DNA from: an uncultured Candidatus Saccharibacteria bacterium
Lineage (GTDB): Bacteria > Patescibacteriota > Minisyncoccia > Phycocordibacterales > DSPV01
Assembly (NCBI GenBank): GCA_964574355.1
Contig: CAZNMD010000005.1
Location: 1 to 51,360, forward strand
Direction of reading: 5' to 3'
DNA: 51,360 bases
In this document: piece by piece, positions 1-51,360 of the stretch
Numbering within the stretch: the stretch's first letter is position 1
Layout of the letters: the number at the start of each line of letters is the position of its first letter
Notes under the pieces: model-generated
What the model was told of the DNA's origin: nothing
The model's input: the letters and a program-made list of their open reading frames with translations, nothing else
Databases searched by the model: none
Made by a program: the position numbers and the translations under genes

Positions 1-147
1 ATGTTCCCAATCATTATGAATGATTGGGAGGAATTAGATCAAGATGATTTTATGTCCCGTTATGGAACACTGGCGCTTCATTCTGGTCTCGATGCTGAAA
101 CAACCATCGAATACGTGCTATCAATAGCTAGAAGTAAGAGACAATAA
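1..147 (+). CDS. hypothetical protein, probably the 3' part of a gene truncated by the window edge
   Basis: Frame 1 is open from base 1 to TAA 145-147 (MFPIIMNDWEELDQDDF...RSKRQ*), followed by a terminator hairpin. Confidence 0.5.
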   Translation: MFPIIMNDWEELDQDDFMSRYGTLALHSGLDAETTIEYVLSIARSKRQ

Positions 148-157
148 CCTTCTTGCT

Positions 158-193
158 AAAACGCCTTTCCCTTAAAACCGGACAGGCGTTTTA
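158..193. terminator. bidirectional intrinsic terminator
   Basis: AAAACGCCT...AGGCGTTTT inverted repeat between convergent genes. Confidence 0.7.
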
Positions 194-212
194 TAAATTA
201 AGTTTTCCAAAA

Positions 213-2183
213 CTATCTCACTTTCCAGTTCTCTTTTGCGTTAAGTGCGACTGTAACTTTTTCCATCACCGCATTTATTTCTATATCAGTGAGTGTTCGG
301 TCTTTTGCTTGGAAAACAAGTCGGAACGCGTATGAAGTTAAAACTGACCCATCAGCTGATTTCTTATCAAAGACATCAAAGAGATCATGACGTACCAAAA
401 GCTCATCGCAAATCGGTGAAATAACACCCCACACTTCATCAGCTTGTATCCCACCCGGTACAAAAACCGCAACATCACGAACAATACATGGGTACAATGA
501 GAACTGCTCGAATGTTACCGCTTCCACTGCAGGTAAAGTAACATCCCATTCTTTTGGCTCAGGTAATGCCGAGATAAGTGCATCGAGATTAAGTTCAAAA
601 ATACCATCCACCTTATTAATCATTCCAATTTGTCTTCCAGAAAGTAAAATCAGTCCACCTGAGTCATCAACGGTGCAAACTGTTTGAACTAGCGCGCCGA
701 GCATAGCGACTAATTCATCGCGCACTTCGCGGACGAGTTCATTGATTGATTTTTCTTTCTTACTTTTTATGCCCGTTATACCAACACAAAGAGAGGTTTG
801 TTCGCCTGTTTTTGGGAAGATTTTTCCGATTTCAAATTCACGAATTTCTTTGGCACCCAAAAGTGCTGCGTTCAGGAGATTCTGCTTCAACGAGTGTTCA
901 ATATTTCTGGTAAGATCGGTGCGAAGGAACTTTTTATCAGCGGCGAGAGGTTTTTCAATTTCAACCTCCCCTGCGGCCGAAAAAGACGAGGTAAACACTT
1001 CGCTAAAACCACGTTCGATTAAAAACGAACGGATTTTATATTCGAAGTAAAATTGTTTATGGAGCACTGGCTGAACTTTTGTTTCTGGCGGCAAAACTTC
1101 TTTTACTTTGTTATAGCCATACAATCGGCCAACCTCTTCAACAACATCTTCGAAAATAACAAGATCCAGTCGCCAATATGGAGGCGTAAGTTCAAGAACC
1201 ACTCCCTTCTTTTCTACTTTTACGTCGAGAAGTTCCAAAATGCGAACCACTACTTGTTCAGGAATTTCGACGCCCAATTTCTTTGAAATGTCTTCGACCC
1301 TAACAGAAAGTGTTTTTTGAGAAAGAGGCGCTGGATACTCATCAACAATTTCTCCAAAAACCGCTTCAGGTGATACCCCATGAATCAAGGCTGAAAATTC
1401 ATTCATAGCAACCAATGCCTGTTCGGGTGAAGGAGCATTTTCAAAACGTTTTGAAGCGTCTGTTTTAATATTAATTGCGATTGCAATTTTACGTAAAAGA
1501 GTTGGGTTAAAATTCGCAGCCTCGAGAATGAGATTTTTTGTCTCACGAGTTACCGCTGCGCGCGTACCACCCTTGATACCAGCAATACCCAAAGGACCCT
1601 CGTCGTCAGCAATAAGAAGCATTGAATCATCAAGTATCACTTCGCGATTGTCCAAGGTTGTCATTTTCTCTCCCTTTTTAGTGCGACGCACCGAAATGTT
1701 TCCTTTCACTTTATCAGCATCGAAGGCATGCAAGGGCTGCCCCATATCGAACATCACAAAATTCGCAGCATCAACGATATTGTTTATAGAGCGCTGACCA
1801 ATGGATGCCAATCGATCACGAAGCCATGTCGGCGAATCACCTACTGTTACATTTTCTACGCGCCGGCCAATATAGCGACGACAATCAGCTGAATCGGAAA
1901 TTTGTATTGAAAGCTTGTCGGTTTTTCCAACATTCAGCTCTGTGCGATTTGGAATAACAATATGTTCACCGATTGCGGCGGCAAGTTCACGCGCTATACC
2001 ACGATGAGAGAGTGCGTAATGGGCACGATCAGGTAGTACCTTAAGATCAATCAATGTATCATCAGCCTTCTTTTCTATTCCCTCAACTTCAAAAACCGCA
2101 AAAGTAAAAATATCAGCCAATTTTTCAGGTGACGAAAGAGGTTTTTTAAAATATGTTTGGAGCCAATTATACGAAACAATCAT
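213..2183 (-). CDS. pheT: phenylalanine--tRNA ligase beta subunit (short form)
   Basis: MIVSYNWL start, PDRAHYALSHRGIARE, B3/4 GQPLHAFD, B5 PYWRLDL..EDVVEEVGR, C-terminal FDX-ACB (RDVAV...RTLTD). Lacks the tRNA-binding OB domain. Confidence 0.97.
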   Translation of the reverse strand: MIVSYNWLQTYFKKPLSSPEKLADIFTFAVFEVEGIEKKADDTLIDLKVLPDRAHYALSHRGIARELAAAIGEHIVIPNRTELNVGKTDKLSIQISDSADCRRYIGRRVENVTVGDSPTWLRDRLASIGQRSINNIVDAANFVMFDMGQPLHAFDADKVKGNISVRRTKKGEKMTTLDNREVILDDSMLLIADDEGPLGIAGIKGGTRAAVTRETKNLILEAANFNPTLLRKIAIAINIKTDASKRFENAPSPEQALVAMNEFSALIHGVSPEAVFGEIVDEYPAPLSQKTLSVRVEDISKKLGVEIPEQVVVRILELLDVKVEKKGVVLELTPPYWRLDLVIFEDVVEEVGRLYGYNKVKEVLPPETKVQPVLHKQFYFEYKIRSFLIERGFSEVFTSSFSAAGEVEIEKPLAADKKFLRTDLTRNIEHSLKQNLLNAALLGAKEIREFEIGKIFPKTGEQTSLCVGITGIKSKKEKSINELVREVRDELVAMLGALVQTVCTVDDSGGLILLSGRQIGMINKVDGIFELNLDALISALPEPKEWDVTLPAVEAVTFEQFSLYPCIVRDVAVFVPGGIQADEVWGVISPICDELLVRHDLFDVFDKKSADGSVLTSYAFRLVFQAKDRTLTDIEINAVMEKVTVALNAKENWKVR

Positions 2184-2190
2184 ACATGTA

Positions 2191-2412
2191 TTATTTTTTG
2201 AAACTCACCAACTCAAACCGTGGAACTTTTTTGCCCTCAAGTTCGACAAATTCTTCAAACATGGAAAGCGGTCGAACCCAATATTTTGATTTATCATTTT
2301 CATACAAGGCTTCGTACACTACAACATCTTCAAGTGTTTCCGAATGCTTAGCAACAAAATACACTTTATACATATTCCCCGTCTTTGAATGTCGATATAA
2401 GCCAGGTTTCAT
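2191..2412 (-). CDS. DUF1653 family protein
   Basis: GLYRHSKTGNMYKV...A.HSETLEDVVVYEALY...WVRPLSMF...RF signature. ATG at 2412 chosen to avoid overlap with pheS. Confidence 0.85.
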   Translation of the reverse strand: MKPGLYRHSKTGNMYKVYFVAKHSETLEDVVVYEALYENDKSKYWVRPLSMFEEFVELEGKKVPRFELVSFKK

Positions 2413-2413
2413 T

Positions 2414-3121
2414 TTAGAATTGGTTAACAAGTCTTAAATCGCCGGAATAGAGCATGCGTACATCAGGGATACCATATTTAACCATAATGATCCGATCAAT
2501 GCCGCCACCGAACGCAAAACCTGTATACCCCTCTAATCCAACCGCTTTAAAAACATTTGGATGAACAAGGCCCGCCCCCATCATTTCAAGCCACTTGCCA
2601 TTAAATTTCACATCAACCTCAACCGCAGGCTCAACAAAAGGAAAAAAACTAGGACGAAATCGAACTTCAGTATCTTTTCCCAAAATTTCTTTAAAAAAGA
2701 GTAAAAGCGTTCCTTTTAAGTGCGCCAATGAGACATCTTTATCAACATACAATCCTTCAAGCTGAAAAAATTGTGCTTCATGGGTTGCATCCGTTGCTTC
2801 GTTTCGAAACACTTTTCCAGGAACAATAATTTTGTACGGTGGTTTTTGTCCGGCCTTAAATTTTTCTTCCATATACCGAATCTGAACGGGAGACGTATGC
2901 GTTCGTAAAAGCTTCCGAGTATCAGAAGGTTTCAACCAAAAAGTATCCTGCATATCCCGCGCCGGATGATCTTTCGGAAAATTTAGAGCATCAAAATTGT
3001 AGTGTTCCTCTTCGGCTTCCGGCCCAGTAGCTATCTCAAAACCAAGCTTCGCAAAAATAGCATAAATCTCTGCTATTGCCCGTGAAATCGGATGCATATG
3101 ACCTTGTGGTGCCTTGTTCAT
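2414..3121 (-). CDS. pheS: phenylalanine--tRNA ligase alpha subunit (catalytic core only)
   Basis: HPARDMQDTF, LRTHTSPVQIR, PGKVFR, FRPSFFPFVEP and GFAFG motifs. TATACT lies 6 nt before ATG 3121. Confidence 0.97.
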   Translation of the reverse strand: MNKAPQGHMHPISRAIAEIYAIFAKLGFEIATGPEAEEEHYNFDALNFPKDHPARDMQDTFWLKPSDTRKLLRTHTSPVQIRYMEEKFKAGQKPPYKIIVPGKVFRNEATDATHEAQFFQLEGLYVDKDVSLAHLKGTLLLFFKEILGKDTEVRFRPSFFPFVEPAVEVDVKFNGKWLEMMGAGLVHPNVFKAVGLEGYTGFAFGGGIDRIIMVKYGIPDVRMLYSGDLRLVNQF

Positions 3122-3160
3122 AGAATAAGTATAACCTATCACAACTTGTATATATCATGT

Positions 3161-3195
3161 AACAAAAAAGAACGTACCCTACGTTCTTTTTTGTT
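3161..3195 (-). terminator. terminator hairpin after tRNA-Thr
   Basis: AACAAAAAAGAACGTA-CCC-TACGTTCTTTTTTGTT perfect inverted repeat. Confidence 0.75.
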
Positions 3196-3196
3196 T

Positions 3197-3272
3197 TGGA
3201 GCCAGAGGTCGGACTTGAACCGACGACAGCCGCTTTACAAAAGCGGTGCTCTACCAACTGAGCTACTCTGGC
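3197..3272 (-). tRNA. tRNA-Thr(TGT)
   Basis: GCCAGAG acceptor, CCGCT-TTTGTAA-AGCGG anticodon arm, GGTTCAAGTCC T-arm, encoded CCA. Confidence 0.97.
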
Positions 3273-3317
3273 GCATACTGATTTTAACCTTCTATTTTTA
3301 TTTGTGCCATCTTTGGC

Positions 3318-3533
3318 ATACCTACCAAGACAGCATACTCTGGCATATATTTTATTTTCAAACTATATCTCTTCTGTGCAGTATTTGCTATACCTACCAA
3401 AACAGCATACCCCGGCACACATCATATTCTCAAACACTATTTCTAATGTGCTGTTTTTAATATACCTACCAAGACAGCATACTCTGTGACGTATATTTTG
3501 TTCTCAAACACTACCTCCATTGCACTAACAACA
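3318..3533. repeat. three diverged 72-bp tandem repeats
   Basis: ATACCTACCAARACAGCATAC starts at 3318, 3390 and 3462; the rest of each unit is also similar (TTYTCAAAC). Confidence 0.9.
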
Positions 3534-3593
3534 CTTCACTCCCTCTTTTTGGCCGACTTCAACAATACCGTCTCAATCAAAACCCTGCAAGTC

Positions 3594-3998
3594 CTATTCT
3601 TTCGGAGGAAAAATATCCTCATCATTATGCAAACTTTTTTTATGTTCAGTAATTGTACGTAAAAAACTAGATACCGAGCCTTGACCTTTCAGTGATACAC
3701 GTCGCTTCTCTGCTCGATCACGTAATCGTGCCGACATGCGTCTCATACGAACAATCGTGCCCGCAAAAATAGACCGAACAAACTTTGCCACCACCGCAGC
3801 TATCCTATCAACAACAAGTACTCCCGCATGAAGGGTTGTGTCAACAAAGGAAATAATTGCATGATCAGAGCTACTCCTGAACCGAGAAAAAAACACACGT
3901 CGACCAACTGACCGTTCAACACCGGCAAGAATAAGCAGGCACATAGTTCCAAGCAACGATGAGTAAAAAACAACGATTGTTGCCATATACATAGACAT
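3594..3998 (-). CDS. hypothetical membrane protein
   Basis: 134-aa ORF directly downstream of tsf, with an N-terminal hydrophobic helix and basic C-terminus. Confidence 0.7.
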   Translation of the reverse strand: MSMYMATIVVFYSSLLGTMCLLILAGVERSVGRRVFFSRFRSSSDHAIISFVDTTLHAGVLVVDRIAAVVAKFVRSIFAGTIVRMRRMSARLRDRAEKRRVSLKGQGSVSSFLRTITEHKKSLHNDEDIFPPKE

Positions 3999-4005
3999 CT
4001 ATCTA

Positions 4006-4593
4006 CTACTGCACCTCGACAGCAAATCGTGTGTACTGACCAATATCTATTTTTTCACCAAACTTTTGTATCGCAGAAGAAAGTAATTCAGATACGGTCT
4101 GTTCTTCATTTTTTATATATGGCTGTTCCAAAAGAACTCGCTCTTTAAAGTACGCGGCAACCTTACCCGCAAGAATCTTTTCCTTCATATCTCCTGTCTT
4201 ACCAGTGACATCTTTTTCAAATGCTTTCATTACAGATATTTTTGCCTCCTCAGTAACATCTTCCATTTTTATATACTCAGGCTTGGTTGCGGCAATTTGC
4301 ATGGCAATGGAATACGCAAGATCACGAAACTCCTCGTTACGAGCAACAAAATCTGTTTCACATCGAAGAAGTACCATACTCGCCACAGTACCGGCTCCGT
4401 GAACGTAAGATGCAATTGTACCAGCTTTAAAAACGCGGTCGGCTTTCTTTCCTGCCACATCCGCACCTTTTTTCTTGAGAAGAATGAGAGCTTTCTCAAC
4501 ATCACCATTTGCTTCCTCAAGAGCCTTTTTACACTGCATAACCGAAATTCCAGTTCGGTCACGTAAGTCTTTTACTTGTTCTGTAGAAATCAT
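4006..4593 (-). CDS. tsf: elongation factor Ts (short form)
   Basis: VKDLRDRTGISVMQCKKAL and LRCETDFVA motifs. Start MISTEQ at 4593. Confidence 0.96.
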   Translation of the reverse strand: MISTEQVKDLRDRTGISVMQCKKALEEANGDVEKALILLKKKGADVAGKKADRVFKAGTIASYVHGAGTVASMVLLRCETDFVARNEEFRDLAYSIAMQIAATKPEYIKMEDVTEEAKISVMKAFEKDVTGKTGDMKEKILAGKVAAYFKERVLLEQPYIKNEEQTVSELLSSAIQKFGEKIDIGQYTRFAVEVQ

Positions 4594-4692
4594 AGCTATA
4601 TTCTGCAAAATAATAACGATAGAGATAATTGTAACATGGGTCGTTAACAAAAAACGACGCAGATGAACCTAACACGTCTCAGCGAAAATACT

Positions 4693-5451
4693 TTATTTAG
4701 CTTCAACCTTCACACCGTCAACAGCAGCTGATGGTGCAGGACGAGATTTAACTCCAGCCTCGTATGCTTCAACTAACGCTGAAATAACAAGTTCGATACT
4801 CTTAACAGCTGCGTCATTTCCAAGTATTGGAACATCAACCAAAGAAAGATCACAATCAGAACTTGAGAAAGCAATCACTGGAACATTCATAGATTTTGCT
4901 TCACGAACAGCAATTTGCTCACGCTTCGCATCAACAACAAACAAGGCATGAGGCTTACTTTTCATTGGAACCAACCCATTAAAGAGTCGGGAGAGACGTT
5001 CAATTTCTCGATCAAAAAGCAATCGTTCGCGTTTTGTATATTTACCAAACTCACCACGCTCACGCTCGCCTCGAAGCAATTCTAGTCGTTCAACACGGCT
5101 TCTTATTTCGGCAAAATTAGTCAACGTACCTCCAATCCAGCGACCAGCAATGTATGGCATAGAAAGTCGAATAGCTGCCGCCTTGAGCAACTCTCGAGCT
5201 TCCCCTTTTCCTGTAGCGAACAAAACGACTTTTCGTTCTGCTCCTAATTTTTTCATATGTTCTACCGCCTCAGAAAAAAGTTTTGAGGTCTTTTCCAAAT
5301 CAAAAATTTCAACACGATTTTTTCGGCCAAAAATGAAAGGACTAACGGAAGGGTGGCGACGAGCTCGAGAAAGCCCAAAATGTGCGCCGACATTAAAAAG
5401 GCGCCCTATTTGGGGATCCATTGGAAATTGAATGGTTGGTTTTTCCTGCAT
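4693..5451 (-). CDS. rpsB: 30S ribosomal protein S2
   Basis: GAHFG, RWIGGTLTNF, AVREA and PILGND motifs; adjacent to tsf. Confidence 0.96.
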   Translation of the reverse strand: MQEKPTIQFPMDPQIGRLFNVGAHFGLSRARRHPSVSPFIFGRKNRVEIFDLEKTSKLFSEAVEHMKKLGAERKVVLFATGKGEARELLKAAAIRLSMPYIAGRWIGGTLTNFAEIRSRVERLELLRGERERGEFGKYTKRERLLFDREIERLSRLFNGLVPMKSKPHALFVVDAKREQIAVREAKSMNVPVIAFSSSDCDLSLVDVPILGNDAAVKSIELVISALVEAYEAGVKSRPAPSAAVDGVKVEAK

Positions 5452-5511
5452 AACGTACGAATGAATATAGCAGACTGGCTATAAGAAGGCAATAGCGGTA
5501 AATAAAATCAC

Positions 5512-6504
5512 TTAAACTGAACTATTTTCCCCTTCACTTGGCTCCTCTGTCGTTCCGGCCGCGGCTGCGGACAACTTCGAAACCATATCATCAATGTCAC
5601 CGGCAAAAAATCGATCAAGATTATGCCATGATTCTTTAATTCTATGATCAGTAACTCGATCTTGAAGAATGTTGTACGTTCTGATTTTTTCAGACCGATC
5701 AGCAGTGCCAATTTGACTCTTTCTCTCGCTGGCATGCTTTTTGGCGGACTCTTCCTCTTCTCTTTGCTCAAGCTTTGCCATAAGCATGGACATTGCTTGT
5801 TCTCGATTCTTTAACTGACTACGTTCAGACGTACAACGTACCGCAATACCTGTTGCCTTATGAATAAGACGAACCGCAGTCTCAACTTTATTCACATTCT
5901 GCCCACCCTTACCACCCGCACGAGAAAACTCCATCTCAATATCACTCTCTTTAATCTCAATTGTATGTTTCTTTCTAATAGGCATGACCGCAACAGACGC
6001 CGTTGAAGTATGAATACGTCCTGATTTTTCGGTTGGAGGAACACGTTGAATTCTATGCACTCCGGTTTCAAAACGAAGAGCTTCGTAAGCACCTTTTCCT
6101 TTAATTTCAAACGAAGCTTCCTTATAACCACCTAAATCAGACTTAGCCTCATCAAGAGTTAAAAAAGTCCAACCCTTCTTTTTGCCATATTCCCGATACA
6201 TCGAAGAAAGTTTTTCGGCAAAAAGTGCAGCCTCCTCACCTCCAGCACCTGCACGAACTTCTAAAATTAATTCGTTTGGGAAAGCTTCCTCTTTTTCTTC
6301 TTCAGTCAAAATTGACTCAATCTGATCTAAAACAACTTTCTTTTCTTTACCAATACGAAGAATCTCATCATCTGCCAATTTTTTCATTTGTGGATCAGCC
6401 GCCAACTCGACCGCCTGAGCCTCCTCTTTTTCATACGACTCCAAAAGAGCCGCCAAGTGAGCGGTTTTTGGATTTGTTTTATACTCCCGTTGATCTCTCA
6501 TCAA
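5512..6504 (-). CDS. prfA: peptide chain release factor 1
   Basis: [28 protein letters not shown] (PxT), GGQNVNK and RSEKIRTYN. Confidence 0.95.
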
Positions 6505-6546
6505 TAATGTAAACGTCCCAAAAGGACGGCCTTGGAAGCAATAAAT

Positions 6547-6774
6547 CTACTTCGCGTCAGCTCCCGCTTTGGCCTTTTTGCCAGCACGAACCTTGAATCG
6601 TTCAACGCGTCCTGCGGTGTCGATAATCTTCTCTGTACCTGTATAAAGAGGATGACATGCACTGCAAATTTCAACTTCAATCTTTTCTTTTGTTGAACCA
6701 ACAACAAAAGAAGCACCACACGCACAGGTTACCTTTGCGTTCGGAAAATAAGTTGGATGAATGTCTTTTTTCAT
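6547..6774 (-). CDS. rpmE: 50S ribosomal protein L31 (zinc-binding type)
   Basis: [30 protein letters not shown]. Confidence 0.97.
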
Positions 6775-6819
6775 AGCCGGATTATACTATCAAAGTATTA
6801 GAAAAATGTAAAATTCTCC

Positions 6820-8208
6820 CTAAAAAGCCTCGAGAGGATCAATCATGTTTTCCTGAATATTACGAGCATGTTGAAGCACACTTGTTGCATAACCTCGCCC
6901 TCGAGTTGACCATCCAGCACCTGCATAATAACGAGCCGCTGCCTCAAATTCCGCACTATATCCGCCCTTACCTGCCCCTAAATCATCCAAAAAGAACGAA
7001 CTCGCAAAAAAAGCATCACGAGGCGCCCAAGGGTTTGGAACGGAAACACCAAGAGCGTTTCCAACTCGTTTTTCATACATAACCCATGTCGAAGCAATAA
7101 ATTGAGAAGGTCCCATCGCACCACCATATCCTACAGATTGAGGGCAAGAAACAACTTGATTATACGGATCAAAACCTAATCGTTTTGAAAGCTCTAAGAA
7201 TGGTTCAACGTCGCGACCAACCTTCATAACCCTTTTAAATGGAGTCCCTGTGTTTTTACCTACACCATCTCCTGTTTCAGAATTTTTGAGATAACATTGG
7301 CCAACATTTTGTCCTAAATTTGACTCTTGAGTCAAAATAGCTAAAAGAAAAGCGGGACGAACGCCTGTAATTTTTGAAGCCTCGTTTGCATATTGAAGAG
7401 CTGTACCAAACGGAATTGCAGCACTATCACGCAAAGAAAAGAGGGCTGCACGAATTTCAAACGCGCGTTTTTCACGTTCACTCAAAAGAGCTTTATACTC
7501 TTTCTCCTGCTGACGACTTAATGATAATAAACTCTTTTTCTGGACTTCACTTTTCTGAACCAATCGTTTTTTTTCTTCAACAACTACTCGAGCATCAATT
7601 TCAGCTTTTCGCTCTCGATCAAGCTTTTCTCTTTCTGTTTCAACAACATCTTTATTGAGACGAATTTCTTCAAACAACGAAGCAAGCGCGTCTTTAATTG
7701 ACACAAAAGAATCAAGATCAGAAAAAAAATCAGACAGTTCGCGACTGCTCAACATCACTTCAGCAAGCGAATAACTATCAAGCTCATTTGTCCTTCGAAT
7801 AAGCTGGGAAAGTGATTGTTTACCACGCTCAATTTGGGCATCAAGCTCTCCGATTGTTTTTGTTTTTTCACCAATACCTTTGCCCAGCTTCTCAATAGCA
7901 ATATTTTTCGCACGAATAGAGAGTGTTGCAGCTTCTATTTGAGCATTCAAAATAGAAACATCCCGTTCAATTGATACGGTTTCTCTTTGTTTGCTCTGTA
8001 AAATTTCTTGCTGACGTGCAATCTCTTTTTCTATTTCTGCGAGTTCGCGTTCAAGTTCGGCTCGCTGATCAGCAACAAGAACCCCTGAACTTGAAGCTGT
8101 TTGTGCAACAGAAACAGACGGCACTATAAAAATAAAGAGTGCTACTATGAGGCCAAAACAAATTCTACCTAACTTATGCCGTATACCAATCTGGATCATG
8201 AGTATCAA
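6820..8208 (-). CDS. coiled-coil (PcsB/CwlO-like) protein with a C-terminal lytic transglycosylase domain
   Basis: Signal/TM segment, long coiled coil, then AILTQES, GGAMGPSQFIASTW and NPW..RDA SLT-type motifs. Confidence 0.85.
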   Translation of the reverse strand: MILMIQIGIRHKLGRICFGLIVALFIFIVPSVSVAQTASSSGVLVADQRAELERELAEIEKEIARQQEILQSKQRETVSIERDVSILNAQIEAATLSIRAKNIAIEKLGKGIGEKTKTIGELDAQIERGKQSLSQLIRRTNELDSYSLAEVMLSSRELSDFFSDLDSFVSIKDALASLFEEIRLNKDVVETEREKLDRERKAEIDARVVVEEKKRLVQKSEVQKKSLLSLSRQQEKEYKALLSEREKRAFEIRAALFSLRDSAAIPFGTALQYANEASKITGVRPAFLLAILTQESNLGQNVGQCYLKNSETGDGVGKNTGTPFKRVMKVGRDVEPFLELSKRLGFDPYNQVVSCPQSVGYGGAMGPSQFIASTWVMYEKRVGNALGVSVPNPWAPRDAFFASSFFLDDLGAGKGGYSAEFEAAARYYAGAGWSTRGRGYATSVLQHARNIQENMIDPLEAF

Positions 8209-8222
8209 TTATAACACGCAAC

Positions 8223-8259
8223 AAAAAACCGCTCCGTCGGATAGTAAGGAGCGGTTTTT
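8223..8259 (-). terminator. terminator after rplY
   Basis: AAAAACCGCTCC...GGAGCGGTTTTT inverted repeat. Confidence 0.75.
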
Positions 8260-8270
8260 GCATTAAAAAA

Positions 8271-8948
8271 TTATTTTTTTGCAGCTGGAGCGGCATCCTT
8301 CTTTGCTTCACCGGTATCAGCACCTTCGCCTGCCTCTTCCTCAACTTTGCCTTTCTTCTCAACTTCAATTTGAGAAAGATCCATAACAGGAGCCTCGACT
8401 TCTTCTTTATACGTCGCGACTGAAGCAATAACAGCATCAGGCTTCTCCACAAGATCAACACCTGTTGGAAGAGTAATATCTTTTGCCAAAATCTGACTCT
8501 CAAGAGTTGAGAGCAACGCAATATCAACAGTTAATCCTGAAGGAAGGTTTTTTGGCAAAGCTTCAATTTCCAAAGCATAAATAACCTTTACCAAGGTACC
8601 CCCCAAATCTTTAACCGCAGCAGAAGTACCAGTAAATTCAAGCGGAACGCGAACCTTTACCTTTCGGTCTTTTTCAAGAACATAGAAATCAACATGCTCA
8701 ACTGCTTCCGTAAGAGGATGACGAGTCATATCATTAACAAGAACATCGTGGGTACCCCATGGACCCTCAAGTGAGATAACTGACGATTCTCCAGCATGAA
8801 GCATCGCCTTATCGAAATCTTTTTTATCCATTGAAATCGACTGCGCAGCCTCTTTTCGTCCATAAAACACCGCAGGAATACGGCCATTCTTACGAAGCGC
8901 TGCCGCGGCTGGCTTTGTATCTCTTGTTGTTGCTTTGATACTGATCAT
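8271..8948 (-). CDS. rplY: 50S ribosomal protein L25/CTC
   Basis: LRKNGRIPAVFYG, HVDFY and a C-terminal TL5 domain (PKNLP..VDI..L). Confidence 0.95.
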   Translation of the reverse strand: MISIKATTRDTKPAAAALRKNGRIPAVFYGRKEAAQSISMDKKDFDKAMLHAGESSVISLEGPWGTHDVLVNDMTRHPLTEAVEHVDFYVLEKDRKVKVRVPLEFTGTSAAVKDLGGTLVKVIYALEIEALPKNLPSGLTVDIALLSTLESQILAKDITLPTGVDLVEKPDAVIASVATYKEEVEAPVMDLSQIEVEKKGKVEEEAGEGADTGEAKKDAAPAAKK

Positions 8949-9053
8949 AGATAGTGAGGCATATTATACACGAGAAATTATACCTGGCAAATCAATAACA
9001 TTAACCATTCTGACTAGTTTAAGTTATGCCTTATTAAAACTCTCAACCCGCCT

Positions 9054-9722
9054 TTACCAACATGCGGGAGTATCAAATATTGCAGGATTTGAAATAGCTG
9101 GACAAACCGCCCCAACAGGAAGAGGAGGTAAATCAGTCACGATGACCGAACGTCTTGTCGGCTGAACAGTTGCCGGATTATACATCTCATCTCCAGCAAC
9201 AATATCGGCTCCTTCAATACCACATAACGCTTGAAGCTTATAATGAACACCCGTTGAACGATAACGATACGTTACCCTTGTTCCAGATGTACACGTCGCA
9301 TCAGTAATACCAGGAAATTTAGCCTCTCGAGGATCTTTTGGTAAAGACTTAACAATACCACTGGCAATAAGTCCCGGTATCCAATTACCTCCATTACTAA
9401 AAGAAGCAAGAGGTGGTGTGCCATAAAACCAACGTATATTTGTAGTATTAAAAGTTCCAGACGAACAAAAAGCTGTACCTGGATTACTCGCCGTTCCACC
9501 ACTACCACAAGTCGATGGATACTTTTTATTTATGGCATAATATTTTTCGAGGGCCAATTGTAAATTTTTTATATCCGATCGTCGAATATTATCTGCACCT
9601 CGAGCTCGATAGCTCATTAAATTTGGAAAAACAACTGCGGAAAATATTCCGATCAGCACCATAACAACCAAAAGTTCAATAAGAGTAAATCCTTTCTTTT
9701 TTACACTAAAATTACCATTCAT
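9054..9722 (-). CDS. type IV pilin / pseudopilin (GspG-like) with prepilin cleavage site
   Basis: KKG-FTLIELLVVM class III signal, R.SDIKNLQLALEKYY..YP and LPKDP. Confidence 0.9.
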   Translation of the reverse strand: MNGNFSVKKKGFTLIELLVVMVLIGIFSAVVFPNLMSYRARGADNIRRSDIKNLQLALEKYYAINKKYPSTCGSGGTASNPGTAFCSSGTFNTTNIRWFYGTPPLASFSNGGNWIPGLIASGIVKSLPKDPREAKFPGITDATCTSGTRVTYRYRSTGVHYKLQALCGIEGADIVAGDEMYNPATVQPTRRSVIVTDLPPLPVGAVCPAISNPAIFDTPACW

Positions 9723-9723
9723 C

Positions 9724-10692
9724 TCAATAAACATTATTTGCCGGACGAGATCCAGAAAGCACCGAAAGAATATTCTCAGCAGCAAGCCGAGACATATCCT
9801 CTCGTGATTCCGTTGTCGAAGAGGCAATATGAGGAGTCAAAATAACATTAGAAAGATCTTTGAGTCCGGAAGACAAGTTTGGTTCATTTTCATACACATC
9901 GAGACCTGCACCCCTGATAACACCCGCTTTCAAAGCCTCTACGAGAGCCACCTCATCTAAGACAGGTCCGCGTGAAGTGTTAATCAAAAATGCAGTTGAT
10001 TTCATGAGTCTCAATCGCGAAGCATTTATCAAATGATGCGTTGCTGGCATCAAGGGTACATGAACTGAGACAAAATCAGCCACCGGTAAAACCTCCTCCA
10101 CCGTTGATTTAAATTCCGCTCCAAATTCTTTTTCAAGTGCTTCGTTACGAGTTACATCAAAATACACGACTTTCATCAAAAATCCCTTGATTACCCGACG
10201 AGCAACTTCTGCCCCAATACGCCCTGTTCCAATAATACCCAACGTTTTACCCACAAGTTCTGTTCCATGAAAAAGCATTGGATCAAAACCGACGTACTGG
10301 CCTTGCCGAACAAACCTATCACCTTCGGTAATCCGACAAGCAAGCGCAAGCATAAGGGCAACTGCAAACTCTGCGACACGTTCTGCACCACCCCCTGGAG
10401 TATTGCTCAAGAAAACCCCCCGCTTCTTACCCTCTTCTATATCAAAGTTATTAAAACCAATTGCGTAGTTAGCAAACACTTTAACCGAAGGCGCTCCGTC
10501 AAACACATCCTTATCAATACCATCGGTCAATTGACTCAACACAGCGTCATACTGACCTGATTTTAGTTCAGTTATTAATTCCTCTTTCGTTAAAGGTCGA
10601 TCCTTATTACTAATAATTACCTCATGCCCTCGCTCCCGAAGCATCGAAATCCCAATATCAGGAATTTTTCTTGTCACAAATACCTTTGCCAT
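9724..10692 (-). CDS. D-isomer-specific 2-hydroxyacid dehydrogenase (glyoxylate/hydroxypyruvate reductase-like)
   Basis: GIIGTGRIG Rossmann motif, INTSRG, LDVYENEP and TPHIAS. Confidence 0.92.
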   Translation of the reverse strand: MAKVFVTRKIPDIGISMLRERGHEVIISNKDRPLTKEELITELKSGQYDAVLSQLTDGIDKDVFDGAPSVKVFANYAIGFNNFDIEEGKKRGVFLSNTPGGGAERVAEFAVALMLALACRITEGDRFVRQGQYVGFDPMLFHGTELVGKTLGIIGTGRIGAEVARRVIKGFLMKVVYFDVTRNEALEKEFGAEFKSTVEEVLPVADFVSVHVPLMPATHHLINASRLRLMKSTAFLINTSRGPVLDEVALVEALKAGVIRGAGLDVYENEPNLSSGLKDLSNVILTPHIASSTTESREDMSRLAAENILSVLSGSRPANNVY

Positions 10693-10696
10693 TCTT

Positions 10697-11563
10697 TTAC
10701 GAAAGATTATTAAATAGTTTTAACTTAGAAATCACAATGTCTCGCACCACATCACGAGCCGGAGCTAAATACTTATACGGTGAAACTTCATCCGGTTTTG
10801 CGGCCAACGCCCCTTCCAAACCTTTCCTAAAAGCAACCCTGATTTCAGTATTAATATGAACAATGGAAATACCCGCCTCAATCGATTTTTTAAAATCATC
10901 AGCCGAGTTTCCGGATCCACCATGAAGAACGAGTGGAATGCCCGCGGCAGCACGAACAGCAATAACTGTTTCAATACTAAGCGCCGGATCAACTCCGCCT
11001 GTTAACATTCCATGGAAATTTCCAACCGCCGGAGCTAATAAATCAACACCAGTCTCTTCGACAAATCGTTTTGCATCTTCTGCTTTTGTGAGACCAGCCT
11101 TCAAATCAACTCCCTCTGGAATTGCGTCGAGTACTTTGCTTGATTGGCCAATATAGCCAAGCTCGCCTTCAACCAACACATCACGACCACTTCCTTTGGC
11201 ATACAAAACGACTTCTTTTGTTTTCGCAATATTTTCTTCAAGCGATAATTTTGCTCCATCAAAAATAACCGAATCAAACCCAGCATCAATAGCCTCTTTC
11301 ACTCGTTCGACTGAATAAGTATGATCAGCATTTAGAAAAATAGGGTACTGATCTCGTTCGCGAATGGTTTTTACAACCGCAGCAATTTCGGCGACTCCGG
11401 TAAAATCCCGTTCACCTTCAGAAACTCCAACAATGACCGGAAGATTCAAAGATTTTGCCGCATCATAAATCGCGTGAACAACTTCTAGATTTGATGTATT
11501 AAAATGACCAATTGCAACTTTTCCAATTGCAGCCTGTGTCACAACTTCGCGTAATGTTTGCAT
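10697..11563 (-). CDS. fba: class II fructose-bisphosphate aldolase
   Basis: NADH, VEGELG, AVGNFHG, LVLHGGSG and HINTE. Start MQTLRE at 11563, with TATACT 6 nt upstream. Confidence 0.92.
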   Translation of the reverse strand: MQTLREVVTQAAIGKVAIGHFNTSNLEVVHAIYDAAKSLNLPVIVGVSEGERDFTGVAEIAAVVKTIRERDQYPIFLNADHTYSVERVKEAIDAGFDSVIFDGAKLSLEENIAKTKEVVLYAKGSGRDVLVEGELGYIGQSSKVLDAIPEGVDLKAGLTKAEDAKRFVEETGVDLLAPAVGNFHGMLTGGVDPALSIETVIAVRAAAGIPLVLHGGSGNSADDFKKSIEAGISIVHINTEIRVAFRKGLEGALAAKPDEVSPYKYLAPARDVVRDIVISKLKLFNNLS

Positions 11564-11596
11564 ACAAAAAGTATACCATCTAACTACGGGCAATAT

Positions 11597-11636
11597 AAAA
11601 AAATAGTCCCCCGAGAACCGCTTGGTTCTCGGGGGA
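11597..11636 (-). terminator. strong intrinsic terminator of the ncRNA unit
   Basis: TCCCCCGAGAACC-AAGC-GGTTCTCGGGGGA 13-bp stem, then CTA and a T7 tract on the minus strand. Confidence 0.85.
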
Positions 11637-12097
11637 TTCAACAACCCTTTTGGGGTCGCTAATAGAATGGTTTCATGTCTCCTTTCGTTTTCTGGAGGTT
11701 TTCCGTCATTCAAAGGGAACGCGACAACCTACACTACGTGAAGGGCATGCTTCCTTCCTTTCGCCTTTCGGGCGAATTGGGATTCGTGGGAGTGAGACCA
11801 AAATGCGTCAGTGCATATATGGGCTTGCTTCCCGTTGTCTTGCCTGAGGCCGACGCCGTGTCAGAGACGATGATACTGGGCGCCGCGGCCGGGGACGAGG
11901 ACGAGAACTGCGCTATTGTTTTCGTTTTTACTGAAACGATTCGGCGGACTGTTCATAGGCGCGATACTCGCTTTCTGGCCCATTTTTTTGGCCGGAAGGA
12001 ACGTTAATGTTGATGAACTACTTAGGCTCCCATCAGGGAGGCTAAGGGGCTAGCGACGTAGGCAATCTTTACGACCGTCTCTCGTACTAGGTATCCT
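11597..12097 (-). ncRNA. unknown large structured RNA (~500 nt)
   Basis: GC-richer interval with its own promoter and terminator, many hairpins and 5'/3' closing helices; no credible long ORF. Confidence 0.65.
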
Positions 12098-12102
12098 CCA
12101 GT

Positions 12103-12130
12103 ACTATAGCATATATTAAAATACTGTCAA
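12103..12130 (-). promoter_or_regulatory. sigma70-type promoter
   Basis: TTGACA-N16-TATAGT with a TG extended -10. Confidence 0.8.
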
Positions 12131-12170
12131 CTACTACAGCTTTAAATACTCTAAAAACACTGAAAAATGG

Positions 12171-13166
12171 CTACAAATATGGTTTTAATACCTTAGCCAC
12201 TTCCTTTGCATTATTTGCTTCCATCAACGCCAAGCGCAATTCTTTTGCATCAGGAAAACCATTCACATATGCTTTAAAATGTTTTTTCATCAAAGCAAAA
12301 CTCTTCTTTTTTCCAAGTAATTTGTCGAAAAGTTTTACATGTTCAAGCAAAATTGCCAATTTTTGTTTAACCACTTGTGCAGAACTATTTTCTAATTCGT
12401 GAGAACGAGAGAATAACCATGGTCGGCCAAAAATTGCACGGCCAAGCATAACACCATCTGCTCCGCTCTCTTTTGCGAGTACTCGCGCATGATCACAATC
12501 TTTCGCATCGCCATTCCCAAGAATAAGCGTTTCCGATTTTAATTCATCACGAATTTTTACCGCCTCGCGGACATGTTCCCAGCGTGCCGGTACAAGCGAA
12601 AGCTCTTTAACTGTCCGCGCATGAATCGTAATTGCTGCAACATTTGTTGAAAGCAGAATCGGAAGCCATGTCGCTAATTCATTTTTGTTATATCCAATAC
12701 GAGTTTTTACTGAAACCGGAATTGCTTCTTTCCCTTTTTTCTTCCCAGCTTCAACACCACGCTTCGCGGCTTCAATAACAAGAACTGCTTGCTTTGGGTT
12801 TTTTATCATCGCACCACCGGAACCTTGTTTCATTATCGACTTATCAGGACAACCCATATTAATATCCAACCCATCAAAACCAAGTTCGGCACACAATTTT
12901 GCTGCACCCTCCATCTTTTCTGGATTAGATGAAAAAAGTTGCACCACAATTGGTCGCTCTTTTTTTGAATACCCTAAATCAATTTCTAAGTGTTCCCGAC
13001 CAGGCGACATAAGCCCGTCAGCCGAAACAAACTCGGTCCACATCACATCAGGCTTGCCGTACTTTGCGATGATACGCCGAAACGCAACATCAGTAACATC
13101 AGCCATTGGGGCCAACACCAAAATTGGTTTTTTCTTTTTTAATTTTTCCCAGAATCCCAAAGACAT
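12171..13166 (-). CDS. dus: tRNA-dihydrouridine synthase
   Basis: LAPMADVTD, DINMGCP, VSVKTRIG, IHART, GNGD and GVMLGRA. Confidence 0.95.
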   Translation of the reverse strand: MSLGFWEKLKKKKPILVLAPMADVTDVAFRRIIAKYGKPDVMWTEFVSADGLMSPGREHLEIDLGYSKKERPIVVQLFSSNPEKMEGAAKLCAELGFDGLDINMGCPDKSIMKQGSGGAMIKNPKQAVLVIEAAKRGVEAGKKKGKEAIPVSVKTRIGYNKNELATWLPILLSTNVAAITIHARTVKELSLVPARWEHVREAVKIRDELKSETLILGNGDAKDCDHARVLAKESGADGVMLGRAIFGRPWLFSRSHELENSSAQVVKQKLAILLEHVKLFDKLLGKKKSFALMKKHFKAYVNGFPDAKELRLALMEANNAKEVAKVLKPYL

Positions 13167-13292
13167 AAAACGAAGCGTATCACGCCCCTGAATCATTGAC
13201 AAACACCTATTTTATTTATACTGTATTTATTAGAAACACCTTACCCTGTTCATGTTGAACAGAAAGGATAACAGCTATTTGAAAGGATTCTT

Positions 13293-13742
13293 ATGGGACA
13301 ATCACCTTTTTGGTGGACATGGCTAAGTCTTGTACTGGCTACCCTGTTGTTTCTCATCTTCCGGGTGAAAATGACCCTTGATCCAGCCAAACAAGGCGCG
13401 ACGAAGTCCCTCACAATCTTCACTGTGTTAGCGAGCATGATGCTTAGCTACTACCTGGGAACGCTCTCAGGGGCAACTAACGTCAAGCCACTCTTTCCGG
13501 AAAAAGAAACTATTTACAAAATTGTGAGCCAGCCGTTCTTAGCAGGAACAAATATCTGCGTGGTTCTCCAACCAACAAAACTAGGAATTACCACAATGGA
13601 GTGGCACCTTTTTGGAAAACCAGAAATCTACACTCTGGCCAACACCCTAACCAATGACCCCGGAACACGAGTTATCGGCGTGGCAAACAACGAAGATGTT
13701 GTTCATTTGGAAACCCATCCCCTGCAACCAACATCAAACTGA
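13293..13742 (+). CDS. hypothetical membrane protein
   Basis: AAAGGA SD, upstream TTGACA at 13196, two N-terminal hydrophobic helices. Confidence 0.7.
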   Translation: MGQSPFWWTWLSLVLATLLFLIFRVKMTLDPAKQGATKSLTIFTVLASMMLSYYLGTLSGATNVKPLFPEKETIYKIVSQPFLAGTNICVVLQPTKLGITTMEWHLFGKPEIYTLANTLTNDPGTRVIGVANNEDVVHLETHPLQPTSN

Positions 13743-13751
13743 ACATCCTGT

Positions 13752-13928
13752 ATGGGACAACTATTTTGGTGGCTTCTCATCTTTGGATGGGCATGGCTTG
13801 GGTATACGCTCATCCGCATGAAAACGCAAAGACTCCGGGAGTGCGTAACGCTCAAAGGTTTCGGATTTCTCATCCTATTTTCTTCGGGAGCACTGATCAC
13901 TGAAGGATTGGTGTTCTACCTCAACTAG
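13752..13928 (+). CDS. small 2-TM protein (58 aa), not in the ORF track
   Basis: MGQLFWWLLIFGWAWLGYTLIRMK...GLVFYLN*; N-terminus resembles the upstream ORF (MGQSPFWW); followed by a terminator. Confidence 0.65.
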   Translation: MGQLFWWLLIFGWAWLGYTLIRMKTQRLRECVTLKGFGFLILFSSGALITEGLVFYLN

Positions 13929-13937
13929 ACAATCGAT

Positions 13938-13976
13938 ACCGCACTTATTCTGTCGAAGAATACGTGCGGTTTTTTC
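13938..13976 (+). terminator. intrinsic terminator
   Basis: ACCGCAC-TTATTCT...AGAATA-CGTGCGGT followed by a T run. Confidence 0.75.
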
Positions 13977-13998
13977 AATAAGATTTACCTACCCTATC

Positions 13999-16485
13999 TT
14001 AGGGTAGGTCTTTGGCAGTAAATTCAATTTTTGCCCCTGGTTTCAAACTTCCAGCAATAATTTTATCTGCAATAACTTGTTCAATTTTTTCTGAAATTGC
14101 ACGATTGAGGGGCCGAGCGCCAAATTTTGGATCACCACCTTCCCTGGCAATATATTTTACAAGCAAATCGTTAATCACAAGTACATATCCCTTCTCTTCA
14201 ATCCGTTTTGCAAACTTCGAAAGTAATTGGGACGCTACCGCTTCAGTTAAATCTTTATTCATTGGATTAAACAAAATTACCCCATCAAATCGATTAAGTA
14301 ACTCCGGGCGAAAAATTCCTCCAGAAATAACCAACTCAATAATTCTTCCTCTCTCTTTTGTAATATCCTTCCCCGCTTCAGTGAGACGGAAAATTTCTTC
14401 ACTTGCCGCATTTGAAGTTGCAATAATAAATGATGATCGAGCATACGCCTTTTTACCGCGACCATCAGTAATAAAACCTTCATCCAAAAGCTGCAAAAAA
14501 AGATCTCGCACCGCCTGGGAAGCTTTTTCAAATTCATCGAAAAGAAAAACAGAAAATGGTTTCTCGCGTAATTTTGCAACGAGCAATCCTGGCTCTTCTC
14601 CACCATCGCCCAGTAATCGCGTAAGTGCATTTACTCCACTAAACTCAGTCATATCAAATCGAACCATGGCATCCTCACTTCCAAAATAAGCAGCGGCCAA
14701 TGCTTTCGCGGTTTCTGTTTTTCCAACACCTGTTGGACCTAAAAAGAGAAACGAACCCATTGGTTTTTTCTCACTTCGAATTCCAGAACGTGCGCGTCGC
14801 ATAGCCGCAGCAACAGCCGCAGTGGCGTCAGGCTGACCAACCACTCGCCTCTGAAGTGTTTTTTCAAGTTCAATCAATTTCGCACGCTCATCACCACTCG
14901 GCCCACCCGAAGGAATCCCTGTTTTTGATTCAATTAATTTTTTGATATCGAGAGCTGTAATGCGCGCATATGTTCCTCGGTACTTAGCTGAAACTTCCAT
15001 CAGAAGATCAATTGCCTTATCTAAAGGCGCTGAATCAGAAAAAAATTGTTCTGCCGAAGACGCCGCAGCACTAATGGCGGGATGCGTAAAGAAAACTCTT
15101 TCATGCGTTTCAATTGATTCTACTGTTCGCTCAAGTGCGTGCACCAAAGCAAGATTACCCTTATCTGCGACAAGCACGCGTTCGAAATGTTCCATAAGCT
15201 GCGGATCACGTTCAAACGTTCGGTGATAAGCGTCAGTATCAGAAAGAACAATAATGTGTAAATCTTTTGCTCGTAAATACCGATCAAGAATACTAAATAA
15301 ATCGACAGAAAATGCGGATAGGCTTTTTATAAAAGATCCAATATTTGGAATGACGACAATCAAGTTACCTGCCCGAACCGCATCAGAAAAAACTTTTTGC
15401 AACGCGGCCTCAACAAGTGCCTTCGCTCCGCCAGAAGCAACAAGGCGTTCTGGATCCAAAAGAAACATTCGTCGATGTTCAAGGGGTGGTAATACTTCAC
15501 CTCGCTCAATAAGTCGCGCCATCGCAATTGAAACCAAAAGAGGAGCATTCGCATCTTCACCAACCACAATAGCATTAGCACCTTGTGCTCTCACCAACAC
15601 TGTCTCAAGCTCCTCAGCCTCTTCACGAAAATACGCAAGCAAAGGAGCATTTGTTTTGTATACACTCGTTTCCGTTATATAGTCGCCGTATTTTTCAAGA
15701 GAATACGCCCTTCCGTAAGAAAAAGCTGTACCTAACGCTGGAGTTCTGCCTAAATAATCACGACTCCACCAACGACGACGCTTTCTTATTCGTGTAGCCA
15801 TTGCCGAAACAAATCGTGCTGTTGATGCGTATTCAAGATCAGAAACAGATTGAGTACGAAGATACGCCCGAAGCGCCGGATCAAGAGCAAGAATAGTTAT
15901 TGCAAAAAGGGCACTATCAACTTTTGAACCCTCTGGTATAAAAAGCGTCTCAGCACTAACTCGAGCCCGTGAGTCATTAAGAATAAATGCTTGTGTATCA
16001 CTAGGTGATAGACCGAGTCGTAAAAAAAGATGTTTTCCAAGATCTGAACGTAAAAAAGAGCCTGTGAGATCCGCCAGATCAAGACGCATAATAATTTCAG
16101 CAACATCAATCGACATCACCCCAAGGGCGGGAGCTTTTGGAAATTCTCGTAACGCCGAAGACTCATCCGTAAAAAGAACCGAGAAATAATATCCATCAAG
16201 TGAAAGGATTGTAATCCATATACCAAACGCAATACATGCAATGCCTAAAAACTGATCACGAAACTGAAAAAAAGAATACAACATGTGCATGTTTTCTGCG
16301 GCAAATGCTCCAATCGGTAAAAATAAATCTGAAACATACACAAAAAGTGATGGTATTGATGCTGCCACAAATAGCGTAAAAGAAAGCACCTTAATCCAAT
16401 GCCGTACGATATAGGGAAAAATCCGATCGATCGCAAAAGCAACTTCAAATCTTCGTGCTTCATTTTTTAAAAATTCCCAGTTCAT
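13999..16485 (-). CDS. membrane-anchored ClpA/ClpB-like AAA+ protein with degenerate first NBD
   Basis: N-terminal TM helices; NBD2 intact ([33 protein letters not shown]); NBD1 Walker motifs degenerate. Confidence 0.88.
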   Translation of the reverse strand: MNWEFLKNEARRFEVAFAIDRIFPYIVRHWIKVLSFTLFVAASIPSLFVYVSDLFLPIGAFAAENMHMLYSFFQFRDQFLGIACIAFGIWITILSLDGYYFSVLFTDESSALREFPKAPALGVMSIDVAEIIMRLDLADLTGSFLRSDLGKHLFLRLGLSPSDTQAFILNDSRARVSAETLFIPEGSKVDSALFAITILALDPALRAYLRTQSVSDLEYASTARFVSAMATRIRKRRRWWSRDYLGRTPALGTAFSYGRAYSLEKYGDYITETSVYKTNAPLLAYFREEAEELETVLVRAQGANAIVVGEDANAPLLVSIAMARLIERGEVLPPLEHRRMFLLDPERLVASGGAKALVEAALQKVFSDAVRAGNLIVVIPNIGSFIKSLSAFSVDLFSILDRYLRAKDLHIIVLSDTDAYHRTFERDPQLMEHFERVLVADKGNLALVHALERTVESIETHERVFFTHPAISAAASSAEQFFSDSAPLDKAIDLLMEVSAKYRGTYARITALDIKKLIESKTGIPSGGPSGDERAKLIELEKTLQRRVVGQPDATAAVAAAMRRARSGIRSEKKPMGSFLFLGPTGVGKTETAKALAAAYFGSEDAMVRFDMTEFSGVNALTRLLGDGGEEPGLLVAKLREKPFSVFLFDEFEKASQAVRDLFLQLLDEGFITDGRGKKAYARSSFIIATSNAASEEIFRLTEAGKDITKERGRIIELVISGGIFRPELLNRFDGVILFNPMNKDLTEAVASQLLSKFAKRIEEKGYVLVINDLLVKYIAREGGDPKFGARPLNRAISEKIEQVIADKIIAGSLKPGAKIEFTAKDLP

Positions 16486-16494
16486 TGTTTATCC

Positions 16495-16890
16495 TTACAT
16501 ACCAAAAATTTTTATCGTACCGTAAAAGATGGATCCAACGGCCAAAACAGGTAATACGAGCCAAATCACATACGCCGTAATCCAAAGAATCAATACAAAC
16601 GCTGTGGCCAAAAGCCCAAGAACAATAATTGGAATACGAATAACTGCTCCAACTAAACGCATAATAAGAGACACCATGACAGCTTCGGCGATTTTATCAG
16701 GCATCTTACTTTTTGGTTTTTCGTCTAATCTTTCGAAAGGAGAAAAAAGATTTGCAAGAAGTTCTGGTACAGAAAAAAGCCTCCACGAAAACCAGGTTAG
16801 ATTTGTAAACACTCGAGTAATATCAGCCCACGCGTACACGTAGTGCCAAACAAACCAAGAAGAGGCCACGGTAAGTACATCCATAGTCAT
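16495..16890 (-). CDS. hypothetical membrane protein co-oriented with the Clp-like gene
   Basis: WFVWHY...FSVPELLANLFSPFER...IMRLVGAVIR; hydrophobic; 9 nt upstream of the Clp-like ORF. Confidence 0.8.
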   Translation of the reverse strand: MTMDVLTVASSWFVWHYVYAWADITRVFTNLTWFSWRLFSVPELLANLFSPFERLDEKPKSKMPDKIAEAVMVSLIMRLVGAVIRIPIIVLGLLATAFVLILWITAYVIWLVLPVLAVGSIFYGTIKIFGM

Positions 16891-16992
16891 TACTATGGTA
16901 CCACCAAGAGAAACTTACTCATCCTTATTTATCCCCGCCCCGTTAGAAACAGGTTGCACTGCGGAACCTATTTCTAAAGGAGTAAACTTTAT

Positions 16993-17799
16993 TTACTTTC
17001 TTTCTTTAAAAAGAGCCTTGCCCAAAAAACGAACATCGAGTGTTTCAAGTTTTCCTTCACGATACAACGCTTGTACAGGCACCGTTGGGTCGGCAAACGT
17101 AGCTTCAAGTCGACTCAACGCAGCCGAAAAATCATCTCTCCTTCCAATTAAAAAAGTAGTTTTATTTTTTGAAATCACAGAAATAGAACCGATAGGATCA
17201 ATATGAACTTCTGCTATTTCAATGCCCTTTGACTCAAGTTCGTTCAGTAAAAACCGAATATCAAGAAAAGCTTCTTTTGTTTCGACATACTGCATACCAA
17301 GCCGAATACTTGTCGAACTTGAAATACCGCCAACATACCGAAGAAGACTCGAGCCTTCCATAACGGGAGCTTCGGCAAAAATTAGTCCACTACCATCTAA
17401 AAGAAAACAATCTGTTTCTGTCCGACACCACAAAGCATAAATTTGACGTTCAGCAACAGTAACAAGAGCGACTCCATTTTTAAGAGCAAGTGTTGCTGTT
17501 TCAATCCGAGGAGAAGATGAAACAATTGCTTGTAAAATTTTTTCTTTAGGGTAAAACAGCGCAGTCGCTACCGGCATAACGCCAAAATAATACTTATCAG
17601 CAATAGATCGCACGACATATTCAACCTCACTCTTTTCTATAACCTTATTGCCAACCACCTCTACACCCTGAACCGTAAACAACGGTAATCTGATAACAAA
17701 CGCGCAGGTAACAACTATTCCAATCAAACAAAAAATACTTCCTATGACTTTCGAAACTATCGCTTGTCGCTTGCGATCTTTTAATCTCGTTGCTGCCAT
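16993..17799 (-). CDS. cell division protein FtsQ/DivIB-like
   Basis: Basic N-terminus, TM helix, POTRA-like (V.GNKVI...V.ER), C-terminal LDVRF.GK. Confidence 0.75.
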   Translation of the reverse strand: MAATRLKDRKRQAIVSKVIGSIFCLIGIVVTCAFVIRLPLFTVQGVEVVGNKVIEKSEVEYVVRSIADKYYFGVMPVATALFYPKEKILQAIVSSSPRIETATLALKNGVALVTVAERQIYALWCRTETDCFLLDGSGLIFAEAPVMEGSSLLRYVGGISSSTSIRLGMQYVETKEAFLDIRFLLNELESKGIEIAEVHIDPIGSISVISKNKTTFLIGRRDDFSAALSRLEATFADPTVPVQALYREGKLETLDVRFLGKALFKERK

Positions 17800-17820
17800 T
17801 TCAAAATAAAAAACACAAAC

Positions 17821-19092
17821 CTAAGGCGTAATTTTTTTTGTACCAAGATAAGAAGCAAGCGCGTCAGGAATATCAATACCACCATCAGGTGTCTGATTAT
17901 TCTCAATAAGAGAAATCAAAAAACGCGGAGTAGCCAAGGCGGTTGAATTAAGAGAGTGTACAAATTTTAATTTACCATCATCATCTTTGTATCGAATATT
18001 TAATCGTCGCGCCTGAAAATCATGAAAATAGGAAGCCGAGTGTGATTCACGATACCTCTTCTCGAAAGGATGCCAAACTTCAATATCATATTTTTTTACT
18101 TGGCCTAATCCTAAATCACCACCACAGTTAGCAACAACGTGATATGGAACTTCCATCATCTGAACAACCTCCTCTGCATTTTTAGTAATTTCTTCGTGGA
18201 GCTTAACACTTTCTTCGTGACTTGCTTCACACAAAACAACCTGCTCCCATTTCATAAATTCGTGAACACGCATCAACCCTTTTATATCTTTACTATGCGC
18301 ACCAGCCTCACGACGAAAACAAGGCGAAAATGCAATTATTTTCAATGGCAACTTTTCTTTTGGAATAATTTCATCCATAAAATATCCCATCGTACCCACC
18401 TCACCAGTACCAGCAAGATAATCACCATCTTGGGTTTTATAGAGATCTTCTTCTCCTTGTGGTAAATATCCGGTACCGAACAATGTCTCGCGCCGAAGAA
18501 GAGACGGAACAAACATAGGAACAAATCCCTTCTTCTTCACAAAATAATCAAACACAAGCTGCCAAACCGCAAAATCAAGAGCAGCCCCTCCCCCCTTAAG
18601 AAAATATCCACGAAAACCGGCAACCTTGGCACCACGCTCAAAATCAGCCATTGAAAGTTTTTCCATGAGCTCAATGTGTGATTTCACTTCAAAATCAAAG
18701 GTTGGAATTTTCCCCCACGCACGAACCTCTTTATTCTCAGCATCTGTCTTTCCATCAGGAACAGACATATCAGGGATATTGGGAACCTGGAGCATCAAAA
18801 GTTTCCACTCATCGATCGCATCTTTGAGACGCTTTTCAGTCGACTTCATCTCTTCTTTAACCGCCTGCATTTCCCGAATCATTAAATCTCGAACTTCAGC
18901 GTCAGCACCAGCTGCAGCAATTTTTTTAGAATATTCATTTTGAGCTGCACGCTTAACCTCGACTCGTGCCATAAGATCACGGCGCTTTTCATCAGCCTTT
19001 AACAACTTTGCAATATCAAAATCTAAATACTTCCGCTTCGCACCAGCAGCAACAAGATCAGCATTTTCACGAATGAATTTAATATCAAGCAT
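17821..19092 (-). CDS. serS: serine--tRNA ligase
   Basis: MLDIKFIREN, CFRREAG, GLMRVHEF and HSLNSTALATPR. Confidence 0.97.
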   Translation of the reverse strand: MLDIKFIRENADLVAAGAKRKYLDFDIAKLLKADEKRRDLMARVEVKRAAQNEYSKKIAAAGADAEVRDLMIREMQAVKEEMKSTEKRLKDAIDEWKLLMLQVPNIPDMSVPDGKTDAENKEVRAWGKIPTFDFEVKSHIELMEKLSMADFERGAKVAGFRGYFLKGGGAALDFAVWQLVFDYFVKKKGFVPMFVPSLLRRETLFGTGYLPQGEEDLYKTQDGDYLAGTGEVGTMGYFMDEIIPKEKLPLKIIAFSPCFRREAGAHSKDIKGLMRVHEFMKWEQVVLCEASHEESVKLHEEITKNAEEVVQMMEVPYHVVANCGGDLGLGQVKKYDIEVWHPFEKRYRESHSASYFHDFQARRLNIRYKDDDGKLKFVHSLNSTALATPRFLISLIENNQTPDGGIDIPDALASYLGTKKITP

Positions 19093-19143
19093 ATGTGTTA
19101 TATCGTTACACCAATAGTAACAACAAATGGTACAATCGGACAA

Positions 19144-20004
19144 ATGACTAACGCGAATATACGCGTGTTAGAGAAGAAACATTGGCCGCCACAATTGACG
19201 GAAATTCCTGAGGTACCAAAAAAACTCTTTATTCGTGGCCAAACCCCCGACTGGAGTCGAATACTCCTTGCTGTTGTTGGGGCAAGAAAAAATACCAGCT
19301 ACGGAAAAGATGCATGCGAAACATTAATCGCCGGACTTTCCGGTTCACCTATTACTATTGTTTCCGGACTTGCACTTGGCATTGATGCGATAGCACATAG
19401 AGCGGCACTTAACGCCCGACTTCCAACCATAGCTATTCCCGGATCAGGACTTTCAAAGACTGTTCTTTATCCTAGAAGTAATCACGGGCTCGCCGAAAAA
19501 ATAGTTGAATCTGGAGGAGCACTCATTTCTGAATTTGAACCAGAATTTCGAGCAACCGTATGGAGCTTCCCCCAAAGAAATAGAATTATGGCGGGAATGT
19601 CACGCGCCGTACTTGTTATTGAGGCAGAGAAAAAATCAGGAACACTCATCACCGCTCGCCTTGCAACCGAATACAATCGCGACGTATTAACCGTGCCTGG
19701 TTCATTATTTTCACCCACCTCAGAGGGACCCCATCTTTTGCTTCGGCTTGGAGCAACACCGATCGCATCATCCAACGACATTCTAGATGCACTTAATTTA
19801 AAACAAGAGGATAAAAAAGAAAAAGATTATAGCGATTGTTCACCAGACGAAATAAAAATCTTAGAACTTTTAGCTGAACCGAAATCAAGAGACGCCCTCA
19901 TTCAACAATTAAACAAAACCGCTTCTGAATTAAACGCCCTCCTTTCAATTATGGAAATAAAAGGTTTGATTAAAGAATCACTTGGTGAAATTCATCGAGT
20001 ATAA
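19144..20004 (+). CDS. dprA: DNA-processing protein DprA
   Basis: AVVGAR, VSGLALGIDAIAH, FPQRNRIMAG, SGTLITA and a C-terminal winged helix. Confidence 0.96.
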   Translation: MTNANIRVLEKKHWPPQLTEIPEVPKKLFIRGQTPDWSRILLAVVGARKNTSYGKDACETLIAGLSGSPITIVSGLALGIDAIAHRAALNARLPTIAIPGSGLSKTVLYPRSNHGLAEKIVESGGALISEFEPEFRATVWSFPQRNRIMAGMSRAVLVIEAEKKSGTLITARLATEYNRDVLTVPGSLFSPTSEGPHLLLRLGATPIASSNDILDALNLKQEDKKEKDYSDCSPDEIKILELLAEPKSRDALIQQLNKTASELNALLSIMEIKGLIKESLGEIHRV

Positions 20005-20008
20005 AAAG

Positions 20009-20036
20009 TTGATTTATTACGGATACGTTATACAAT
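20009..20036 (+). promoter_or_regulatory. promoter of RNA cassette 1
   Basis: TTGATT-N16-TACAAT. Confidence 0.65.
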
Positions 20037-20042
20037 CGCAAT

Positions 20043-20244
20043 TAGAGTGACAGAGCGATTCCTGGAATTAAGTCTCCTGCTCCATTTCGGGACAGCTTCG
20101 ATATCTTCTCGATTTCGGGCTTTAGACCATTTCTAGGTGAACGTTCGAGTGCAATACTTGAATACCGGTTCAATCCGGCGCTACTCTGCCGCACGATGTA
20201 TTATCTTTAGCTTTCTGGCCAAAGATTGCACCGTGCGGTTTTTT
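20043..20244 (+). ncRNA. unknown structured RNA 1 (dprA-topA array)
   Basis: Nested stems, a GCAA-loop hairpin, a CCGG-TTCAAT-CCGG hairpin and a terminal CCGCACG/CGTGCGG stem with T6. Confidence 0.65.
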
Positions 20245-20245
20245 C

Positions 20246-20273
20246 TTGACAAAAAAACCTAAGTATGTATAAT
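20246..20273 (+). promoter_or_regulatory. promoter of RNA cassette 2
   Basis: Consensus TTGACA-N16-TATAAT. Confidence 0.85.
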
Positions 20274-20279
20274 ACTCTC

Positions 20280-20510
20280 CAGAGTCTGCAAAGGAAGCCT
20301 TTGGCTGAAAGAGGTTCGGCGGAGAATCCCCGGCATACGTTTGACCGGTTTTACGTCTACGAAGCAGACAAGGGTCCGTCCTGTGATTCCAGAGATGATC
20401 GCCTTGCCGACAGTGGCAATTCTAAACACTGAGTATCAGACCATTCCGATACGGGTGGGAAGACGTCCCCATAACGACCGGTCGATGCGCCACATCGTCC
20501 GGTTCTTTTT
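20280..20510 (+). ncRNA. unknown structured RNA 2 (dprA-topA array)
   Basis: GTCTGC/GCAGAC closing stem, TTGCC/GGCAA hairpin, terminator GACCGG..CCGGTT plus T5; no ORF on the transcribed strand. Confidence 0.65.
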
Positions 20511-20516
20511 ATTTTA

Positions 20517-20544
20517 TTGACTTCATTTTCAATCCAGTTATGAT
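20517..20544 (+). promoter_or_regulatory. promoter of RNA cassette 3
   Basis: TTGACT-N16-TATGAT. Confidence 0.75.
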
Positions 20545-20550
20545 TCTTCC

Positions 20551-20803
20551 CGGAGGTAACAACCAACACCTGGCGAGGCTCCCTTCGTGAATTGGGGGTG
20601 ATTAGGTTCAAATCCTAAAGTTGGGGTGAGCACTTTATATAGGGAAAGCATAAAACAGGTACTTGAAAGTACATAGGTGGGAGACATCGAACCACGGGCT
20701 TCGGCATGTGGGGAGTCGCAGAATGTAAAACCACCCGCCTTTTTATAGAGTGCAAGCTTGCTCCACTGTCGCATGGATACTCCGGTATTCATGCGACTTT
20801 TTT
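20551..20803 (+). ncRNA. unknown structured RNA 3: tRNA-like domain plus 23S L1-stalk-like domain
   Basis: TTAGG-TTCAAAT-CCTAA T-arm; ATAGGTGGGAGAC...GGAGTC...ACCACCC; terminator GTCGCATGGATAC/GTATTCATGCGAC plus T6. Confidence 0.75.
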
Positions 20804-20905
20804 ATTTTCTTCCTCATACCCTTCATTTGTATCCTTCGTCTTAAAAATCTTTTCCCCAATTTGGCACTTTAAAAAATGCATGCTATTAATTAGCGCGATA
20901 CGTCC

Positions 20906-23080
20906 ATGAAATTACTTATTGTCGAGTCACCAGCAAAAGCAAAGACCATCGAAAAATATCTCGATGGGAAATTTACCGTACGCGCATCTGTTGGTCACGT
21001 GCGAGATCTCCCAAAATCAAATAAAAAAGCAGTTGATATTGAAAACGGTTTTAAGCCTCATTACGAAATTGCCAAGGGAAAAGAAAAAGTTGTTGATGAG
21101 TTAAAAAAATTGGCCAACAAAGCGGATGAAGTAATCCTTGCAACCGACCCTGATCGTGAAGGCGAAGCGATTGCCTGGCACATTGCTGAAGTAACTGACT
21201 TGAAAAAACCAAAGCGAATTGTCTTTCACGAAATTACTAAAGACGCTGTAAACGAAGCACTGCTTCATCCGCGCCTCATTGATACTCACCTTCGAAAAGC
21301 ACAAGAGGCCCGACGTGTATTAGACCGCCTCGTTGGTTACGACCTTTCAGGAATTATCTGGAAAAAAGTTCGCTACGGACTTTCTGCCGGCCGCGTACAA
21401 TCACCAGCACTTCGCATTATTATGGAGCGTGAGCGAGAAATTCGCGCTTTCAAAAGTGAAACCTATTGGGTTATCAAAGCCGATACGAAAACAAACACTG
21501 GCGACCCTATTCCTTTTATCTCCTCAGTTGAACCAAAAGAAGAAGCTGAGACAAAACGCATAGTTGAAACCGCAAAAAAAGCTGACTGGATCATTGCTTC
21601 TATCGAAGAGGCTGAAGCGAAGCGAAGCCCCCGCCCTCCTTTTATCACCTCAACACTTCAGCAGGCTGCTTCATCGCGCCTTGGACTTCCACCTTCACGT
21701 ACGATGGGTCTTGCTCAGCGTCTCTACGAAGCTGGCCTCATCACTTATATGCGCACCGATAGTACGAACCTATCAGCCGTTGCTCATACCCAGATCAAAG
21801 CGGCCATAGAACATTCTTTCGGCAAAGAACTTTACCAAGAACATACGTACACAAAGAAGAGTAAAAATGCTCAGGAAGCTCACGAGGCAATCCGCCCAAC
21901 CAACTTTTCAATTGAATCAGCCGGAAGTGATGAAGCACAAAAACGTCTCTATAAACTTATCTGGCAAAGAACAGTTGCCTCACAAATGAAAGATGCTCGT
22001 GTTTCGCGAACAAGAATTACCGCAAATGTTGCCAAAGGTGCCGTTCCAGATTTCAACGCCGATGGAACACGCGTGATTTTCCCCGGCTGGCTTTTGGCAG
22101 ACACCGGTGCTCGAGGTGAGGATGTTGAACTACCAAAAGTAAAAGAGGGTGACAAACTTACTGTTATTGATGTAACAAGCGAAGAAAAACACACCCAGCC
22201 ACCACCACACTACAGTGAAGCAGGACTCGTTAAGGAACTGGAAAAACGCGGCATCGGCAGACCTTCAACCTACGCGTCTATCATTAAAACACTCGTCGAC
22301 CGAGGATATGTGACAAAAGAGCAACGGGCACTCATTCCAACCGACACCGGTGATGTTGTTTCAAGTTTCCTTGAAAATAATTTTGCTGAATATATTAGTG
22401 ACGGATTTACCGCCTCTATGGAAGACGACCTTGACCAAATTGCATCAGGCGAAAAAGAGTACGAGAAAACACTTTCGGCTTTTTACAAACCCTTTCTCAA
22501 AGACATTAAATCAAAAGAGAAGCTGGCAAAAGCTACCAACTTAGGCGACGCGGATCCATCAATGAAGTGTCCGGTCTGTGGCAGTAGCATGATTATCAAA
22601 CTCGGCAAATCGGGAAAGTTTCTCTCATGCGACAAATTTCCAACCTGTGTTGGAGCTCGCATGATGAATGGCGACCCTATCGAAGGACCAAAAGAGACCG
22701 GTGAACTCTGCCCTGACTGTGGCAATAAACTTGTTGAGCGTATGGGACGTTTCGGAAAATTTATTTCCTGCAGTACCTATCCAAAATGCAAGTTCATCAA
22801 AAAAGATCCTGAGCAAGAAGCAAAAGAAAAAACTGGTGTGAAATGCCCCATGTGTGGCACCGGTGAGATTGTCCAAAAAGGTGGACGCTTTGGACCATTC
22901 TTTGCTTGCAACAATTATCCGAAGTGTAACTTCACCATGAAAGCGAAACCAACCGGTCGTGTCTGTGGCGAATGTGGTTCCCTCATGATGGAAGGTACAA
23001 AAACAATCCCTGAACGCTGTTCAAATAAAACTTGTATACGACATAAACCTGCTAAAAAAACCCCGGAAGAAACTAAGTAA
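20906..23080 (+). CDS. topA: DNA topoisomerase I
   Basis: IVESPAKA, ATDPDREGE, SAGRVQ, ITYMRTD (catalytic Tyr) and C-terminal C4 zinc ribbons. Confidence 0.98.
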   Translation: MKLLIVESPAKAKTIEKYLDGKFTVRASVGHVRDLPKSNKKAVDIENGFKPHYEIAKGKEKVVDELKKLANKADEVILATDPDREGEAIAWHIAEVTDLKKPKRIVFHEITKDAVNEALLHPRLIDTHLRKAQEARRVLDRLVGYDLSGIIWKKVRYGLSAGRVQSPALRIIMEREREIRAFKSETYWVIKADTKTNTGDPIPFISSVEPKEEAETKRIVETAKKADWIIASIEEAEAKRSPRPPFITSTLQQAASSRLGLPPSRTMGLAQRLYEAGLITYMRTDSTNLSAVAHTQIKAAIEHSFGKELYQEHTYTKKSKNAQEAHEAIRPTNFSIESAGSDEAQKRLYKLIWQRTVASQMKDARVSRTRITANVAKGAVPDFNADGTRVIFPGWLLADTGARGEDVELPKVKEGDKLTVIDVTSEEKHTQPPPHYSEAGLVKELEKRGIGRPSTYASIIKTLVDRGYVTKEQRALIPTDTGDVVSSFLENNFAEYISDGFTASMEDDLDQIASGEKEYEKTLSAFYKPFLKDIKSKEKLAKATNLGDADPSMKCPVCGSSMIIKLGKSGKFLSCDKFPTCVGARMMNGDPIEGPKETGELCPDCGNKLVERMGRFGKFISCSTYPKCKFIKKDPEQEAKEKTGVKCPMCGTGEIVQKGGRFGPFFACNNYPKCNFTMKAKPTGRVCGECGSLMMEGTKTIPERCSNKTCIRHKPAKKTPEETK

Positions 23081-23109
23081 AAAAAACCACCCTACAAGGG
23101 TGGTTTTTG
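23081..23109. terminator. bidirectional terminator
   Basis: AAAAACCACCCT-ACA-AGGGTGGTTTTT. Confidence 0.75.
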
Positions 23110-23367
23110 TTTTATCGCAAAACGTAGATAACGCTTTTGCCGATTAACTTCGGTGACAATAACATACTCACGAATGAACGTATCTTCATCACTTAGAAGC
23201 TCTTTACCACTTAATACACGATACGCTTCAAGAAGACCGTACTTGAGCACTTGGCCAACTTCGGGACAATGCGTACGCACCGGCACACCTTCAAGCTCAA
23301 TAACTAAACCAGGCATACAAAGCTCTTTACAAATATCGACCAAAGGAACTTTTCTTCTTGGGGGCAT
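23092..23367 (-). CDS. hypothetical protein
   Basis: AAAGGA SD before ATG 23367 (MPPRRK...); the C-terminus weakly resembles an S1/OB strand pattern. Confidence 0.55.
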   Translation of the reverse strand: MPPRRKVPLVDICKELCMPGLVIELEGVPVRTHCPEVGQVLKYGLLEAYRVLSGKELLSDEDTFIREYVIVTEVNRQKRYLRFAIKQKPPL

Positions 23368-23504
23368 GTTTCCTTTCTTAAAAAACCATATCACAAAATA
23401 TTGACATATCAAAATAATGGGATATAGTCACCGAGGAAAAAGACTAGTGCTTTTTAGGTACTTGGTCTTTAAAAACAACAACCAACACAAAAAGAGAGGT
23501 TTGA

Positions 23505-24590
23505 TTGAGTACTTCAAAAAGCATATACGTGATTGTTGGCGATATCGGCGGATGCAAAGAATTGATGCCAGTGGTGGATATTTTGATCACACGCGGCCAC
23601 AAGATCACATGGATCGTTGATTCAAAGGGTAAAGCAAAGGAAACCCTCGAAAAAGCCAAGATCGCTTTTTTAGCTGACAACGATGAAGTCTATGCGTCCG
23701 CACAACCGGACCTTGTTCTCATCGGCACGAGCGCCACTGCCTGTGGAACGCAAAACCTATGGACAGATCGCTTCAAAGGAAAATGCAATGTCGTTTGGTA
23801 CGAAGATCTCTACGGAACCGGCGAAGTGGTCGCCGTTCGAGGATGCATTGGTCCAGACACACTCATTACCATCGACGAGGTTGCGAGAGACATCGCAAGC
23901 AAAGCGTGGATACAAGCTCATGTGGTAGTCGGTGGTAAACCAACATACGGCAACACTCTCACCACCCTCATCCCGAGACGTGCAGAGTTACGAGAATCAC
24001 TTCGATTCCAAATGAAACTCGAGCATTCGCACGACACCCCAATCGTCACTTACGTATCAATGGGTGAATCAACTGAGCGAATCTGGGCTCACCTCCTCGC
24101 CCTTGGCCAGGCCTTCGATCGAGGAGAAAAAGTGATCGTTCGTCTCCACCCAAAACTGAAACCGTCATTCAGCTCTCTTAAGGCCCATGCCGCATGTTGC
24201 CTCGGCAACAACCTGCTTGATACGAGCACAATTGATGACACCACAAATGTCATCCTTGGTTCCGACCTCGTAGTCACAGATTACGGCGGAGACGCTCCTT
24301 ATCAAGCGGCGCTGGCAGGAATTCCGGTCATCATGACAATGTTTCCTGATTGTGCCGAAGCTCTGAAGACACGAGGCTATCCACATGGTATACCACCACT
24401 TCTTTACGCAGGAGCCTGTTGGGGTGCACGCGACGCAAACGACATGGAAGTGCTCGCAACCGGCATCAGAAAAGCTCCTTTGACAGCAAACGCGAGAGTT
24501 CGAGAGATGGTCCAACCATTCCTCCCTCTTTTAAACCCCGATGCGGCGAATACTATCGCCAACATCGTAGAATCCTGCTTCGACCGCTAG
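23505..24590 (+). CDS. hypothetical GT-B-fold-like protein (sugar/capsule-modifying enzyme-like)
   Basis: GDIGGC N-terminus, PDLVLIGTS, GKP.Y, VRLHP and SDLVV...AALAGIPV pattern; TTGACA-N16-TATAGT promoter at 23401. Confidence 0.6.
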   Translation: MSTSKSIYVIVGDIGGCKELMPVVDILITRGHKITWIVDSKGKAKETLEKAKIAFLADNDEVYASAQPDLVLIGTSATACGTQNLWTDRFKGKCNVVWYEDLYGTGEVVAVRGCIGPDTLITIDEVARDIASKAWIQAHVVVGGKPTYGNTLTTLIPRRAELRESLRFQMKLEHSHDTPIVTYVSMGESTERIWAHLLALGQAFDRGEKVIVRLHPKLKPSFSSLKAHAACCLGNNLLDTSTIDDTTNVILGSDLVVTDYGGDAPYQAALAGIPVIMTMFPDCAEALKTRGYPHGIPPLLYAGACWGARDANDMEVLATGIRKAPLTANARVREMVQPFLPLLNPDAANTIANIVESCFDR

Positions 24591-24647
24591 AAGCTCACAC
24601 CCGGTTCATTTTACGAACCGGGTGATTTTTTATACATTAATTAAAAA

Positions 24648-25781
24648 TTAGAGTGAGAAATTTTTTATCGAATACAATTCAGCCTCGTCATCTTTCTTTT
24701 CTTCAACAGAACGATCATCAATCGGTACGGCAGTTGATTCAGTGACTACTTCTTCAGTGATTTTTGTAGTTTCTTCAGCTGGTTTAACCTCTTCAACGGC
24801 TGGAGTCTGCGAGATACGAGGAGCTATCTCCACTTCTACCAAATTTTGAATAACCTCCTTTTCAATAGGTTTATCTTCAGTACTTTTTACACCATCGTTT
24901 TTCCCTTCATTCTGCTGCGCCAACACAGGCCACTGAAGAATCTTCTTATTGGCATTACCTTTATCAATCAAATGCAAAAGCGCACGCAAATCCTGATCGG
25001 AAAAGAAATCTATATGAACTCTTCCACCCTCACCTTTGTGCTCAATGCGAACACGTGTTCCTAACACCTCAGAAAGCTTGGCTTCCAAATCATACGTCTC
25101 TGGATCTGCCAGTCGGTCTTTTCTCCTAATTCGTTCAACAGCAATGTTTCGGGCAATATGCTCAACTTCGCGAACAGTCAACTTTTTTAAGAGAATTTCT
25201 TTAAACAGCGTAATCTGCTCTTCTGGACGACCGCCGAGCATCAATAGAGGTCGCGTGTGACCTTCTGATATACGCCCCTCTTCAACTGCGGCAAGAATTT
25301 CTTTTGGTAAATCTAAAAGTCGAATAGTGTTACTGACATACTCACGACTTTTTCCTACTCGTTCAGCAATCTGACCGTGTTTAAATTTAAATTCTTCATG
25401 AAGTTGCTTGAAGGCTCGCGCTCGATCAATCGGATTAAGATCTTCGCGCTGTAAATTTTCAATAATCGCAAGTTCAAGTTTTAATCGACTATCATCAGTA
25501 CCTGATCGAATAATCGCCGGAACCTCTCGAACACCTGCAAGCTTAGAAGCACGTAAACGTCGCTCGCCAGAAATAAGTTCATACTCGGTAGAAATACCGC
25601 CATCTTCTTTTGTAACCTCTTTTCGAGTAACAACCAACGGCTGCAACACTCCATACATACCAATAGAATCAGCAAGATCTTTGAGGCGCGCCTCATCAAA
25701 CTCCTTCCTCGGCTGGTAAGGATTTGGTTTTATTTTATCTACATCAATCCAAAAAATTGAATCACCAAAAAATTGAGACAT
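24648..25781 (-). CDS. parB: ParB/Spo0J chromosome partitioning protein
   Basis: PNPYQPRKEF, GVLQP, ISGERRLRA, IENLQREDL, HTH and an acidic C-terminal tail. Confidence 0.95.
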   Translation of the reverse strand: MSQFFGDSIFWIDVDKIKPNPYQPRKEFDEARLKDLADSIGMYGVLQPLVVTRKEVTKEDGGISTEYELISGERRLRASKLAGVREVPAIIRSGTDDSRLKLELAIIENLQREDLNPIDRARAFKQLHEEFKFKHGQIAERVGKSREYVSNTIRLLDLPKEILAAVEEGRISEGHTRPLLMLGGRPEEQITLFKEILLKKLTVREVEHIARNIAVERIRRKDRLADPETYDLEAKLSEVLGTRVRIEHKGEGGRVHIDFFSDQDLRALLHLIDKGNANKKILQWPVLAQQNEGKNDGVKSTEDKPIEKEVIQNLVEVEIAPRISQTPAVEEVKPAEETTKITEEVVTESTAVPIDDRSVEEKKDDEAELYSIKNFSL

Positions 25782-25868
25782 TGAATCAAAGCGCCATTAG
25801 AAATACAGGGAAATTATATCATGCCCATAAGAAAATTCTGTGTTACCACCCGTAGGGAAAAGCGTCAT

Positions 25869-26044
25869 TTCCGTCCCAACTCGAAGACTCGTTTGTGCCT
25901 AAAGACTTGATCTTTACATGATCAGTACAGGTTTCCCATTTTCTCACCATCAGAATGGTTCAAAAATATGGGAGAACCTTTTCAAGTCCCTTCTCGCGAA
26001 CAAAGTAGTTTGTTCGCTTCCGTCCCAACTCGAAGACTCGTTTG
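25869..26044 (-). other. structured tRNA-Leu(CAA) tail element
   Basis: Inverted copy of the tRNA 3' end (25981-25995), inserted hairpin, core, and a 31-bp direct repeat (25869-25899 and 26018-26048). Confidence 0.75.
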
Positions 26045-26125
26045 TGCCGGAGAAGGGACTTGAACCCTTAAGCCTTGCGGCATGCGATTTTGAGTCGCAC
26101 GTGTATGCCATTCCACCACTCCGGC
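26045..26125 (-). tRNA. tRNA-Leu(CAA)
   Basis: GCCGGAG acceptor, TGCGA-CTCAAAA-TCGCA, long variable arm, GGTTCAAGTCC. Confidence 0.96.
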
Positions 26126-26208
26126 GTACTGACAAATCTACACCACTTAGCGTGTTTGCTCAACAGGTATTATTTGTAAATACCCCCATAGTCTGTTAGT
26201 ACTTAAGT

Positions 26209-27102
26209 GTGGACAAACAAAAACTAATCACTGTTATTGGTCCAACAGCAACCGGAAAAAGCGCTCTGGCGGTTTTACTTGCAAAAAAATATGGTGGCGA
26301 GATTATTGGAGCCGACTCAAGACAAGTATATAAAAACCTTGATATTGGCACTGGAAAAGTTACCAAAAAAGAAATGCGGGGTGTTCCACATTATCTCCTT
26401 GATGTAGCTGATCCTAAAAAACAATTTAGTGTTTCTGAATACGTTGAACTGGCAGAAAAAACAATCGTGGAAATTGTTGGCCACGGAAAGATACCTATCG
26501 TTTGTGGCGGAACAGGATTTTATATCGACACCCTGTTGAGTAACACCAAAATTCCTCATGTTCCACCAGATAAAGAACTACGAAAACGTCTCGAGGGAAG
26601 ATCTGCTTCTGAACTCTACACCATGCTCACCTTTCTTGATAAAGAACGATCAAAGACGATTGACGCTGAAAATTCACGACGCCTCATCAGGGCAATTGAA
26701 ATAGCAAAGCATTTTGGCGCTGTCCCTTCTCTTTCACCCGGTGAATCAAAATATAACGTACTCAAAATTGGCCTTACCCTACCAAAAGAAGAGCTTCGAA
26801 AAAAAATTCGAGATCGAATTTTTTCACGCCTAAAAGAAGGGATGATTGCCGAAGTTAAAAACCTTCATACACAAGGCCTTTCCTGGAAACGAATGGAAGC
26901 ACTTGGCCTTGAATATCGTTTCATTGCTCGCCATCTTCAAAAAAAACTAACCGAAACAGAACTTGTAGGAAAATTAGAAACCGAAATATGGCGTTACTCA
27001 AAAAGACAAATCACCTGGTTTAAACGCGATAAAAAAATTCAATGGTTCAATCCGAAGGAAACTTCAGCAATAGAACAAACGGTTGAGAATTTTTTGAAAT
27101 AG
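26209..27102 (+). CDS. miaA: tRNA dimethylallyltransferase
   Basis: GPTATGKS, DSRQVY, GTGK, GGTGFY and KRQITWF. Confidence 0.96.
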   Translation: MDKQKLITVIGPTATGKSALAVLLAKKYGGEIIGADSRQVYKNLDIGTGKVTKKEMRGVPHYLLDVADPKKQFSVSEYVELAEKTIVEIVGHGKIPIVCGGTGFYIDTLLSNTKIPHVPPDKELRKRLEGRSASELYTMLTFLDKERSKTIDAENSRRLIRAIEIAKHFGAVPSLSPGESKYNVLKIGLTLPKEELRKKIRDRIFSRLKEGMIAEVKNLHTQGLSWKRMEALGLEYRFIARHLQKKLTETELVGKLETEIWRYSKRQITWFKRDKKIQWFNPKETSAIEQTVENFLK

Positions 27103-27149
27103 AAAAACGCCCCGTATGTACAGGACGTTTTTGTAACAACCGATGAAAA

Positions 27150-27512
27150 TCAAAGATCCACGAACCGAAGAACTACTTCAACCGTTGAAGGGTTAATCGG
27201 AACACAGGCAATCTTGATTTTTGTCACTGGTGAATCTTTTGGCCACTGGCATTCCCCGACATAAGGGGGCTCATCTTTAGGCGACATACCTCCGAGCCGG
27301 TAGAGCTCTGCAAAAACTTGCATAACATCTTCTGCTCGAAAATCATTCAAGTCACCGTGTTTCTCACCATCAAGGAAAACCTTCCCAGAAGGCGCAATAC
27401 GGATCACCTCAACTGAATCATTCCTGGCACAGGTGATCAAACGATTCACTCGGCGAGGAATGGAATCACCAGAACCAACACCAGCTCCTTTTTTTGATGG
27501 TACTCTACTCAT
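27150..27512 (-). CDS. stand-alone PilB/GspE N2-domain-like protein (start uncertain)
   Basis: RVNRLI..A....V..IRIAP...LDG...L.RLGGM...P..G....IKIACVP....VVLRFVD follows the pattern of the secretion-ATPase N2 domain; no Walker A. Confidence 0.55.
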   Translation of the reverse strand: MSRVPSKKGAGVGSGDSIPRRVNRLITCARNDSVEVIRIAPSGKVFLDGEKHGDLNDFRAEDVMQVFAELYRLGGMSPKDEPPYVGECQWPKDSPVTKIKIACVPINPSTVEVVLRFVDL

Positions 27513-27578
27513 GGTGGTCATTTCTTTCATCTTCGAATTCCGAAAATATAATAACACACTATTTTAAAATAAACAATA

Positions 27579-28745
27579 CTATTCCTTAGTATCAGATTTT
27601 AATCTTTTTAAATACGTTTTATCTTTAATTCTATCTGGCAAATAGGTTTCCGTATCATATTTTTTATAATTTTTTCCATATCCTAAATCTTTCATGAGTT
27701 TTGTTGGTGCATTGCGAATTTTTAACGGAATAGCGAGGTTCCCAAATTCTAAAACATCCTTCTTCGCAGCCTGTAATGCGTCATAAGCACCTCTATCCTT
27801 CTTTGCCAGAGAAAGATAGGCAGCCCCGTGCGCAAGATTTATTGCAGCTTCTGGTAATCCGATAATTTCAACCGCACGAAATACTTCATTCGCCACAACA
27901 AGTGCGGTTGGTTGAGCCAATCCAATATCTTCCGACGCAAAAACAACCATTCTACGTGCAATAAATTTTGGATCTTCCCCTCCCTCAATCATCCGAGCCA
28001 AATAGTAGATAGCCGCATCAGCGTCTCCTGCCCGCATGCTTTTTATAAATGCCGAAATAGTGTCGTAATGTTCTTCGCCTTTTTTATCAAAACGGATAAA
28101 TGTATTTTGAAGAGTGTTTTTAAGAGTTTCGAGCGTCACCTTTCCATACAACTGAAGTGCACTCTCAAGAACAGTAATCAACATACGAGCATCACCGTTT
28201 GCCACTTGAAGCAACCAATCAACCGATTCTTTGGTTATTTTCACCTTTGTCCGTTTAATGATTTTTTTCAAATCATCATCAGTAAGTGATTTCAGAACAA
28301 ACACTCGACAACGAGAAAGAAGGGCTGAAATAATTTCAAAACTTGGATTTTCAGTCGTAGCACCGATCAATGTCAGCGCACCTGATTCTACGTATGGCAA
28401 AAGAAAATCTTGCTGTGCTTTATTAAATCGATGAATCTCATCCAAAAATAAAACTTTTGGCCGCTGATCAAAAACCGTATCTTTTTCTTCAACGATTGCC
28501 CGAATATCATCTTTACCAGCCGAAACCGCGGACAACTCATACAAACGAGCATCAAGTGCCTTCGCATAAATTTTCGCGAGTGTTGTTTTACCAACTCCTG
28601 GCGGGCCCCATAAAATAAAAGAAAATCGATGCCTCTCTTTGACCGCAACAGAAAAAGGCTTCCCTGGACCAACAAGATGGTCCTGACCAACAAATTCTTT
28701 CAACCCCTTTGGTCGTATACGTGAAGCCAGCGGCTCAGATTCCAT
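27579..28745 (-). CDS. rarA: replication-associated recombination protein A
   Basis: [48 protein letters not shown] and ASEDIG. Confidence 0.96.
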
Positions 28746-28812
28746 CCCTCAAGCCTACCACTACTCTACCCTTGACTGGAACAATCAATACGCTTTTATT
28801 AAAAAGAAAAAA

Positions 28813-30459
28813 TTACTTCTTAATATGATCAAGTGCATACTTGAGTGTTCCGTGCACCTTTTTCCCTGGATTTAATACATTAAGAGGATCAAAAATCTTC
28901 TTTGTTTCCTCAAAAAGTTTAATTATTTTTTCGCTATACATCATCGGCAAATAGGGCGTTCTTATCATGCCGTCATTATGTTCGCCGGTAATTGAACCTT
29001 TATAAGACATAACCAGCTCATATACCTGTTTTGAAAGATCAGAAATAATGGTTTTTGTTTCCGGTTTTGATAAATCCATAAGCGGGATAATGTGAAAATT
29101 GCCATCACCAATATGTCCCGCAATGGTATACACCAACTTATACTGCTTAAGAATTTTTTCTAGTTTTGGAAAAAACTCTGGAAGAACATCCGGACGAACA
29201 ACAAAATCATCAATAAATGGTGCGGTTTTTAATCCTCTCACGTGTTTACGAAGCAACGCAAAACTTTCGTGTCTAATCGTCCAATATTTTTTTGCACCGT
29301 TTTCACTCGCAATACTAGTAACGGCCGGCAAGCCTTTTAGAGCTTTTTTTGCACGATGCGCCGCCTCCAACGCTTCTTTCTCAGTCTCGCCAGAAAATTC
29401 AGCAAGTAATACAAGCTTCGGCAAACCCCCTTTTATTGTCATCAAAAGTTCAGGAAAAAACGAAAAAGCGAGTGGGATCATTTTACTTCCTAAATGTTTT
29501 GCAATTTCAGGTAAAAATCGGAACGCGAGTTTCATTGTCTGATCATCGTACGATTCAAACGCTTGAGGACGTTCAACAAGAACACGACGAACAATTTCAG
29601 GTAATTTATCAAATGAGCGCATAAAAATCACTAGGAGTGCTTTTCGAGGTTTTGGAACAACTAAATCAAGAGTTGCCTCAGTCACAATCCCAAGTGTCCC
29701 CTGTGAACCCACGACGATCTTCGACAAATCAAAAGTCTTCTTTTCTTTGTCATAAATATTCCACAAATAATAACCTGCAGAATTTTTACTAACATTTGGT
29801 CGAGACTCCTCAATATCTTTTGCATTTTCGGTAACAAGAGCATGCATCTTTCTGTAAATTTCACCTTCTAACGTTTGCTCTTGTTTCTTTTTTTCTAGTG
29901 CATCCTCACCTAACGCTTCAAAAACAACTTCTGAGCCGTCAGAAAGAACTGTTTTCAGGGAACGGACGTATCGTTCTGTTTTCCCATAATTTAAATTAAG
30001 TTCTCCACCAGAATTATTAGCAATCATGCCACCTAGTGCGCAAAGATCTTTTGAGGCGGTAAAACATGGAAGCAACAAACCCTTTTTAGCAGCCTCTGGT
30101 TCAAAATCGCGATAATACACACCCGGTTCAACGATCGCATGTCCACCTTTTCCTTCCTTGGTAATACTTTTTATCTGATTAAGATTTTTTGTAAACGAAA
30201 GCACGATTGACTCACCAAGTGGCCCACCACTCATATCAGTGCCTGCCGCTCGGGCCGTCACCGAAACATCTTCACCTTTCGTTTTTGCTTCATGAGCAAG
30301 ACGAACAACCGCTTGAACATCAGCTGTATCCTTTGGATGGACAACTACCTTTGGTCTTACTGAAAAAATACTGGCATCCGTACTTGCTGTATCAAGTGCA
30401 GCAACACTATCCTCAACTTCACCGCGACACCTTCCAGCAAGATCTTCTTTTAGAGACAT
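28813..30459 (-). CDS. FAD-linked oxidase (GlcD/D-lactate dehydrogenase family)
   Basis: RAAGTDMSGG, GGMIANNSGG, GSQGTLG, GHIGDGNFH, TGEHNDG and FDP.NVLNPGK. Confidence 0.92.
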   Translation of the reverse strand: MSLKEDLAGRCRGEVEDSVAALDTASTDASIFSVRPKVVVHPKDTADVQAVVRLAHEAKTKGEDVSVTARAAGTDMSGGPLGESIVLSFTKNLNQIKSITKEGKGGHAIVEPGVYYRDFEPEAAKKGLLLPCFTASKDLCALGGMIANNSGGELNLNYGKTERYVRSLKTVLSDGSEVVFEALGEDALEKKKQEQTLEGEIYRKMHALVTENAKDIEESRPNVSKNSAGYYLWNIYDKEKKTFDLSKIVVGSQGTLGIVTEATLDLVVPKPRKALLVIFMRSFDKLPEIVRRVLVERPQAFESYDDQTMKLAFRFLPEIAKHLGSKMIPLAFSFFPELLMTIKGGLPKLVLLAEFSGETEKEALEAAHRAKKALKGLPAVTSIASENGAKKYWTIRHESFALLRKHVRGLKTAPFIDDFVVRPDVLPEFFPKLEKILKQYKLVYTIAGHIGDGNFHIIPLMDLSKPETKTIISDLSKQVYELVMSYKGSITGEHNDGMIRTPYLPMMYSEKIIKLFEETKKIFDPLNVLNPGKKVHGTLKYALDHIKK

Positions 30460-30580
30460 GAAGAAATTGTATCACGCCTTGTAAAGAGCGCTCGACTTCT
30501 AACCTGTAGACAAAATAAAAAAACCCGCAACAATTGCTTGCGCGGGTCTTAAACAAAAAAACTCACCCCTACTGCTTCAC

Positions 30581-31327
30581 TTACGCCTTTGCAGAATCCT
30601 TCCTTAATTTCTCCTTTGGAAGAACCTCGGTCAAAGTTTTCCAAATTTGAGGATCTGTTTCAAGAGCCAGAGCCTTGGACCCATCTTTGCACAGCGGACA
30701 TTCTGCTGATGACCACCGACCAATTCTTTGATGAATCATCGACAGAATCTCTCTTCCGTTATGAATTTTTTTGCTCCCAAAATTCACCGGAACCAAAACA
30801 TACTGCTCAACCACTGCCCCAGCGGTCGATACGGCCTGTGCCAAATCATCAACATCTTTAACGTTTTCATCCAGAACCGGCAAACACAGAATAACGTGCT
30901 CACCTGATTCAATCTTCAAACCTTCACACTCAAACACAGAACCATCAGTCGAACAAACATTCGACCAGCAGCACGGTGCATTTTTCGATTGAGCAATAAT
31001 CCTTGCAAGAGCAAACGTGAGCGCCTGAAATTCAGTAAAACCAACCACGCGATTGATATTCTTGGTATTGGCATTCCGACCTTTCGTAAGCAATCCAAAA
31101 AGACCCGCAGCAATTTGATTTAGAACATACGCGTCAGAAAACAAACGCGTCGAATCAAAATAGCCATCTGCGTGTAGGGCATCTTCCAGAATATGTGGTC
31201 GCCGAAAATCACCATCAGAAAACCACAAACCTTTTGTTCTCGCCCCTAATCCAAGTAACTCCTCTCTCGCAGATTTGAAAACATCCCTTTGACCAAAGAG
31301 ATTAAATCGATCTATTGGCATATACAA
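30581..31327 (-). CDS. PyrE-like phosphoribosyltransferase homolog with degenerate PRPP loop
   Basis: HADGYF, a PRT-like topology and C-terminal W...ECPLC..G as in one OPRT subfamily; VEDV.TTG is replaced by CLPVLD. Confidence 0.6.
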   Translation of the reverse strand: MYMPIDRFNLFGQRDVFKSAREELLGLGARTKGLWFSDGDFRRPHILEDALHADGYFDSTRLFSDAYVLNQIAAGLFGLLTKGRNANTKNINRVVGFTEFQALTFALARIIAQSKNAPCCWSNVCSTDGSVFECEGLKIESGEHVILCLPVLDENVKDVDDLAQAVSTAGAVVEQYVLVPVNFGSKKIHNGREILSMIHQRIGRWSSAECPLCKDGSKALALETDPQIWKTLTEVLPKEKLRKDSAKA

Positions 31328-31574
31328 TCCTTTGTTTTTTCAAACACCAAAAACATTTTGGTTCTAATAAGGAACATTAAGGGACAATCAATGGGAATGC
31401 AAGCACCAACTTTTGCGGATACGATGGAGATCGGCCACAGCTCTCGTCGCGCCGTCGCAACACTATATTCCCCGAAATCTACCAAGAACACTTTTTATCA
31501 CCGTCACTCTCCGTGTTTAAAGCGATGGAGGAATCTGTCAGCAATCGAACGCTGCGCGTTCTCTTGAATATTTG

Positions 31575-31645
31575 CGGGCGATGGAGGAATCGAACCTCCG
31601 ACAGCGGTTTTGGAGACCGCAGTTATGCCACTTAACTAATCGCCC
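31575..31645 (-). tRNA. tRNA-Trp(CCA)
   Basis: GGGCGAT/ATCGCCC acceptor, GCGGT-CTCCAAA-ACCGC, GGTTCGATTCC. Confidence 0.95.
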
Positions 31646-31706
31646 GTACGGCTAATTTAACACACGAAAGACACTGAGCCAATGCAAGAAAGAAATGTTT
31701 TGACCC

Positions 31707-31745
31707 ATAAACAAAAATCTCGCACTGGGCGAGATTTTTGTTTAT
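31707..31745 (-). terminator. terminator after rpmG
   Basis: ATAAACAAAAATCTCGC-ACTGG-GCGAGATTTTTGTTTAT 17-bp inverted repeat. Confidence 0.75.
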
Positions 31746-31900
31746 TTCTTTGCTTCCTTGTGCTTTGTCTTCTTTTTGCACCATTTGCAAAACTTCAAAA
31801 GCTCGATTTTTCGTTCGACTTTCTTCTTGTTTTTGCTTGACCAGTAGTTAACGCGCTTACAGGTCTGGCAGGCGAGTTTTATCAATCTATCTTGTGACAT
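31742..31900 (-). CDS. rpmG: 50S ribosomal protein L33 (52 aa, not in the ORF track)
   Basis: Manual translation MSQDRLIKLACQTCKRVNYWSSKNKKKVERKIELLKFCKWCKKKTKHKEAKK. Confidence 0.95.
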   Translation of the reverse strand: MSQDRLIKLACQTCKRVNYWSSKNKKKVERKIELLKFCKWCKKKTKHKEAKK

Positions 31901-31954
31901 GGCTGTTTTTTGAAATGTTTGGAAACTATACCCGAAAGCGGTTAAATACGCAAC

Positions 31955-33097
31955 CTAGCGATATAGACGCTTAATAAGGGGATTAATACGGGTAATTAAC
32001 TCGTAGTGAGACGCATCAATAAGGCCAGAAAGCCAGGGTGCGCTAATTTCACCCTCGCTTGTATGTCCAAGCAGCGTTACGGTATCACCAACAGAAACAT
32101 CACCAACATCAGTCAGATCAACAGTAAGCATATCCATAGAAACACGTCCCAAAACACGAGCCTTCACACCATTCACCAACACATGCCCGATAGACGAAAA
32201 AGCTCGAGAATATCCATGCCAATATCCAATCGGCAAAACACCAATAACAGAATCACGCCACAAAACCTCAGTGCAATCATATCCAACCTTGTCTCCCTTT
32301 TTCAGATTCTTTACCTCAGAGATAATTGTCTTCCAAGAAAGAACTGGCGTTAAATCATATTTTGATTCCATCGCCGATTTTGTTTCTGTTGATGGCCATA
32401 AACCGTATAAACCAATACCAATACGAACCATATCGTAATGCCCTTCAGGAAAAAGCAGTGTTCCCGCTGTTGCACTGGCATGAGTTACCACAGACATCCC
32501 TTCCTCCAAAAAAGCTTTTCTCCACACATTAAACTCTGCGATCTGTTTTTTTGTGTACTCTGGAAACGCAGGATTTTTTGCTGAGGCAAAGTGCGTATAT
32601 AAACCAACAACTTTTATTTTTTCAGCATATTTTTTAAGAAGATGCATCACCTCATCTTTTTCATCAAGCAAAAAACCTTGCCGATGCATTCCGGTATCAA
32701 CCTTCACATGAACTGAGATTGGTTTATCTTTTACTATCGCAACAATGGAACTTACATGATCGTGGTGTGAAAGCGTAATAGAAATATCATGTTCAATGGC
32801 AACCAAAAGCATTTCTGGAAGCGTATACCCCAAAACAATTATAGGTGTTTTTATCCCTTCTCGTCGCAAGGCAAGAGCTTCAATAATCGAATCAACTGCA
32901 ATAGTATCAACTCCTAGCATTTCAACCTCTTTTGCAAAATCAACAAGGCTATGTCCATACGCATTCGACTTCAAAACAGCACATAATTTTGTCTCTTTTT
33001 TTATAAGAGAACGAAAAATGCCTACATTGTGACTAATTGCTTGGCGATTGATTTCTATCCAGGTACGCAAACCCTCCGGATTTTCCTTCTTTGACAT
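31955..33097 (-). CDS. alr: alanine racemase
   Basis: AVLKSNAYGH (PLP lysine), HVKVDTGMHRQG, RIGIGLYG and GRVSMD. Confidence 0.96.
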   Translation of the reverse strand: MSKKENPEGLRTWIEINRQAISHNVGIFRSLIKKETKLCAVLKSNAYGHSLVDFAKEVEMLGVDTIAVDSIIEALALRREGIKTPIIVLGYTLPEMLLVAIEHDISITLSHHDHVSSIVAIVKDKPISVHVKVDTGMHRQGFLLDEKDEVMHLLKKYAEKIKVVGLYTHFASAKNPAFPEYTKKQIAEFNVWRKAFLEEGMSVVTHASATAGTLLFPEGHYDMVRIGIGLYGLWPSTETKSAMESKYDLTPVLSWKTIISEVKNLKKGDKVGYDCTEVLWRDSVIGVLPIGYWHGYSRAFSSIGHVLVNGVKARVLGRVSMDMLTVDLTDVGDVSVGDTVTLLGHTSEGEISAPWLSGLIDASHYELITRINPLIKRLYR

Positions 33098-33148
33098 ATC
33101 ATGAATACTATCGGATTTTAGCAACCCAAGCAATCCGCATAAAATCTT

Positions 33149-33823
33149 CTATCCAAGATTTAAAAATCCAGCGACAATTTTAATACATGTTCCGCCAACA
33201 AAGTACGTGAGATACAAGAAGAGAACCGTTAAAGGGTAACGTAACCACGAATGACTGCGCGGCTTATCAGCCAAAAAATGTTGTATACGCAGGTACGGAG
33301 CCAAATTCATCGCATGATAATTAATCATTATGTACGGGATGAATAAAAGCAAAAACGGATTGAGGAAAAAGAAACTACTTCCATCACCTATGGATTGACC
33401 GAGGGCCATGAGAAAAATATATTCCCACTTTGAATAATGAAAGTGATTAATTAATTTCCAAATCACCCAAAAAATCAAAACGTACACCGGAAGCGTAAGA
33501 GCTAAGTCAATAAAATAATTATGCCAAAATTGAGGCCAAGAAATTGGTAATGTAACAAGCAAATTATCAAGTACAGGCTTACTAATCATGTAGGCCCCCT
33601 CACCAATAGCCGCCAAAAATACCCCAGATAGTATAAAGAACCGTTTTGGATGGACAGGATTAAAAAAACGAAACAACAAAAGTGAACCGAATAACTGAAT
33701 CAGAATAACAATGTGTGTAATATTATCCGGACTAAACTTATCTCGCATAAACGTAACCACCAAGACAAAGACAACCCACGTCACATACAGAGCCGGAAGA
33801 ATTTTTAAGAATTTCTCTTTCAT
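33149..33823 (-). CDS. hypothetical integral membrane protein
   Basis: 224-aa ORF with several hydrophobic segments. Confidence 0.75.
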   Translation of the reverse strand: MKEKFLKILPALYVTWVVFVLVVTFMRDKFSPDNITHIVILIQLFGSLLLFRFFNPVHPKRFFILSGVFLAAIGEGAYMISKPVLDNLLVTLPISWPQFWHNYFIDLALTLPVYVLIFWVIWKLINHFHYSKWEYIFLMALGQSIGDGSSFFFLNPFLLLFIPYIMINYHAMNLAPYLRIQHFLADKPRSHSWLRYPLTVLFLYLTYFVGGTCIKIVAGFLNLG

Positions 33824-33915
33824 ATTTTATTTTTTATATTGTTCCACTAAGTATAGCAATGAGTGCTCCATAAAAAATACTCCTCGGACCTAACCGAGGA
33901 GCAAGGGAAAGTCTG

Positions 33916-34215
33916 TCACGGATCTAAATGTTGCTTTCCTTCACGAGTCCAAGGATCAACGTACCCAACACCGTATACATGCACAAAACGACTATTGGGA
34001 GACAAGAGGTCTTCAAACCGTTGTGCCAAACGAGCAGCCTCTTCTTTCTCTACCTGCTCAACAAAAGCTTCACACTCCGTACAAAGATCGCCTCCTTGAA
34101 AATAAGGATACCCACAAGCCTGACACATGCAATGTCGCTGCTCAGCAAGAAGGTGTGGATTCATCCTTCTGTTGGGCAACGCAATGACACAGACTCTCTC
34201 TTTTTCTATTGCCAT
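33916..34215 (-). CDS. hypothetical Cys-rich (putative zinc-binding) protein
   Basis: AAAGGA SD before ATG 34215; CMCQACG...CTEC; hairpin CTCCTCGG/CCGAGGAG downstream. Confidence 0.6.
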   Translation of the reverse strand: MAIEKERVCVIALPNRRMNPHLLAEQRHCMCQACGYPYFQGGDLCTECEAFVEQVEKEEAARLAQRFEDLLSPNSRFVHVYGVGYVDPWTREGKQHLDP

Positions 34216-34265
34216 AAATGTTCCTTTGTAGAAGTCTGAATAAAACATACCATGAAAAAGAACAC

Positions 34266-34432
34266 TCGGGCCAGAGTGCTCACTGCTCGCCTTCGCAGAC
34301 TCGGCTCCGCTCACGAAACCCACGGTTTCGTGGACATCCTCCACGGAATACTCCCGTTTTCCGACCCTTTCCCAAGTTCGAGTCTGGCCAGACGCAAAAC
34401 AAACCTGGATAAACCAGGTCTGTTTTTTTATG
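34266..34432 (-). other. structured tRNA-Tyr tail element
   Basis: Inverted copy of the tRNA 3' end (34375-34396, 21/22 match), hairpin core and sense fragment (34266-34275). Confidence 0.7.
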
Positions 34433-34515
34433 TGCGTCGGGCCAGACTCGAACTGGCGATGCCCAATGGGCCGCGGATTTACAGTCCGCTGCAATAGCCG
34501 CTATGCGACCGACGC
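34433..34515 (-). tRNA. tRNA-Tyr(GTA)
   Basis: GCGTCGG/CCGACGC acceptor, GCGGA-CTGTAAA-TCCGC, long variable arm, AGTTCGAGTCT. Confidence 0.93.
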
Positions 34516-34610
34516 GTACGTAAAAAGCAGTATAGCCGAAACTGTCATCTTCGCCAAATAAAACCACCCTCAAATAAAACCGACTATCGTCACGATAGTC
34601 GGTTTTATTT

Positions 34611-37298
34611 TTATGCTGTTGTATTTTCAGCACTTAATGCTGATGATTCAATAATCATCCCTTTTTTAGCTTTCTTGATGACATTAAATGTAAACTCGCC
34701 ATTTTGCATACCAACCGTAATCATTCCACCTTTCATGACATTTTTTGCAATCATATAAGACGCAACCGGATTTAATATTTTGGATTGAATCAAACGTTTT
34801 AATGGTCTCGCACCATACTGCGGGTTGTATCCTTCTTTCGCGAGATAATCCAAAACAACCTTCTCGACAACAAGCTTGATTTCTTTTTCTTCGAGACGTT
34901 TCACCACAATACCAACCTGAATATCAACAATGGTACGAATCGCTTCTGGCGAAAGAATGTCGAATACAACAATTTCATCAAGACGGTTAAGGAACTCTGG
35001 TCGGAAAAATTCTTTGAGAGAATTCATGACCTTATCCTTAGCATTGTTGTAATCAGCTTTATCACCAAGCGTCGTCGCAAATCCAAGCTTCTGCATTTTA
35101 TCAATGTACTGGCTACCAATGTTTGAAGTCAGAATAATAATAGTATTTCGGAAATTAACAACACGACCTTTCGCATCAGTTAAGCGTCCATTATCTAAAA
35201 CTTGAAGCAAAATATTAAAGATCTCTGGATGAGCCTTTTCAATTTCATCGAAAAGGATAACTGAGTATGGTCGGTGTCGTACCATTTCTGTAAACGCTCC
35301 CCCCTCTTCGTGACCCACATATCCAGGAGGTGAACCAATCATTTTTGAAACACTATGCTTCTCCATATATTCGGACATATCGAGCCGAATCAGTGCCTTC
35401 TCATCATCAAACATAAACTCAGCAAGCGATTTGGTGAGTTCTGTCTTCCCCACACCAGTTGGACCCAAAAAGAGAAATGATCCGATTGGATGCAGTGGAT
35501 CACTAATTCCGGCACGTGAACGCTTCACCGTTTCTGCAATTTTCTTTACCGCCTCATCCTGACCAACAACACGTTTTTGAAGCTCCGCTTCCATGCGAGA
35601 CAATTTTTCTGCCTCAGCTTCAAGCATTCGAGAAACCGGCACACCAGTCCAACGAGAAACAACTTCAGCGATATCCTCTTCAACAATTTCTTCTTTTAAG
35701 ATGCGGCGCGAACTCTGAAGACGCTTCAAGCGTTTCATTTTTTGTTCAAGCTCTTTCTCAAGAGCAGGAATTTTCCCATACCGAATTTCTGCCGCCTTTA
35801 CCAAATCAGCCCGGGCCTCAGCCCCTTCAGCTTCAAGACGAAGCGATTCAAGATCTTTTTTCGCTGCCTTAATTTCAGTAATCGTTTCTTTTTCGTTTTT
35901 CCATTTCAACTCAAGCTCACTTGTCGCCTCCTTAAGATCGGCGATTTCACTATCAATTTTTTTAATTCGATCTTTAGCCTTTTTTGAGCTTTCTGCCTCC
36001 TTCTTAAGTGCCTCCTTTTCAATTTCTAAGCGCATCACTTTACGACGCGTATCTTCCAAAACAGGCGGCATATTCTCAAGTGAGATTTTCAACGATGAAG
36101 CAGCCTCGTCGATAAGGTCAACTGCCTTATCAGGCAAAAATCGATCTGTAATATATCGCGCTGAAAGGGTCACCGACGAAACAATCGCATCATCAGTTAT
36201 GCGAACTCCGTGATACAACTCGTACTTCTCCTTGAGACCTCGCATAATAGCAATTGCATCATCAAGTGTCGGCTCGGCAACATGAACAGGTTGGAAACGA
36301 CGAGTTAACGCAGGATCCTTCTCAATATGCTTTTGATACTCTTTAAGAGTTGTTGCCCCAATAACCCGAAGCTCGCCGCGCGCCAAGGCCGGCTTTAACA
36401 TATTTGACGCATCCATAGACCCCTCAGCAGCACCTGCCCCAACGAGTGTATGAATCTCATCAACAAAAAGAATAACTTTACCTTCTGACCGTTCAACTTC
36501 TTTCATCAAAGCTTTAAGTCGTTCTTCAAACTCACCACGATATTTTGTCCCAGCAATCAAAAGCCCGAGATCAAGAGAAACTAGTTCTTTTTCTTTAAGA
36601 GACTCAGGAACGTCACCTTCAGCAATTCGTTGGGCCAACCCTTCAGCAATCGCCGTCTTTCCAACGCCCGCTTCACCAATCAAAATTGGATTATTTTTTG
36701 TACGACGAGAAAGAATTTGGATCAACCGTCCAATTTCAAGATCCCGCCCAATAACTGGATCGAGTTTATTTTCAGAAGCAAGCTTTGTGAGTGAACGAGT
36801 ATATTTAAGAAGTGTTCTAAATTTCTTCCCACCAGAAACATCAGTAACCTTAGATGTTTTCAATTCAGTGAGCACTCGCGTCACTGACGCTTTGTCAATT
36901 TTAAATTTAACTAACAGTTCACGCGCAGCACCCGGAGCATCAATGAGGGCAATAAAAAGGTGTTCTGTTGAAACAAACTCATCCTTAAAACTTGCTGCAA
37001 CCCGCGTTGACGCCTCAATTGCTTGAGCGAGTTCTGGCGTCAAATAAATCTGATAGGACGGCGACAACACATTAGTTGCCTGCGCACCCTCAATGGCTTC
37101 CATGATAGATTCTGTTAAAAGCATCGCATCAACCTCTAATTTTTCAACAATAGAGGCAACCATACTCTCTTCTTGAAGCACCAGCGCGGCCAAAAGATGT
37201 AACGGATTTACGTGGTTTTGACCACGTTCAATAGCGAGCTCGTGAGCTCGTCGAATAGCTTCTTTTGCTTTTGTAGTGAAATGGCTAAATGGTGGCAT
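34611..37298 (-). CDS. clpB: ATP-dependent chaperone ClpB
   Basis: Clp-N repeats, two intact NBDs ([16 protein letters not shown]) and a long middle coiled-coil domain. Confidence 0.93.
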
Positions 37299-37436
37299 GC
37301 CTATATGATATCAAGTAAAAACGATACGTAAAAATCCGATTTAGATACGGTAAAACAAGACTTAAACAGAATTACTAATGGAAACAATTATACAATAATA
37401 ATATATTGAGTCAATAATTTCCTGGATGTACGAATT

Positions 37437-38252
37437 TTAGAAACGATAAATTTCTTTGGCCTGATCTACCGGCAGAAACGCACCTCGGCTCGCGGTCACC
37501 CCGCCCTCCATAATACCAACAAGTTGTCCGTTCAAATTAAGAAGAGGAGATCCTGTCATCATTGGATTTGAATACAAATTAGTACCAATACCACGATGAA
37601 CAGAATCTTTTAATTCGTCGAGTGATGAAACAATACCTATGGATACCTCATTTTTTTGAGCACCACCTAACCCAATAACGGTTTGCCCCAACCGAAGTGC
37701 ATCAGACATACCAATGGAAGAAAAAGGAAAGGTAGCTGGCCCTGTCTCACCTGGAATAATCGAAAAGAGAGAAAAAGGTGAATTAGTAACTGTTGTCGTT
37801 GCAAATACTAGCTCATGAGAAGAACCATCGAAAAGCACCGCGCGAAAAAGAGTTGTTGTTATGTTGTTTGTAATATGAGGAGCAAGCACTGTTCCTTCTC
37901 TGGTAACAATCACTCCAAGTGAAGCAAACTCTTCTTGCGCCCCGGCCTCCGTTCCTTTTTTGAAAATACGAACAACAGCGGGACCATTTTTCTCAACAGA
38001 AGCAGGTACAAGCTCATCTTCTTTTACCACAACCGTCTCACGCTCAATAACAGTTTTTCCTGGCGTTGTTTCAACAACCTTCTCCGGAACAACTCGCTCA
38101 ACGGTACGCTCAACAACCCTATTTACTGTTTGTGTAATTACTGGAGGTGCATTTTCAAGCAACGACGCAGTCATAATGCCGGTCGCAATAGAAGTCACAA
38201 ACGACACAAGGAGAGCTAAAAGAATTATTTGCTGTTTAGAAAGACTTTCCAT
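37437..38252 (-). CDS. membrane-anchored trypsin-like (HtrA-type) domain protein, probably inactive
   Basis: N-terminal TM, LRLGQTVI, VSIGIVS and GSPLLNLNGQLVGI; the GNSGG nucleophile motif is not conserved. Confidence 0.7.
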   Translation of the reverse strand: MESLSKQQIILLALLVSFVTSIATGIMTASLLENAPPVITQTVNRVVERTVERVVPEKVVETTPGKTVIERETVVVKEDELVPASVEKNGPAVVRIFKKGTEAGAQEEFASLGVIVTREGTVLAPHITNNITTTLFRAVLFDGSSHELVFATTTVTNSPFSLFSIIPGETGPATFPFSSIGMSDALRLGQTVIGLGGAQKNEVSIGIVSSLDELKDSVHRGIGTNLYSNPMMTGSPLLNLNGQLVGIMEGGVTASRGAFLPVDQAKEIYRF

Positions 38253-38321
38253 ATGAATATAGTACCATGCAAGACTTTAATCCAAGAAAGTATTGGTTCA
38301 TAACAACACCCCACAGAAAAA

Positions 38322-39509
38322 TTATTTTCTCAATTCTTTAAAACTTTCTCGAGCATACGCAACCGCTTGTACATATGCGTCTTTAATTTTTTTAACATCA
38401 CTCATTTTTACATAAGGACCTATAGTAAAACGAACTGCCGATTGAGCTCGCCACACATCATGAGGGGCAATAGCCAAAACCACAGGAGAAATCTGTTCAC
38501 CTGCCGCACACGCAGTCCCCGTTGATGCCGCAACACCAAGTACATCTAATTTCGTCACTACAACATCAGCATTAATACCACGAAGAGAAACATTCACATT
38601 ATTAGGAACACGATGTTTTAGTGTTCCATTTACTATCACTTCTGGAAGTGATTCTTGAATCATCTTTAGAAGAGCATTTCTTACCAATAAAACAGACCTC
38701 TCTGTTCCTTTTCTTTTTTTTGCTATTACAGATAACGCTCGTGCAAAACCAGCGATACCAGGAACATTTTGTGTACCAGACCGAAGACCGGCCTCTTGTC
38801 CACCACCAGTAATAATTGGCCTCAATACAACACCCCTTACTACAGCAAGCGCCCCGACCCCACGAGGTCCACCAACTTTAAGACTGTCGATAGCAATCGT
38901 ATCGACACGTAACGTATCAAGATGAACAGAAATCCACGGTGCTGATTGACAAGCATCAACATGAACATGAGGATTTCCTAAACTTTTCACAACAGAAACA
39001 ATTTCAGAAATGGGCTGGATCGTACCAATCTCACTGTTAACATGATGAAGAACAACCAACGATGTTTTATTTGTAACAATTGCCTTAAAAAAAATGGGAT
39101 CAAGAATACCATCCTCTCGAGGAACAACCCACTGCACAAAAACCCCTTTCTTTTGATAGAAAAGGAGAGTTTCTCGAATCGACGGGTGTTCAATTGTACT
39201 TGAAACAACAAAAACATTTTCATACCGACCAAGCCGTAACGCAGCCTCTTCGATAACACCTCCTATGGCCACAAGGTTCGATTCCGTTCCAGAAGCCGTA
39301 AAAATTACCTCATCTGCTTTTGTATTAAAAAACTGAGCAACCATTTTACGAGCTTCTTCAAGTTCTCTTCGTGCAATCCTCCCCTCTTCATGAATCGAGC
39401 TTGGATTACCAACATATTTAGACACTCTTAAAAACTCAGCACGAGCCTCTTTCAAAAGAGGTGCCCCTGCTGCATAATCGGCATACACTCTTACTCCCTT
39501 TTTTTGCAT
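38322..39509 (-). CDS. iscS: cysteine desulfurase (IscS/NifS family)
   Basis: GNPSSIH, FTASGTES, EHPS, HVDACQ, K.GGP.GVG, GGGQE.GLRSGT and STGTAC. Confidence 0.9.
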   Translation of the reverse strand: MQKKGVRVYADYAAGAPLLKEARAEFLRVSKYVGNPSSIHEEGRIARRELEEARKMVAQFFNTKADEVIFTASGTESNLVAIGGVIEEAALRLGRYENVFVVSSTIEHPSIRETLLFYQKKGVFVQWVVPREDGILDPIFFKAIVTNKTSLVVLHHVNSEIGTIQPISEIVSVVKSLGNPHVHVDACQSAPWISVHLDTLRVDTIAIDSLKVGGPRGVGALAVVRGVVLRPIITGGGQEAGLRSGTQNVPGIAGFARALSVIAKKRKGTERSVLLVRNALLKMIQESLPEVIVNGTLKHRVPNNVNVSLRGINADVVVTKLDVLGVAASTGTACAAGEQISPVVLAIAPHDVWRAQSAVRFTIGPYVKMSDVKKIKDAYVQAVAYARESFKELRK

Positions 39510-39643
39510 GACCACCATAGTACAACTAAGCCTCTTACTCGACTAGGGCTTAGCACTTATGAGAAAACTTTTTATTTTTAGACCAAACCTTCACCAAACC
39601 AAGTGTTTGCAACATTATAAATAATATTGTACGATAACGAATC

Positions 39644-40129
39644 ATGCAGCTCGACTCAACTATTCTTATTTTTGTAGGAGCATCTGTTGCCATCCTCATT
39701 ATTATTGGCTGGCTGATACACCTTGAACGTCGAGTTTCAAAACTTGTTATTGGCAAGAATGGAAAATCATTAGAGGACTCAATACTCTTTGCAAAAAATC
39801 AACTTCTTGAACAAGCAGCTTGGAAAAAAGAGATAGAACAGTACCTCGCGCACGTTGAACATCGCTTAACTCATACACTCCGTGAATCAAAAACTATTCG
39901 ATTCAACGCTTTCAAAGGAACAGGCGAAGGTGGAAATCAGAGCTTTGCAACAGCCTTCCTTTCAGAAAAAGGAAACGGCGTGGTCATTTCAAGTCTCTTT
40001 ACTCGCGACCGAGTGAGTGTATATGCAAAACCAATCGTAAAACTTGAATCAACTTATGATTTAACCGAAGAGGAACGCCAAGCTATAAATGAAACAGTTC
40101 AATCGGTTAAGGAAACAAAAGATAAATGA
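39644..40129 (+). CDS. DUF4446 family protein
   Basis: N-terminal TM, RFNAF...GGNQSF..A.L...GNGVVISSL..R....YAKP and LTEEE..A. Confidence 0.8.
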   Translation: MQLDSTILIFVGASVAILIIIGWLIHLERRVSKLVIGKNGKSLEDSILFAKNQLLEQAAWKKEIEQYLAHVEHRLTHTLRESKTIRFNAFKGTGEGGNQSFATAFLSEKGNGVVISSLFTRDRVSVYAKPIVKLESTYDLTEEERQAINETVQSVKETKDK

Positions 40130-41664
40130 AAAAAGAACCCACAAAAAAAGCAGTAAACACGGCGGTCCCTCGACCGCCTGTTGTTGCTATTATGGGCCAC
40201 ATTGACCACGGCAAATCAACCCTTCTCGATTTTATTCGAAAAACACATATCACCGACAAAGAAGCAGGTAGTATTACTCAGCACCTTGGAGCCTACGAAA
40301 CGACCTTTGAAGGAGATACCGGAGCAAAACGCCGTATAACCTTCCTTGATACTCCAGGTCATGCAGCTTTTGGGGGTATCCGCGAACGCAGTGCCAAAGC
40401 GGCAGATATTGCCATCCTTGTTGTCTCAGGAGAAGAAGGTGTAAAACCACAAACTATCGAAGCCTATAAACGGATTATTGAAAGCAACCTCACGTTTATT
40501 GTCGCGGTCACAAAATCAGATAGTCCTAAATTTAACCTAGAAAGAACTCGACAATCACTCGCGGAACATGAAATTTTTACTGAAGGTTACGGCGGAGACG
40601 TTTCCACCATCGCTGTATCTGGAAAAACGGGCGACGGCATAAAAGAACTTCTCGATCTTATTGCTCTAACAGCTGATATGGCTGAAATCACGTACGATCC
40701 ACACCTCCCGGCTCATGGAGTCATTGTTGAGGCACACAGAGACGAAAAAAGAGGAAACGCGGCAACTATTGTTATTAAAAACGGCACACTTACAAAAGGT
40801 TCTTGGCTTTCTTCAGGAAACACAACAACACCCGTTCGTTATATAGAAAACGATCTTGGTCAAACAGTAGACACTGCCACAGCATCAACGCCCGTTGGTG
40901 TTATTGGCTGGAACGCCCTTCCCCCTATAGGCGAAGATGTCTTTATGCACCCAGATAGAAAATCAGCCGAAGCTGCTCTTGTCAAAAAACCTTCTGTTGA
41001 TACAACAAAAAAAACAGACGTCCCTCTGCTTGATACAAACGATACAAATAGCACGCCAATCAAAGTCCACACACTAAACGTTATCGTAAAAGCTGACACT
41101 GCAAGTTCAGCCGAAGCTGTAGTTGGAGAACTTAAAAAACTATCGGTACCAGAAGTTACTGTACACATCATTGAATCGGGAGTCGGAGATATAACTGAAA
41201 GTGATCTGAAACTCGCAACCGCACGAACAGATTGTGTTCTCGTTGCCTTTAACGCAGCTATCTCAAAAAAACTTACAGAATACGCACTACGTGAAAATAT
41301 CCCCGTTCTTGCTTTTGACATTATTTACACCTTGGTTGAAACAATCCAAACAATGGTGAAAGAAAGAACTCCAAAAGTTATCCTCGAAGAAATGACTGCT
41401 CGCGTAAAAATTATTCGAGTTTTCAGTGTTGATAAAGATAAACAAATTGTTGGCGGACGCGTCGAAGAAGGTACCCTTACTTCCGGTTCTTCAGTAAAAC
41501 TATTTCGACGTGATGCTCCAATTGGAGTTGGAAAAATTAGAAATATCGAACACAACAAACAAAAAGTTACTGAAGTTAAAAAGGGGTCTGAATTTGGCAT
41601 GATGATTGAGTCAAAAATAATTATTGCTCCAGGTGACAGTTTGCAATCATTCACACAAAGCTAG
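40126..41664 (+). CDS. infB: translation initiation factor IF-2 (short form)
   Basis: RPPVVAIMGHIDHGKSTLLD, ITQHLGAY and FLDTPGH. Confidence 0.96.
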   Translation: MKKEPTKKAVNTAVPRPPVVAIMGHIDHGKSTLLDFIRKTHITDKEAGSITQHLGAYETTFEGDTGAKRRITFLDTPGHAAFGGIRERSAKAADIAILVVSGEEGVKPQTIEAYKRIIESNLTFIVAVTKSDSPKFNLERTRQSLAEHEIFTEGYGGDVSTIAVSGKTGDGIKELLDLIALTADMAEITYDPHLPAHGVIVEAHRDEKRGNAATIVIKNGTLTKGSWLSSGNTTTPVRYIENDLGQTVDTATASTPVGVIGWNALPPIGEDVFMHPDRKSAEAALVKKPSVDTTKKTDVPLLDTNDTNSTPIKVHTLNVIVKADTASSAEAVVGELKKLSVPEVTVHIIESGVGDITESDLKLATARTDCVLVAFNAAISKKLTEYALRENIPVLAFDIIYTLVETIQTMVKERTPKVILEEMTARVKIIRVFSVDKDKQIVGGRVEEGTLTSGSSVKLFRRDAPIGVGKIRNIEHNKQKVTEVKKGSEFGMMIESKIIIAPGDSLQSFTQS

Positions 41665-41667
41665 TAT

Positions 41668-42000
41668 ATGGCCGACGAAATTAAAGATAATCGAGCGAAA
41701 TCCATATTAACTGATGCAGCTGCATCGTTTATCGCACTTGAAACAAATGGTTTTTCGCTGATCACTGTGACAAACGTCAATATTACCAACCACGGAAAAA
41801 TGGCTGACATCCTCGTTACCGTCTTACCAGACAAGGAAGCCGAGTCGGCAATTAGCTTTTTGAAGAGAAAACGTGGCATCTTTCGTGATTATCTCAAAGA
41901 TAAAACAAAGCTTGCACGTATCCCTTTTATTGATTTCAACCTTGACCTTGGTGAAAAAAATCGCCAGCGCATAGATGAATTGACCATACCAAAAACATAG
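41668..42000 (+). CDS. rbfA: ribosome-binding factor A
   Basis: Follows infB; LITVT.V...A.I.V and RIPFIDF.LD.G...RIDEL. Confidence 0.85.
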   Translation: MADEIKDNRAKSILTDAAASFIALETNGFSLITVTNVNITNHGKMADILVTVLPDKEAESAISFLKRKRGIFRDYLKDKTKLARIPFIDFNLDLGEKNRQRIDELTIPKT

Positions 42001-42052
42001 CCGTCTTTGGCTTTTCTGGTAGGATAATGATTACCCTCCCCAAAAGGACGGT

Positions 42053-42079
42053 AATGCGGTGGTGGCGAAGTTGGTTAAC
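42053..42079 (+). repeat. 27-bp duplicate of the tRNA-Cys 5' end
   Basis: AATGCGGTGGTGGCGAAGTTGGTTAAC is identical at 42053-42079 and 42175-42201. Confidence 0.9.
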
Positions 42080-42177
42080 CCCAGCACCAACGAATATCTG
42101 GTACGGGGCACGGCGTGACTCCGTCGCTAGTGCTAAGATTGAGCTCGTGGTACCAAAAAATAGTTAGTTACAGAAAT

Positions 42178-42251
42178 GCGGTGGTGGCGAAGTTGGTTAA
42201 CGCGACGGTCTGCAAAACCGTTATACGCGGGTTCGATCCCCGCCCACCGCT
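42178..42251 (+). tRNA. tRNA-Cys(GCA)
   Basis: GCGGTGG/CCACCGC acceptor, ACGGT-CTGCAAA-ACCGT, GGTTCGATCCC, U73. Confidence 0.95.
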
Positions 42252-42329
42252 CAAGAAAATCGTTCATAAGGCGATTTTCGAAAAGGTTAGAGGAGAACCG
42301 TGCCTACGCACTGTTAAAACCTGACCTAT

Positions 42330-42413
42330 GCCCGGGTGACGTAATTGGTAGCCGTACGAGACTTAAAATCTCGAGATCGTAAGATCGTGTGGGTTCGATT
42401 CCCACCCCGGGCA
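42330..42413 (+). tRNA. tRNA-Leu(TAA)
   Basis: GCCCGGG acceptor, CGAGA-CTTAAAA-TCTCG, long variable arm, GGTTCGATTCC. Confidence 0.95.
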
Positions 42414-42441
42414 CAAAAACAATTTACACTTTTTACATATC

Positions 42442-43773
42442 CTAAAATCCGTAGGTATACAAACTTTGAATCAAGAAAAATAAAACAATTAATGTAGCGA
42501 CTGCTCGTGTTGCTAACACGCCAGAAGCTTCAGAAAAAATCGACAGTTTTTCAAGACCATAAACAAGTATAAGCACCGCAAAAAAGTATGCGGGAACATA
42601 ATGGTATAAAAACATTGGCCTCGTCCACGCCATACACACGATTGATAAATAGGAAACCATATACCCCAACAAAAGCATTGCTTCTGTTTGAGAAGGAGAA
42701 GAAGTGTGTACATTTTTGCGAGCGAATAATCGAAACACAGTTACAAAAATAAGTAACAGTATAGCGACAAATGTAAACGTATACACGGGAAAACTTCCAG
42801 AAAACCGAATACTTTGCCGATCTCCTTTTTTCTGCCACGCATTCATTACATCAAGCCCTAAAGGCCATTTCTCTGGATAACCGTAAGCTAAAACATGATC
42901 CATAATCTTTGGATTTTTTTGTATGGCAACCGAGGTCTTTGTATGAGCATAGACATGCTCCAAAACAGTACCCGCTGTTACAAAAGAAGGAAAAGAAATA
43001 GCATCAGCTAAATCAGCATATAAACTTCTACTTGGAGTAACCAATCCACCCTCAAAATGAGAAAGGTATACACCCCATACAAAAAGATGAGTTGCAATTG
43101 AGACAACAAAGACAACACCTACCAAAAGAACTATTTTCCACCACTGACGAACATAGATCACAAAAACGAGAGCCGCCAGAACTCCAAAAATGCCTCCTGT
43201 CCATTTAACCGAAAATGCTAACCCCACAAACAGACCGGAAAGAAAAGCGAAAAACCAATTTCGCCACCCTTCCCATCGAACCGCACATAAAGAAAAAATC
43301 ATCGAAAGAAGGCAAAAAACCCACAAGATCGAATCGGGTAAAATAAGTCGCGAATAGACAATAAGAAGTGAATCAAGCATTGCGGCACCTCCCGCAATCA
43401 GTGCATATTTCCTTCCTATACCAAAAAGCCGTGCGAGAATAAAAAGTAACCCCGGAATCAACATACCAAAAACAACAGATACTTTTCGTGCGGGCACATA
43501 CGGAAAATCTCCAAAGGGTTTACCAATCACACTTTGCTTATGAAAAAGAGGCACAGCGTCACCCTCTCCATAAGGAGATGTGAAAATCATTCGCGCTAAA
43601 GGTGGATGAATTTCAAAATATCGAATCTGGTGAACATCGTTCGACAAAAAAGTTGCATACGCCCCCTCATCAAATACAGAAACTGCTGGATACGAAATAA
43701 AAGGTATACGAACAAAAAATGACGCAAGGACTAACCCTGCAACAATATACCAATCAATCCGTGAGAACTTCAT
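42442..43773 (-). CDS. PMT-family (GT-C) protein O-mannosyltransferase-like protein
   Basis: VFDE..Y, HPPLAR, SRLIL.D, SVKWTG and RPMFLYHY.PA motifs; polytopic membrane protein. Confidence 0.85.
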   Translation of the reverse strand: MKFSRIDWYIVAGLVLASFFVRIPFISYPAVSVFDEGAYATFLSNDVHQIRYFEIHPPLARMIFTSPYGEGDAVPLFHKQSVIGKPFGDFPYVPARKVSVVFGMLIPGLLFILARLFGIGRKYALIAGGAAMLDSLLIVYSRLILPDSILWVFCLLSMIFSLCAVRWEGWRNWFFAFLSGLFVGLAFSVKWTGGIFGVLAALVFVIYVRQWWKIVLLVGVVFVVSIATHLFVWGVYLSHFEGGLVTPSRSLYADLADAISFPSFVTAGTVLEHVYAHTKTSVAIQKNPKIMDHVLAYGYPEKWPLGLDVMNAWQKKGDRQSIRFSGSFPVYTFTFVAILLLIFVTVFRLFARKNVHTSSPSQTEAMLLLGYMVSYLSIVCMAWTRPMFLYHYVPAYFFAVLILVYGLEKLSIFSEASGVLATRAVATLIVLFFLIQSLYTYGF

Positions 43774-43976
43774 AGAATCCTTTGAGTCTATCTAAAGTAG
43801 AAAAAAAATCCATAGGCAGAGAACAAAAAACATAGTACATTTGCCGAAAGTACTTAATTGTTATACATTTTCTCTACACTCTAACGATTCGTTAGTTTGA
43901 AACCCGCGCATTCATATGCTGTTTTAGTAAATATGCAGTAAAATTAACAGCTATTACATGGGTTAACGTTTACTAT

Positions 43977-44049
43977 CCGCCCGTAGCTCAGTCGGTAGAG
44001 CAGTCGCCTCTTAAGCGAATGGTCGCAGGTTCGATTCCTGCCGGGCGGA
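43977..44049 (+). tRNA. tRNA-Lys(CTT)
   Basis: CCGCCCG/CGGGCGG acceptor, TAGCTCAGTCGGTAGAGC D-arm, CTCTTAA anticodon loop, GGTTCGATTCC. Confidence 0.93.
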
Positions 44050-44347
44050 CAAAAACAAACGAAGTGAGTTTTTTCTCGCCCGGAGTGAGCAAACTGCTTT
44101 GCTCACGTCAGGAATCGAAGAGGTCGAACATATCGTAGTGAGCTTCCGAGCGAAACGAGATGTGAGGCCTGTACCGTCCCCGTAGGGGAAGATTATCCTG
44201 CTGTACAGAAATCGAAGCCGTTCTCCGTTATTTGTGAGGTATTCTGATGCCAAACAAATCGGAAACGGATACTGCTCCTGTAAGGAGGGATACTCCTGCC
44301 GGTTCATGCAGAAATCGAAGAGGTCAAACATATCGTAGTGAGCTTCC
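44050..44347 (+). other. structured tRNA-Lys tail element (about 2.4 tandem modules)
   Basis: Antisense copy of the tRNA 3' end split by a hairpin; CAGRAATCGAAG units at 44109, 44206 and 44309. Confidence 0.8.
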
Positions 44348-44369
44348 AACGGCTTCACGGCCTCCGTCT

Positions 44370-44628
44370 TTCAAGTCCTCTCCCGCGCATAAAACAATAG
44401 TCGCCCAATGCTTTCGCATTGGGCTCCTTTGTTTTTGGTGCGCGGGAGAGGAATCTTTCCCGCGACTCAAAATTTGCCGTCGCAAATTTTGGTCTGGGCA
44501 CCGCCTCGCTCCCATTCGAAACGAATGGATCCTGCTCCGGCGTTCAAGTCCTCACGAAAGCTCCCCCGGAGCTTTCTTCTCGCACTACCCAAGCAAAAAT
44601 CGCCTTTCGGCGATTTTGTGCTTTTGGG
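44370..44628 (-). other. structured tRNA-Leu(TAG) tail element
   Basis: Two inverted copies (44370-44389, 44542-44585) and one direct copy (44436-44452) of the tRNA 3' end, separated by hairpins. Confidence 0.8.
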
Positions 44629-44709
44629 TGCGCGGGAGAGGACTTGAACCTCCATGCCTTGCGGCACTTGCTCCTAAGGCAAGCGTGTCTGCCATTTCAC
44701 CACCCGCGC
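44629..44709 (-). tRNA. tRNA-Leu(TAG)
   Basis: GCGCGGG acceptor, CTTGC-CTTAGGA-GCAAG, long variable arm, GGTTCAAGTCC. Confidence 0.95.
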
Positions 44710-44843
44710 GTAACCTGCATCATACCGCGCCTTCACAGAGCCGTACAGGACTAATTGACAAAACACATATATAATGATAATATACGCGCAGAATTCAGCT
44801 TTGTTTAGAACATTGAAACAACCAACAAAGAGAAAAGATACCT

Positions 44844-46241
44844 ATGAACACTGTAGGTCAGTTTATCCTTAGCTCGCTTCTGCTCCTCGTTGCAGCAGTA
44901 GTAGCGCTCATCATCCTTCGACTAGTCATACGTTTTTTGTTATACGTCATGGCCAAGGAAAACACTCTATTTACCCTTCGCACAGAAGGAGAAATACGAG
45001 CAATCATGTTCGGAGAAAAATGCATCCAGTACGTGATGGCGGTTGAAAACCACATCATTGACCCAGATGATTTCGATATCTTCAAAGGAGATATCGACGC
45101 CTATGAGCAATATCTCTACTAAATTGGACAAGGGGCACGCGCTACCGACCCACATTTTGTAGAAAAAAAACTTGTTGTCGATCCAACGACGGGCAACTCA
45201 CTACCCCAATTACGTAGTGATTTTAGAGATCGACTTGTACGAGCCAACAAGCCTTCGTGGTTTGAGCGACACTTTGGTGTGGTTTGGATTGGCTTTCCTC
45301 CTTACCACGTGTTTACCTATCGGTTCGTTTGGACCAAATACAAACAAAGCACCGTCGCCGAAAATGAAACCGGCGAACGTAATGCTGCGTACGAAATGAT
45401 TCCACGAGAAGAAGATGATATTGATTCACTCTACTTCCGCTATCCAACCTATGGACTCTTCATCGGCAAACAAGAAACAGGATCAGGTTCTGTTGCGACC
45501 CTTGTCGGAACAGGGCCATCTGGAAAAGGCACCTTGGAAAAAGTTCAAGTTGACCTTGACCTTGTATTCGAAACACTCACTACAAACCCACAGAAAACTC
45601 TGTTTCGGTCAACAGGGTTATCATCAGCCGGTGATTGGCTCGTAGCGGTCGTTGCTGAGATTGAAACATTCATACGGGTATGGGTTGGAGAAAGAACCTA
45701 CGATGACCTCCTAAACGCACAAAGAGGGGGGGCATCGCTTGACGACAGTATTCGTGAAGTGATTAAACGGATCAACGAAAAAACCATCCCGGACTATGGT
45801 CAAGAAGTGACCAGAATCCGTATAGTGGCAGTTGAGTTGACCAACAAATCATTTCAAGAATCAGTTGCAACCTACTTTCGAGAAAAACAAAAAGCGGACG
45901 CCGCGGTTGAAACCGCTCGCGGACGTGTCACACTTGCAGAGGCAACTCGGAAAGAAATGGCAGCTGAACTCCTCGGACAAGCTGATGGCTATGAAGCTAT
46001 CGCAGGTGTCACTGGAGGACACGGGCCAGGTATGTACCGAGCGGCCCAAATTGGTGGAGGTGGTATCAAGGTTCTCTCTGTTGGTAGCGGAAGTGGCAAT
46101 ATCATGAACCTTCCGGAATCAATTCTCGGGGAGGCTCCTGAGGCTCCGGTACCACCCGAAGAAACAACACCTTCCGCAACAGAAACCTCAAAGTCACCCA
46201 AACCTCCATCAGGTAAAAAATGGAGGAAAAGGAGACGTTAG
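44844..46241 (+). pseudogene. SPFH/Band-7-like membrane protein interrupted by one in-frame TAA (45120-45122)
   Basis: The 44844 and 45279 ORFs share a frame and the gap between them is open (YLY*IGQGARAT...FERHFGVVWIGFPP). TM, then an SPFH-like YGQEV..IRI segment and an Ala/Glu-rich tail. TTGACA at 44755. Confidence 0.6.
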
Positions 46242-46268
46242 AGCGACCAAATCAATTGGTCATCCACA

Positions 46269-46298
46269 AAGCCCCAGGACAAAATCCTGGGGCTTTTT
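46269..46298 (+). terminator. intrinsic terminator
   Basis: AAGCCCCAGGA-CAAAA-TCCTGGGGCTTTTT. Confidence 0.75.
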
Positions 46299-46381
46299 AC
46301 ATTGACAAATGTAATAAAATCTGTTAAGATTATAGGTAGATCGTAGACTAAAAAACTCTACCAGAAAGGTTCATTGTAACT

Positions 46382-47269
46382 ATGAATTCAACTTGGATAT
46401 GGTTATTCGGTAAAATCATCCTTGGAATTCTTCTTTTTGCTGGAATCCTCGGACTAATTGCGCTTTGGTTTCAAAGTCGTTCGCCAAAATACAAAAGAGC
46501 GACAAAAAAAACCAAGGCCACTGCGGCCATCACAACACCTCCCGCGCCGGCCACGGCTCCCACTGCCCCTCTGACAACGGAAACGTCAGGAACAGAACCG
46601 AAAGACAAGAAAGAGTCATCGGTAACGATGAAATGGCTTGTCTGGATCGCTCTTATTTGGACAGTGATCCTTGCTGGTTGGGACATCTGGTATCACCCCC
46701 AAAACTGGAAGAGAGATCTTCTTGTTGCAGGAGTGACACTATCGGTGTTACTGGTCGTTGGAAGTCCTTATCTTTCGAAGTCGGAAGACAAAAAGAAGGA
46801 CAGCAAAGATGGTTACACCTTCGGAAAACTCATCGGCAACACGCTGAAGTTTTTTCTGAAAGTAATCATTTTTGCACCAATCTGGCTCCTCCTTTTTGGA
46901 GCATTCTACCTCTGGATCTGGCTCCCTTCATACAGGAGCACCTATGGAATTGAAGAACCTCGCGGGCAAGGAGTGTCCAAAACCTTCCCTTACAAGATCA
47001 CCATTCCGATCTCGCCGGATCCAACCGGTGCATACAGCGCAGCGCTCTACGTCCAAGATGGAGGGAAAGTCCAATTCGACTGGAATAACTTTCCAAAAAA
47101 CGTCTGGCTCGACATCTGCTGGAATGGTAAAGACGTGACTCGGATGTACCCAGTCAATCATCCCCTTTGGAAACAACCTTGGGGCACAAACATCCACACA
47201 ATAGAGTTCAAGGCGGTCCTTGTACCGGCCGGAACCACATCAGTAGAGCTCGGCTACAGCTTAAAGTAA
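46382..47269 (+). CDS. hypothetical membrane protein
   Basis: Four hydrophobic segments, a Thr/Pro/Ala linker and a C-terminal soluble domain; TTGACA-N17-TAAGAT promoter at 46302; terminator at 47280-47324. Confidence 0.75.
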   Translation: MNSTWIWLFGKIILGILLFAGILGLIALWFQSRSPKYKRATKKTKATAAITTPPAPATAPTAPLTTETSGTEPKDKKESSVTMKWLVWIALIWTVILAGWDIWYHPQNWKRDLLVAGVTLSVLLVVGSPYLSKSEDKKKDSKDGYTFGKLIGNTLKFFLKVIIFAPIWLLLFGAFYLWIWLPSYRSTYGIEEPRGQGVSKTFPYKITIPISPDPTGAYSAALYVQDGGKVQFDWNNFPKNVWLDICWNGKDVTRMYPVNHPLWKQPWGTNIHTIEFKAVLVPAGTTSVELGYSLK

Positions 47270-47340
47270 CGTAGCCCACAACATCCACCAACCTACCTTT
47301 GGGTAGAGTCGGTGGATGTTTTTTAATACCAAAATTTCTC

Positions 47341-47607
47341 CTAAAACGGTAAATTCGTATGAGTAACGTTCAACAACTTTAGTATCAGTCGAATGATACC
47401 AAACACAGCAACCATAATAAACATTCCCAACAATCCCCACACAATTGATGATTTTCCACGGCGTCGCTCTTCTTCAGAGGACATTTTAGACATGAAGCGT
47501 AAGAGCCCATACACAAAAACAATAATTGCCGAGACAAAAATAACAATAAGAATCGGGTTTATTATTTCTCGATTAACTGCCAGAAGAAATGTATTAAATG
47601 AAGCCAT
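47341..47607 (-). CDS. TrbC/VirB2-like pilin-family membrane protein
   Basis: Two TM helices around ...EEERRRGKSSIVWGLLGMFIMVAVFGII. Confidence 0.75.
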   Translation of the reverse strand: MASFNTFLLAVNREIINPILIVIFVSAIIVFVYGLLRFMSKMSSEEERRRGKSSIVWGLLGMFIMVAVFGIIRLILKLLNVTHTNLPF

Positions 47608-47744
47608 AAAAAATTAAAAATCTTTCGTTTATAGTATGAATGTCCTTTTATTATCGCATACAGTTGTTTTTCATTTTTCCATTTGTGCACATACAAAAAA
47701 TCCCGAGAAAACCTCGGGATTTTTTGAACTCAACGCCAGTAAAC

Positions 47745-48134
47745 TTAAATACTGATGACTGGAAGAGTAGGAGCTGTGTACGAAGATGTCGTATCAATGT
47801 TGAAGATCGTCTGCAAGAGCGTAACGAGTCCCCACAATGAAACCATGACGGTGATAGCAATAACACCCCAAATCATGATCGAGCGGCCACTCTCTCGAGC
47901 ACCTTCATCACCTGCAGCAAGAACGAATTTAGCAAGACCCCAAAGGAAGAAGAGGACGGCAAGCGTCAACATGAATGGCACGAGTGCCGAAACAATGTCG
48001 ATAATTGACTGAATAACTGGAACAAGTGTTCCACTAAGACCGCCACCACCGCCAGGACCAGGGCCCTGAGCAAACGCCGACAACGGACTCAAAGCTGCGA
48101 GAGCACTTCCAACTGCAACAATTTTCCTATACAT
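47745..48134 (-). CDS. TrbC/VirB2-like pilin-family protein
   Basis: Signal peptide (PLSAFAQ), then LFFLWGLAKFV..AGDE....GRSIMIWG...VMVSLWGLV. Confidence 0.8.
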   Translation of the reverse strand: MYRKIVAVGSALAALSPLSAFAQGPGPGGGGGLSGTLVPVIQSIIDIVSALVPFMLTLAVLFFLWGLAKFVLAAGDEGARESGRSIMIWGVIAITVMVSLWGLVTLLQTIFNIDTTSSYTAPTLPVISI

Positions 48135-48275
48135 ACGAATAGTTAGGTTTTAAACCTTAAATTAATAAATTAGTAAACGACCTTATTTATTTCTTATACC
48201 CAATAACTATAGCGTGGTGGTGAATATCGCACAACAGATTTTCAACTCTCATTGTGGATATGTATAAAAAATTAT

Positions 48276-49016
48276 TTATTCTTTAAACTGCGGGAAAAGA
48301 ATCATGTAATTACCATCTGGAAGGCTCCCTGTCGCCACAGCCAAAGCAGACATAATGCCCCAAAATGAGATAGAAACAGTAAACACAATAACTCCCCAAA
48401 CCAAAAGAAGTTTCCCTGTCTCTATGCCATCTTCATCCCCCGCAGACAATGCCCAAAGAAAACGTGCAATTCCATAAAAGAACACCAACCAGGTTAACAA
48501 AAGCAACGTTGCTTGAACGAGTTCAGCAAGAGGACGAAAATCATTTTTAACAATCTCAAAAAGGGTATTCTCTCGACCTGCAGGACTAACAACGCCCGAC
48601 ACTCCAGGAAGATTCGTCGGAGCAATATTAAATGTTCGCAATATGACAAAGGCAATACTCCAAATAGAGACAAAAACAAAAATTGCAACAACTCCCCATA
48701 CCATAATACGACGACCGTCTTCATGGCTTTTTTCGTCACCTGCCCTATAAACAAATTTAGCAAGACCCCAAAGGAAGAAGAGAACTGACAGCGTGAGCGC
48801 AAACGGCACTAACGCATAGATAAGATCAAGGATTCCAATCCCAGTAGTAAAGGGGCCCCCTCCAAACAGAGGCCTTAGTGTTTCAAAAAAGCTTGTTCCG
48901 CCACCACCTGAAGGGGGTGGTTGTGCAAAAACAAAAAGGGGCGCGAACACACCGAGCGCCACAAAAACAACCCCAACAATGCTAAATAAATTTTTTCCAG
49001 AGTTTGGCTTTTTCAT
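48276..49016 (-). CDS. pilin-family protein with two tandem pilin-like units
   Basis: Start MKKPNS at 49016; two copies of FF.G.A.F...AGDE.....G...VWGV. Confidence 0.75.
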   Translation of the reverse strand: MKKPNSGKNLFSIVGVVFVALGVFAPLFVFAQPPPSGGGGTSFFETLRPLFGGGPFTTGIGILDLIYALVPFALTLSVLFFLWGLAKFVYRAGDEKSHEDGRRIMVWGVVAIFVFVSIWSIAFVILRTFNIAPTNLPGVSGVVSPAGRENTLFEIVKNDFRPLAELVQATLLLLTWLVFFYGIARFLWALSAGDEDGIETGKLLLVWGVIVFTVSISFWGIMSALAVATGSLPDGNYMILFPQFKE

Positions 49017-49023
49017 ATAAGGT

Positions 49024-49476
49024 TTAAGGTAATCCTCGAATAGAATTAATGGTCGATTCAATTCCTTTTGCGATTGCCCATGCCCCCAATAGCACAAGAC
49101 CGCCAATAAATGACCAGAAAAAAGCTTTTTGAGCAGTCGCGAGTTTAGCAGGATTACCCTGAGCAGTCACAAAGAGAAAACCTGACCAAATAATACCAAG
49201 TGCAAGAACAATTCCGCCGATTGGAATAATCACATTATCAAAAACAAGCTTCATAAAATCAAGAAGATTGTCAGCGCCAGCACCCTCAAGAGGGTTTGGA
49301 ATATTCACCTCGGTATCACCCGGTGTCGGACCTACTGACCCACCACTTGGCGGTTGTGCAAACAGTAAAACAGGTGAAATGATACTAAAACCCAAAACAA
49401 CAACTATTAATACTTTTGAAAAAAAAGGGAGTAATGAATGCATACGTGTTTTTTTTGAACTGATCATAATTATCAT
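49024..49476 (-). CDS. TrbC/VirB2-like pilin-family protein
   Basis: PVLLFAQ, IPNPL and IIWSGFLFVTAQGNPAKLATAQKAFFWSFIG. Confidence 0.8.
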   Translation of the reverse strand: MIIMISSKKTRMHSLLPFFSKVLIVVVLGFSIISPVLLFAQPPSGGSVGPTPGDTEVNIPNPLEGAGADNLLDFMKLVFDNVIIPIGGIVLALGIIWSGFLFVTAQGNPAKLATAQKAFFWSFIGGLVLLGAWAIAKGIESTINSIRGLP

Positions 49477-49479
49477 CTA

Positions 49480-49917
49480 CTACTTAAGGAATGAAGCTGC
49501 GCCTGATCCTAGAAGTGCTGTTTCTATCATTTTAACAATGAGCCAAGCTGAAAGCGCCACGATAAACCCTGTTGCAACCTTACCAAAAATACGATGGGCA
49601 CTGGCTATTTTTCCAGGATTGCCTCCACTTGTTGCGTATAAAAATCCCGCGTAAGCAAAAGAAACGGCAGCAAGAAGCGTTGAAACCCACAAAAGCACAT
49701 CAATTATATTTCCCAGAAACTTTATAAAATCTGCAAACTCACACTGTTCAGATTGACCCACCACCCCATCAACAGCGCCCCCTTTTGAACCATCAAACCC
49801 GCACGGAGCAATATCATCGCCAGGCCTCCATGCGTGCGCAAAAAAAGGCGCGCTCATAAAAACAAACAACATACCTAGTAAAAACAATTGTCTTCCTCTT
49901 TTTTTGATAGAAATCAT
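49480..49917 (-). CDS. TrbC/VirB2-like pilin-family protein
   Basis: PC...C.F.DF and YAGFLYATSGGNPGKIASAHRIF..VATGFIVALSAWLIV. Confidence 0.8.
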   Translation of the reverse strand: MISIKKRGRQLFLLGMLFVFMSAPFFAHAWRPGDDIAPCGFDGSKGGAVDGVVGQSEQCEFADFIKFLGNIIDVLLWVSTLLAAVSFAYAGFLYATSGGNPGKIASAHRIFGKVATGFIVALSAWLIVKMIETALLGSGAASFLK

Positions 49918-49928
49918 ACGCGAAGCAT

Positions 49929-51227
49929 TTAATAAACCGACACAGGTGTCACACTTTCCAATTCTTTTTGTCCTCGTGTGACCGCTTCAAGCGAATTTTT
50001 TTCGCCAGAGATAGTTGAATTAATCATTCGACCAAATACTCCGAAAGAAGCTTCTGGATCGGGATCGAGCCACGAGCGACCCATGATTGCCGACTCATAC
50101 AACGAAGCGCCATACACATCACCTGGAGGAACAGAGAGAAGATCTCGCCGTGCCGGCGCAATACCTAAAGCTAACGCCAAATAAGAGCTTGCATCACTCG
50201 ACATAAAAATTGAAAGAATAATATCTCGCGCATCAACCGCTTTTGGACTCGTACGCAAAGCGACAATTCCATACGAACGAGCAAGTGTTGTTTTTATCTT
50301 TGCCGAAAGAGGTTGCGGCATAGGCGCAATATCAAAATTCAAATTTGGATTTTTATCCCTAATAATTCGAGCCTCACTCGCAAAACCTAAATAAAACGTC
50401 AACTTATCTGCAATAAAAGCATCACGCGCCTCAGGAAGTGACCTGTTCCAACTGTAGACAGGATAGGTTGGATTAGAAAACTGAGTGAAAAAATCTAGAG
50501 CATCAATTGATGATTCAATGTTATCCCCACCTAGCGTTGCAACAAGAGCTTGATCACGATATGTCGTAATTGGATTACCAGATTGTAAAAGAAACGTAGC
50601 GAGAATCTCTCGAGCATTGTTAATGTTTGCAGATTCTCCCATCGCAATAGTGCTTCGTGATATCTCAAACGAACGATCACGCACAGTCAAACGCTCAGAA
50701 AGGCCCGGCAACGCAGACCACTGGGTTGGTGGCTTAGCAATACCCGCACTTTGTAAGTGATCTCGATTCCAATAAAAGAAGAAAGGGTCAATCGCGATTG
50801 GCGCGCCAAATGCTCCTCGTGGTCCCCAAAACGTCTCTGCGGCTTGGCCATACGTATCAAAGAAATAACGCTGTGTCACTCTTTCAAGAGGAAGCGATTG
50901 AATTCTCCGCGCGAGAGAAATAATGAGTGAATCCGGTATAAAAACAAGATCCGGACCACGACCATCCGCAATAGCTTCTACAAGATCTCGCTCAAATGTC
51001 TCAGCTTTTTTTTCAGTATACCGAATAACCAAAGGACGAACCCCTGAACGATCGAGACTAGAAAAATATCCACCGACTAATGTTGACGGAGGTGTTCCCC
51101 ACATAGTAAGTTCGATTGGAAAAGCAACTTCCCCACTGCCACGGAATGTCGCAAAGGCTAACAGCCCACCAACGGCCGCAAGACCGAACATGAGCATCAG
51201 GGCGAGTTGGAACTGAGTCATTTTCAT
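49929..51227 (-). CDS. extracellular solute-binding protein (sugar-binding family 1-like)
   Basis: N-terminal TM, LTMWG, G.GPDL, P..ID...YWNRD, PPTQW and NPNLNFDIAPMPQ. Confidence 0.8.
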   Translation of the reverse strand: MKMTQFQLALMLMFGLAAVGGLLAFATFRGSGEVAFPIELTMWGTPPSTLVGGYFSSLDRSGVRPLVIRYTEKKAETFERDLVEAIADGRGPDLVFIPDSLIISLARRIQSLPLERVTQRYFFDTYGQAAETFWGPRGAFGAPIAIDPFFFYWNRDHLQSAGIAKPPTQWSALPGLSERLTVRDRSFEISRSTIAMGESANINNAREILATFLLQSGNPITTYRDQALVATLGGDNIESSIDALDFFTQFSNPTYPVYSWNRSLPEARDAFIADKLTFYLGFASEARIIRDKNPNLNFDIAPMPQPLSAKIKTTLARSYGIVALRTSPKAVDARDIILSIFMSSDASSYLALALGIAPARRDLLSVPPGDVYGASLYESAIMGRSWLDPDPEASFGVFGRMINSTISGEKNSLEAVTRGQKELESVTPVSVY

Positions 51228-51360
51228 TTTAGTTTTGCAATAAACCCATAATGACTAGCTCCTGCGGAAATGTTTCGCTCAACCGAAAAACCGTTCTGAA
51301 CAAAAAGAGTCACAGCAGCTTCTTTCGAAATAATCATATCTGCAGAAGGACCCATACCTG
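51224..51360 (-). CDS. C-terminus of a probable class I SAM-dependent methyltransferase (truncated by the window edge)
   Basis: Manual translation ...GMGPSADMIISKEAAVTLFVQNGFSVERNISAGASHYGFIAKLK*; its stop overlaps the next ATG. Confidence 0.5.
   Translation of the reverse strand, partial: GMGPSADMIISKEAAVTLFVQNGFSVERNISAGASHYGFIAKLK

Follow-up and report, generated by a model that had tools for sequence, protein, structure and literature searches.

We describe a small RNA, RNA 3, which carries a free-standing look-alike of the L1 stalk of 23S rRNA (the top of H76, H77 and H78) linked to a tRNA-like arm, and which very probably is a gene belonging to an RNA family of CPR (Patescibacteria) bacteria. 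The family is assembled from known modules and matches no family in Rfam 15. RNA 3 is encoded in the window, i.e. the whole stretch of DNA analysed here (51,360 nucleotides), which is contig C5 of the host genome (G000). The host is an ultra-small (CPR) bacterium whose genome of 778 kb is 99.8% complete in 26 contigs.

RNA 3 lies in a 901-bp gap devoid of credible open reading frames, between dprA (19093-20004, whose product is a DprA-type sequence) and topA (20906-23080). Consensus-like promoters were found in this gap at 20009-20036, at 20246-20273 (12/12 matches) and at 20517-20544 (10/12), and two terminator-like hairpins with U tracts, besides the terminator of RNA 3, were recognized by eye near 20190-20245 and 20478-20510. 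With these promoters and terminators the gap reads as three tandem small-RNA units, and the L1-like element as the 3' half of the third. In G001, the sole other genome of the same genus, the dprA-topA spacing is only 117 bp and the RNA is absent; about 800 bp of the gap are thus specific to the host species. The features of the unit are the following:

20517-20544, + strand: promoter-like site of RNA 3 (TTGACT, 16 nt, TATGAT; 10/12 consensus matches), with the RNA start inferred near 20551
20551-20805, + strand: whole RNA 3 transcription unit, about 255 nt, its ends deduced from promoter and terminator
20552-20555 with 20761-20764, + strand: P1, GGAG paired with CUCC, from the fold
20556-20562, + strand: single-stranded junction GUAACAA, overlapping the shared motif UAACAAC (20557-20563)
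20563-20624, + strand: domain A, a tRNA-like cloverleaf with a four-way junction in the fold
20563-20567 with 20620-20624, + strand: acceptor-like stem of domain A, CCAAC paired with GUUGG
20569-20578, + strand: D-like hairpin of domain A, with the GG-containing loop GGCG
20579-20598, + strand: anticodon-like hairpin of domain A
20602-20618, + strand: canonical T-arm of domain A (UUAGG, loop UUCAAAU, CCUAA)
20625-20757, + strand: long arm after domain A, with the L1 look-alike as its tip
20630-20753, + strand: domain B as first delimited, a long stem (20630-20643 with 20738-20753) bearing the L1-like head
20659-20672, + strand: small extra hairpin (GUACU UGAA AGUAC) directly 5' of the head, present in folds and absent from 23S rRNA
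20665-20748, + strand: L1-stalk look-alike (H76 top, H77, H78), matched by covariance model R1 (42.2 bits, E 2.5e-10)
20676-20680 with 20731-20735, + strand: H77 of the look-alike, GGUGG paired with CCACC
20683-20685 with 20715-20717, + strand: H78 base of the look-alike, GAC paired with GUC
20692-20699 with 20704-20711, + strand: H78 stem of the look-alike, closed by a UUCG loop
20768-20805, + strand: intrinsic terminator, a 13-pair stem (20768-20797 in the scan) followed by a U tract

The fold of RNA 3 has a z-score of -3.2, and no paralogue was found within the host genome. The first unit, RNA 1 (20009-20245), has a promoter-like site (TTGATT, 16 nt, TACAAT), extends over about 200 nt and closes with a long hairpin that resembles a terminator and is followed by a U tract. 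Near 20166-20179 lies a hairpin similar to a T-arm (CCGG, loop UUCAAU, CCGG), and the fetched loci contained no homologue of RNA 1. The second, RNA 2 (20246-20512), follows a perfect TTGACA, 16 nt, TATAAT promoter, is about 230 nt long and ends in a terminator-like hairpin. It folds no better than its shuffles (z-score -1.0), yielded neither an Rfam match nor a match to the family model R2 described below, and had no homologue among the fetched loci; on the missing R2 match and the z-score, the idea that RNA 2 is a second L1-like element was rejected.

A first reading of the window, made from the sequence only, had taken domain B for a free-standing mimic of the L1 stalk with flanks that are not rRNA. 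Its quoted strings and coordinates were correct throughout when the window was re-read. The stem GCACTTTATATAGG (20630-20643) pairs with CCTTTTTATAGAGTGC (20738-20753) and is present in the minimum-free-energy folds, and the head spans from G20669 to ACCACCC (20730-20736). The flanks are indeed not ribosomal, since dprA and topA enclose the element and the 23S gene lies on another contig, C11. An assembly chimera with rRNA is ruled out as contigs from different studies are identical across the element: the public-run contig X1 is identical to the window over 19700-20470, 20494-20928 and 20904-21300, and contig X7, from an independent run of a different study, over 20620-20864. A further run, X8, is labelled RNA, is probably DNA and covers only 20091-20366.

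Reference stalks were taken from the 23S genes of 31 other genomes and from the host's own (32 loci). A loose motif matched 17 of the 32, and after removal of one duplicate the 16 distinct L1 stalks, in which H76, H77 and H78 had been confirmed by covariation, were built into model R1; with the 15 motif-less loci left out, R1 describes canonical stalks. R1 recognizes the window at 20665-20748 with 42.2 bits (E 2.5e-10 in 72 kb, E 2.6e-9 per genome), and the L1-stalk observation in the window holds. Alignment to rRNA models, which the sequence-only reading had proposed as a check, gave a divided answer: the model of real 23S stalks is significant, while the full LSU model of Rfam does not report the window element (E ≤ 10 over the locus). 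That LSU model does match a homologue in genome G064, with 48.5 bits at model positions 2127-2214.

The head of the window copy reads GUACAUAGG and UGUAAAACC and fits neither of the loop consensus patterns, YAGNAURR for loop A and UGNRAYAY for loop B. Loop A is matched by 14/16 real stalks and 14/22 family members, loop B by 16/16 and 19/22, and three members, the window copy among them, match neither; the elbow-binding face of the window copy may therefore be altered. The AAAACC variant of its loop B recurs in locus L155. Its R1 score is the lowest among the clear family members (42 bits vs 48-80).

Domain A is tRNA-like, not a tRNA: neither ARAGORN nor the Rfam tRNA and tmRNA models called a tRNA or tmRNA at the locus. 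Its connection with the L1 mimic, also proposed in the first reading, is supported. P1 co-varies in homologues from the same family, being GGAG:CUCC in the window copy and L156 and UGGGU:ACCCA in L155, and the T-stem shows double changes at 5/5 pairs in the family alignment, with 96% of cells paired. The junction motif UAACAAC is common to the window copy, L155, L156 and L157, and a looser RAAC follows P1 in other members. A hairpin also occurs in L010 at the place equivalent to the extra hairpin of the window copy.

The common plan of the family consists of a closing helix, a T-arm or tRNA-like arm, the H76-H78 look-alike and a terminator. About 25 homologous loci were inspected in CPR genomes and metagenomes, three of which are doubtful. 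A blastn search of RNA 3 against 60 relatives gave zero matches. A pattern of T-loop, H77 5' word and H77 3' word found one true homologue among four matches in a species collection (L010, a Saccharibacteria MAG), the other three being tRNA genes paired by chance with scattered words; the pattern was very strict and is uninformative on absence outside CPR, and the model scans covered CPR genomes. A looser pattern returned 11 loci in metagenomes, at least seven of which show the family architecture (L013, equal to L020, L015, L019, L021, L022 and L023). Another, L016, is doubtful; L014 (equal to L018) was discarded as real rRNA and L017 as a chance match. The homologue in G064 surfaced as a stray LSU match, and R1 gave extra non-rRNA matches across 151 genomes of the host's order. 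Two patterns searched in viral contigs yielded zero matches.

Model R2 was built from 17 family sequences. It matches the window at 20599-20749 with 89.9 bits, a score that is partly so by construction as the window is one of the 17. Across the phylum, R2 detected members in 3/150 genomes (G064, G075 and G242), and other low matches in this sample were rejected as 23S or tRNA. Members were detected in two of 14 further genomes from the taxonomic family of the host (G003 and G013), and the order sample included ten clear carriers out of 150 (G128, G192, G208, G116, G026, G032, G017, G125, G179 and G015) and two doubtful candidates (G165 and G169). The higher carriage in the order than phylum-wide, 10/150 vs 3/150, is only a hint, the genomes being kin and not independent. 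Presence of the RNA varies even within the host genus.

The T-arm of the window copy fits the spacing by which family members are recognized, 45-80 nt upstream of the head on the same strand. Several homologues came from patterns or a model that require a T-loop; models of the head alone retrieved 12 free-standing heads, and a T-arm hairpin was present within 120 nt upstream in ten of them, the exceptions being L095 and L100. In an alignment of 22 sequences, 94.4% of cells are paired and double changes occur at 18/21 pairs, a level reached by 0/500 shuffles and compared with 45-56% in slid controls; because the alignment had been fitted to the model, the figures are biased in its favour. The same helices emerged from an independent run of MAFFT and RNAalifold. 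A hairpin with a U tract follows within 220 nt downstream on the same strand at 20/22 family loci, compared to 9/22 in the antisense control.

Searching 17 family loci against Rfam 15 (E ≤ 0.1) revealed no matching family, only neighbouring tmRNA, tRNA and weak noise, and nothing relevant was found over the window gap at the gathering threshold or at E ≤ 10. We found no description of such an RNA in the literature, a term search of PMC5737381 included; supplementary lists of RNA motifs could bear on its novelty. The neighbouring genes vary by locus (topA, malic enzyme, a response regulator and others) and none is conserved, though some same-strand downstream genes are related to translation (rplJ, HPF, rpmF-nusB and an RNase R-like gene). 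dprA adjoins the family RNA in two distant CPR genomes only, in the window, where the RNA is downstream, and in L010, where the two are divergent; this may be chance.

Three functions had been suggested for the mimic from its sequence: a uL1 sponge, a trans-acting L1-stalk piece, and a clamp for tRNA elbows, which would dock either the RNA's own tRNA-like arm or cellular tRNAs. Only the clamp survives, and we put it forward tentatively, as having a little under an even chance. Both loop regions are kept in most members and a T-arm lies alongside, and on these grounds an elbow clamp with its ligand in cis is proposed. In T-loop elbow binders, according to a review (PMC4810234), two interdigitated T-loops form a flat face that stacks on the tRNA elbow. 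The head would use this RNA-only activity of the L1 stalk: its own two interdigitated T-loops would offer a flat face, the face would stack on a tRNA-type elbow, and the nearest such elbow would be that of the RNA's tRNA-like arm. With the elbow in cis, the RNA would reproduce all by itself the contact in which the E-site tRNA is held by the L1 stalk. Such a contact may be intramolecular, may link two copies, or may be given up in favour of cellular tRNAs. In the fold of the window copy the arms look unequal, about 10 bp to the elbow vs more than 20 bp to the head, which argues against simple docking within one molecule. Action via uL1 would be impossible in the host organism. Candidate roles of the clamp include sequestering or chaperoning tRNAs, acting as a decoy towards a factor that recognizes the surface of L1 stalk and tRNA, and forming an RNA-only assembly.

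A wider proposal is that the family represents a fourth natural setting of the interdigitated T-loop elbow clamp, namely a free, RNA-only, uL1-independent CPR small RNA that would capture or chaperone tRNAs or a factor, or build RNA-only dimers or larger assemblies by reciprocal head-to-elbow contacts. This we regard as possible, if rather unlikely.

Other explanations of the same architecture were considered. The tRNA-like arm could be only a processing signal, cleaved by RNase P or RNase Z to release either a separate L1-like RNA or a small tRNA-like one. Such a cassette would fit the stacking of the acceptor-like stem on the T-arm and the single-stranded leader UAACAAC just 5' of it, and RNase P RNA exists in the host genome. 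However, the two ends of the RNA are held together as one unit by the co-varying P1, and the acceptor-plus-T stack measures about 10 to 14 bp depending on the family member; we hold the processing cassette to be improbable. As to the identity of the RNA itself, RNase P and tmRNA were both rejected. No RNase P match was found at the locus, the only one in the host being at C4:47975-48304. The arm of one member gave a weak tmRNA match (14 bits, E 0.039), and in G026 a true tmRNA gene adjoins the family RNA and is separate from it.

There is likewise only a small chance that the window copy is a decaying relic of the family that no longer works in its host. Its R1 score, its two off-consensus head loops and the patchy presence of the RNA within the genus point in this direction, but promoter and terminator are intact, as are all helices, the loop-B variant is shared with L155, and runs from several studies contain an identical sequence.

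A role as decoy or regulator, in which the RNA would bind uL1 via the H77-H78 junction and buffer or sense the free protein, appears quite improbable. In its favour, the family keeps the GGGAG...GUC junction that 23S rRNA shares with uL1-regulated mRNAs, as described in PMC10931766, and the three carriers found outside the host's order have uL1. Yet the Ribosomal_L1 domain (PF00687) was found in 0/61 genomes, i.e. neither in G000 nor in its 60 relatives, with 14/14 controls positive, in an order where 10/150 genomes carry the RNA. The uL1 sponge is therefore untenable in the host genome. This count agrees with the uL1-less subgroup of Parcubacteria reported in PMC9297842. A correlation with loss of rplA, also raised in the first reading, is not strict: uL1 is missing from the host and its 60 sampled relatives, but is encoded by all three carriers from outside the uL1-less order. 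In these three, rplA is on another contig or about 500 kb from the RNA, which also speaks against the decoy. The family thus lives with and without the protein. It also retains both T-loop regions, which, to our knowledge, uL1-binding mRNA sites lack.

Genes near rplJ-rplL were inspected as well, as rplA often sits directly upstream of this pair. The host rplJ-rplL genes are on C11, away from RNA 3, and are directly preceded by an ORF of 220 aa (L144:607-1269) that had no Pfam match and no significant PDB sequence match (best E 0.22); as a candidate for a cryptic uL1 it was dismissed, not being uL1-like by sequence. A replacement of rplA by the RNA, in the interval from rplK to rplJ, was rejected as well: in L013 the RNA is upstream of rplJ, but the ORF preceding it is without a Pfam match.

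Even less probable is that the RNA supplies a canonical L1 head in trans to ribosomes whose own stalk has diverged. What favours this is that the 23S stalk of the host lacks the GGTGGGAG and ACCACCC words that the free RNA keeps. However, no segment that could anchor the RNA to 23S rRNA was seen, and the host 23S does have its own H76-H78, with 55.9 bits in R1 despite the missing words. All carriers in which a 23S L1 stalk was found have one of their own (G026, G032, G116 and G169 gave no 23S match), so that the RNA is not a replacement part. Scores of the carriers' stalks range from 56 to 82 bits, about 82 bits in G128 and G208, and no link of carriage to a degraded ribosomal stalk was seen. 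The 23S L1 stalks of the uL1-less order score up to 87 bits and are near-canonical, which indicates that the head RNA is under selection from something other than uL1.

Some peculiarities of the 23S genes were noted along the way. The host stalk (L001:3979-4068, or G000:C11:13018-13107) has lost the canonical H77 words and has altered loop letters that are otherwise invariant in 16/16 references, with a similar variant in G052 (L102) and G014 (L154). The host 23S gene (G000:C11:10540-14408) is 3869 nt long, compared with a model of 2925 positions, and has an insertion of about 270 nt shortly after the L1 stalk region. One 23S gene has, besides its true L1 stalk, a second L1-stalk-like element (L090, G159:C10:34150-34250; 49.4 bits in R1) located about 1.1 kb further upstream, apparently within an insertion. 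CPR RNAs may reuse L1-head modules in other places as well. In the 23S loci L134, L136, L137 and L140, from other CPR genomes, H78 is cut to a few bases (GGGAGCC-UUCG-GGC), matching the helix-78 gap in some CPR lineages that PMC9297842 reports.

Least probable of all, and by our estimate highly improbable, is a cis-regulatory leader, T-box-like or of the ribosomal-protein kind, of the downstream gene: same-strand genes do follow at several loci, some of them the translation-related ones listed above, but neighbours change between loci, the terminator is clear of P1 wherever P1 is clear, same-genus G001 has topA without the RNA, and there is no T-box match in Rfam at the locus (E ≤ 10), where the downstream gene is topA.

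Mimicry of rRNA has been described for short sites in mRNA leaders to which proteins bind. In this family an entire functional rRNA domain, its tRNA-gripping head included, forms a gene of its own. The domain is fused to a tRNA mimic, and the gene is maintained in lineages that have lost the protein partner of the domain. If the head grips an elbow, the family would be a compact natural model of the contact between the L1 stalk and tRNA, would add a new class to the RNAs that recognize tRNA, and would open a way into the translation biology of uL1-less Parcubacteria. That more T-loop elbow binders would be found was foreseen in the 2016 review of tRNA-elbow recognition (PMC4810234).

Among known systems, the L1 stalk of 23S rRNA itself shares with the family the order of the blocks, the pairings of H77 and H78 and the two loop regions, and R1 gives the family 48-80 bits. 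Unlike the stalk, RNA 3 is located outside rRNA with its own promoter and terminator, has one more hairpin on the 5' side of the head, includes a covalently attached tRNA-like arm, and, in the window copy, departs from loop letters that are otherwise near-invariant.

The tRNA-like domain of tmRNA also combines an acceptor-like stem with a T-arm, and the anticodon arm is reduced or absent in some members of our family. Bacterial Y RNA-like RNAs have a tRNA-like domain with an acceptor-like stem and T-arm as well. In RNA 3, a free CCA end and a tag frame are absent.

The sites in rplK/rplA mRNA leaders resemble RNA 3 in that they mimic the uL1 site of 23S rRNA; according to PMC10931766, they are in the 5' UTR of rplK/rplA and need uL1, whereas RNA 3 has its own gene, flanked by dprA and topA, and its host lacks uL1.

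The distal end of T-box Stem I and the J11/12-J12/13 module of RNase P bear comparison with the proposed clamp, as they place a flat face of two T-loops on the tRNA elbow (PMC4810234), an arrangement presumed for RNA 3. These are convergent motifs in other contexts, whereas RNA 3 has a homologue of the ribosomal motif, joined in cis to a tRNA-like arm.

Follow-up and report, generated by a model that had tools for sequence, protein, structure and literature searches.

Small composite elements matching tRNA 3' ends, found behind tRNA and tmRNA genes mainly in one order of candidate-phyla bacteria: a possible new kind of insertion cassette

The structures described here, which we call tails, resemble several known systems in part. 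Integron attC sites and the folded attP of the CTX phage, whose recombinase is the host's own Xer enzyme, are imperfect palindromes with arms that pair within one strand and enclose a center that is variable or structured, and the tails share with them this layout, a strand-specific structure, arrays with an occasional cargo gene, and copies homogenized within a genome. However, the arms of the tails copy the neighboring tRNA end rather than conserved R and L boxes, an integron integrase is lacking, the 3' end of a tRNA or tmRNA gene serves as target instead of attI or dif, and recombination is in our case something we infer. Genomic islands and prophages that integrate at tRNA genes have as their att signature a direct repeat of the tRNA 3' end that extends from the T-loop or T-stem as far as the end of the tRNA. 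They resemble the tails in their targets (including tmRNA), in the direct repeat of the 3' part, and in leaving the tRNA gene intact, but the tails are 100 times smaller, lack an integrase, and also copy the target in inverted orientation and contain conserved hairpin modules.

Other parallels come from repeats and from RNA. REP/REPIN sequences, BIMEs, small structured intergenic repeats, and MITEs are, like the tails, short, noncoding, hairpin forming, numerous, and modular or mosaic, lie after genes near terminators, and are patchily distributed and clustered by genome. The arms of the tails, in contrast, are specific to the insertion site, which is strictly a tRNA or tmRNA 3' end, and there is no RAYT-type Y1 transposase or fixed short target duplication. 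The mascRNA, plant t-elements, and herpesvirus tRNA-miRNA units are tRNA-linked noncoding RNAs freed by tRNA-processing enzymes; as in the tails, a structured RNA lies 3' of a tRNA and there is an acceptor/T-stem-like helix, but in the tails this helix is formed, as a perfect duplex, from the 3' strand of the host tRNA itself, a terminator-like hairpin often stands between tRNA and tail, and processing is only putative. Finally, fold-back inverted duplications, triplications, and quasi-palindrome correction also give a sense-antisense-sense arrangement of a short segment with hairpins at the turning points, whereas the tails have conserved structured modules there, and their arrangement recurs on many tRNAs and in many genomes.

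The tails form an apparently undescribed family of small composite elements (ca. 130 to 330 nt), present in multiple copies at the 3' ends of tRNA and tmRNA genes. The 778-kb source genome has tails at its tmRNA gene and at 18 of its 45 tRNA genes. Behind the tRNA stands, as a rule, a terminator-like hairpin, followed by an antisense arm, a core, and a sense copy that repeats the tRNA 3' end in direct orientation. The antisense arm is the reverse complement of host tRNA positions 54 to 76, stopping exactly at the T-loop (position 54), and is mostly split exactly at the acceptor/T-stem boundary by a conserved 22- to 26-nt hairpin (hp1), which lies at the 65/66 boundary in 41 of the 46 parsed tails (gap of 20 to 35 nt, mostly 22 to 26). 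The core belongs to one of several conserved types (named C, D, A, B, and Tyr type) that are interchangeable within this common frame; several of them are mutually unrelated, and the D type is a distant relative of the C type. Models R1 and R2 represent the C-type and A-type cores, respectively.

The window (the whole 51,360-nt stretch analyzed) holds tails at tRNAs Leu-CAA, Tyr, Lys, and Leu-TAG, each present where the first-pass annotation had placed it, while none was found at the Thr, Trp, Cys, and Leu-TAA tRNAs of the window. The parts are as follows, with tail coordinates read by hand from sequence rulers.

26044-26125, minus: tRNA-Leu(CAA), host of tail 1 (ARAGORN; Rfam tRNA)
26027-26043, minus: tail 1 trailer, 17 nt, without a clear terminator (sequence reading; no terminator-like site in the scan)
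26018-26026, minus: tail 1 antisense acceptor arm (A), 6/9 against the reverse complement of the tRNA end
25996-26017, minus: tail 1 hp1, at the acceptor/T-stem boundary of the antisense copy, which it splits (parsed gap, 25 nt)
25981-25995, minus: tail 1 antisense T-arm (A'), 12/12 against the reverse complement of T54-65
25910-25980, minus: tail 1 C-type core, long and short hairpin (R1 match at 25905-25984, 96.7 bits)
25895-25909, minus: tail 1 sense copy (S), degenerate (sequence reading)
25869-25894, minus: tail 1 partial second unit, down to which the tail extends; exact repeat of trailer and antisense acceptor arm (26-nt direct repeat of 26043-26018)
34432-34515, minus: tRNA-Tyr, host of tail 2 (ARAGORN; Rfam tRNA)
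34396-34431, minus: tail 2 trailer, A-tract/hairpin/T-tract (hairpin scored terminator-like on the plus strand)
34376-34395, minus: tail 2 antisense arm in one piece, 18/20
34277-34375, minus: tail 2 Tyr-type core
34263-34276, minus: tail 2 degenerate sense copy, within a terminator-like hairpin with a T-run; lower end of the tail
43977-44050, plus: tRNA-Lys(CTT), host of tail 3 (ARAGORN; Rfam tRNA)
44051-44073, plus: tail 3 trailer
44074-44083, plus: tail 3 antisense acceptor arm
44084-44106, plus: tail 3 hp1
44107-44119, plus: tail 3 antisense T-arm, 11/12
44120-44208, plus: tail 3 D-type core (weak R1 match at 44116-44194, 34.6 bits)
44209-44216, plus: tail 3 second short antisense T-loop piece, before the C-type core
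44213-44292, plus: tail 3 C-type core (R1 match, 92.1 bits)
44292-44302, plus: tail 3 truncated sense copy
44320-44347, plus: tail 3 repeat of D-type core nt 1 to 28 (96% over 28 nt)
44627-44709, minus: tRNA-Leu(TAG), host of tail 4 (ARAGORN; Rfam tRNA)
44591-44626, minus: tail 4 trailer, hairpin between A and T runs (scan: terminator-like on the plus strand only)
44576-44590, minus: tail 4 degenerate antisense acceptor arm
44556-44575, minus: tail 4 hp1
44543-44555, minus: tail 4 antisense T-arm, 11/12
44454-44542, minus: tail 4 A-type core, two hairpins, the second with a conserved 4-nt loop (R2 match at 44443-44547, 113.1 bits)
44437-44453, minus: tail 4 first sense copy, 13/13 compared nt equal to the tRNA 3' end (17-nt stretch by eye)
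44389-44436, minus: tail 4 second unit, trailer with a conserved hairpin (scan: terminator-like on both strands)
44370-44388, minus: tail 4 second unit, antisense arm in one piece
44348-44369, minus: tail 4 second unit, B-type core cut short after its start, adjoining the Lys tail

The Lys tail (to ca. 44347) and the Leu(TAG) tail, which has two units in succession and runs down to 44348, are convergent and meet at 44347/44348.

The antisense arms had been said to match their own tRNAs, and this was borne out. When the final 20 nt of each tRNA were reverse complemented and compared without gaps within ≤450 nt downstream, the matches were 17/20 (Leu-CAA), 18/20 (Tyr), 15/20 (Lys), and 18/20 (Leu-TAG), against 9 to 13 of 20 in upstream controls. 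The flanks also track the host tRNA across the family: the antisense T-arm of C-type tails had no mismatches at six variable positions in 27 of 35 cognate versus 21 of 1,154 noncognate pairs, and in A-type tails at least 11 of 13 positions matched in 23 of 25 cognate versus 42 of 598 noncognate pairs. The sense copy expected at the end of each tail matches at all compared positions for Leu-TAG (first unit), but that at Leu-CAA or Tyr is degenerate and that at Lys-CTT is truncated (an otherwise identical tail at Lys-TTT on another contig has it complete), and many others in the family are degenerate or truncated. Over the 434 positions compared in tails with a recognizable sense copy, the antisense arm alone deviated from the tRNA at 44, the sense arm alone at 30, and both at 2, with no wobble bias apparent by eye. 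Since the deviations are single and rarely common to both, the sequences indicate that the arms matching the host tRNA copy the target at the level of DNA, each independently of the other and with no antisense/sense covariation. What the antisense arm copies is the gene and its trailer, not the CCA-ended mature tRNA.

By eye, with terminator scans in addition, a terminator-like hairpin lies between tRNA and antisense arm in ca. 12 of 19 tails, and the palindrome centered on the trailer hairpin continues into the antisense arm. Tails nest in one another and form tandem arrays, in which the left arm is constant and the cores differ. At several loci the direct repeats run on into the element-borne trailer, with a trailer copy following the sense copy. 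The partial tail of Ala-CGC duplicates the Ala-GGC unit and retains a T-arm copy that matches Ala-GGC.

Compensatory changes between the Lys and Leu-CAA tails had been noted in the small hairpin and in the long hairpin of the C-type core; both read as quoted and were upheld in the alignments. In the C-type core, 24 of 25 pairs showed compensatory changes among 110 distinct sequences (16 of 25 in a smaller alignment of 16 sequences), and in the A-type core, 22 of 25. Paired cells reached 97.4% (C type) and 93.5% (A type) versus 36 to 58% in slid controls, in alignments fitted to their own models, which favors pairing; G-U pairs outnumbered A-C pairs, 36 to 8. These compensatory changes, the excess of paired cells over slid controls, and the predominance of G-U over A-C indicate that the secondary structure of the core is selected on the tRNA-sense strand. 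For the two modeled core types, there was no matching family in Rfam 15.

The phenomenon is much wider than first reported: elements were present in 91 of the 151 sampled genomes of the order and were rare elsewhere in the phylum, which places the family mainly in one order of Paceibacteria-like candidate-phyla bacteria. The same architecture occurs on more than 20 tRNA species and on tmRNA. With few exceptions, copies directly follow a tRNA or tmRNA gene on its 3' side and have flanks that match it, and scanning genomes with the core models hardly ever placed a core away from such genes. Among 113 nonredundant C-type matches, a same-strand tRNA or tmRNA was found ≤120 nt upstream in 68 and at 121 to 500 nt in 28; in 4 it was >500 nt away (with cargo genes between in three), and 13 had none upstream, nine of these lying at a locus edge and three following a tmRNA or intron-bearing tRNA missed by ARAGORN. 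The nearest neighbor of a core was in the same genome at a different tRNA in 38 of 68 copies (chance, 9%) and in another genome at the same tRNA type in 4 of 68; by this measure, cores cluster by genome and not by host tRNA.

Comparison across congeners revealed both filled and empty sites. The tRNA-Leu(CAA) site is filled in the genomes G000, G003, and G008 and empty in G001, G005, and G006; in G003 the tRNA is adjoined by tRNA fragments of the att-scar kind. At tRNA-Arg(GCG), G295 has a tail and its congener G031 an empty site, and the flank past the sense copy in G295 resembles the flank past the tRNA in G031. No hairpin like the first one of the tail was found at the empty site, so that at Arg(GCG), the one such orthologous site examined, the terminator-like hairpin appears to have arrived with the element. 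The complete 677-kb genome of congener G001 had 0 matches to either core model, versus 16 core matches in the source genome, and no tails at the 32 of its 45 tRNAs examined.

The best fit to these data is a non-autonomous element that copies the 3' end of its target, one of the two ideas of the first-pass annotation. We propose, tentatively and stopping just short of calling it probable, that the tails are a new kind of non-autonomous insertion cassette propagated by recombination, with a mechanism that we only infer. This proposal is made because whole tails are gained or lost between close relatives, cores spread within genomes, and the arms copy the target; the arrays and the independence of the arms fit it as well. 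In a single strand, pairing of the inverted and direct arms would reproduce the 3' end of the tRNA gene as a duplex, with the core for its loop, a fold that would be akin to an integron attC or a folded CTX attP. Host functions could integrate or excise the folded element at a tRNA end, the candidate being the single tyrosine recombinase, of Xer type, whose gene adjoins rpsO. A small circle integrating through its sense arm would give the observed part order, and the sense copy would be the displaced original tRNA end, since it occupies the place of that end in empty-site genomes. Cores may be exchanged or spread among copies within one genome, tandem or partial second units may arise by repeated or multimeric integration or by unequal crossing-over, and the terminator-like hairpin would keep the tRNA from being transcribed together with an arm that could unfold it.

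Several points argue against this cassette. The empty sites could all be deletions between direct repeats, the clustering of cores by genome could stem from gene conversion alone, and no excised or circular form was found. Retargeting needs changes in three host-specific segments interleaved with two conserved modules, for which the cassette model alone has no explanation. In line with a non-autonomous element, on the other hand, we found among the families searched no transposase, dedicated integrase, or required reverse transcriptase: TnpB, Y1 transposase, IS110, Cas1, and serine recombinases were absent (DDE transposases were outside the search), and the Xer-like gene was the only match to any recombinase family searched (general recombination was outside the search).

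The constant position of hp1 at the acceptor/T-stem boundary and the strand-specific structure would also fit a functional, tRNA-like RNA transcribed with or after the tRNA, acting as the folding or maturation switch suggested by the first-pass annotation or as an acceptor/T-stem minihelix mimic. The mimic would be closed by the antisense and sense arms, with hp1 at the point from which the D and anticodon arms branch off in a tRNA, and RNase P, RNase Z, RNase III, or the CCA-adding enzyme would free the core as a stable small or protein-binding RNA. RNase P RNA is present in the source genome, and the Tyr tail terminates in a terminator-like hairpin. Of six tails folded alone, three paired the antisense arm with the sense copy and two others did so in part, and the predicted minimum-energy fold of the co-transcript paired 20 to 45 tRNA nt with the tail in 10 of 10. 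A switch is thus physically possible, but it is unsupported by the arms, with 2 joint versus 74 single deviations and no wobble bias seen by eye, and by the frequent hairpin ahead of the antisense arm. Congener G001 manages without tails, sense copies are often degenerate, and unrelated core types occupy one frame, all of which leaves a functional RNA rather unlikely. Scars of replication or repair maintained by gene conversion, with no dedicated mobility, seem less probable still. Fold-back or template switching at the terminator palindrome and T-arm would yield sense-antisense-sense, cores would be templated insertions from other tails, and local gene conversion would keep the arms tRNA-like. 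The antisense arm prolonging the trailer palindrome and ending exactly at the T-loop, the independence of the arms, the trailer copies, the Ala-CGC tail, and the lack of an enzyme all suit this account, but random switching explains neither a hairpin at a fixed position nor the strong structural selection on cores, the architecture is repeated on many tRNA species and genomes, and the hairpin at Arg(GCG) seems to have come with the element.

A retro-element, whose reverse transcriptase copies a noncoding RNA and jumps onto a tRNA 3' end before the product recombines into the tRNA gene, has parallels in the hybrid cDNAs of the Neurospora Mauriceville retroplasmid and in primer-binding sites. 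The antisense arm has the span expected of a tRNA-primed or tRNA-templated cDNA, and the sole reverse transcriptase of the source genome (class UG32) lies directly downstream of the tmRNA tail. It has no close relative in 60 related genomes, however, and the arm includes the trailer and not the mature CCA end. Of 32 genomes with tails, 18 had no match to RVT_1, among them the genomes with 29 and 21 core copies, but 5 of 16 tail-free genomes had one, a phyletic pattern that largely refutes this possibility and makes it very improbable. We give equally little credence to decayed remnants of ordinary integrase-borne islands or prophages with att repeats left at tRNA 3' ends. The direct repeat is the classic att signature, three loci have genes between tRNA and tail, and the fragments in G003 look like att scars, but integration would not yield an antisense copy, no integrase other than the Xer-like gene was found, elements this small have a conserved and co-varying internal structure, and a 19-nt core word had no match in a viral contig collection.

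Two further loci of the source genome bear on the tails of the window. The Tyr-type core has a second copy on contig C16, without an adjoining tRNA, and tRNA-Leu(GAG) on contig C17 carries the same trailer-hairpin module as the second unit of the Leu(TAG) tail.

Reading the DNA after four of the eight window tRNAs (ARAGORN, Rfam), namely, tRNA-Leu(CAA), tRNA-Tyr, tRNA-Lys(CTT), and tRNA-Leu(TAG), confirmed the arrangement described in the first-pass annotation: each gene is followed by a tail made of a spacer or hairpin, the reverse complement of the tRNA 3' end, a structured core, and a sense copy. The reverse complement runs inward to T54 of the T-loop, and the sense copy corresponds to the 3' strand of the T-stem and acceptor. 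The reverse complement of the last 20 nt was matched at 15 to 18 of 20 positions, compared with 9 to 13 of 20 in upstream controls. The proteins of the window, which is the entire contig C5, are closest to those of Paceibacteria/Parcubacteria-type candidate-phyla bacteria, which bear labels such as Taylorbacteria, Nomurabacteria, and Paceibacterota.

Throughout the source genome (778 kb, 26 contigs, 99.8% complete), a scan allowing a split antisense copy, together with inspection by eye, found tails at 18 of the 45 tRNA genes, the criterion being at most 3 mismatches in the 12-nt antisense T-arm (the remaining 27 tRNAs have 4 to 7). The tmRNA gene on contig C2 is also tailed, and its tail includes the complement of the encoded CCA. 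This gives a total of 19 tails of about 130 to 330 nt each, without an ORF, arranged as follows.

Parts of a tail, in order
1. tRNA
2. A-tract/hairpin/T-tract module (the trailer), usually present
3. Antisense acceptor arm, also spanning the discriminator and the next base(s)
4. Small hairpin of 22 to 26 nt, which the Glu-CTC, Tyr, and His tails and the second unit at Leu-TAG lack
5. Antisense T-stem and T-loop
6. Core
7. Sense copy

Recurring cores of the source genome fall into no fewer than four types, designated A, B, C (with D as a relative), and Tyr, and there are more in related genomes. Some tails are compound, with the core order B-C at Glu-CTC and D-C at both Lys genes, while Leu-TAG and Ala-GGC have two units each. 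The tails of Lys-CTT (window positions 44051-44347) and Lys-TTT (C15:~8950-9199), on different contigs, are the same sequence over ~240 nt by eye; their D cores are 100% identical over 89 nt, and their C cores match equally. This identity points to a probable recent duplication or conversion that included the shared tRNA 3' half. The tail of tRNA-Ala(CGC) (C13:200-780, locus L037) is partial, with a hairpin, arm, small hairpin, and antisense T-arm but no core. The T-arm copy is that of tRNA-Ala(GGC), so that this tail looks like a copy of the second Ala-GGC unit and shows spread between tRNAs with a common acceptor end, prior to any re-tailoring. An orphan Tyr-type tail (C16:11479-11600, locus L041) consists of a hairpin, antisense arm, and core with no adjoining tRNA, and its arm is complementary to a tRNA 3' end absent from all tRNAs of the source genome. 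Two ARAGORN calls are unusual in themselves: a tRNA of undetermined type with a two-base anticodon (C11:11867-11941) and a tRNA-Ser with anticodon ACT (C8:11358-11445).

The cores hold a structure under selection. In the C-type core, compensatory changes were found in 16 of 25 pairs among 16 sequences and in 24 of 25 among 110 distinct copies; in the A-type core, they were found in 14 of 25 pairs among 6 sequences and in 22 of 25 among 30 distinct copies, the alignments of 110 and 30 copies being fitted to the models and thereby favouring pairing. Paired cells made up 97.4% in the C type, compared with 37 to 58% when partners were slid, and none of 500 shuffles reached the observed values; the corresponding figures for the A type were 93.5% and 36 to 47%. 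Among 2,042 cells of the C type, G-U combinations outnumbered A-C by 36 to 8 (16 of these G-U came from one pair), an excess indicating that it is the tRNA-sense strand, in the form of RNA or of DNA, on which the structure is read. The cores had no match in Rfam 15, self-cleaving ribozymes and riboswitches included. At gathering scores, the window gave tRNAs only (the Tyr tail was scanned at this level alone), and at E values up to 10, the regions 25700-26200 (Leu-CAA) and 43900-44800 (Lys/Leu-TAG) gave only chance-level matches. A full-text search of openly accessible articles returned no description of such tails, and a viral-contig collection scanned with a 19-nt core word gave 0 matches.

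Covariance models of the C-type core (R1) and the A-type core (R2) were used to follow the cores in related genomes. Among 113 nonredundant R1 hits in the examined loci, 68 had a tRNA or tmRNA gene on the same strand within 120 nt upstream, 28 had one at 121 to 500 nt (compound tails), and 4 had one further away, leaving 13 with no called tRNA. Nine of these 13 are no more than 450 nt away from the edge of a locus or contig. For three more, ARAGORN had missed the host, which was a tmRNA in two cases and a tRNA bearing a group I intron in one. The tie of the core to tRNAs proposed initially is thus borne out, with genome G038 holding the single true orphan among these hits. Three of the four distant cases have ordinary genes between tRNA and tail, and the arms still match that tRNA. 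In G059 (L084/L010), G232 (L097), and G226 (L099), about 1.2 to 1.4 kb of ordinary-looking ORFs separate the two in a cargo-like manner; by eye, one ORF is short-chain dehydrogenase-like and one is pterin dehydratase-like.

The flanks also follow the host tRNA, as had been claimed. Over six variable positions of the C-type antisense T-arm, 27 of 35 copies had 0 mismatches to their own tRNA, compared with 21 of 1,154 non-cognate comparisons. For R2, a called tRNA lies upstream of 25 of 31 hits, and 23 of those match at 11 or more of 13 positions, compared with 42 of 598 non-cognate comparisons; of the six other hits, one follows an intron-bearing tRNA, and one follows a tmRNA-like end (by eye). 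Two host tRNAs that ARAGORN missed apparently contain a group I intron, one in G250 (L105; Rfam Intron_gpI, 74.7 bits) and one in G017 (L246; by eye only).

Hits of the two core models in related genomes
Model; order sample; maximum hits per genome; others in the phylum sample
R1 (C type); 77/151; 29; 0/150
R2 (A type); 61/151; 17; 3/150

The order samples were the same genomes for both models, and the union of positives was 91 of 151. Although these candidate-phyla genomes are smaller than 1 Mb, tails follow some of the tRNA genes in no less than 60% of those sampled from the order. Only 1 genome in the phylum sample belongs to the same order, and only 5 belong to the same class; absence there holds for the searched genomes only. 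The three R2-positive genomes of this sample comprise one from that order and two from other classes. In each of them, the best hit lies directly after a tRNA (Leu or Val); the tRNA end and trailer are repeated in two of them, and the sense copy is degenerate in the third.

Orthologous sites with and without a tail (filled and empty) were found. The congener G001 (100% complete, 45 tRNAs) is tail-free at the 32 tRNAs examined save for a remnant at tRNA-His, and R1 and R2 gave 0 hits in the 677 kb retrieved, compared with 10 and 6 in the source genome. The tRNA-Leu(CAA) site is empty in G001, G005, and G006 and filled in the source genome, G003, and G008. Among these three tails, those of the source genome and G003 have similar trailers and antisense acceptor arms, that of G008 resembles them in the arm only, and the cores are all different. 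A tail follows tRNA-Arg(GCG) in G295 but not in its congener G031, where the site is empty and the flank past the tRNA resembles the G295 flank past the sense copy; since the empty site has no hairpin like the first of the tail, the terminator-like hairpin arrived with the element. In a tRNA-Cys array of G262, three units have the trailer, arm, and small hairpin in common, and the core of the third differs. The nearest neighbour of a core was found in the same genome at a different tRNA in 38 of 68 copies (9% expected by chance), a figure lowered by the many genomes that gave one core copy only, and in another genome at the same tRNA type in 4 of 68. By sequence comparison, the frames (trailer, arms, and small hairpin) look older and partly inherited, and the cores look to have been exchanged or spread within genomes. 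Identity between the tRNAs of the source genome and those of G001 showed no difference between tailed and untailed genes, so that replacement of whole tRNA genes is not indicated.

To see how the arms relate to the tRNA gene, 46 tails were parsed, and 14 positions common to the tRNA, antisense arm, and sense copy were compared wherever the sense copy was recognisable.

Agreement among the tRNA, antisense arm, and sense copy
All three agree: 357 positions
Antisense arm alone deviates: 44 positions
Sense copy alone deviates: 30 positions
Both arms agree against the tRNA: 2 positions
All three differ: 1 position

No enrichment for wobble-keeping changes was apparent among the deviations of the antisense arm (by eye, uncounted). 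This pattern fits DNA-level copying and subsequent decay, or else ongoing conversion from the tRNA gene; selection for an RNA helix formed by the two arms does not fit it. The antisense arm extends into the complement of the trailer, and it therefore mirrors the gene and not the CCA-ended mature tRNA.

One of the two ideas in the first-pass annotation was a switch in the folding or maturation of the pre-tRNA, and part of it stands as a prediction. In minimum-energy folds of tRNA and tail together, 20 to 45 tRNA nucleotides pair with the tail in 10 of 10 tails tested, and the joint fold lies 5 to 22 kcal/mol below the two folded apart, so that a full co-transcript could trap the tRNA. When the tail is folded alone, the antisense arm pairs fully with the sense copy in 3 of 6 cases. 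A switch maintained by selection is argued against by the substitution pattern, by the tail-free congener, and by the terminator-like hairpins that precede the antisense arm (about 12 of 19 tails by eye; none at Leu-CAA in the scan). That the tails are functional RNAs of some kind is, in our judgement, doubtful, although the fixed position of the small hairpin, at the point from which the D and anticodon arms of a tRNA branch off, favours a tRNA-like RNA shape. Repair scars combined with gene conversion seem improbable as the explanation. Decay of larger islands is a very improbable origin; islands and prophages that integrate at tRNAs resemble the tails in that a direct repeat of the tRNA 3' end borders the insert, but they bring their own integrase, whereas the tails have 130 to 330 nt and no ORF.

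A retro-element seems equally remote as an explanation, even though the sole reverse transcriptase of the source genome (481 amino acids, class UG32, padloc E value of 1.3e-76; for the class, see PMC9226505) lies directly after the tmRNA tail. The order along C2:28177-32650 (loci L021, L023, L046, and L299) is smpB, tmRNA, B-type tail, and UG32 reverse transcriptase, beyond which a Y-family polymerase (IMS) and an S24/LexA-like gene lie on the opposite strand. The region looks like a small island at the tmRNA end, and a second copy of the tmRNA 3' end was not found beyond it. Dependence of the tails on this enzyme was rejected: it adjoins only 1 of the 19 tails and has no close relative in 60 related genomes, and among 48 genomes with data for both models, RVT_1 was not found in 18 of 32 with tails, the two richest included, and was present in 5 of 16 without. 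Profile searches of the source genome did not find TnpB (PF07282), Y1 transposase (PF01797), IS110, Cas1 (PF01867), or serine recombinase, and its sole tyrosine recombinase adjoins rpsO on a 2-kb contig in an Xer-like layout, with no second integrase in the genome. Of 762 ORFs, 207 had no tblastn match in the 677 kb of G001, a comparison in which about 20 kb of G001 may be lacking and divergent genes escape. The Pfam scan covered 92 of the 95 such ORFs of at least 140 amino acids with a locus reference (the other three being the known reverse transcriptase and two that overlap a tRNA or tail); no DDE transposase was among the matches, which included RNB ribonuclease, a PIF1-like helicase with HTH_40, PhoH-PIN, a Y-family polymerase with an S24 peptidase, a DpnII system, and GmrSD. 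No obvious mobilising enzyme is therefore seen among the scanned genes that set the source genome apart from the tail-free G001.

The reading that we prefer, and hold to be possible rather than probable, is that the tails are a non-autonomous insertion cassette propagated by recombination. The second first-pass idea, a non-autonomous element that copies the 3' end of its target, has in its favour what is observed directly, that is, the anatomy, the host tracking of the arms, the filled and empty sites, and the selected structure and within-genome homogenisation of the cores, alongside the absence of known mobility enzymes; the cassette mechanism itself is what we infer. The order of tRNA, trailer, antisense arm, core, sense copy, and old flank is that which a small circle integrating via its sense arm would leave. 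In integron attC sites and CTX phage attP, the arms of a single strand rebuild a duplex, and by analogy, the two arms of a single-stranded tail might rebuild a duplex copy of the target. Tandem and 1.3- to 1.4-unit copies could be products of unequal crossing-over or of integration that was repeated or multimeric, and our best guess for the re-tailoring of arms to a new tRNA would be template switching within the palindrome. A stricter form, which we consider unlikely, is a self-templating homing cassette without an enzyme of its own that carries both inverted and direct copies of its target: its single strand would fold so as to reproduce the 3' end of the tRNA gene, its integration, excision, and multiplication would be left to host recombination or replication alone, and its arms would be re-tailored to each new tRNA by target copying.

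Comparison with the nearest known systems leads us to group the tails with small structured non-autonomous repeats and tRNA-end insertion elements; that they form a new class in their own right is a claim we regard with some doubt. MITEs have shared terminal inverted repeats and a short target duplication of fixed length, whereas the arms of the tails differ from copy to copy, matching the host tRNA, and their direct repeat is the tRNA 3' end, variable from about 11 nt to about 60 nt with the trailer counted. REP/REPIN sequences would be expected with a RAYT (Y1 transposase), and IS200/IS605 elements and TnpB guide RNAs with TnpA/TnpB, but PF01797 and PF07282 were not found in the 99.8%-complete source genome; the likeness of a core plus a 13- to 17-nt tRNA-end copy to a TnpB scaffold plus guide is superficial. 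Casposons have a Cas1-type integrase, and PF01867 was likewise not found. Integron cassettes have the integron integrase beside the insertion site, whereas the source genome has only the Xer-like recombinase beside rpsO; the arms of the tails are palindromic, up to about 4 units stand in an array, and genes lie between tRNA and tail at 3 loci. The noncoding RNA of retrons and defence reverse transcriptases lies beside its gene, which is true of 1 of 19 tails. Lastly, tRNA-like processing elements have an acceptor/T-stem-like helix that is cleaved by RNase P or RNase Z; that of the tails is predicted in silico and is a candidate for such cleavage, and RNase P RNA is present in the source genome.

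If mobility holds, the tails would form a class of repeats whose arms are tailored to the site and which lack an enzyme of their own, and they would bear on rearrangement in small genomes and on tRNA ends as insertion hot spots; if the homing cassette were true, they would be a new class of prokaryotic mobile element with tRNA ends as programmable landing pads and might also be a source of small RNAs with a tRNA-like minihelix as cap. As functional RNAs, the tails would represent several new structured RNA classes tied to tRNA maturation. Either way, R1 and R2 can serve as annotation markers for these lineages, in whose assemblies the sequence after tRNAs is repeat-rich and tends to interrupt contigs. 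Contigs of four DNA runs over 19.5 kb were broken at repeats and gave no usable filled/empty variant, and one joint that "goes back 149" at a 31-nt repeat may be an assembly-graph effect. A possible rearrangement is seen at tRNA-Leu(CAA) (26044-26125), which points towards a parB-like gene in the source genome but away from it in G001. In G005, G003, G006, and G008, the orientation is apparently like that in G001, judging from where the matches lie (loci L013 to L017 compared), so that the tRNA with its tail appears to have been inverted or relocated in the source genome. At the G003 locus (L015), extra 5' and 3' fragments of tRNA-Leu(CAA) lie beside the intact gene, as ordinary integrative elements leave, and the displaced 3' half has a tail of its own.

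What the first reader, a model, noticed from the sequence alone, without database searches (positions are those of the whole stretch)
44050..44347. tRNA-Lys tail: tandem ~100-nt modules in A-B-A' order
Seen: CGCCCGG (44077-44083), an inserted hairpin and CAGGAATCGAA (44109-44119) together form the antisense of the tRNA end TTCGATTCCTGCCGGGCG. Units start at 44109, 44206 and 44309. The two full units read CAGRAATCGAAG - long bulged stem - RTACYG - 5-bp hairpin with GTA loop (TCCCC/GGGGA, CTCCT/AGGAG) - GAT..TCCTGC (sense T-arm). Unit 3 repeats unit 1 at 37/39 nt and is truncated where the convergent Leu-TAG tail ends. Unit 2 resembles the Leu-CAA core. This suggests iterative module acquisition at the T-arm sequence.
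Basis: partly seen in the sequence, partly recalled or inferred. Interest (0 to 1): 0.78.

Follow-up and report, generated by a model that had tools for sequence, protein, structure and literature searches.

The report
Structured repeat modules behind tRNA genes
The stretch after this tRNA-Lys gene is a stack of three small, folded, non-coding modules of a kind that sits behind many tRNA genes in this group of tiny bacteria, each module framed by backward and forward copies of the tRNA's own tail end, much like the long-unexplained "tRNA-linked repeats" of E. coli.

Summary
Behind tRNA-Lys(CTT) lie an antisense copy of the tRNA's 3' half, split by a hairpin, and three units in A-B-A' order.

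This is a genome-wide system, not a local oddity.
- In this 778-kb genome, 18 of 45 tRNA genes carry an antisense copy of their own 3' half downstream, and none upstream. It is followed by one to three roughly 100-nt modules and usually a sense copy of the tRNA 3' end.
- Modules A and B share one covariation-supported fold: 94% of cells paired against 67% in shuffles, and 24 of 25 pairs with double changes.
- A model of B finds matches in 88 of 151 genomes of the same order (Patescibacteria/Parcubacteria by record titles), with 1-29 copies each. The matches lie behind tRNAs of many identities, with arms matching the local tRNA.
- A same-genus genome has none: 0 of 33 tRNAs examined.
- At the orthologous Ile and Lys(TTT) genes, the distal sense copy sits where the original tRNA end was.

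No Rfam family matches. No dedicated recombinase was found. No RNA data were available.

The closest known thing is the E. coli tRNA-linked repeats (RtT), which show the same sense/antisense logic but no sequence likeness. How the modules copy themselves, and whether they act as RNA, remains open.

The parts
43977..44050 (+). tRNA-Lys(CTT) gene. Its 3' half (T-loop, T-stem 3' strand, acceptor 3' strand) is the sequence copied in the tail.
   Evidence: ARAGORN; Rfam tRNA 70.9 bits.
44051..44076 (+). A/T-rich spacer at the centre of the palindrome formed by the tRNA 3' end and its antisense copy. It has a weak AAAAAC/GTTTTT stem and is not scored as a terminator.
   Evidence: Inverted repeat I8. 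No terminator-like site between the tRNA and 44403.
44077..44083 (+). Antisense copy of the acceptor 3' strand (CGCCCGG).
   Evidence: Sequence; inverted repeat I8.
44084..44108 (+). Hairpin insert (9-bp stem, CTGC loop) between the anti-acceptor and anti-T segments. The same kind of hairpin recurs in other tails and other genomes.
   Evidence: Genome-specific consensus in G038.
44109..44119 (+). Antisense copy of the T-stem 3' strand plus the T-loop (CAGGAATCGAA). This is the left boundary of unit 1.
   Evidence: Inverted repeat I7; pattern count.
44111..44194 (+). Unit 1, a module of type A. It has a long hairpin with a tandem G.A internal loop, then GTACCG, then a 5-bp hairpin with a GTA loop (44177-44189).
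   Evidence: Model R1 match at 42.4 bits. Type A alignment: 13 of 20 pairs with compensatory changes.
44191..44201 (+). Partial sense copy of the T-loop 3' part plus the T-stem 3' strand (GATTATCCTGC), closing unit 1.
   Evidence: Sequence.
44206..44216 (+). Antisense T-arm copy of unit 2 (CAGAAATCGAA), with one change from the tRNA.
44208..44292 (+). Unit 2, a module of type B. It has a long bulged hairpin, then ATACTG, then a 5-bp hairpin with a GTA loop (44275-44287).
   Evidence: Model R1 match at 96.5 bits. Structure counts on 49 distinct copies.
44289..44302 (+). Sense copy of the tRNA 3' part (GATACTCCTGCCGG), cut short here. At the tRNA-Lys(TTT) locus, whose tail is identical up to this point, the copy runs on through the acceptor strand.
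   Evidence: 100% identity over 250 nt with G000:C15:8950-9199.
44309..44347 (+). Unit 3 (A'): an antisense T-arm copy plus the first 28 nt of a type A module. It matches unit 1 at 37 of 39 positions and is truncated at 44347.
   Evidence: Repeat family D1. Junction covered without differences by a run contig spanning 44273-44417.
44348..44626 (-). Tail of the convergent tRNA-Leu(TAG), read on the minus strand in this order: terminator-like hairpin; degenerate anti-acceptor, hairpin and anti-T (44542-44553); a type C module; sense copy of the Leu 3' end (44437-44452); bidirectional terminator (44403-44424); 20-nt antisense copy (44370-44389); and the truncated start of a second type C module, which abuts unit 3.
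44627..44709 (-). tRNA-Leu(TAG) gene.
25871..26043 (-). Tail of tRNA-Leu(CAA), in the same window. It holds a hairpin, a 15-nt antisense T-arm/acceptor copy and a type B module (25905-25989). It is flanked by a perfect 31-nt direct repeat made of the last 5 nt of the tRNA plus 26 nt of trailer.

Best explanation
The tail of tRNA-Lys(CTT) is a tandem stack of three tRNA-linked repeat units. These are short, non-coding, strongly folded modules that get copied into the 3' flank of tRNA genes.

Each copying event leaves the tRNA's 3' half (about positions 54-74) in three copies:
- a sense copy, the working tRNA end;
- an antisense copy, often split by a small hairpin;
- after the module, a second sense copy, the displaced original end, which then decays.

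Further units are added at the same joint, giving runs such as A-B-A'.

The element-specific parts are the module core and the hairpin insert. The arms are written from the local tRNA. I infer that the universal T-loop sequence flanks the core on both sides, antisense on the left and sense on the right, and serves as the joint for copying between different tRNA genes. This could happen by template switching or short-homology conversion during replication, or by a recombinase acting on the folded top strand.

The elements behave as fast-turnover, largely selfish DNA. The tRNA-sense strand is the one that folds. In this locus it is probably also transcribed as a 3' trailer.

Shown: the anatomy, the conserved fold, the tRNA linkage, the distribution and the empty sites.
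Inferred: the copying mechanism, the order of arrival of the units, and transcription.
For: Genome-wide pattern in G000:
- 18 of 45 tRNAs have an antisense copy of at least 10 nt of their own 3' half within 500 nt downstream, against 0 of 45 upstream.
- Layouts were read.
- Module signatures occur only in tRNA tails and always in the tRNA's orientation.

Conserved fold:
- On 49 distinct copies, 94.1% of cells are paired against 66.7% in shuffles (0 of 500 shuffles reach it).
- 24 of 25 pairs have changes on both sides.
- Slid controls give 30-59% paired.
- Type A: 13 of 20 pairs compensatory.
- Type C: 13 of 18 pairs compensatory.

Distribution:
- 88 of 151 genomes of the order have matches, 1-29 per genome.
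- 22 of 29 fetched loci have a same-strand tRNA ending 28-366 nt upstream, covering many identities, with arms matching that tRNA.
- 17 of 20 stretches from G038 and G113 show the same, with up to 3 units in tandem.

Turnover:
- The same-genus genome G001 has 0 model matches.
- 0 of 33 G001 tRNAs examined carry downstream copies of their 3' half; two sense matches there were to 5' parts of the tRNA, positions 8-25 and 17-26.
- At Ile-GAT, the G001 tRNA end aligns with the distal sense copy of G000, which has about 181 nt extra. Lys-TTT is similar.
- In the sister genus, G006 and G010 carry different B variants at tRNA-Lys(CTT).

Core copied, arms local:
- B cores behind Leu-CAA, Glu-CTC, Val-TAC and Ala-GGC in G000 differ at only 2-3 of about 62 positions.
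- Their arms and hairpin inserts differ.

Strand:
- Non-Watson-Crick cells in the helices are mostly G.A or A.G (35) rather than pyrimidine-pyrimidine (6).
- G.U cells number 28 against 19 A.C.

Precedent: the E. coli tRNA-linked repeats show the same logic.
Against: - No enzyme that could move the modules was found.
  - G000 has one tyrosine recombinase and no Y1 transposase, TnpB, IS110 transposase or serine recombinase.
  - A tyrosine recombinase is found in 147 of 151 genomes, and most of the rows listed show a single match, whether or not they carry modules.
- No excision junction or copy-number polymorphism was seen in the four public runs laid, which are only low-depth contigs.
- A template-switch cascade is a rare kind of event, yet some genomes hold up to 29 copies.
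- The hairpin insert lies between two target-derived segments. That is awkward for any simple cut-and-paste or fold-back model.
- Strong sequence conservation in the stems, tandem G.A motifs and top-strand bias would equally fit a functional RNA.
- The claim that the newest unit lies next to the tRNA is not consistently supported. Arm decay and model scores of proximal versus distal units are mixed (partial output).
Confidence: 0.6

Rival explanations
1. Functional small RNAs of the tRNA-linked-repeat type.

Under this reading the units are transcribed with the tRNA, or by read-through of a first terminator. In each unit the antisense arm pairs with the distal sense copy to form an acceptor/T-stem-like minihelix. 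The tRNA end-processing enzymes (RNase P, RNase Z or RNase E, and the CCA-adding enzyme) then cut out a stable RNA of about 100-170 nt whose folded core does something, such as binding a protein.

This does not exclude a duplicative origin.
For: - The fold is supported by covariation, the stem sequences are strongly conserved, and the non-canonical pairs are top-strand specific.
- In this locus no terminator-like site lies between tRNA-Lys and 44403, so units 1-3 would be part of the tRNA-Lys transcript.
- Many other tails have the layout tRNA - terminator hairpin - unit - sense copy - second terminator. This is the layout of the E. coli rrA/rrB/rrF small RNAs.
- Those E. coli RNAs are made by read-through. 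Their authors suggest that the repeated 3'-end sequence marks their 3' processing site (PMC8144298, passages read).
Against: - Turnover is high. There are none in a same-genus genome, and different B variants sit at the same tRNA within one genus.
- The distal sense copies and anti-acceptor segments decay. Examples are Arg-TCT and Ser-GCT in G000 and the units of this window.
- In the minimum-energy fold of tRNA-Lys(TTT) plus its tail, the antisense arm pairs with the tRNA's own 3' half and breaks the tRNA fold. Co-transcription therefore looks costly rather than useful.
- Processing would not require the arms to be identical to the neighbouring tRNA.
Confidence: 0.25
2. Scars of integrase-mediated mobile elements.

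Under this reading, phages or islands integrated into the tRNA 3' ends, bringing a replacement 3' end. They were later deleted, leaving attL/attR remnants that only look like modules.
For: - Direct repeats of the tRNA 3' end flank the inserted block.
- The distal copy marks the original tRNA end. This is what integration at a tRNA attB gives.
Against: - The blocks are only 100-250 nt long.
- They belong to a few conserved, covarying structural families found across more than a hundred taxonomic families of the order.
- They always include an antisense copy of the target, which att scars do not.
- Near-identical cores sit behind different tRNAs with different arms.
- Most of the genomes listed show only one tyrosine recombinase.
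Confidence: 0.05
3. Single-stranded-DNA hairpin elements that exploit the housekeeping Xer-type recombinase, in the manner of CTX phage or other Xer-exploiting elements.

Under this reading the sense arm, spacer and antisense arm fold into a mimic of the double-stranded T-arm/acceptor region. One strand exchange in the T-loop then integrates the circle.
For: - The predicted integration product has exactly the observed order: sense arm, spacer, antisense arm, module, small hairpin carrying positions 52-56, then the original 3' end (my reading).
- The fold is strand-specific.
- The only recombinase present is the near-universal tyrosine recombinase.
Against: - An element coming from tRNA X would give tRNA Y a foreign 3' half, so the arms would have to be rewritten by a further step.
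- No likeness between the T-arm and a dif site was tested or shown.
- No circular or excised forms were seen.
Confidence: 0.1

Closest known systems
E. coli tRNA-linked repeats (TLRs; RtT RNA, Rfam RF00391; rrA/rrB/rrF)
   Same: - They are repeats lying directly downstream of tRNA (or rRNA) genes.
- There are 1-5 per locus.
- The 3'-terminal 18-19 bp of each is identical to the 3' end of the upstream gene.
- Most have no known function (PMC8144298, passages read).
- In the tyrV locus I found that each 178-nt repeat also carries a 10-nt antisense copy of the T-stem/acceptor junction ahead of the 19-nt sense copy. This is the same sense-antisense-sense logic.
   Different: - There is no sequence or structural-model likeness.
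  - RF00391 scores 133-137 bits on the E. coli repeats but gives no match on the tails here.
  - My module B model scores 7 bits on the E. coli locus.
- Here the antisense arm covers the whole acceptor plus T-arm (up to about 21 nt) and is often split by a conserved hairpin.
- The cores form several covarying families.
- About 40% of the tRNA genes of a genome can be affected.
- The host is a Patescibacteria order.
- The E. coli family also includes 5S-linked members. I did not look for rRNA-linked units here.
Miniature inverted-repeat elements (MITEs) and REP/REPIN-type palindromic repeats
   Same: - They are short, non-coding, multi-copy, hairpin-forming and intergenic.
- They break assemblies: many G038 copies lie at contig ends.
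- Their presence varies between close relatives.
   Different: - The 'terminal inverted repeats' here are copies of the local target, not of the element.
- Insertion is confined to tRNA 3' ends.
- No parent insertion sequence, Y1/RAYT-type transposase or other transposase was found.
- A 2024 review of prokaryotic MITEs (PMC10969869) does not contain the word tRNA (term search only).
Integrative elements that target tRNA 3' ends (attB in the T-arm/acceptor region)
   Same: The inserted block is flanked by direct repeats of the tRNA 3' end, and the proximal copy completes the working tRNA.
   Different: - There is no cargo and no integrase of its own.
- The block includes an antisense copy of the target.
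- The conserved core is folded.
Folded single-strand recombination sites (integron attC, CTX phage attP)
   Same: - Structure is conserved more than sequence.
- There are bulged hairpins with a strand bias.
- Tandem arrays grow at one site.
   Different: - No integron integrase search was made.
- The conserved GTT/AAC-like bases at the hairpin foot are in the opposite order to attC (my reading of the alignment; the attC consensus is recalled, not from a call).
- No cassettes are involved.

Membership tests
tRNA-linked repeats (TLR) as defined for E. coli | Located immediately downstream of a tRNA or rRNA gene, in the same orientation | tested here: met
   All signature-bearing modules of G000 lie in tRNA tails in the tRNA's orientation. 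22 of 29 loci from other genomes do so, as do 17 of 20 stretches from G038 and G113.
tRNA-linked repeats (TLR) as defined for E. coli | The 3' end of each repeat is identical over about 18-19 bp to the 3' end of the upstream gene | tested here: met
   Sense copies of 10-22 nt occur in G000 and perfect copies of 16-22 nt in other genomes. In this window's Lys tail the copies are partial (11 and 14 nt, with 1-2 changes). The twin Lys(TTT) tail has the fuller copy.
tRNA-linked repeats (TLR) as defined for E. coli | One to several repeats in tandem per locus | tested here: met
   Three units here. Up to 3 type B units in G038.
tRNA-linked repeats (TLR) as defined for E. coli | Homology to RtT RNA (Rfam RF00391) | tested here: not met
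   RF00391 did not appear for this locus at E up to 10, nor for 16 other tails at E up to 1. As a positive control it scores 133-137 bits on the E. coli repeats.
tRNA-linked repeats (TLR) as defined for E. coli | Transcribed with the upstream gene and processed at the repeated 3'-end sequence | not testable with these tools
   No RNA run was listed for this stretch.
MITE (non-autonomous derivative of an insertion sequence) | Element-specific terminal inverted repeats, a fixed target-site duplication, and a related transposase-bearing parent | tested here: not met
   The inverted arms are copies of the local tRNA. No Y1, TnpB-type, IS110 or serine-recombinase genes were found in G000. DDE transposase families were not searched.
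Integrase-borne island at a tRNA attB | An integrase gene next to attL/attR direct repeats | tested here: not met
   G000 has one tyrosine recombinase, on a separate 2.2-kb contig. A tyrosine recombinase is found in 147 of 151 genomes, mostly as a single match in the rows listed, irrespective of module load.
Any Rfam 15 family | A match at or near the gathering score | tested here: not met
   Only tRNA reached its threshold in this locus and in 16 other tails.

The most novel reading that the evidence does not exclude
These modules are a self-retargeting kind of mobile element. Only a folded core, with its small hairpin, is copied from one tRNA gene to another. The universal T-loop sequence on both flanks serves as the joint, and the arms are rewritten from the new target at each move. 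There is no enzyme of the element's own; it would use at most the housekeeping recombinase or the replisome. On this reading the E. coli tRNA-linked repeats, unexplained since 1978, are degenerate products of the same process. In addition, the units may be released as tRNA-like minihelix RNAs by the tRNA-processing enzymes.
Probability: 0.25. Interest if true: 0.85.

Novelty: new variant of a known kind. Interest (0 to 1): 0.72.

Why it matters
Repeats linked to tRNA genes have been known in E. coli for decades. They have no accepted origin and, for most, no function.

Here the same logic appears in a far richer form:
- hundreds of copies across more than half of the sampled genomes of a Patescibacteria order;
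- several covarying structural families;
- clean empty sites in a congener;
- near-identical cores behind different tRNAs.

This makes two questions directly testable by comparative genomics, strain-resolved metagenomics and simple biochemistry: how such repeats arise, and whether they are RNAs, single-stranded-DNA sites or both.

There are also practical consequences:
- The elements break assemblies of these small genomes.
- They place sequences complementary to the tRNA 3' half next to about 40% of the tRNA genes, which may affect tRNA maturation in organisms with minimal RNA-processing machinery.
- They are not in Rfam.

Tried and rejected
Enzymes and partner genes:
- **Reverse transcriptase as mobiliser.** G000 has one 481-aa RT, only weakly like group II or Drt families. 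None of the 150 other genomes of the order has a close relative; the best is 30% identity over the core. G001 lacks it, but so do module-rich genomes. Rejected.
- **Dedicated integrase.** Rejected.
- **Y1 transposase, TnpB-type nuclease, IS110 and serine recombinase.** Not found in G000.
- **RNase R as a correlate.** It has no hit in G001 with my tblastn screen. It is present in 138 of 151 genomes and missing from several module-bearing ones (G006, G042, G076, G154). No link.
- **Differential gene content, G000 versus G001.** 205 of 734 ORFs of at least 90 aa have no hit. Of these, 167 of at least 110 aa were scanned in Pfam. The scan found a cluster of LexA-like protein, Y-family polymerase and RT; a restriction-modification island next to tRNA-Ser; a Pif1 helicase; and a PhoH-PIN protein. 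None was tested further, and none is a convincing partner. The G001 sequence I held (665,802 nt) may be incomplete.

Strand and unit order:
- **Strand choice by G.U versus A.C.** 28 against 19, not decisive.
- **Arm decay, proximal versus distal units.** The script crashed part-way, and the partial output is mixed.

Expression and polymorphism:
- No RNA holder was listed.
- Laying contigs of 4 runs showed no joints and no copy-number variants, at low depth.

Wider scans:
- The pattern scan of genome contigs returned only 13 loci. I used it for organism names only.

Papers:
- Searches found nothing.
- One search listed MITE papers. I ran a term search on one.
- led to the E. coli TLR paper.
- I found no paper that describes these elements in Patescibacteria with those searches. 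Subscription journals and supplements were not covered.

Full report
**The observation.**
- The window holds tRNA-Lys(CTT) at 43977-44050 on the plus strand and tRNA-Leu(TAG) at 44627-44709 on the minus strand. The 576 nt between them have no ORF of note.
- Reading the sequence confirms every item of the finding:
  - CGCCCGG at 44077-44083;
  - a 25-nt hairpin at 44084-44108;
  - CAGGAATCGAA at 44109-44119.
- Together these form the reverse complement of the tRNA end (inverted repeats I7 and I8).
- The 12-mer CAGRAATCGAAG occurs three times in the window, at 44109, 44206 and 44309. The chance expectation is 0.02.
- Unit 3 matches unit 1 at 37 of 39 positions. It ends at 44347, where the reverse complement of the Leu(TAG) tail begins.
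- An Rfam scan of the locus at E up to 10 finds only the two tRNAs above their thresholds.

**It is a genome-wide system.** The window is contig C5 of a 778-kb, 26-contig genome with 45 tRNA genes.
- For 18 of the 45 tRNAs, an exact antisense copy of at least 10 nt of their own 3' half lies within 500 nt downstream, mostly at +30 to +85. No tRNA has such a copy upstream.
- Most of the 18 also have a sense copy of the last 10-22 nt further downstream.
- Read out, the common layout is:
  - the tRNA;
  - an A/T-flanked hairpin that is the centre of a palindrome;
  - the anti-acceptor segment;
  - a small hairpin;
  - the anti-T-stem and anti-T-loop, ending in TCGAA or TTGAA;
  - one to three modules of about 100 nt;
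  - a 5-bp hairpin with a GTA loop, whose 3' strand already mimics positions 52-56 of the tRNA;
  - a sense copy of the tRNA from the T-loop to the discriminator.
- tRNA-Lys(TTT) on contig C15 has a tail identical over 250 nt to units 1 and 2 of the window. That tail ends in the fuller sense copy.
- By eye and by signature there are module types A, B and C. Their signatures occur nowhere else in the genome and always in the tRNA's orientation.
- Sixteen other tails give no Rfam match either.

**The modules are folded and related.**
- Thirteen type B copies from seven genomes give a consensus of a long bulged hairpin plus the GTA hairpin. 16 of 25 pairs show compensatory change.
- A covariance model built from them recovered 52 copies in the DNA I held, 49 of them distinct. 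On those copies:
  - 94.1% of cells form standard pairs, against 66.7% in shuffles (0 of 500 shuffles as high);
  - 24 of 25 pairs have changes on both sides;
  - sliding the partners by 1-3 columns drops pairing to 30-59%.
- This alignment was fitted to the model, which favours the structure, but the margin is large.
- The same model hits unit 1 (42.4 bits) and other type A copies.
- A separate type A alignment shows the same architecture with 13 of 20 compensatory pairs.
- Type C modules, which fill the Leu(TAG) tail, also covary, with 13 of 18 compensatory pairs.
- Non-canonical cells in the helices are mainly G.A or A.G (35) and rarely pyrimidine-pyrimidine (6). G.U cells outnumber A.C by 28 to 19. 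The strand that folds is therefore the tRNA-sense strand, whether as RNA or as single-stranded DNA.

**Distribution.**
- The B model matches 88 of 151 genomes sampled from the same order, with 1 to 29 matches per genome.
- In a sample of the class it matched 4 of 151: G000, two same-order genomes and one genome of another order. In that other-order genome the match lies in a tRNA-Val tail with the same hairpin insert.
- Record titles of exact-pattern matches name Patescibacteria, Parcubacteria, Paceibacterota, Taylorbacteria and Nomurabacteria.
- Of 29 loci fetched from other genomes, 22 have a same-strand tRNA ending 28-366 nt upstream. The identities include Glu, Gln, Pro, Gly, Cys, Ser, Arg, Trp, Thr, Lys and Val. 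In each case the arms match that tRNA.
- Of the other 7 loci:
  - two show an uncalled tRNA-like 3' end;
  - one lies behind a type C unit;
  - three look orphaned;
  - one is at a contig edge.
- In G038 and G113, 17 of 20 stretches show B units directly behind tRNAs, up to three in tandem. One stretch has a head-on meeting of two tails like the one in this window.
- Anti-T 13-mers of first units match the local tRNA with 0-1 mismatch, in the part that ran.

**Gain, loss and boundaries.**
- The same-genus genome G001 (100% complete by the tool's figure) has no model match.
- None of the 33 G001 tRNAs I could examine has an antisense or sense copy of its 3' half downstream; two sense matches there were to 5' parts of the tRNA.
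- At tRNA-Ile(GAT), the G001 tRNA end and its downstream flank align with the distal sense copy and flank of G000. G000 therefore carries about 181 extra nucleotides.
- At tRNA-Lys(TTT), the downstream gene starts 15 nt after the tRNA in G001 and 16 nt after the distal copy in G000.
- The distal copy is thus where the original 3' end was, and it often decays.
- In the sister genus, G006 and G010 both have a B unit at tRNA-Lys(CTT), but of clearly different sequence. Turnover is therefore fast.

**What moves and what is local.**
- Within G000 the B cores behind Leu-CAA, Glu-CTC, Val-TAC and Ala-GGC differ at 2-3 of about 62 positions and share the variable hairpin tip. Their arms, the 3' strand of the GTA hairpin, and the hairpin inserts are different.
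- In G038, conservation is limited to the core and to a genome-specific version of the hairpin insert.
- The core is therefore copied between tRNA genes while the arms are written from the target.
- The core is flanked on the left by the antisense T-loop and on the right by the sense T-loop, a sequence nearly universal among tRNAs.
- From this I infer that the T-loop is the joint. The event could be template switching or short-homology conversion, or recombination on the folded strand. The sense-antisense-sense topology fits such events. This is inference only.
- Isoacceptors with identical 3' halves share tails: the two Lys genes; Leu-TAG, whose second unit matches the Leu-GAG tail; and Ala-CGC with Ala-GGC.

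**Enzymes.**
- G000 has one tyrosine recombinase.
- It has no Y1 transposase, TnpB-type nuclease, IS110 transposase or serine recombinase.
- A tyrosine recombinase is found in 147 of 151 genomes of the order, mostly as a single match in the rows listed, with or without modules.
- The single reverse transcriptase of G000 has no close relative in the other 150 genomes.
- RNase R shows no link.
- A screen of G000 genes without a hit in G001 gave no convincing partner.

**RNA or DNA.**
- No RNA run was listed, and the DNA contigs laid showed no polymorphism.
- No terminator-like site lies between tRNA-Lys and 44403. Units 1-3 would therefore be part of the tRNA-Lys transcript.
- In the minimum-energy fold of tRNA-Lys(TTT) plus its tail, the antisense arm pairs with the tRNA's own 3' half. 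That looks costly unless cleavage is fast.
- Many other tails have a terminator-like hairpin between the tRNA and the antisense arm.

**Closest known.**
- A phrase search led to a paper on the E. coli tRNA-linked repeats, of which I read passages. It reports:
  - 22 repeats at 10 loci, with 1-5 per locus;
  - the last 18-19 bp of each identical to the 3' end of the upstream tRNA or rRNA gene;
  - no known function, except for three 5S-linked small RNAs made by read-through between two terminators;
  - the authors' suggestion that, for RrB, the repeated 3'-end sequence marks the 3' processing site.
- I looked at the tyrV locus of E. coli K-12. Each 178-nt repeat holds a 10-nt antisense copy of the T-stem/acceptor junction as well as the 19-nt sense copy.
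- Rfam RtT scores 133-137 bits there and does not appear on the tails here. My model scores 7 bits on the E. coli repeats.
- The elements here therefore meet the definition of tRNA-linked repeats but are not homologous to RtT by these tests. They differ in the long split antisense arm, the covarying core families, the load per genome and the host group.
- I found no description of them in the searches.

**Verdict.** The locus is one instance of an apparently undescribed, order-wide family of tRNA-linked, structured repeat elements. The copying mechanism and any RNA role remain open.

Noticed in passing
window 25871-25901 and 26020-26050: In the tRNA-Leu(CAA) tail the direct repeat that flanks the type B unit is a perfect 31 nt: the last 5 nt of the tRNA plus 26 nt of trailer. 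The duplicated block can therefore extend beyond the tRNA end.
   Followed up: partly
window about 42056-42079: A 24-nt sense copy of the 5' end of tRNA-Cys(GCA) lies about 100 nt upstream of that gene.
   Followed up: no
G000:C2:28177-31839 (outside the window): A cluster of a LexA/S24-like protein, a Y-family (ImpB/MucB-type) polymerase and a 481-aa reverse transcriptase. It has no hit in the same-genus genome, and the RT has no close relative in 150 genomes of the order.
   Followed up: partly
G000:C2:41724-46002 (outside the window): A restriction-modification island lies directly next to the tailed tRNA-Ser(GCT). It holds a D12-class methyltransferase, a GmrSD-type nuclease, a DpnII-type endonuclease and an N6/N4 methyltransferase.
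   Followed up: no
L167 (G271:C26:236-3312), a genome of another order of the class: tRNA-Val(TAC) is followed by repeated partial tRNA copies (D-loop through 3' end) interleaved with a tail that has the same hairpin insert and a miniature B-like module.
   Followed up: partly
G038 stretches L175, L180, L183, L185, L187, L190: Many module copies sit at contig ends, so these repeats break short-read assemblies of these genomes.
   Followed up: no
L048 and L064: A type B unit follows a clear tRNA-like T-arm/acceptor 3' end, but ARAGORN calls no tRNA upstream. These may be unusual or interrupted tRNA genes.
   Followed up: no
L194 (E. coli K-12 NC_000913.3:1285900-1287500): Each RtT-type repeat behind tyrV contains an antisense 10-mer of the tRNA-Tyr T-stem/acceptor junction about 95 nt ahead of the known 19-nt sense copy. 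The passages I read did not mention this.
   Followed up: partly
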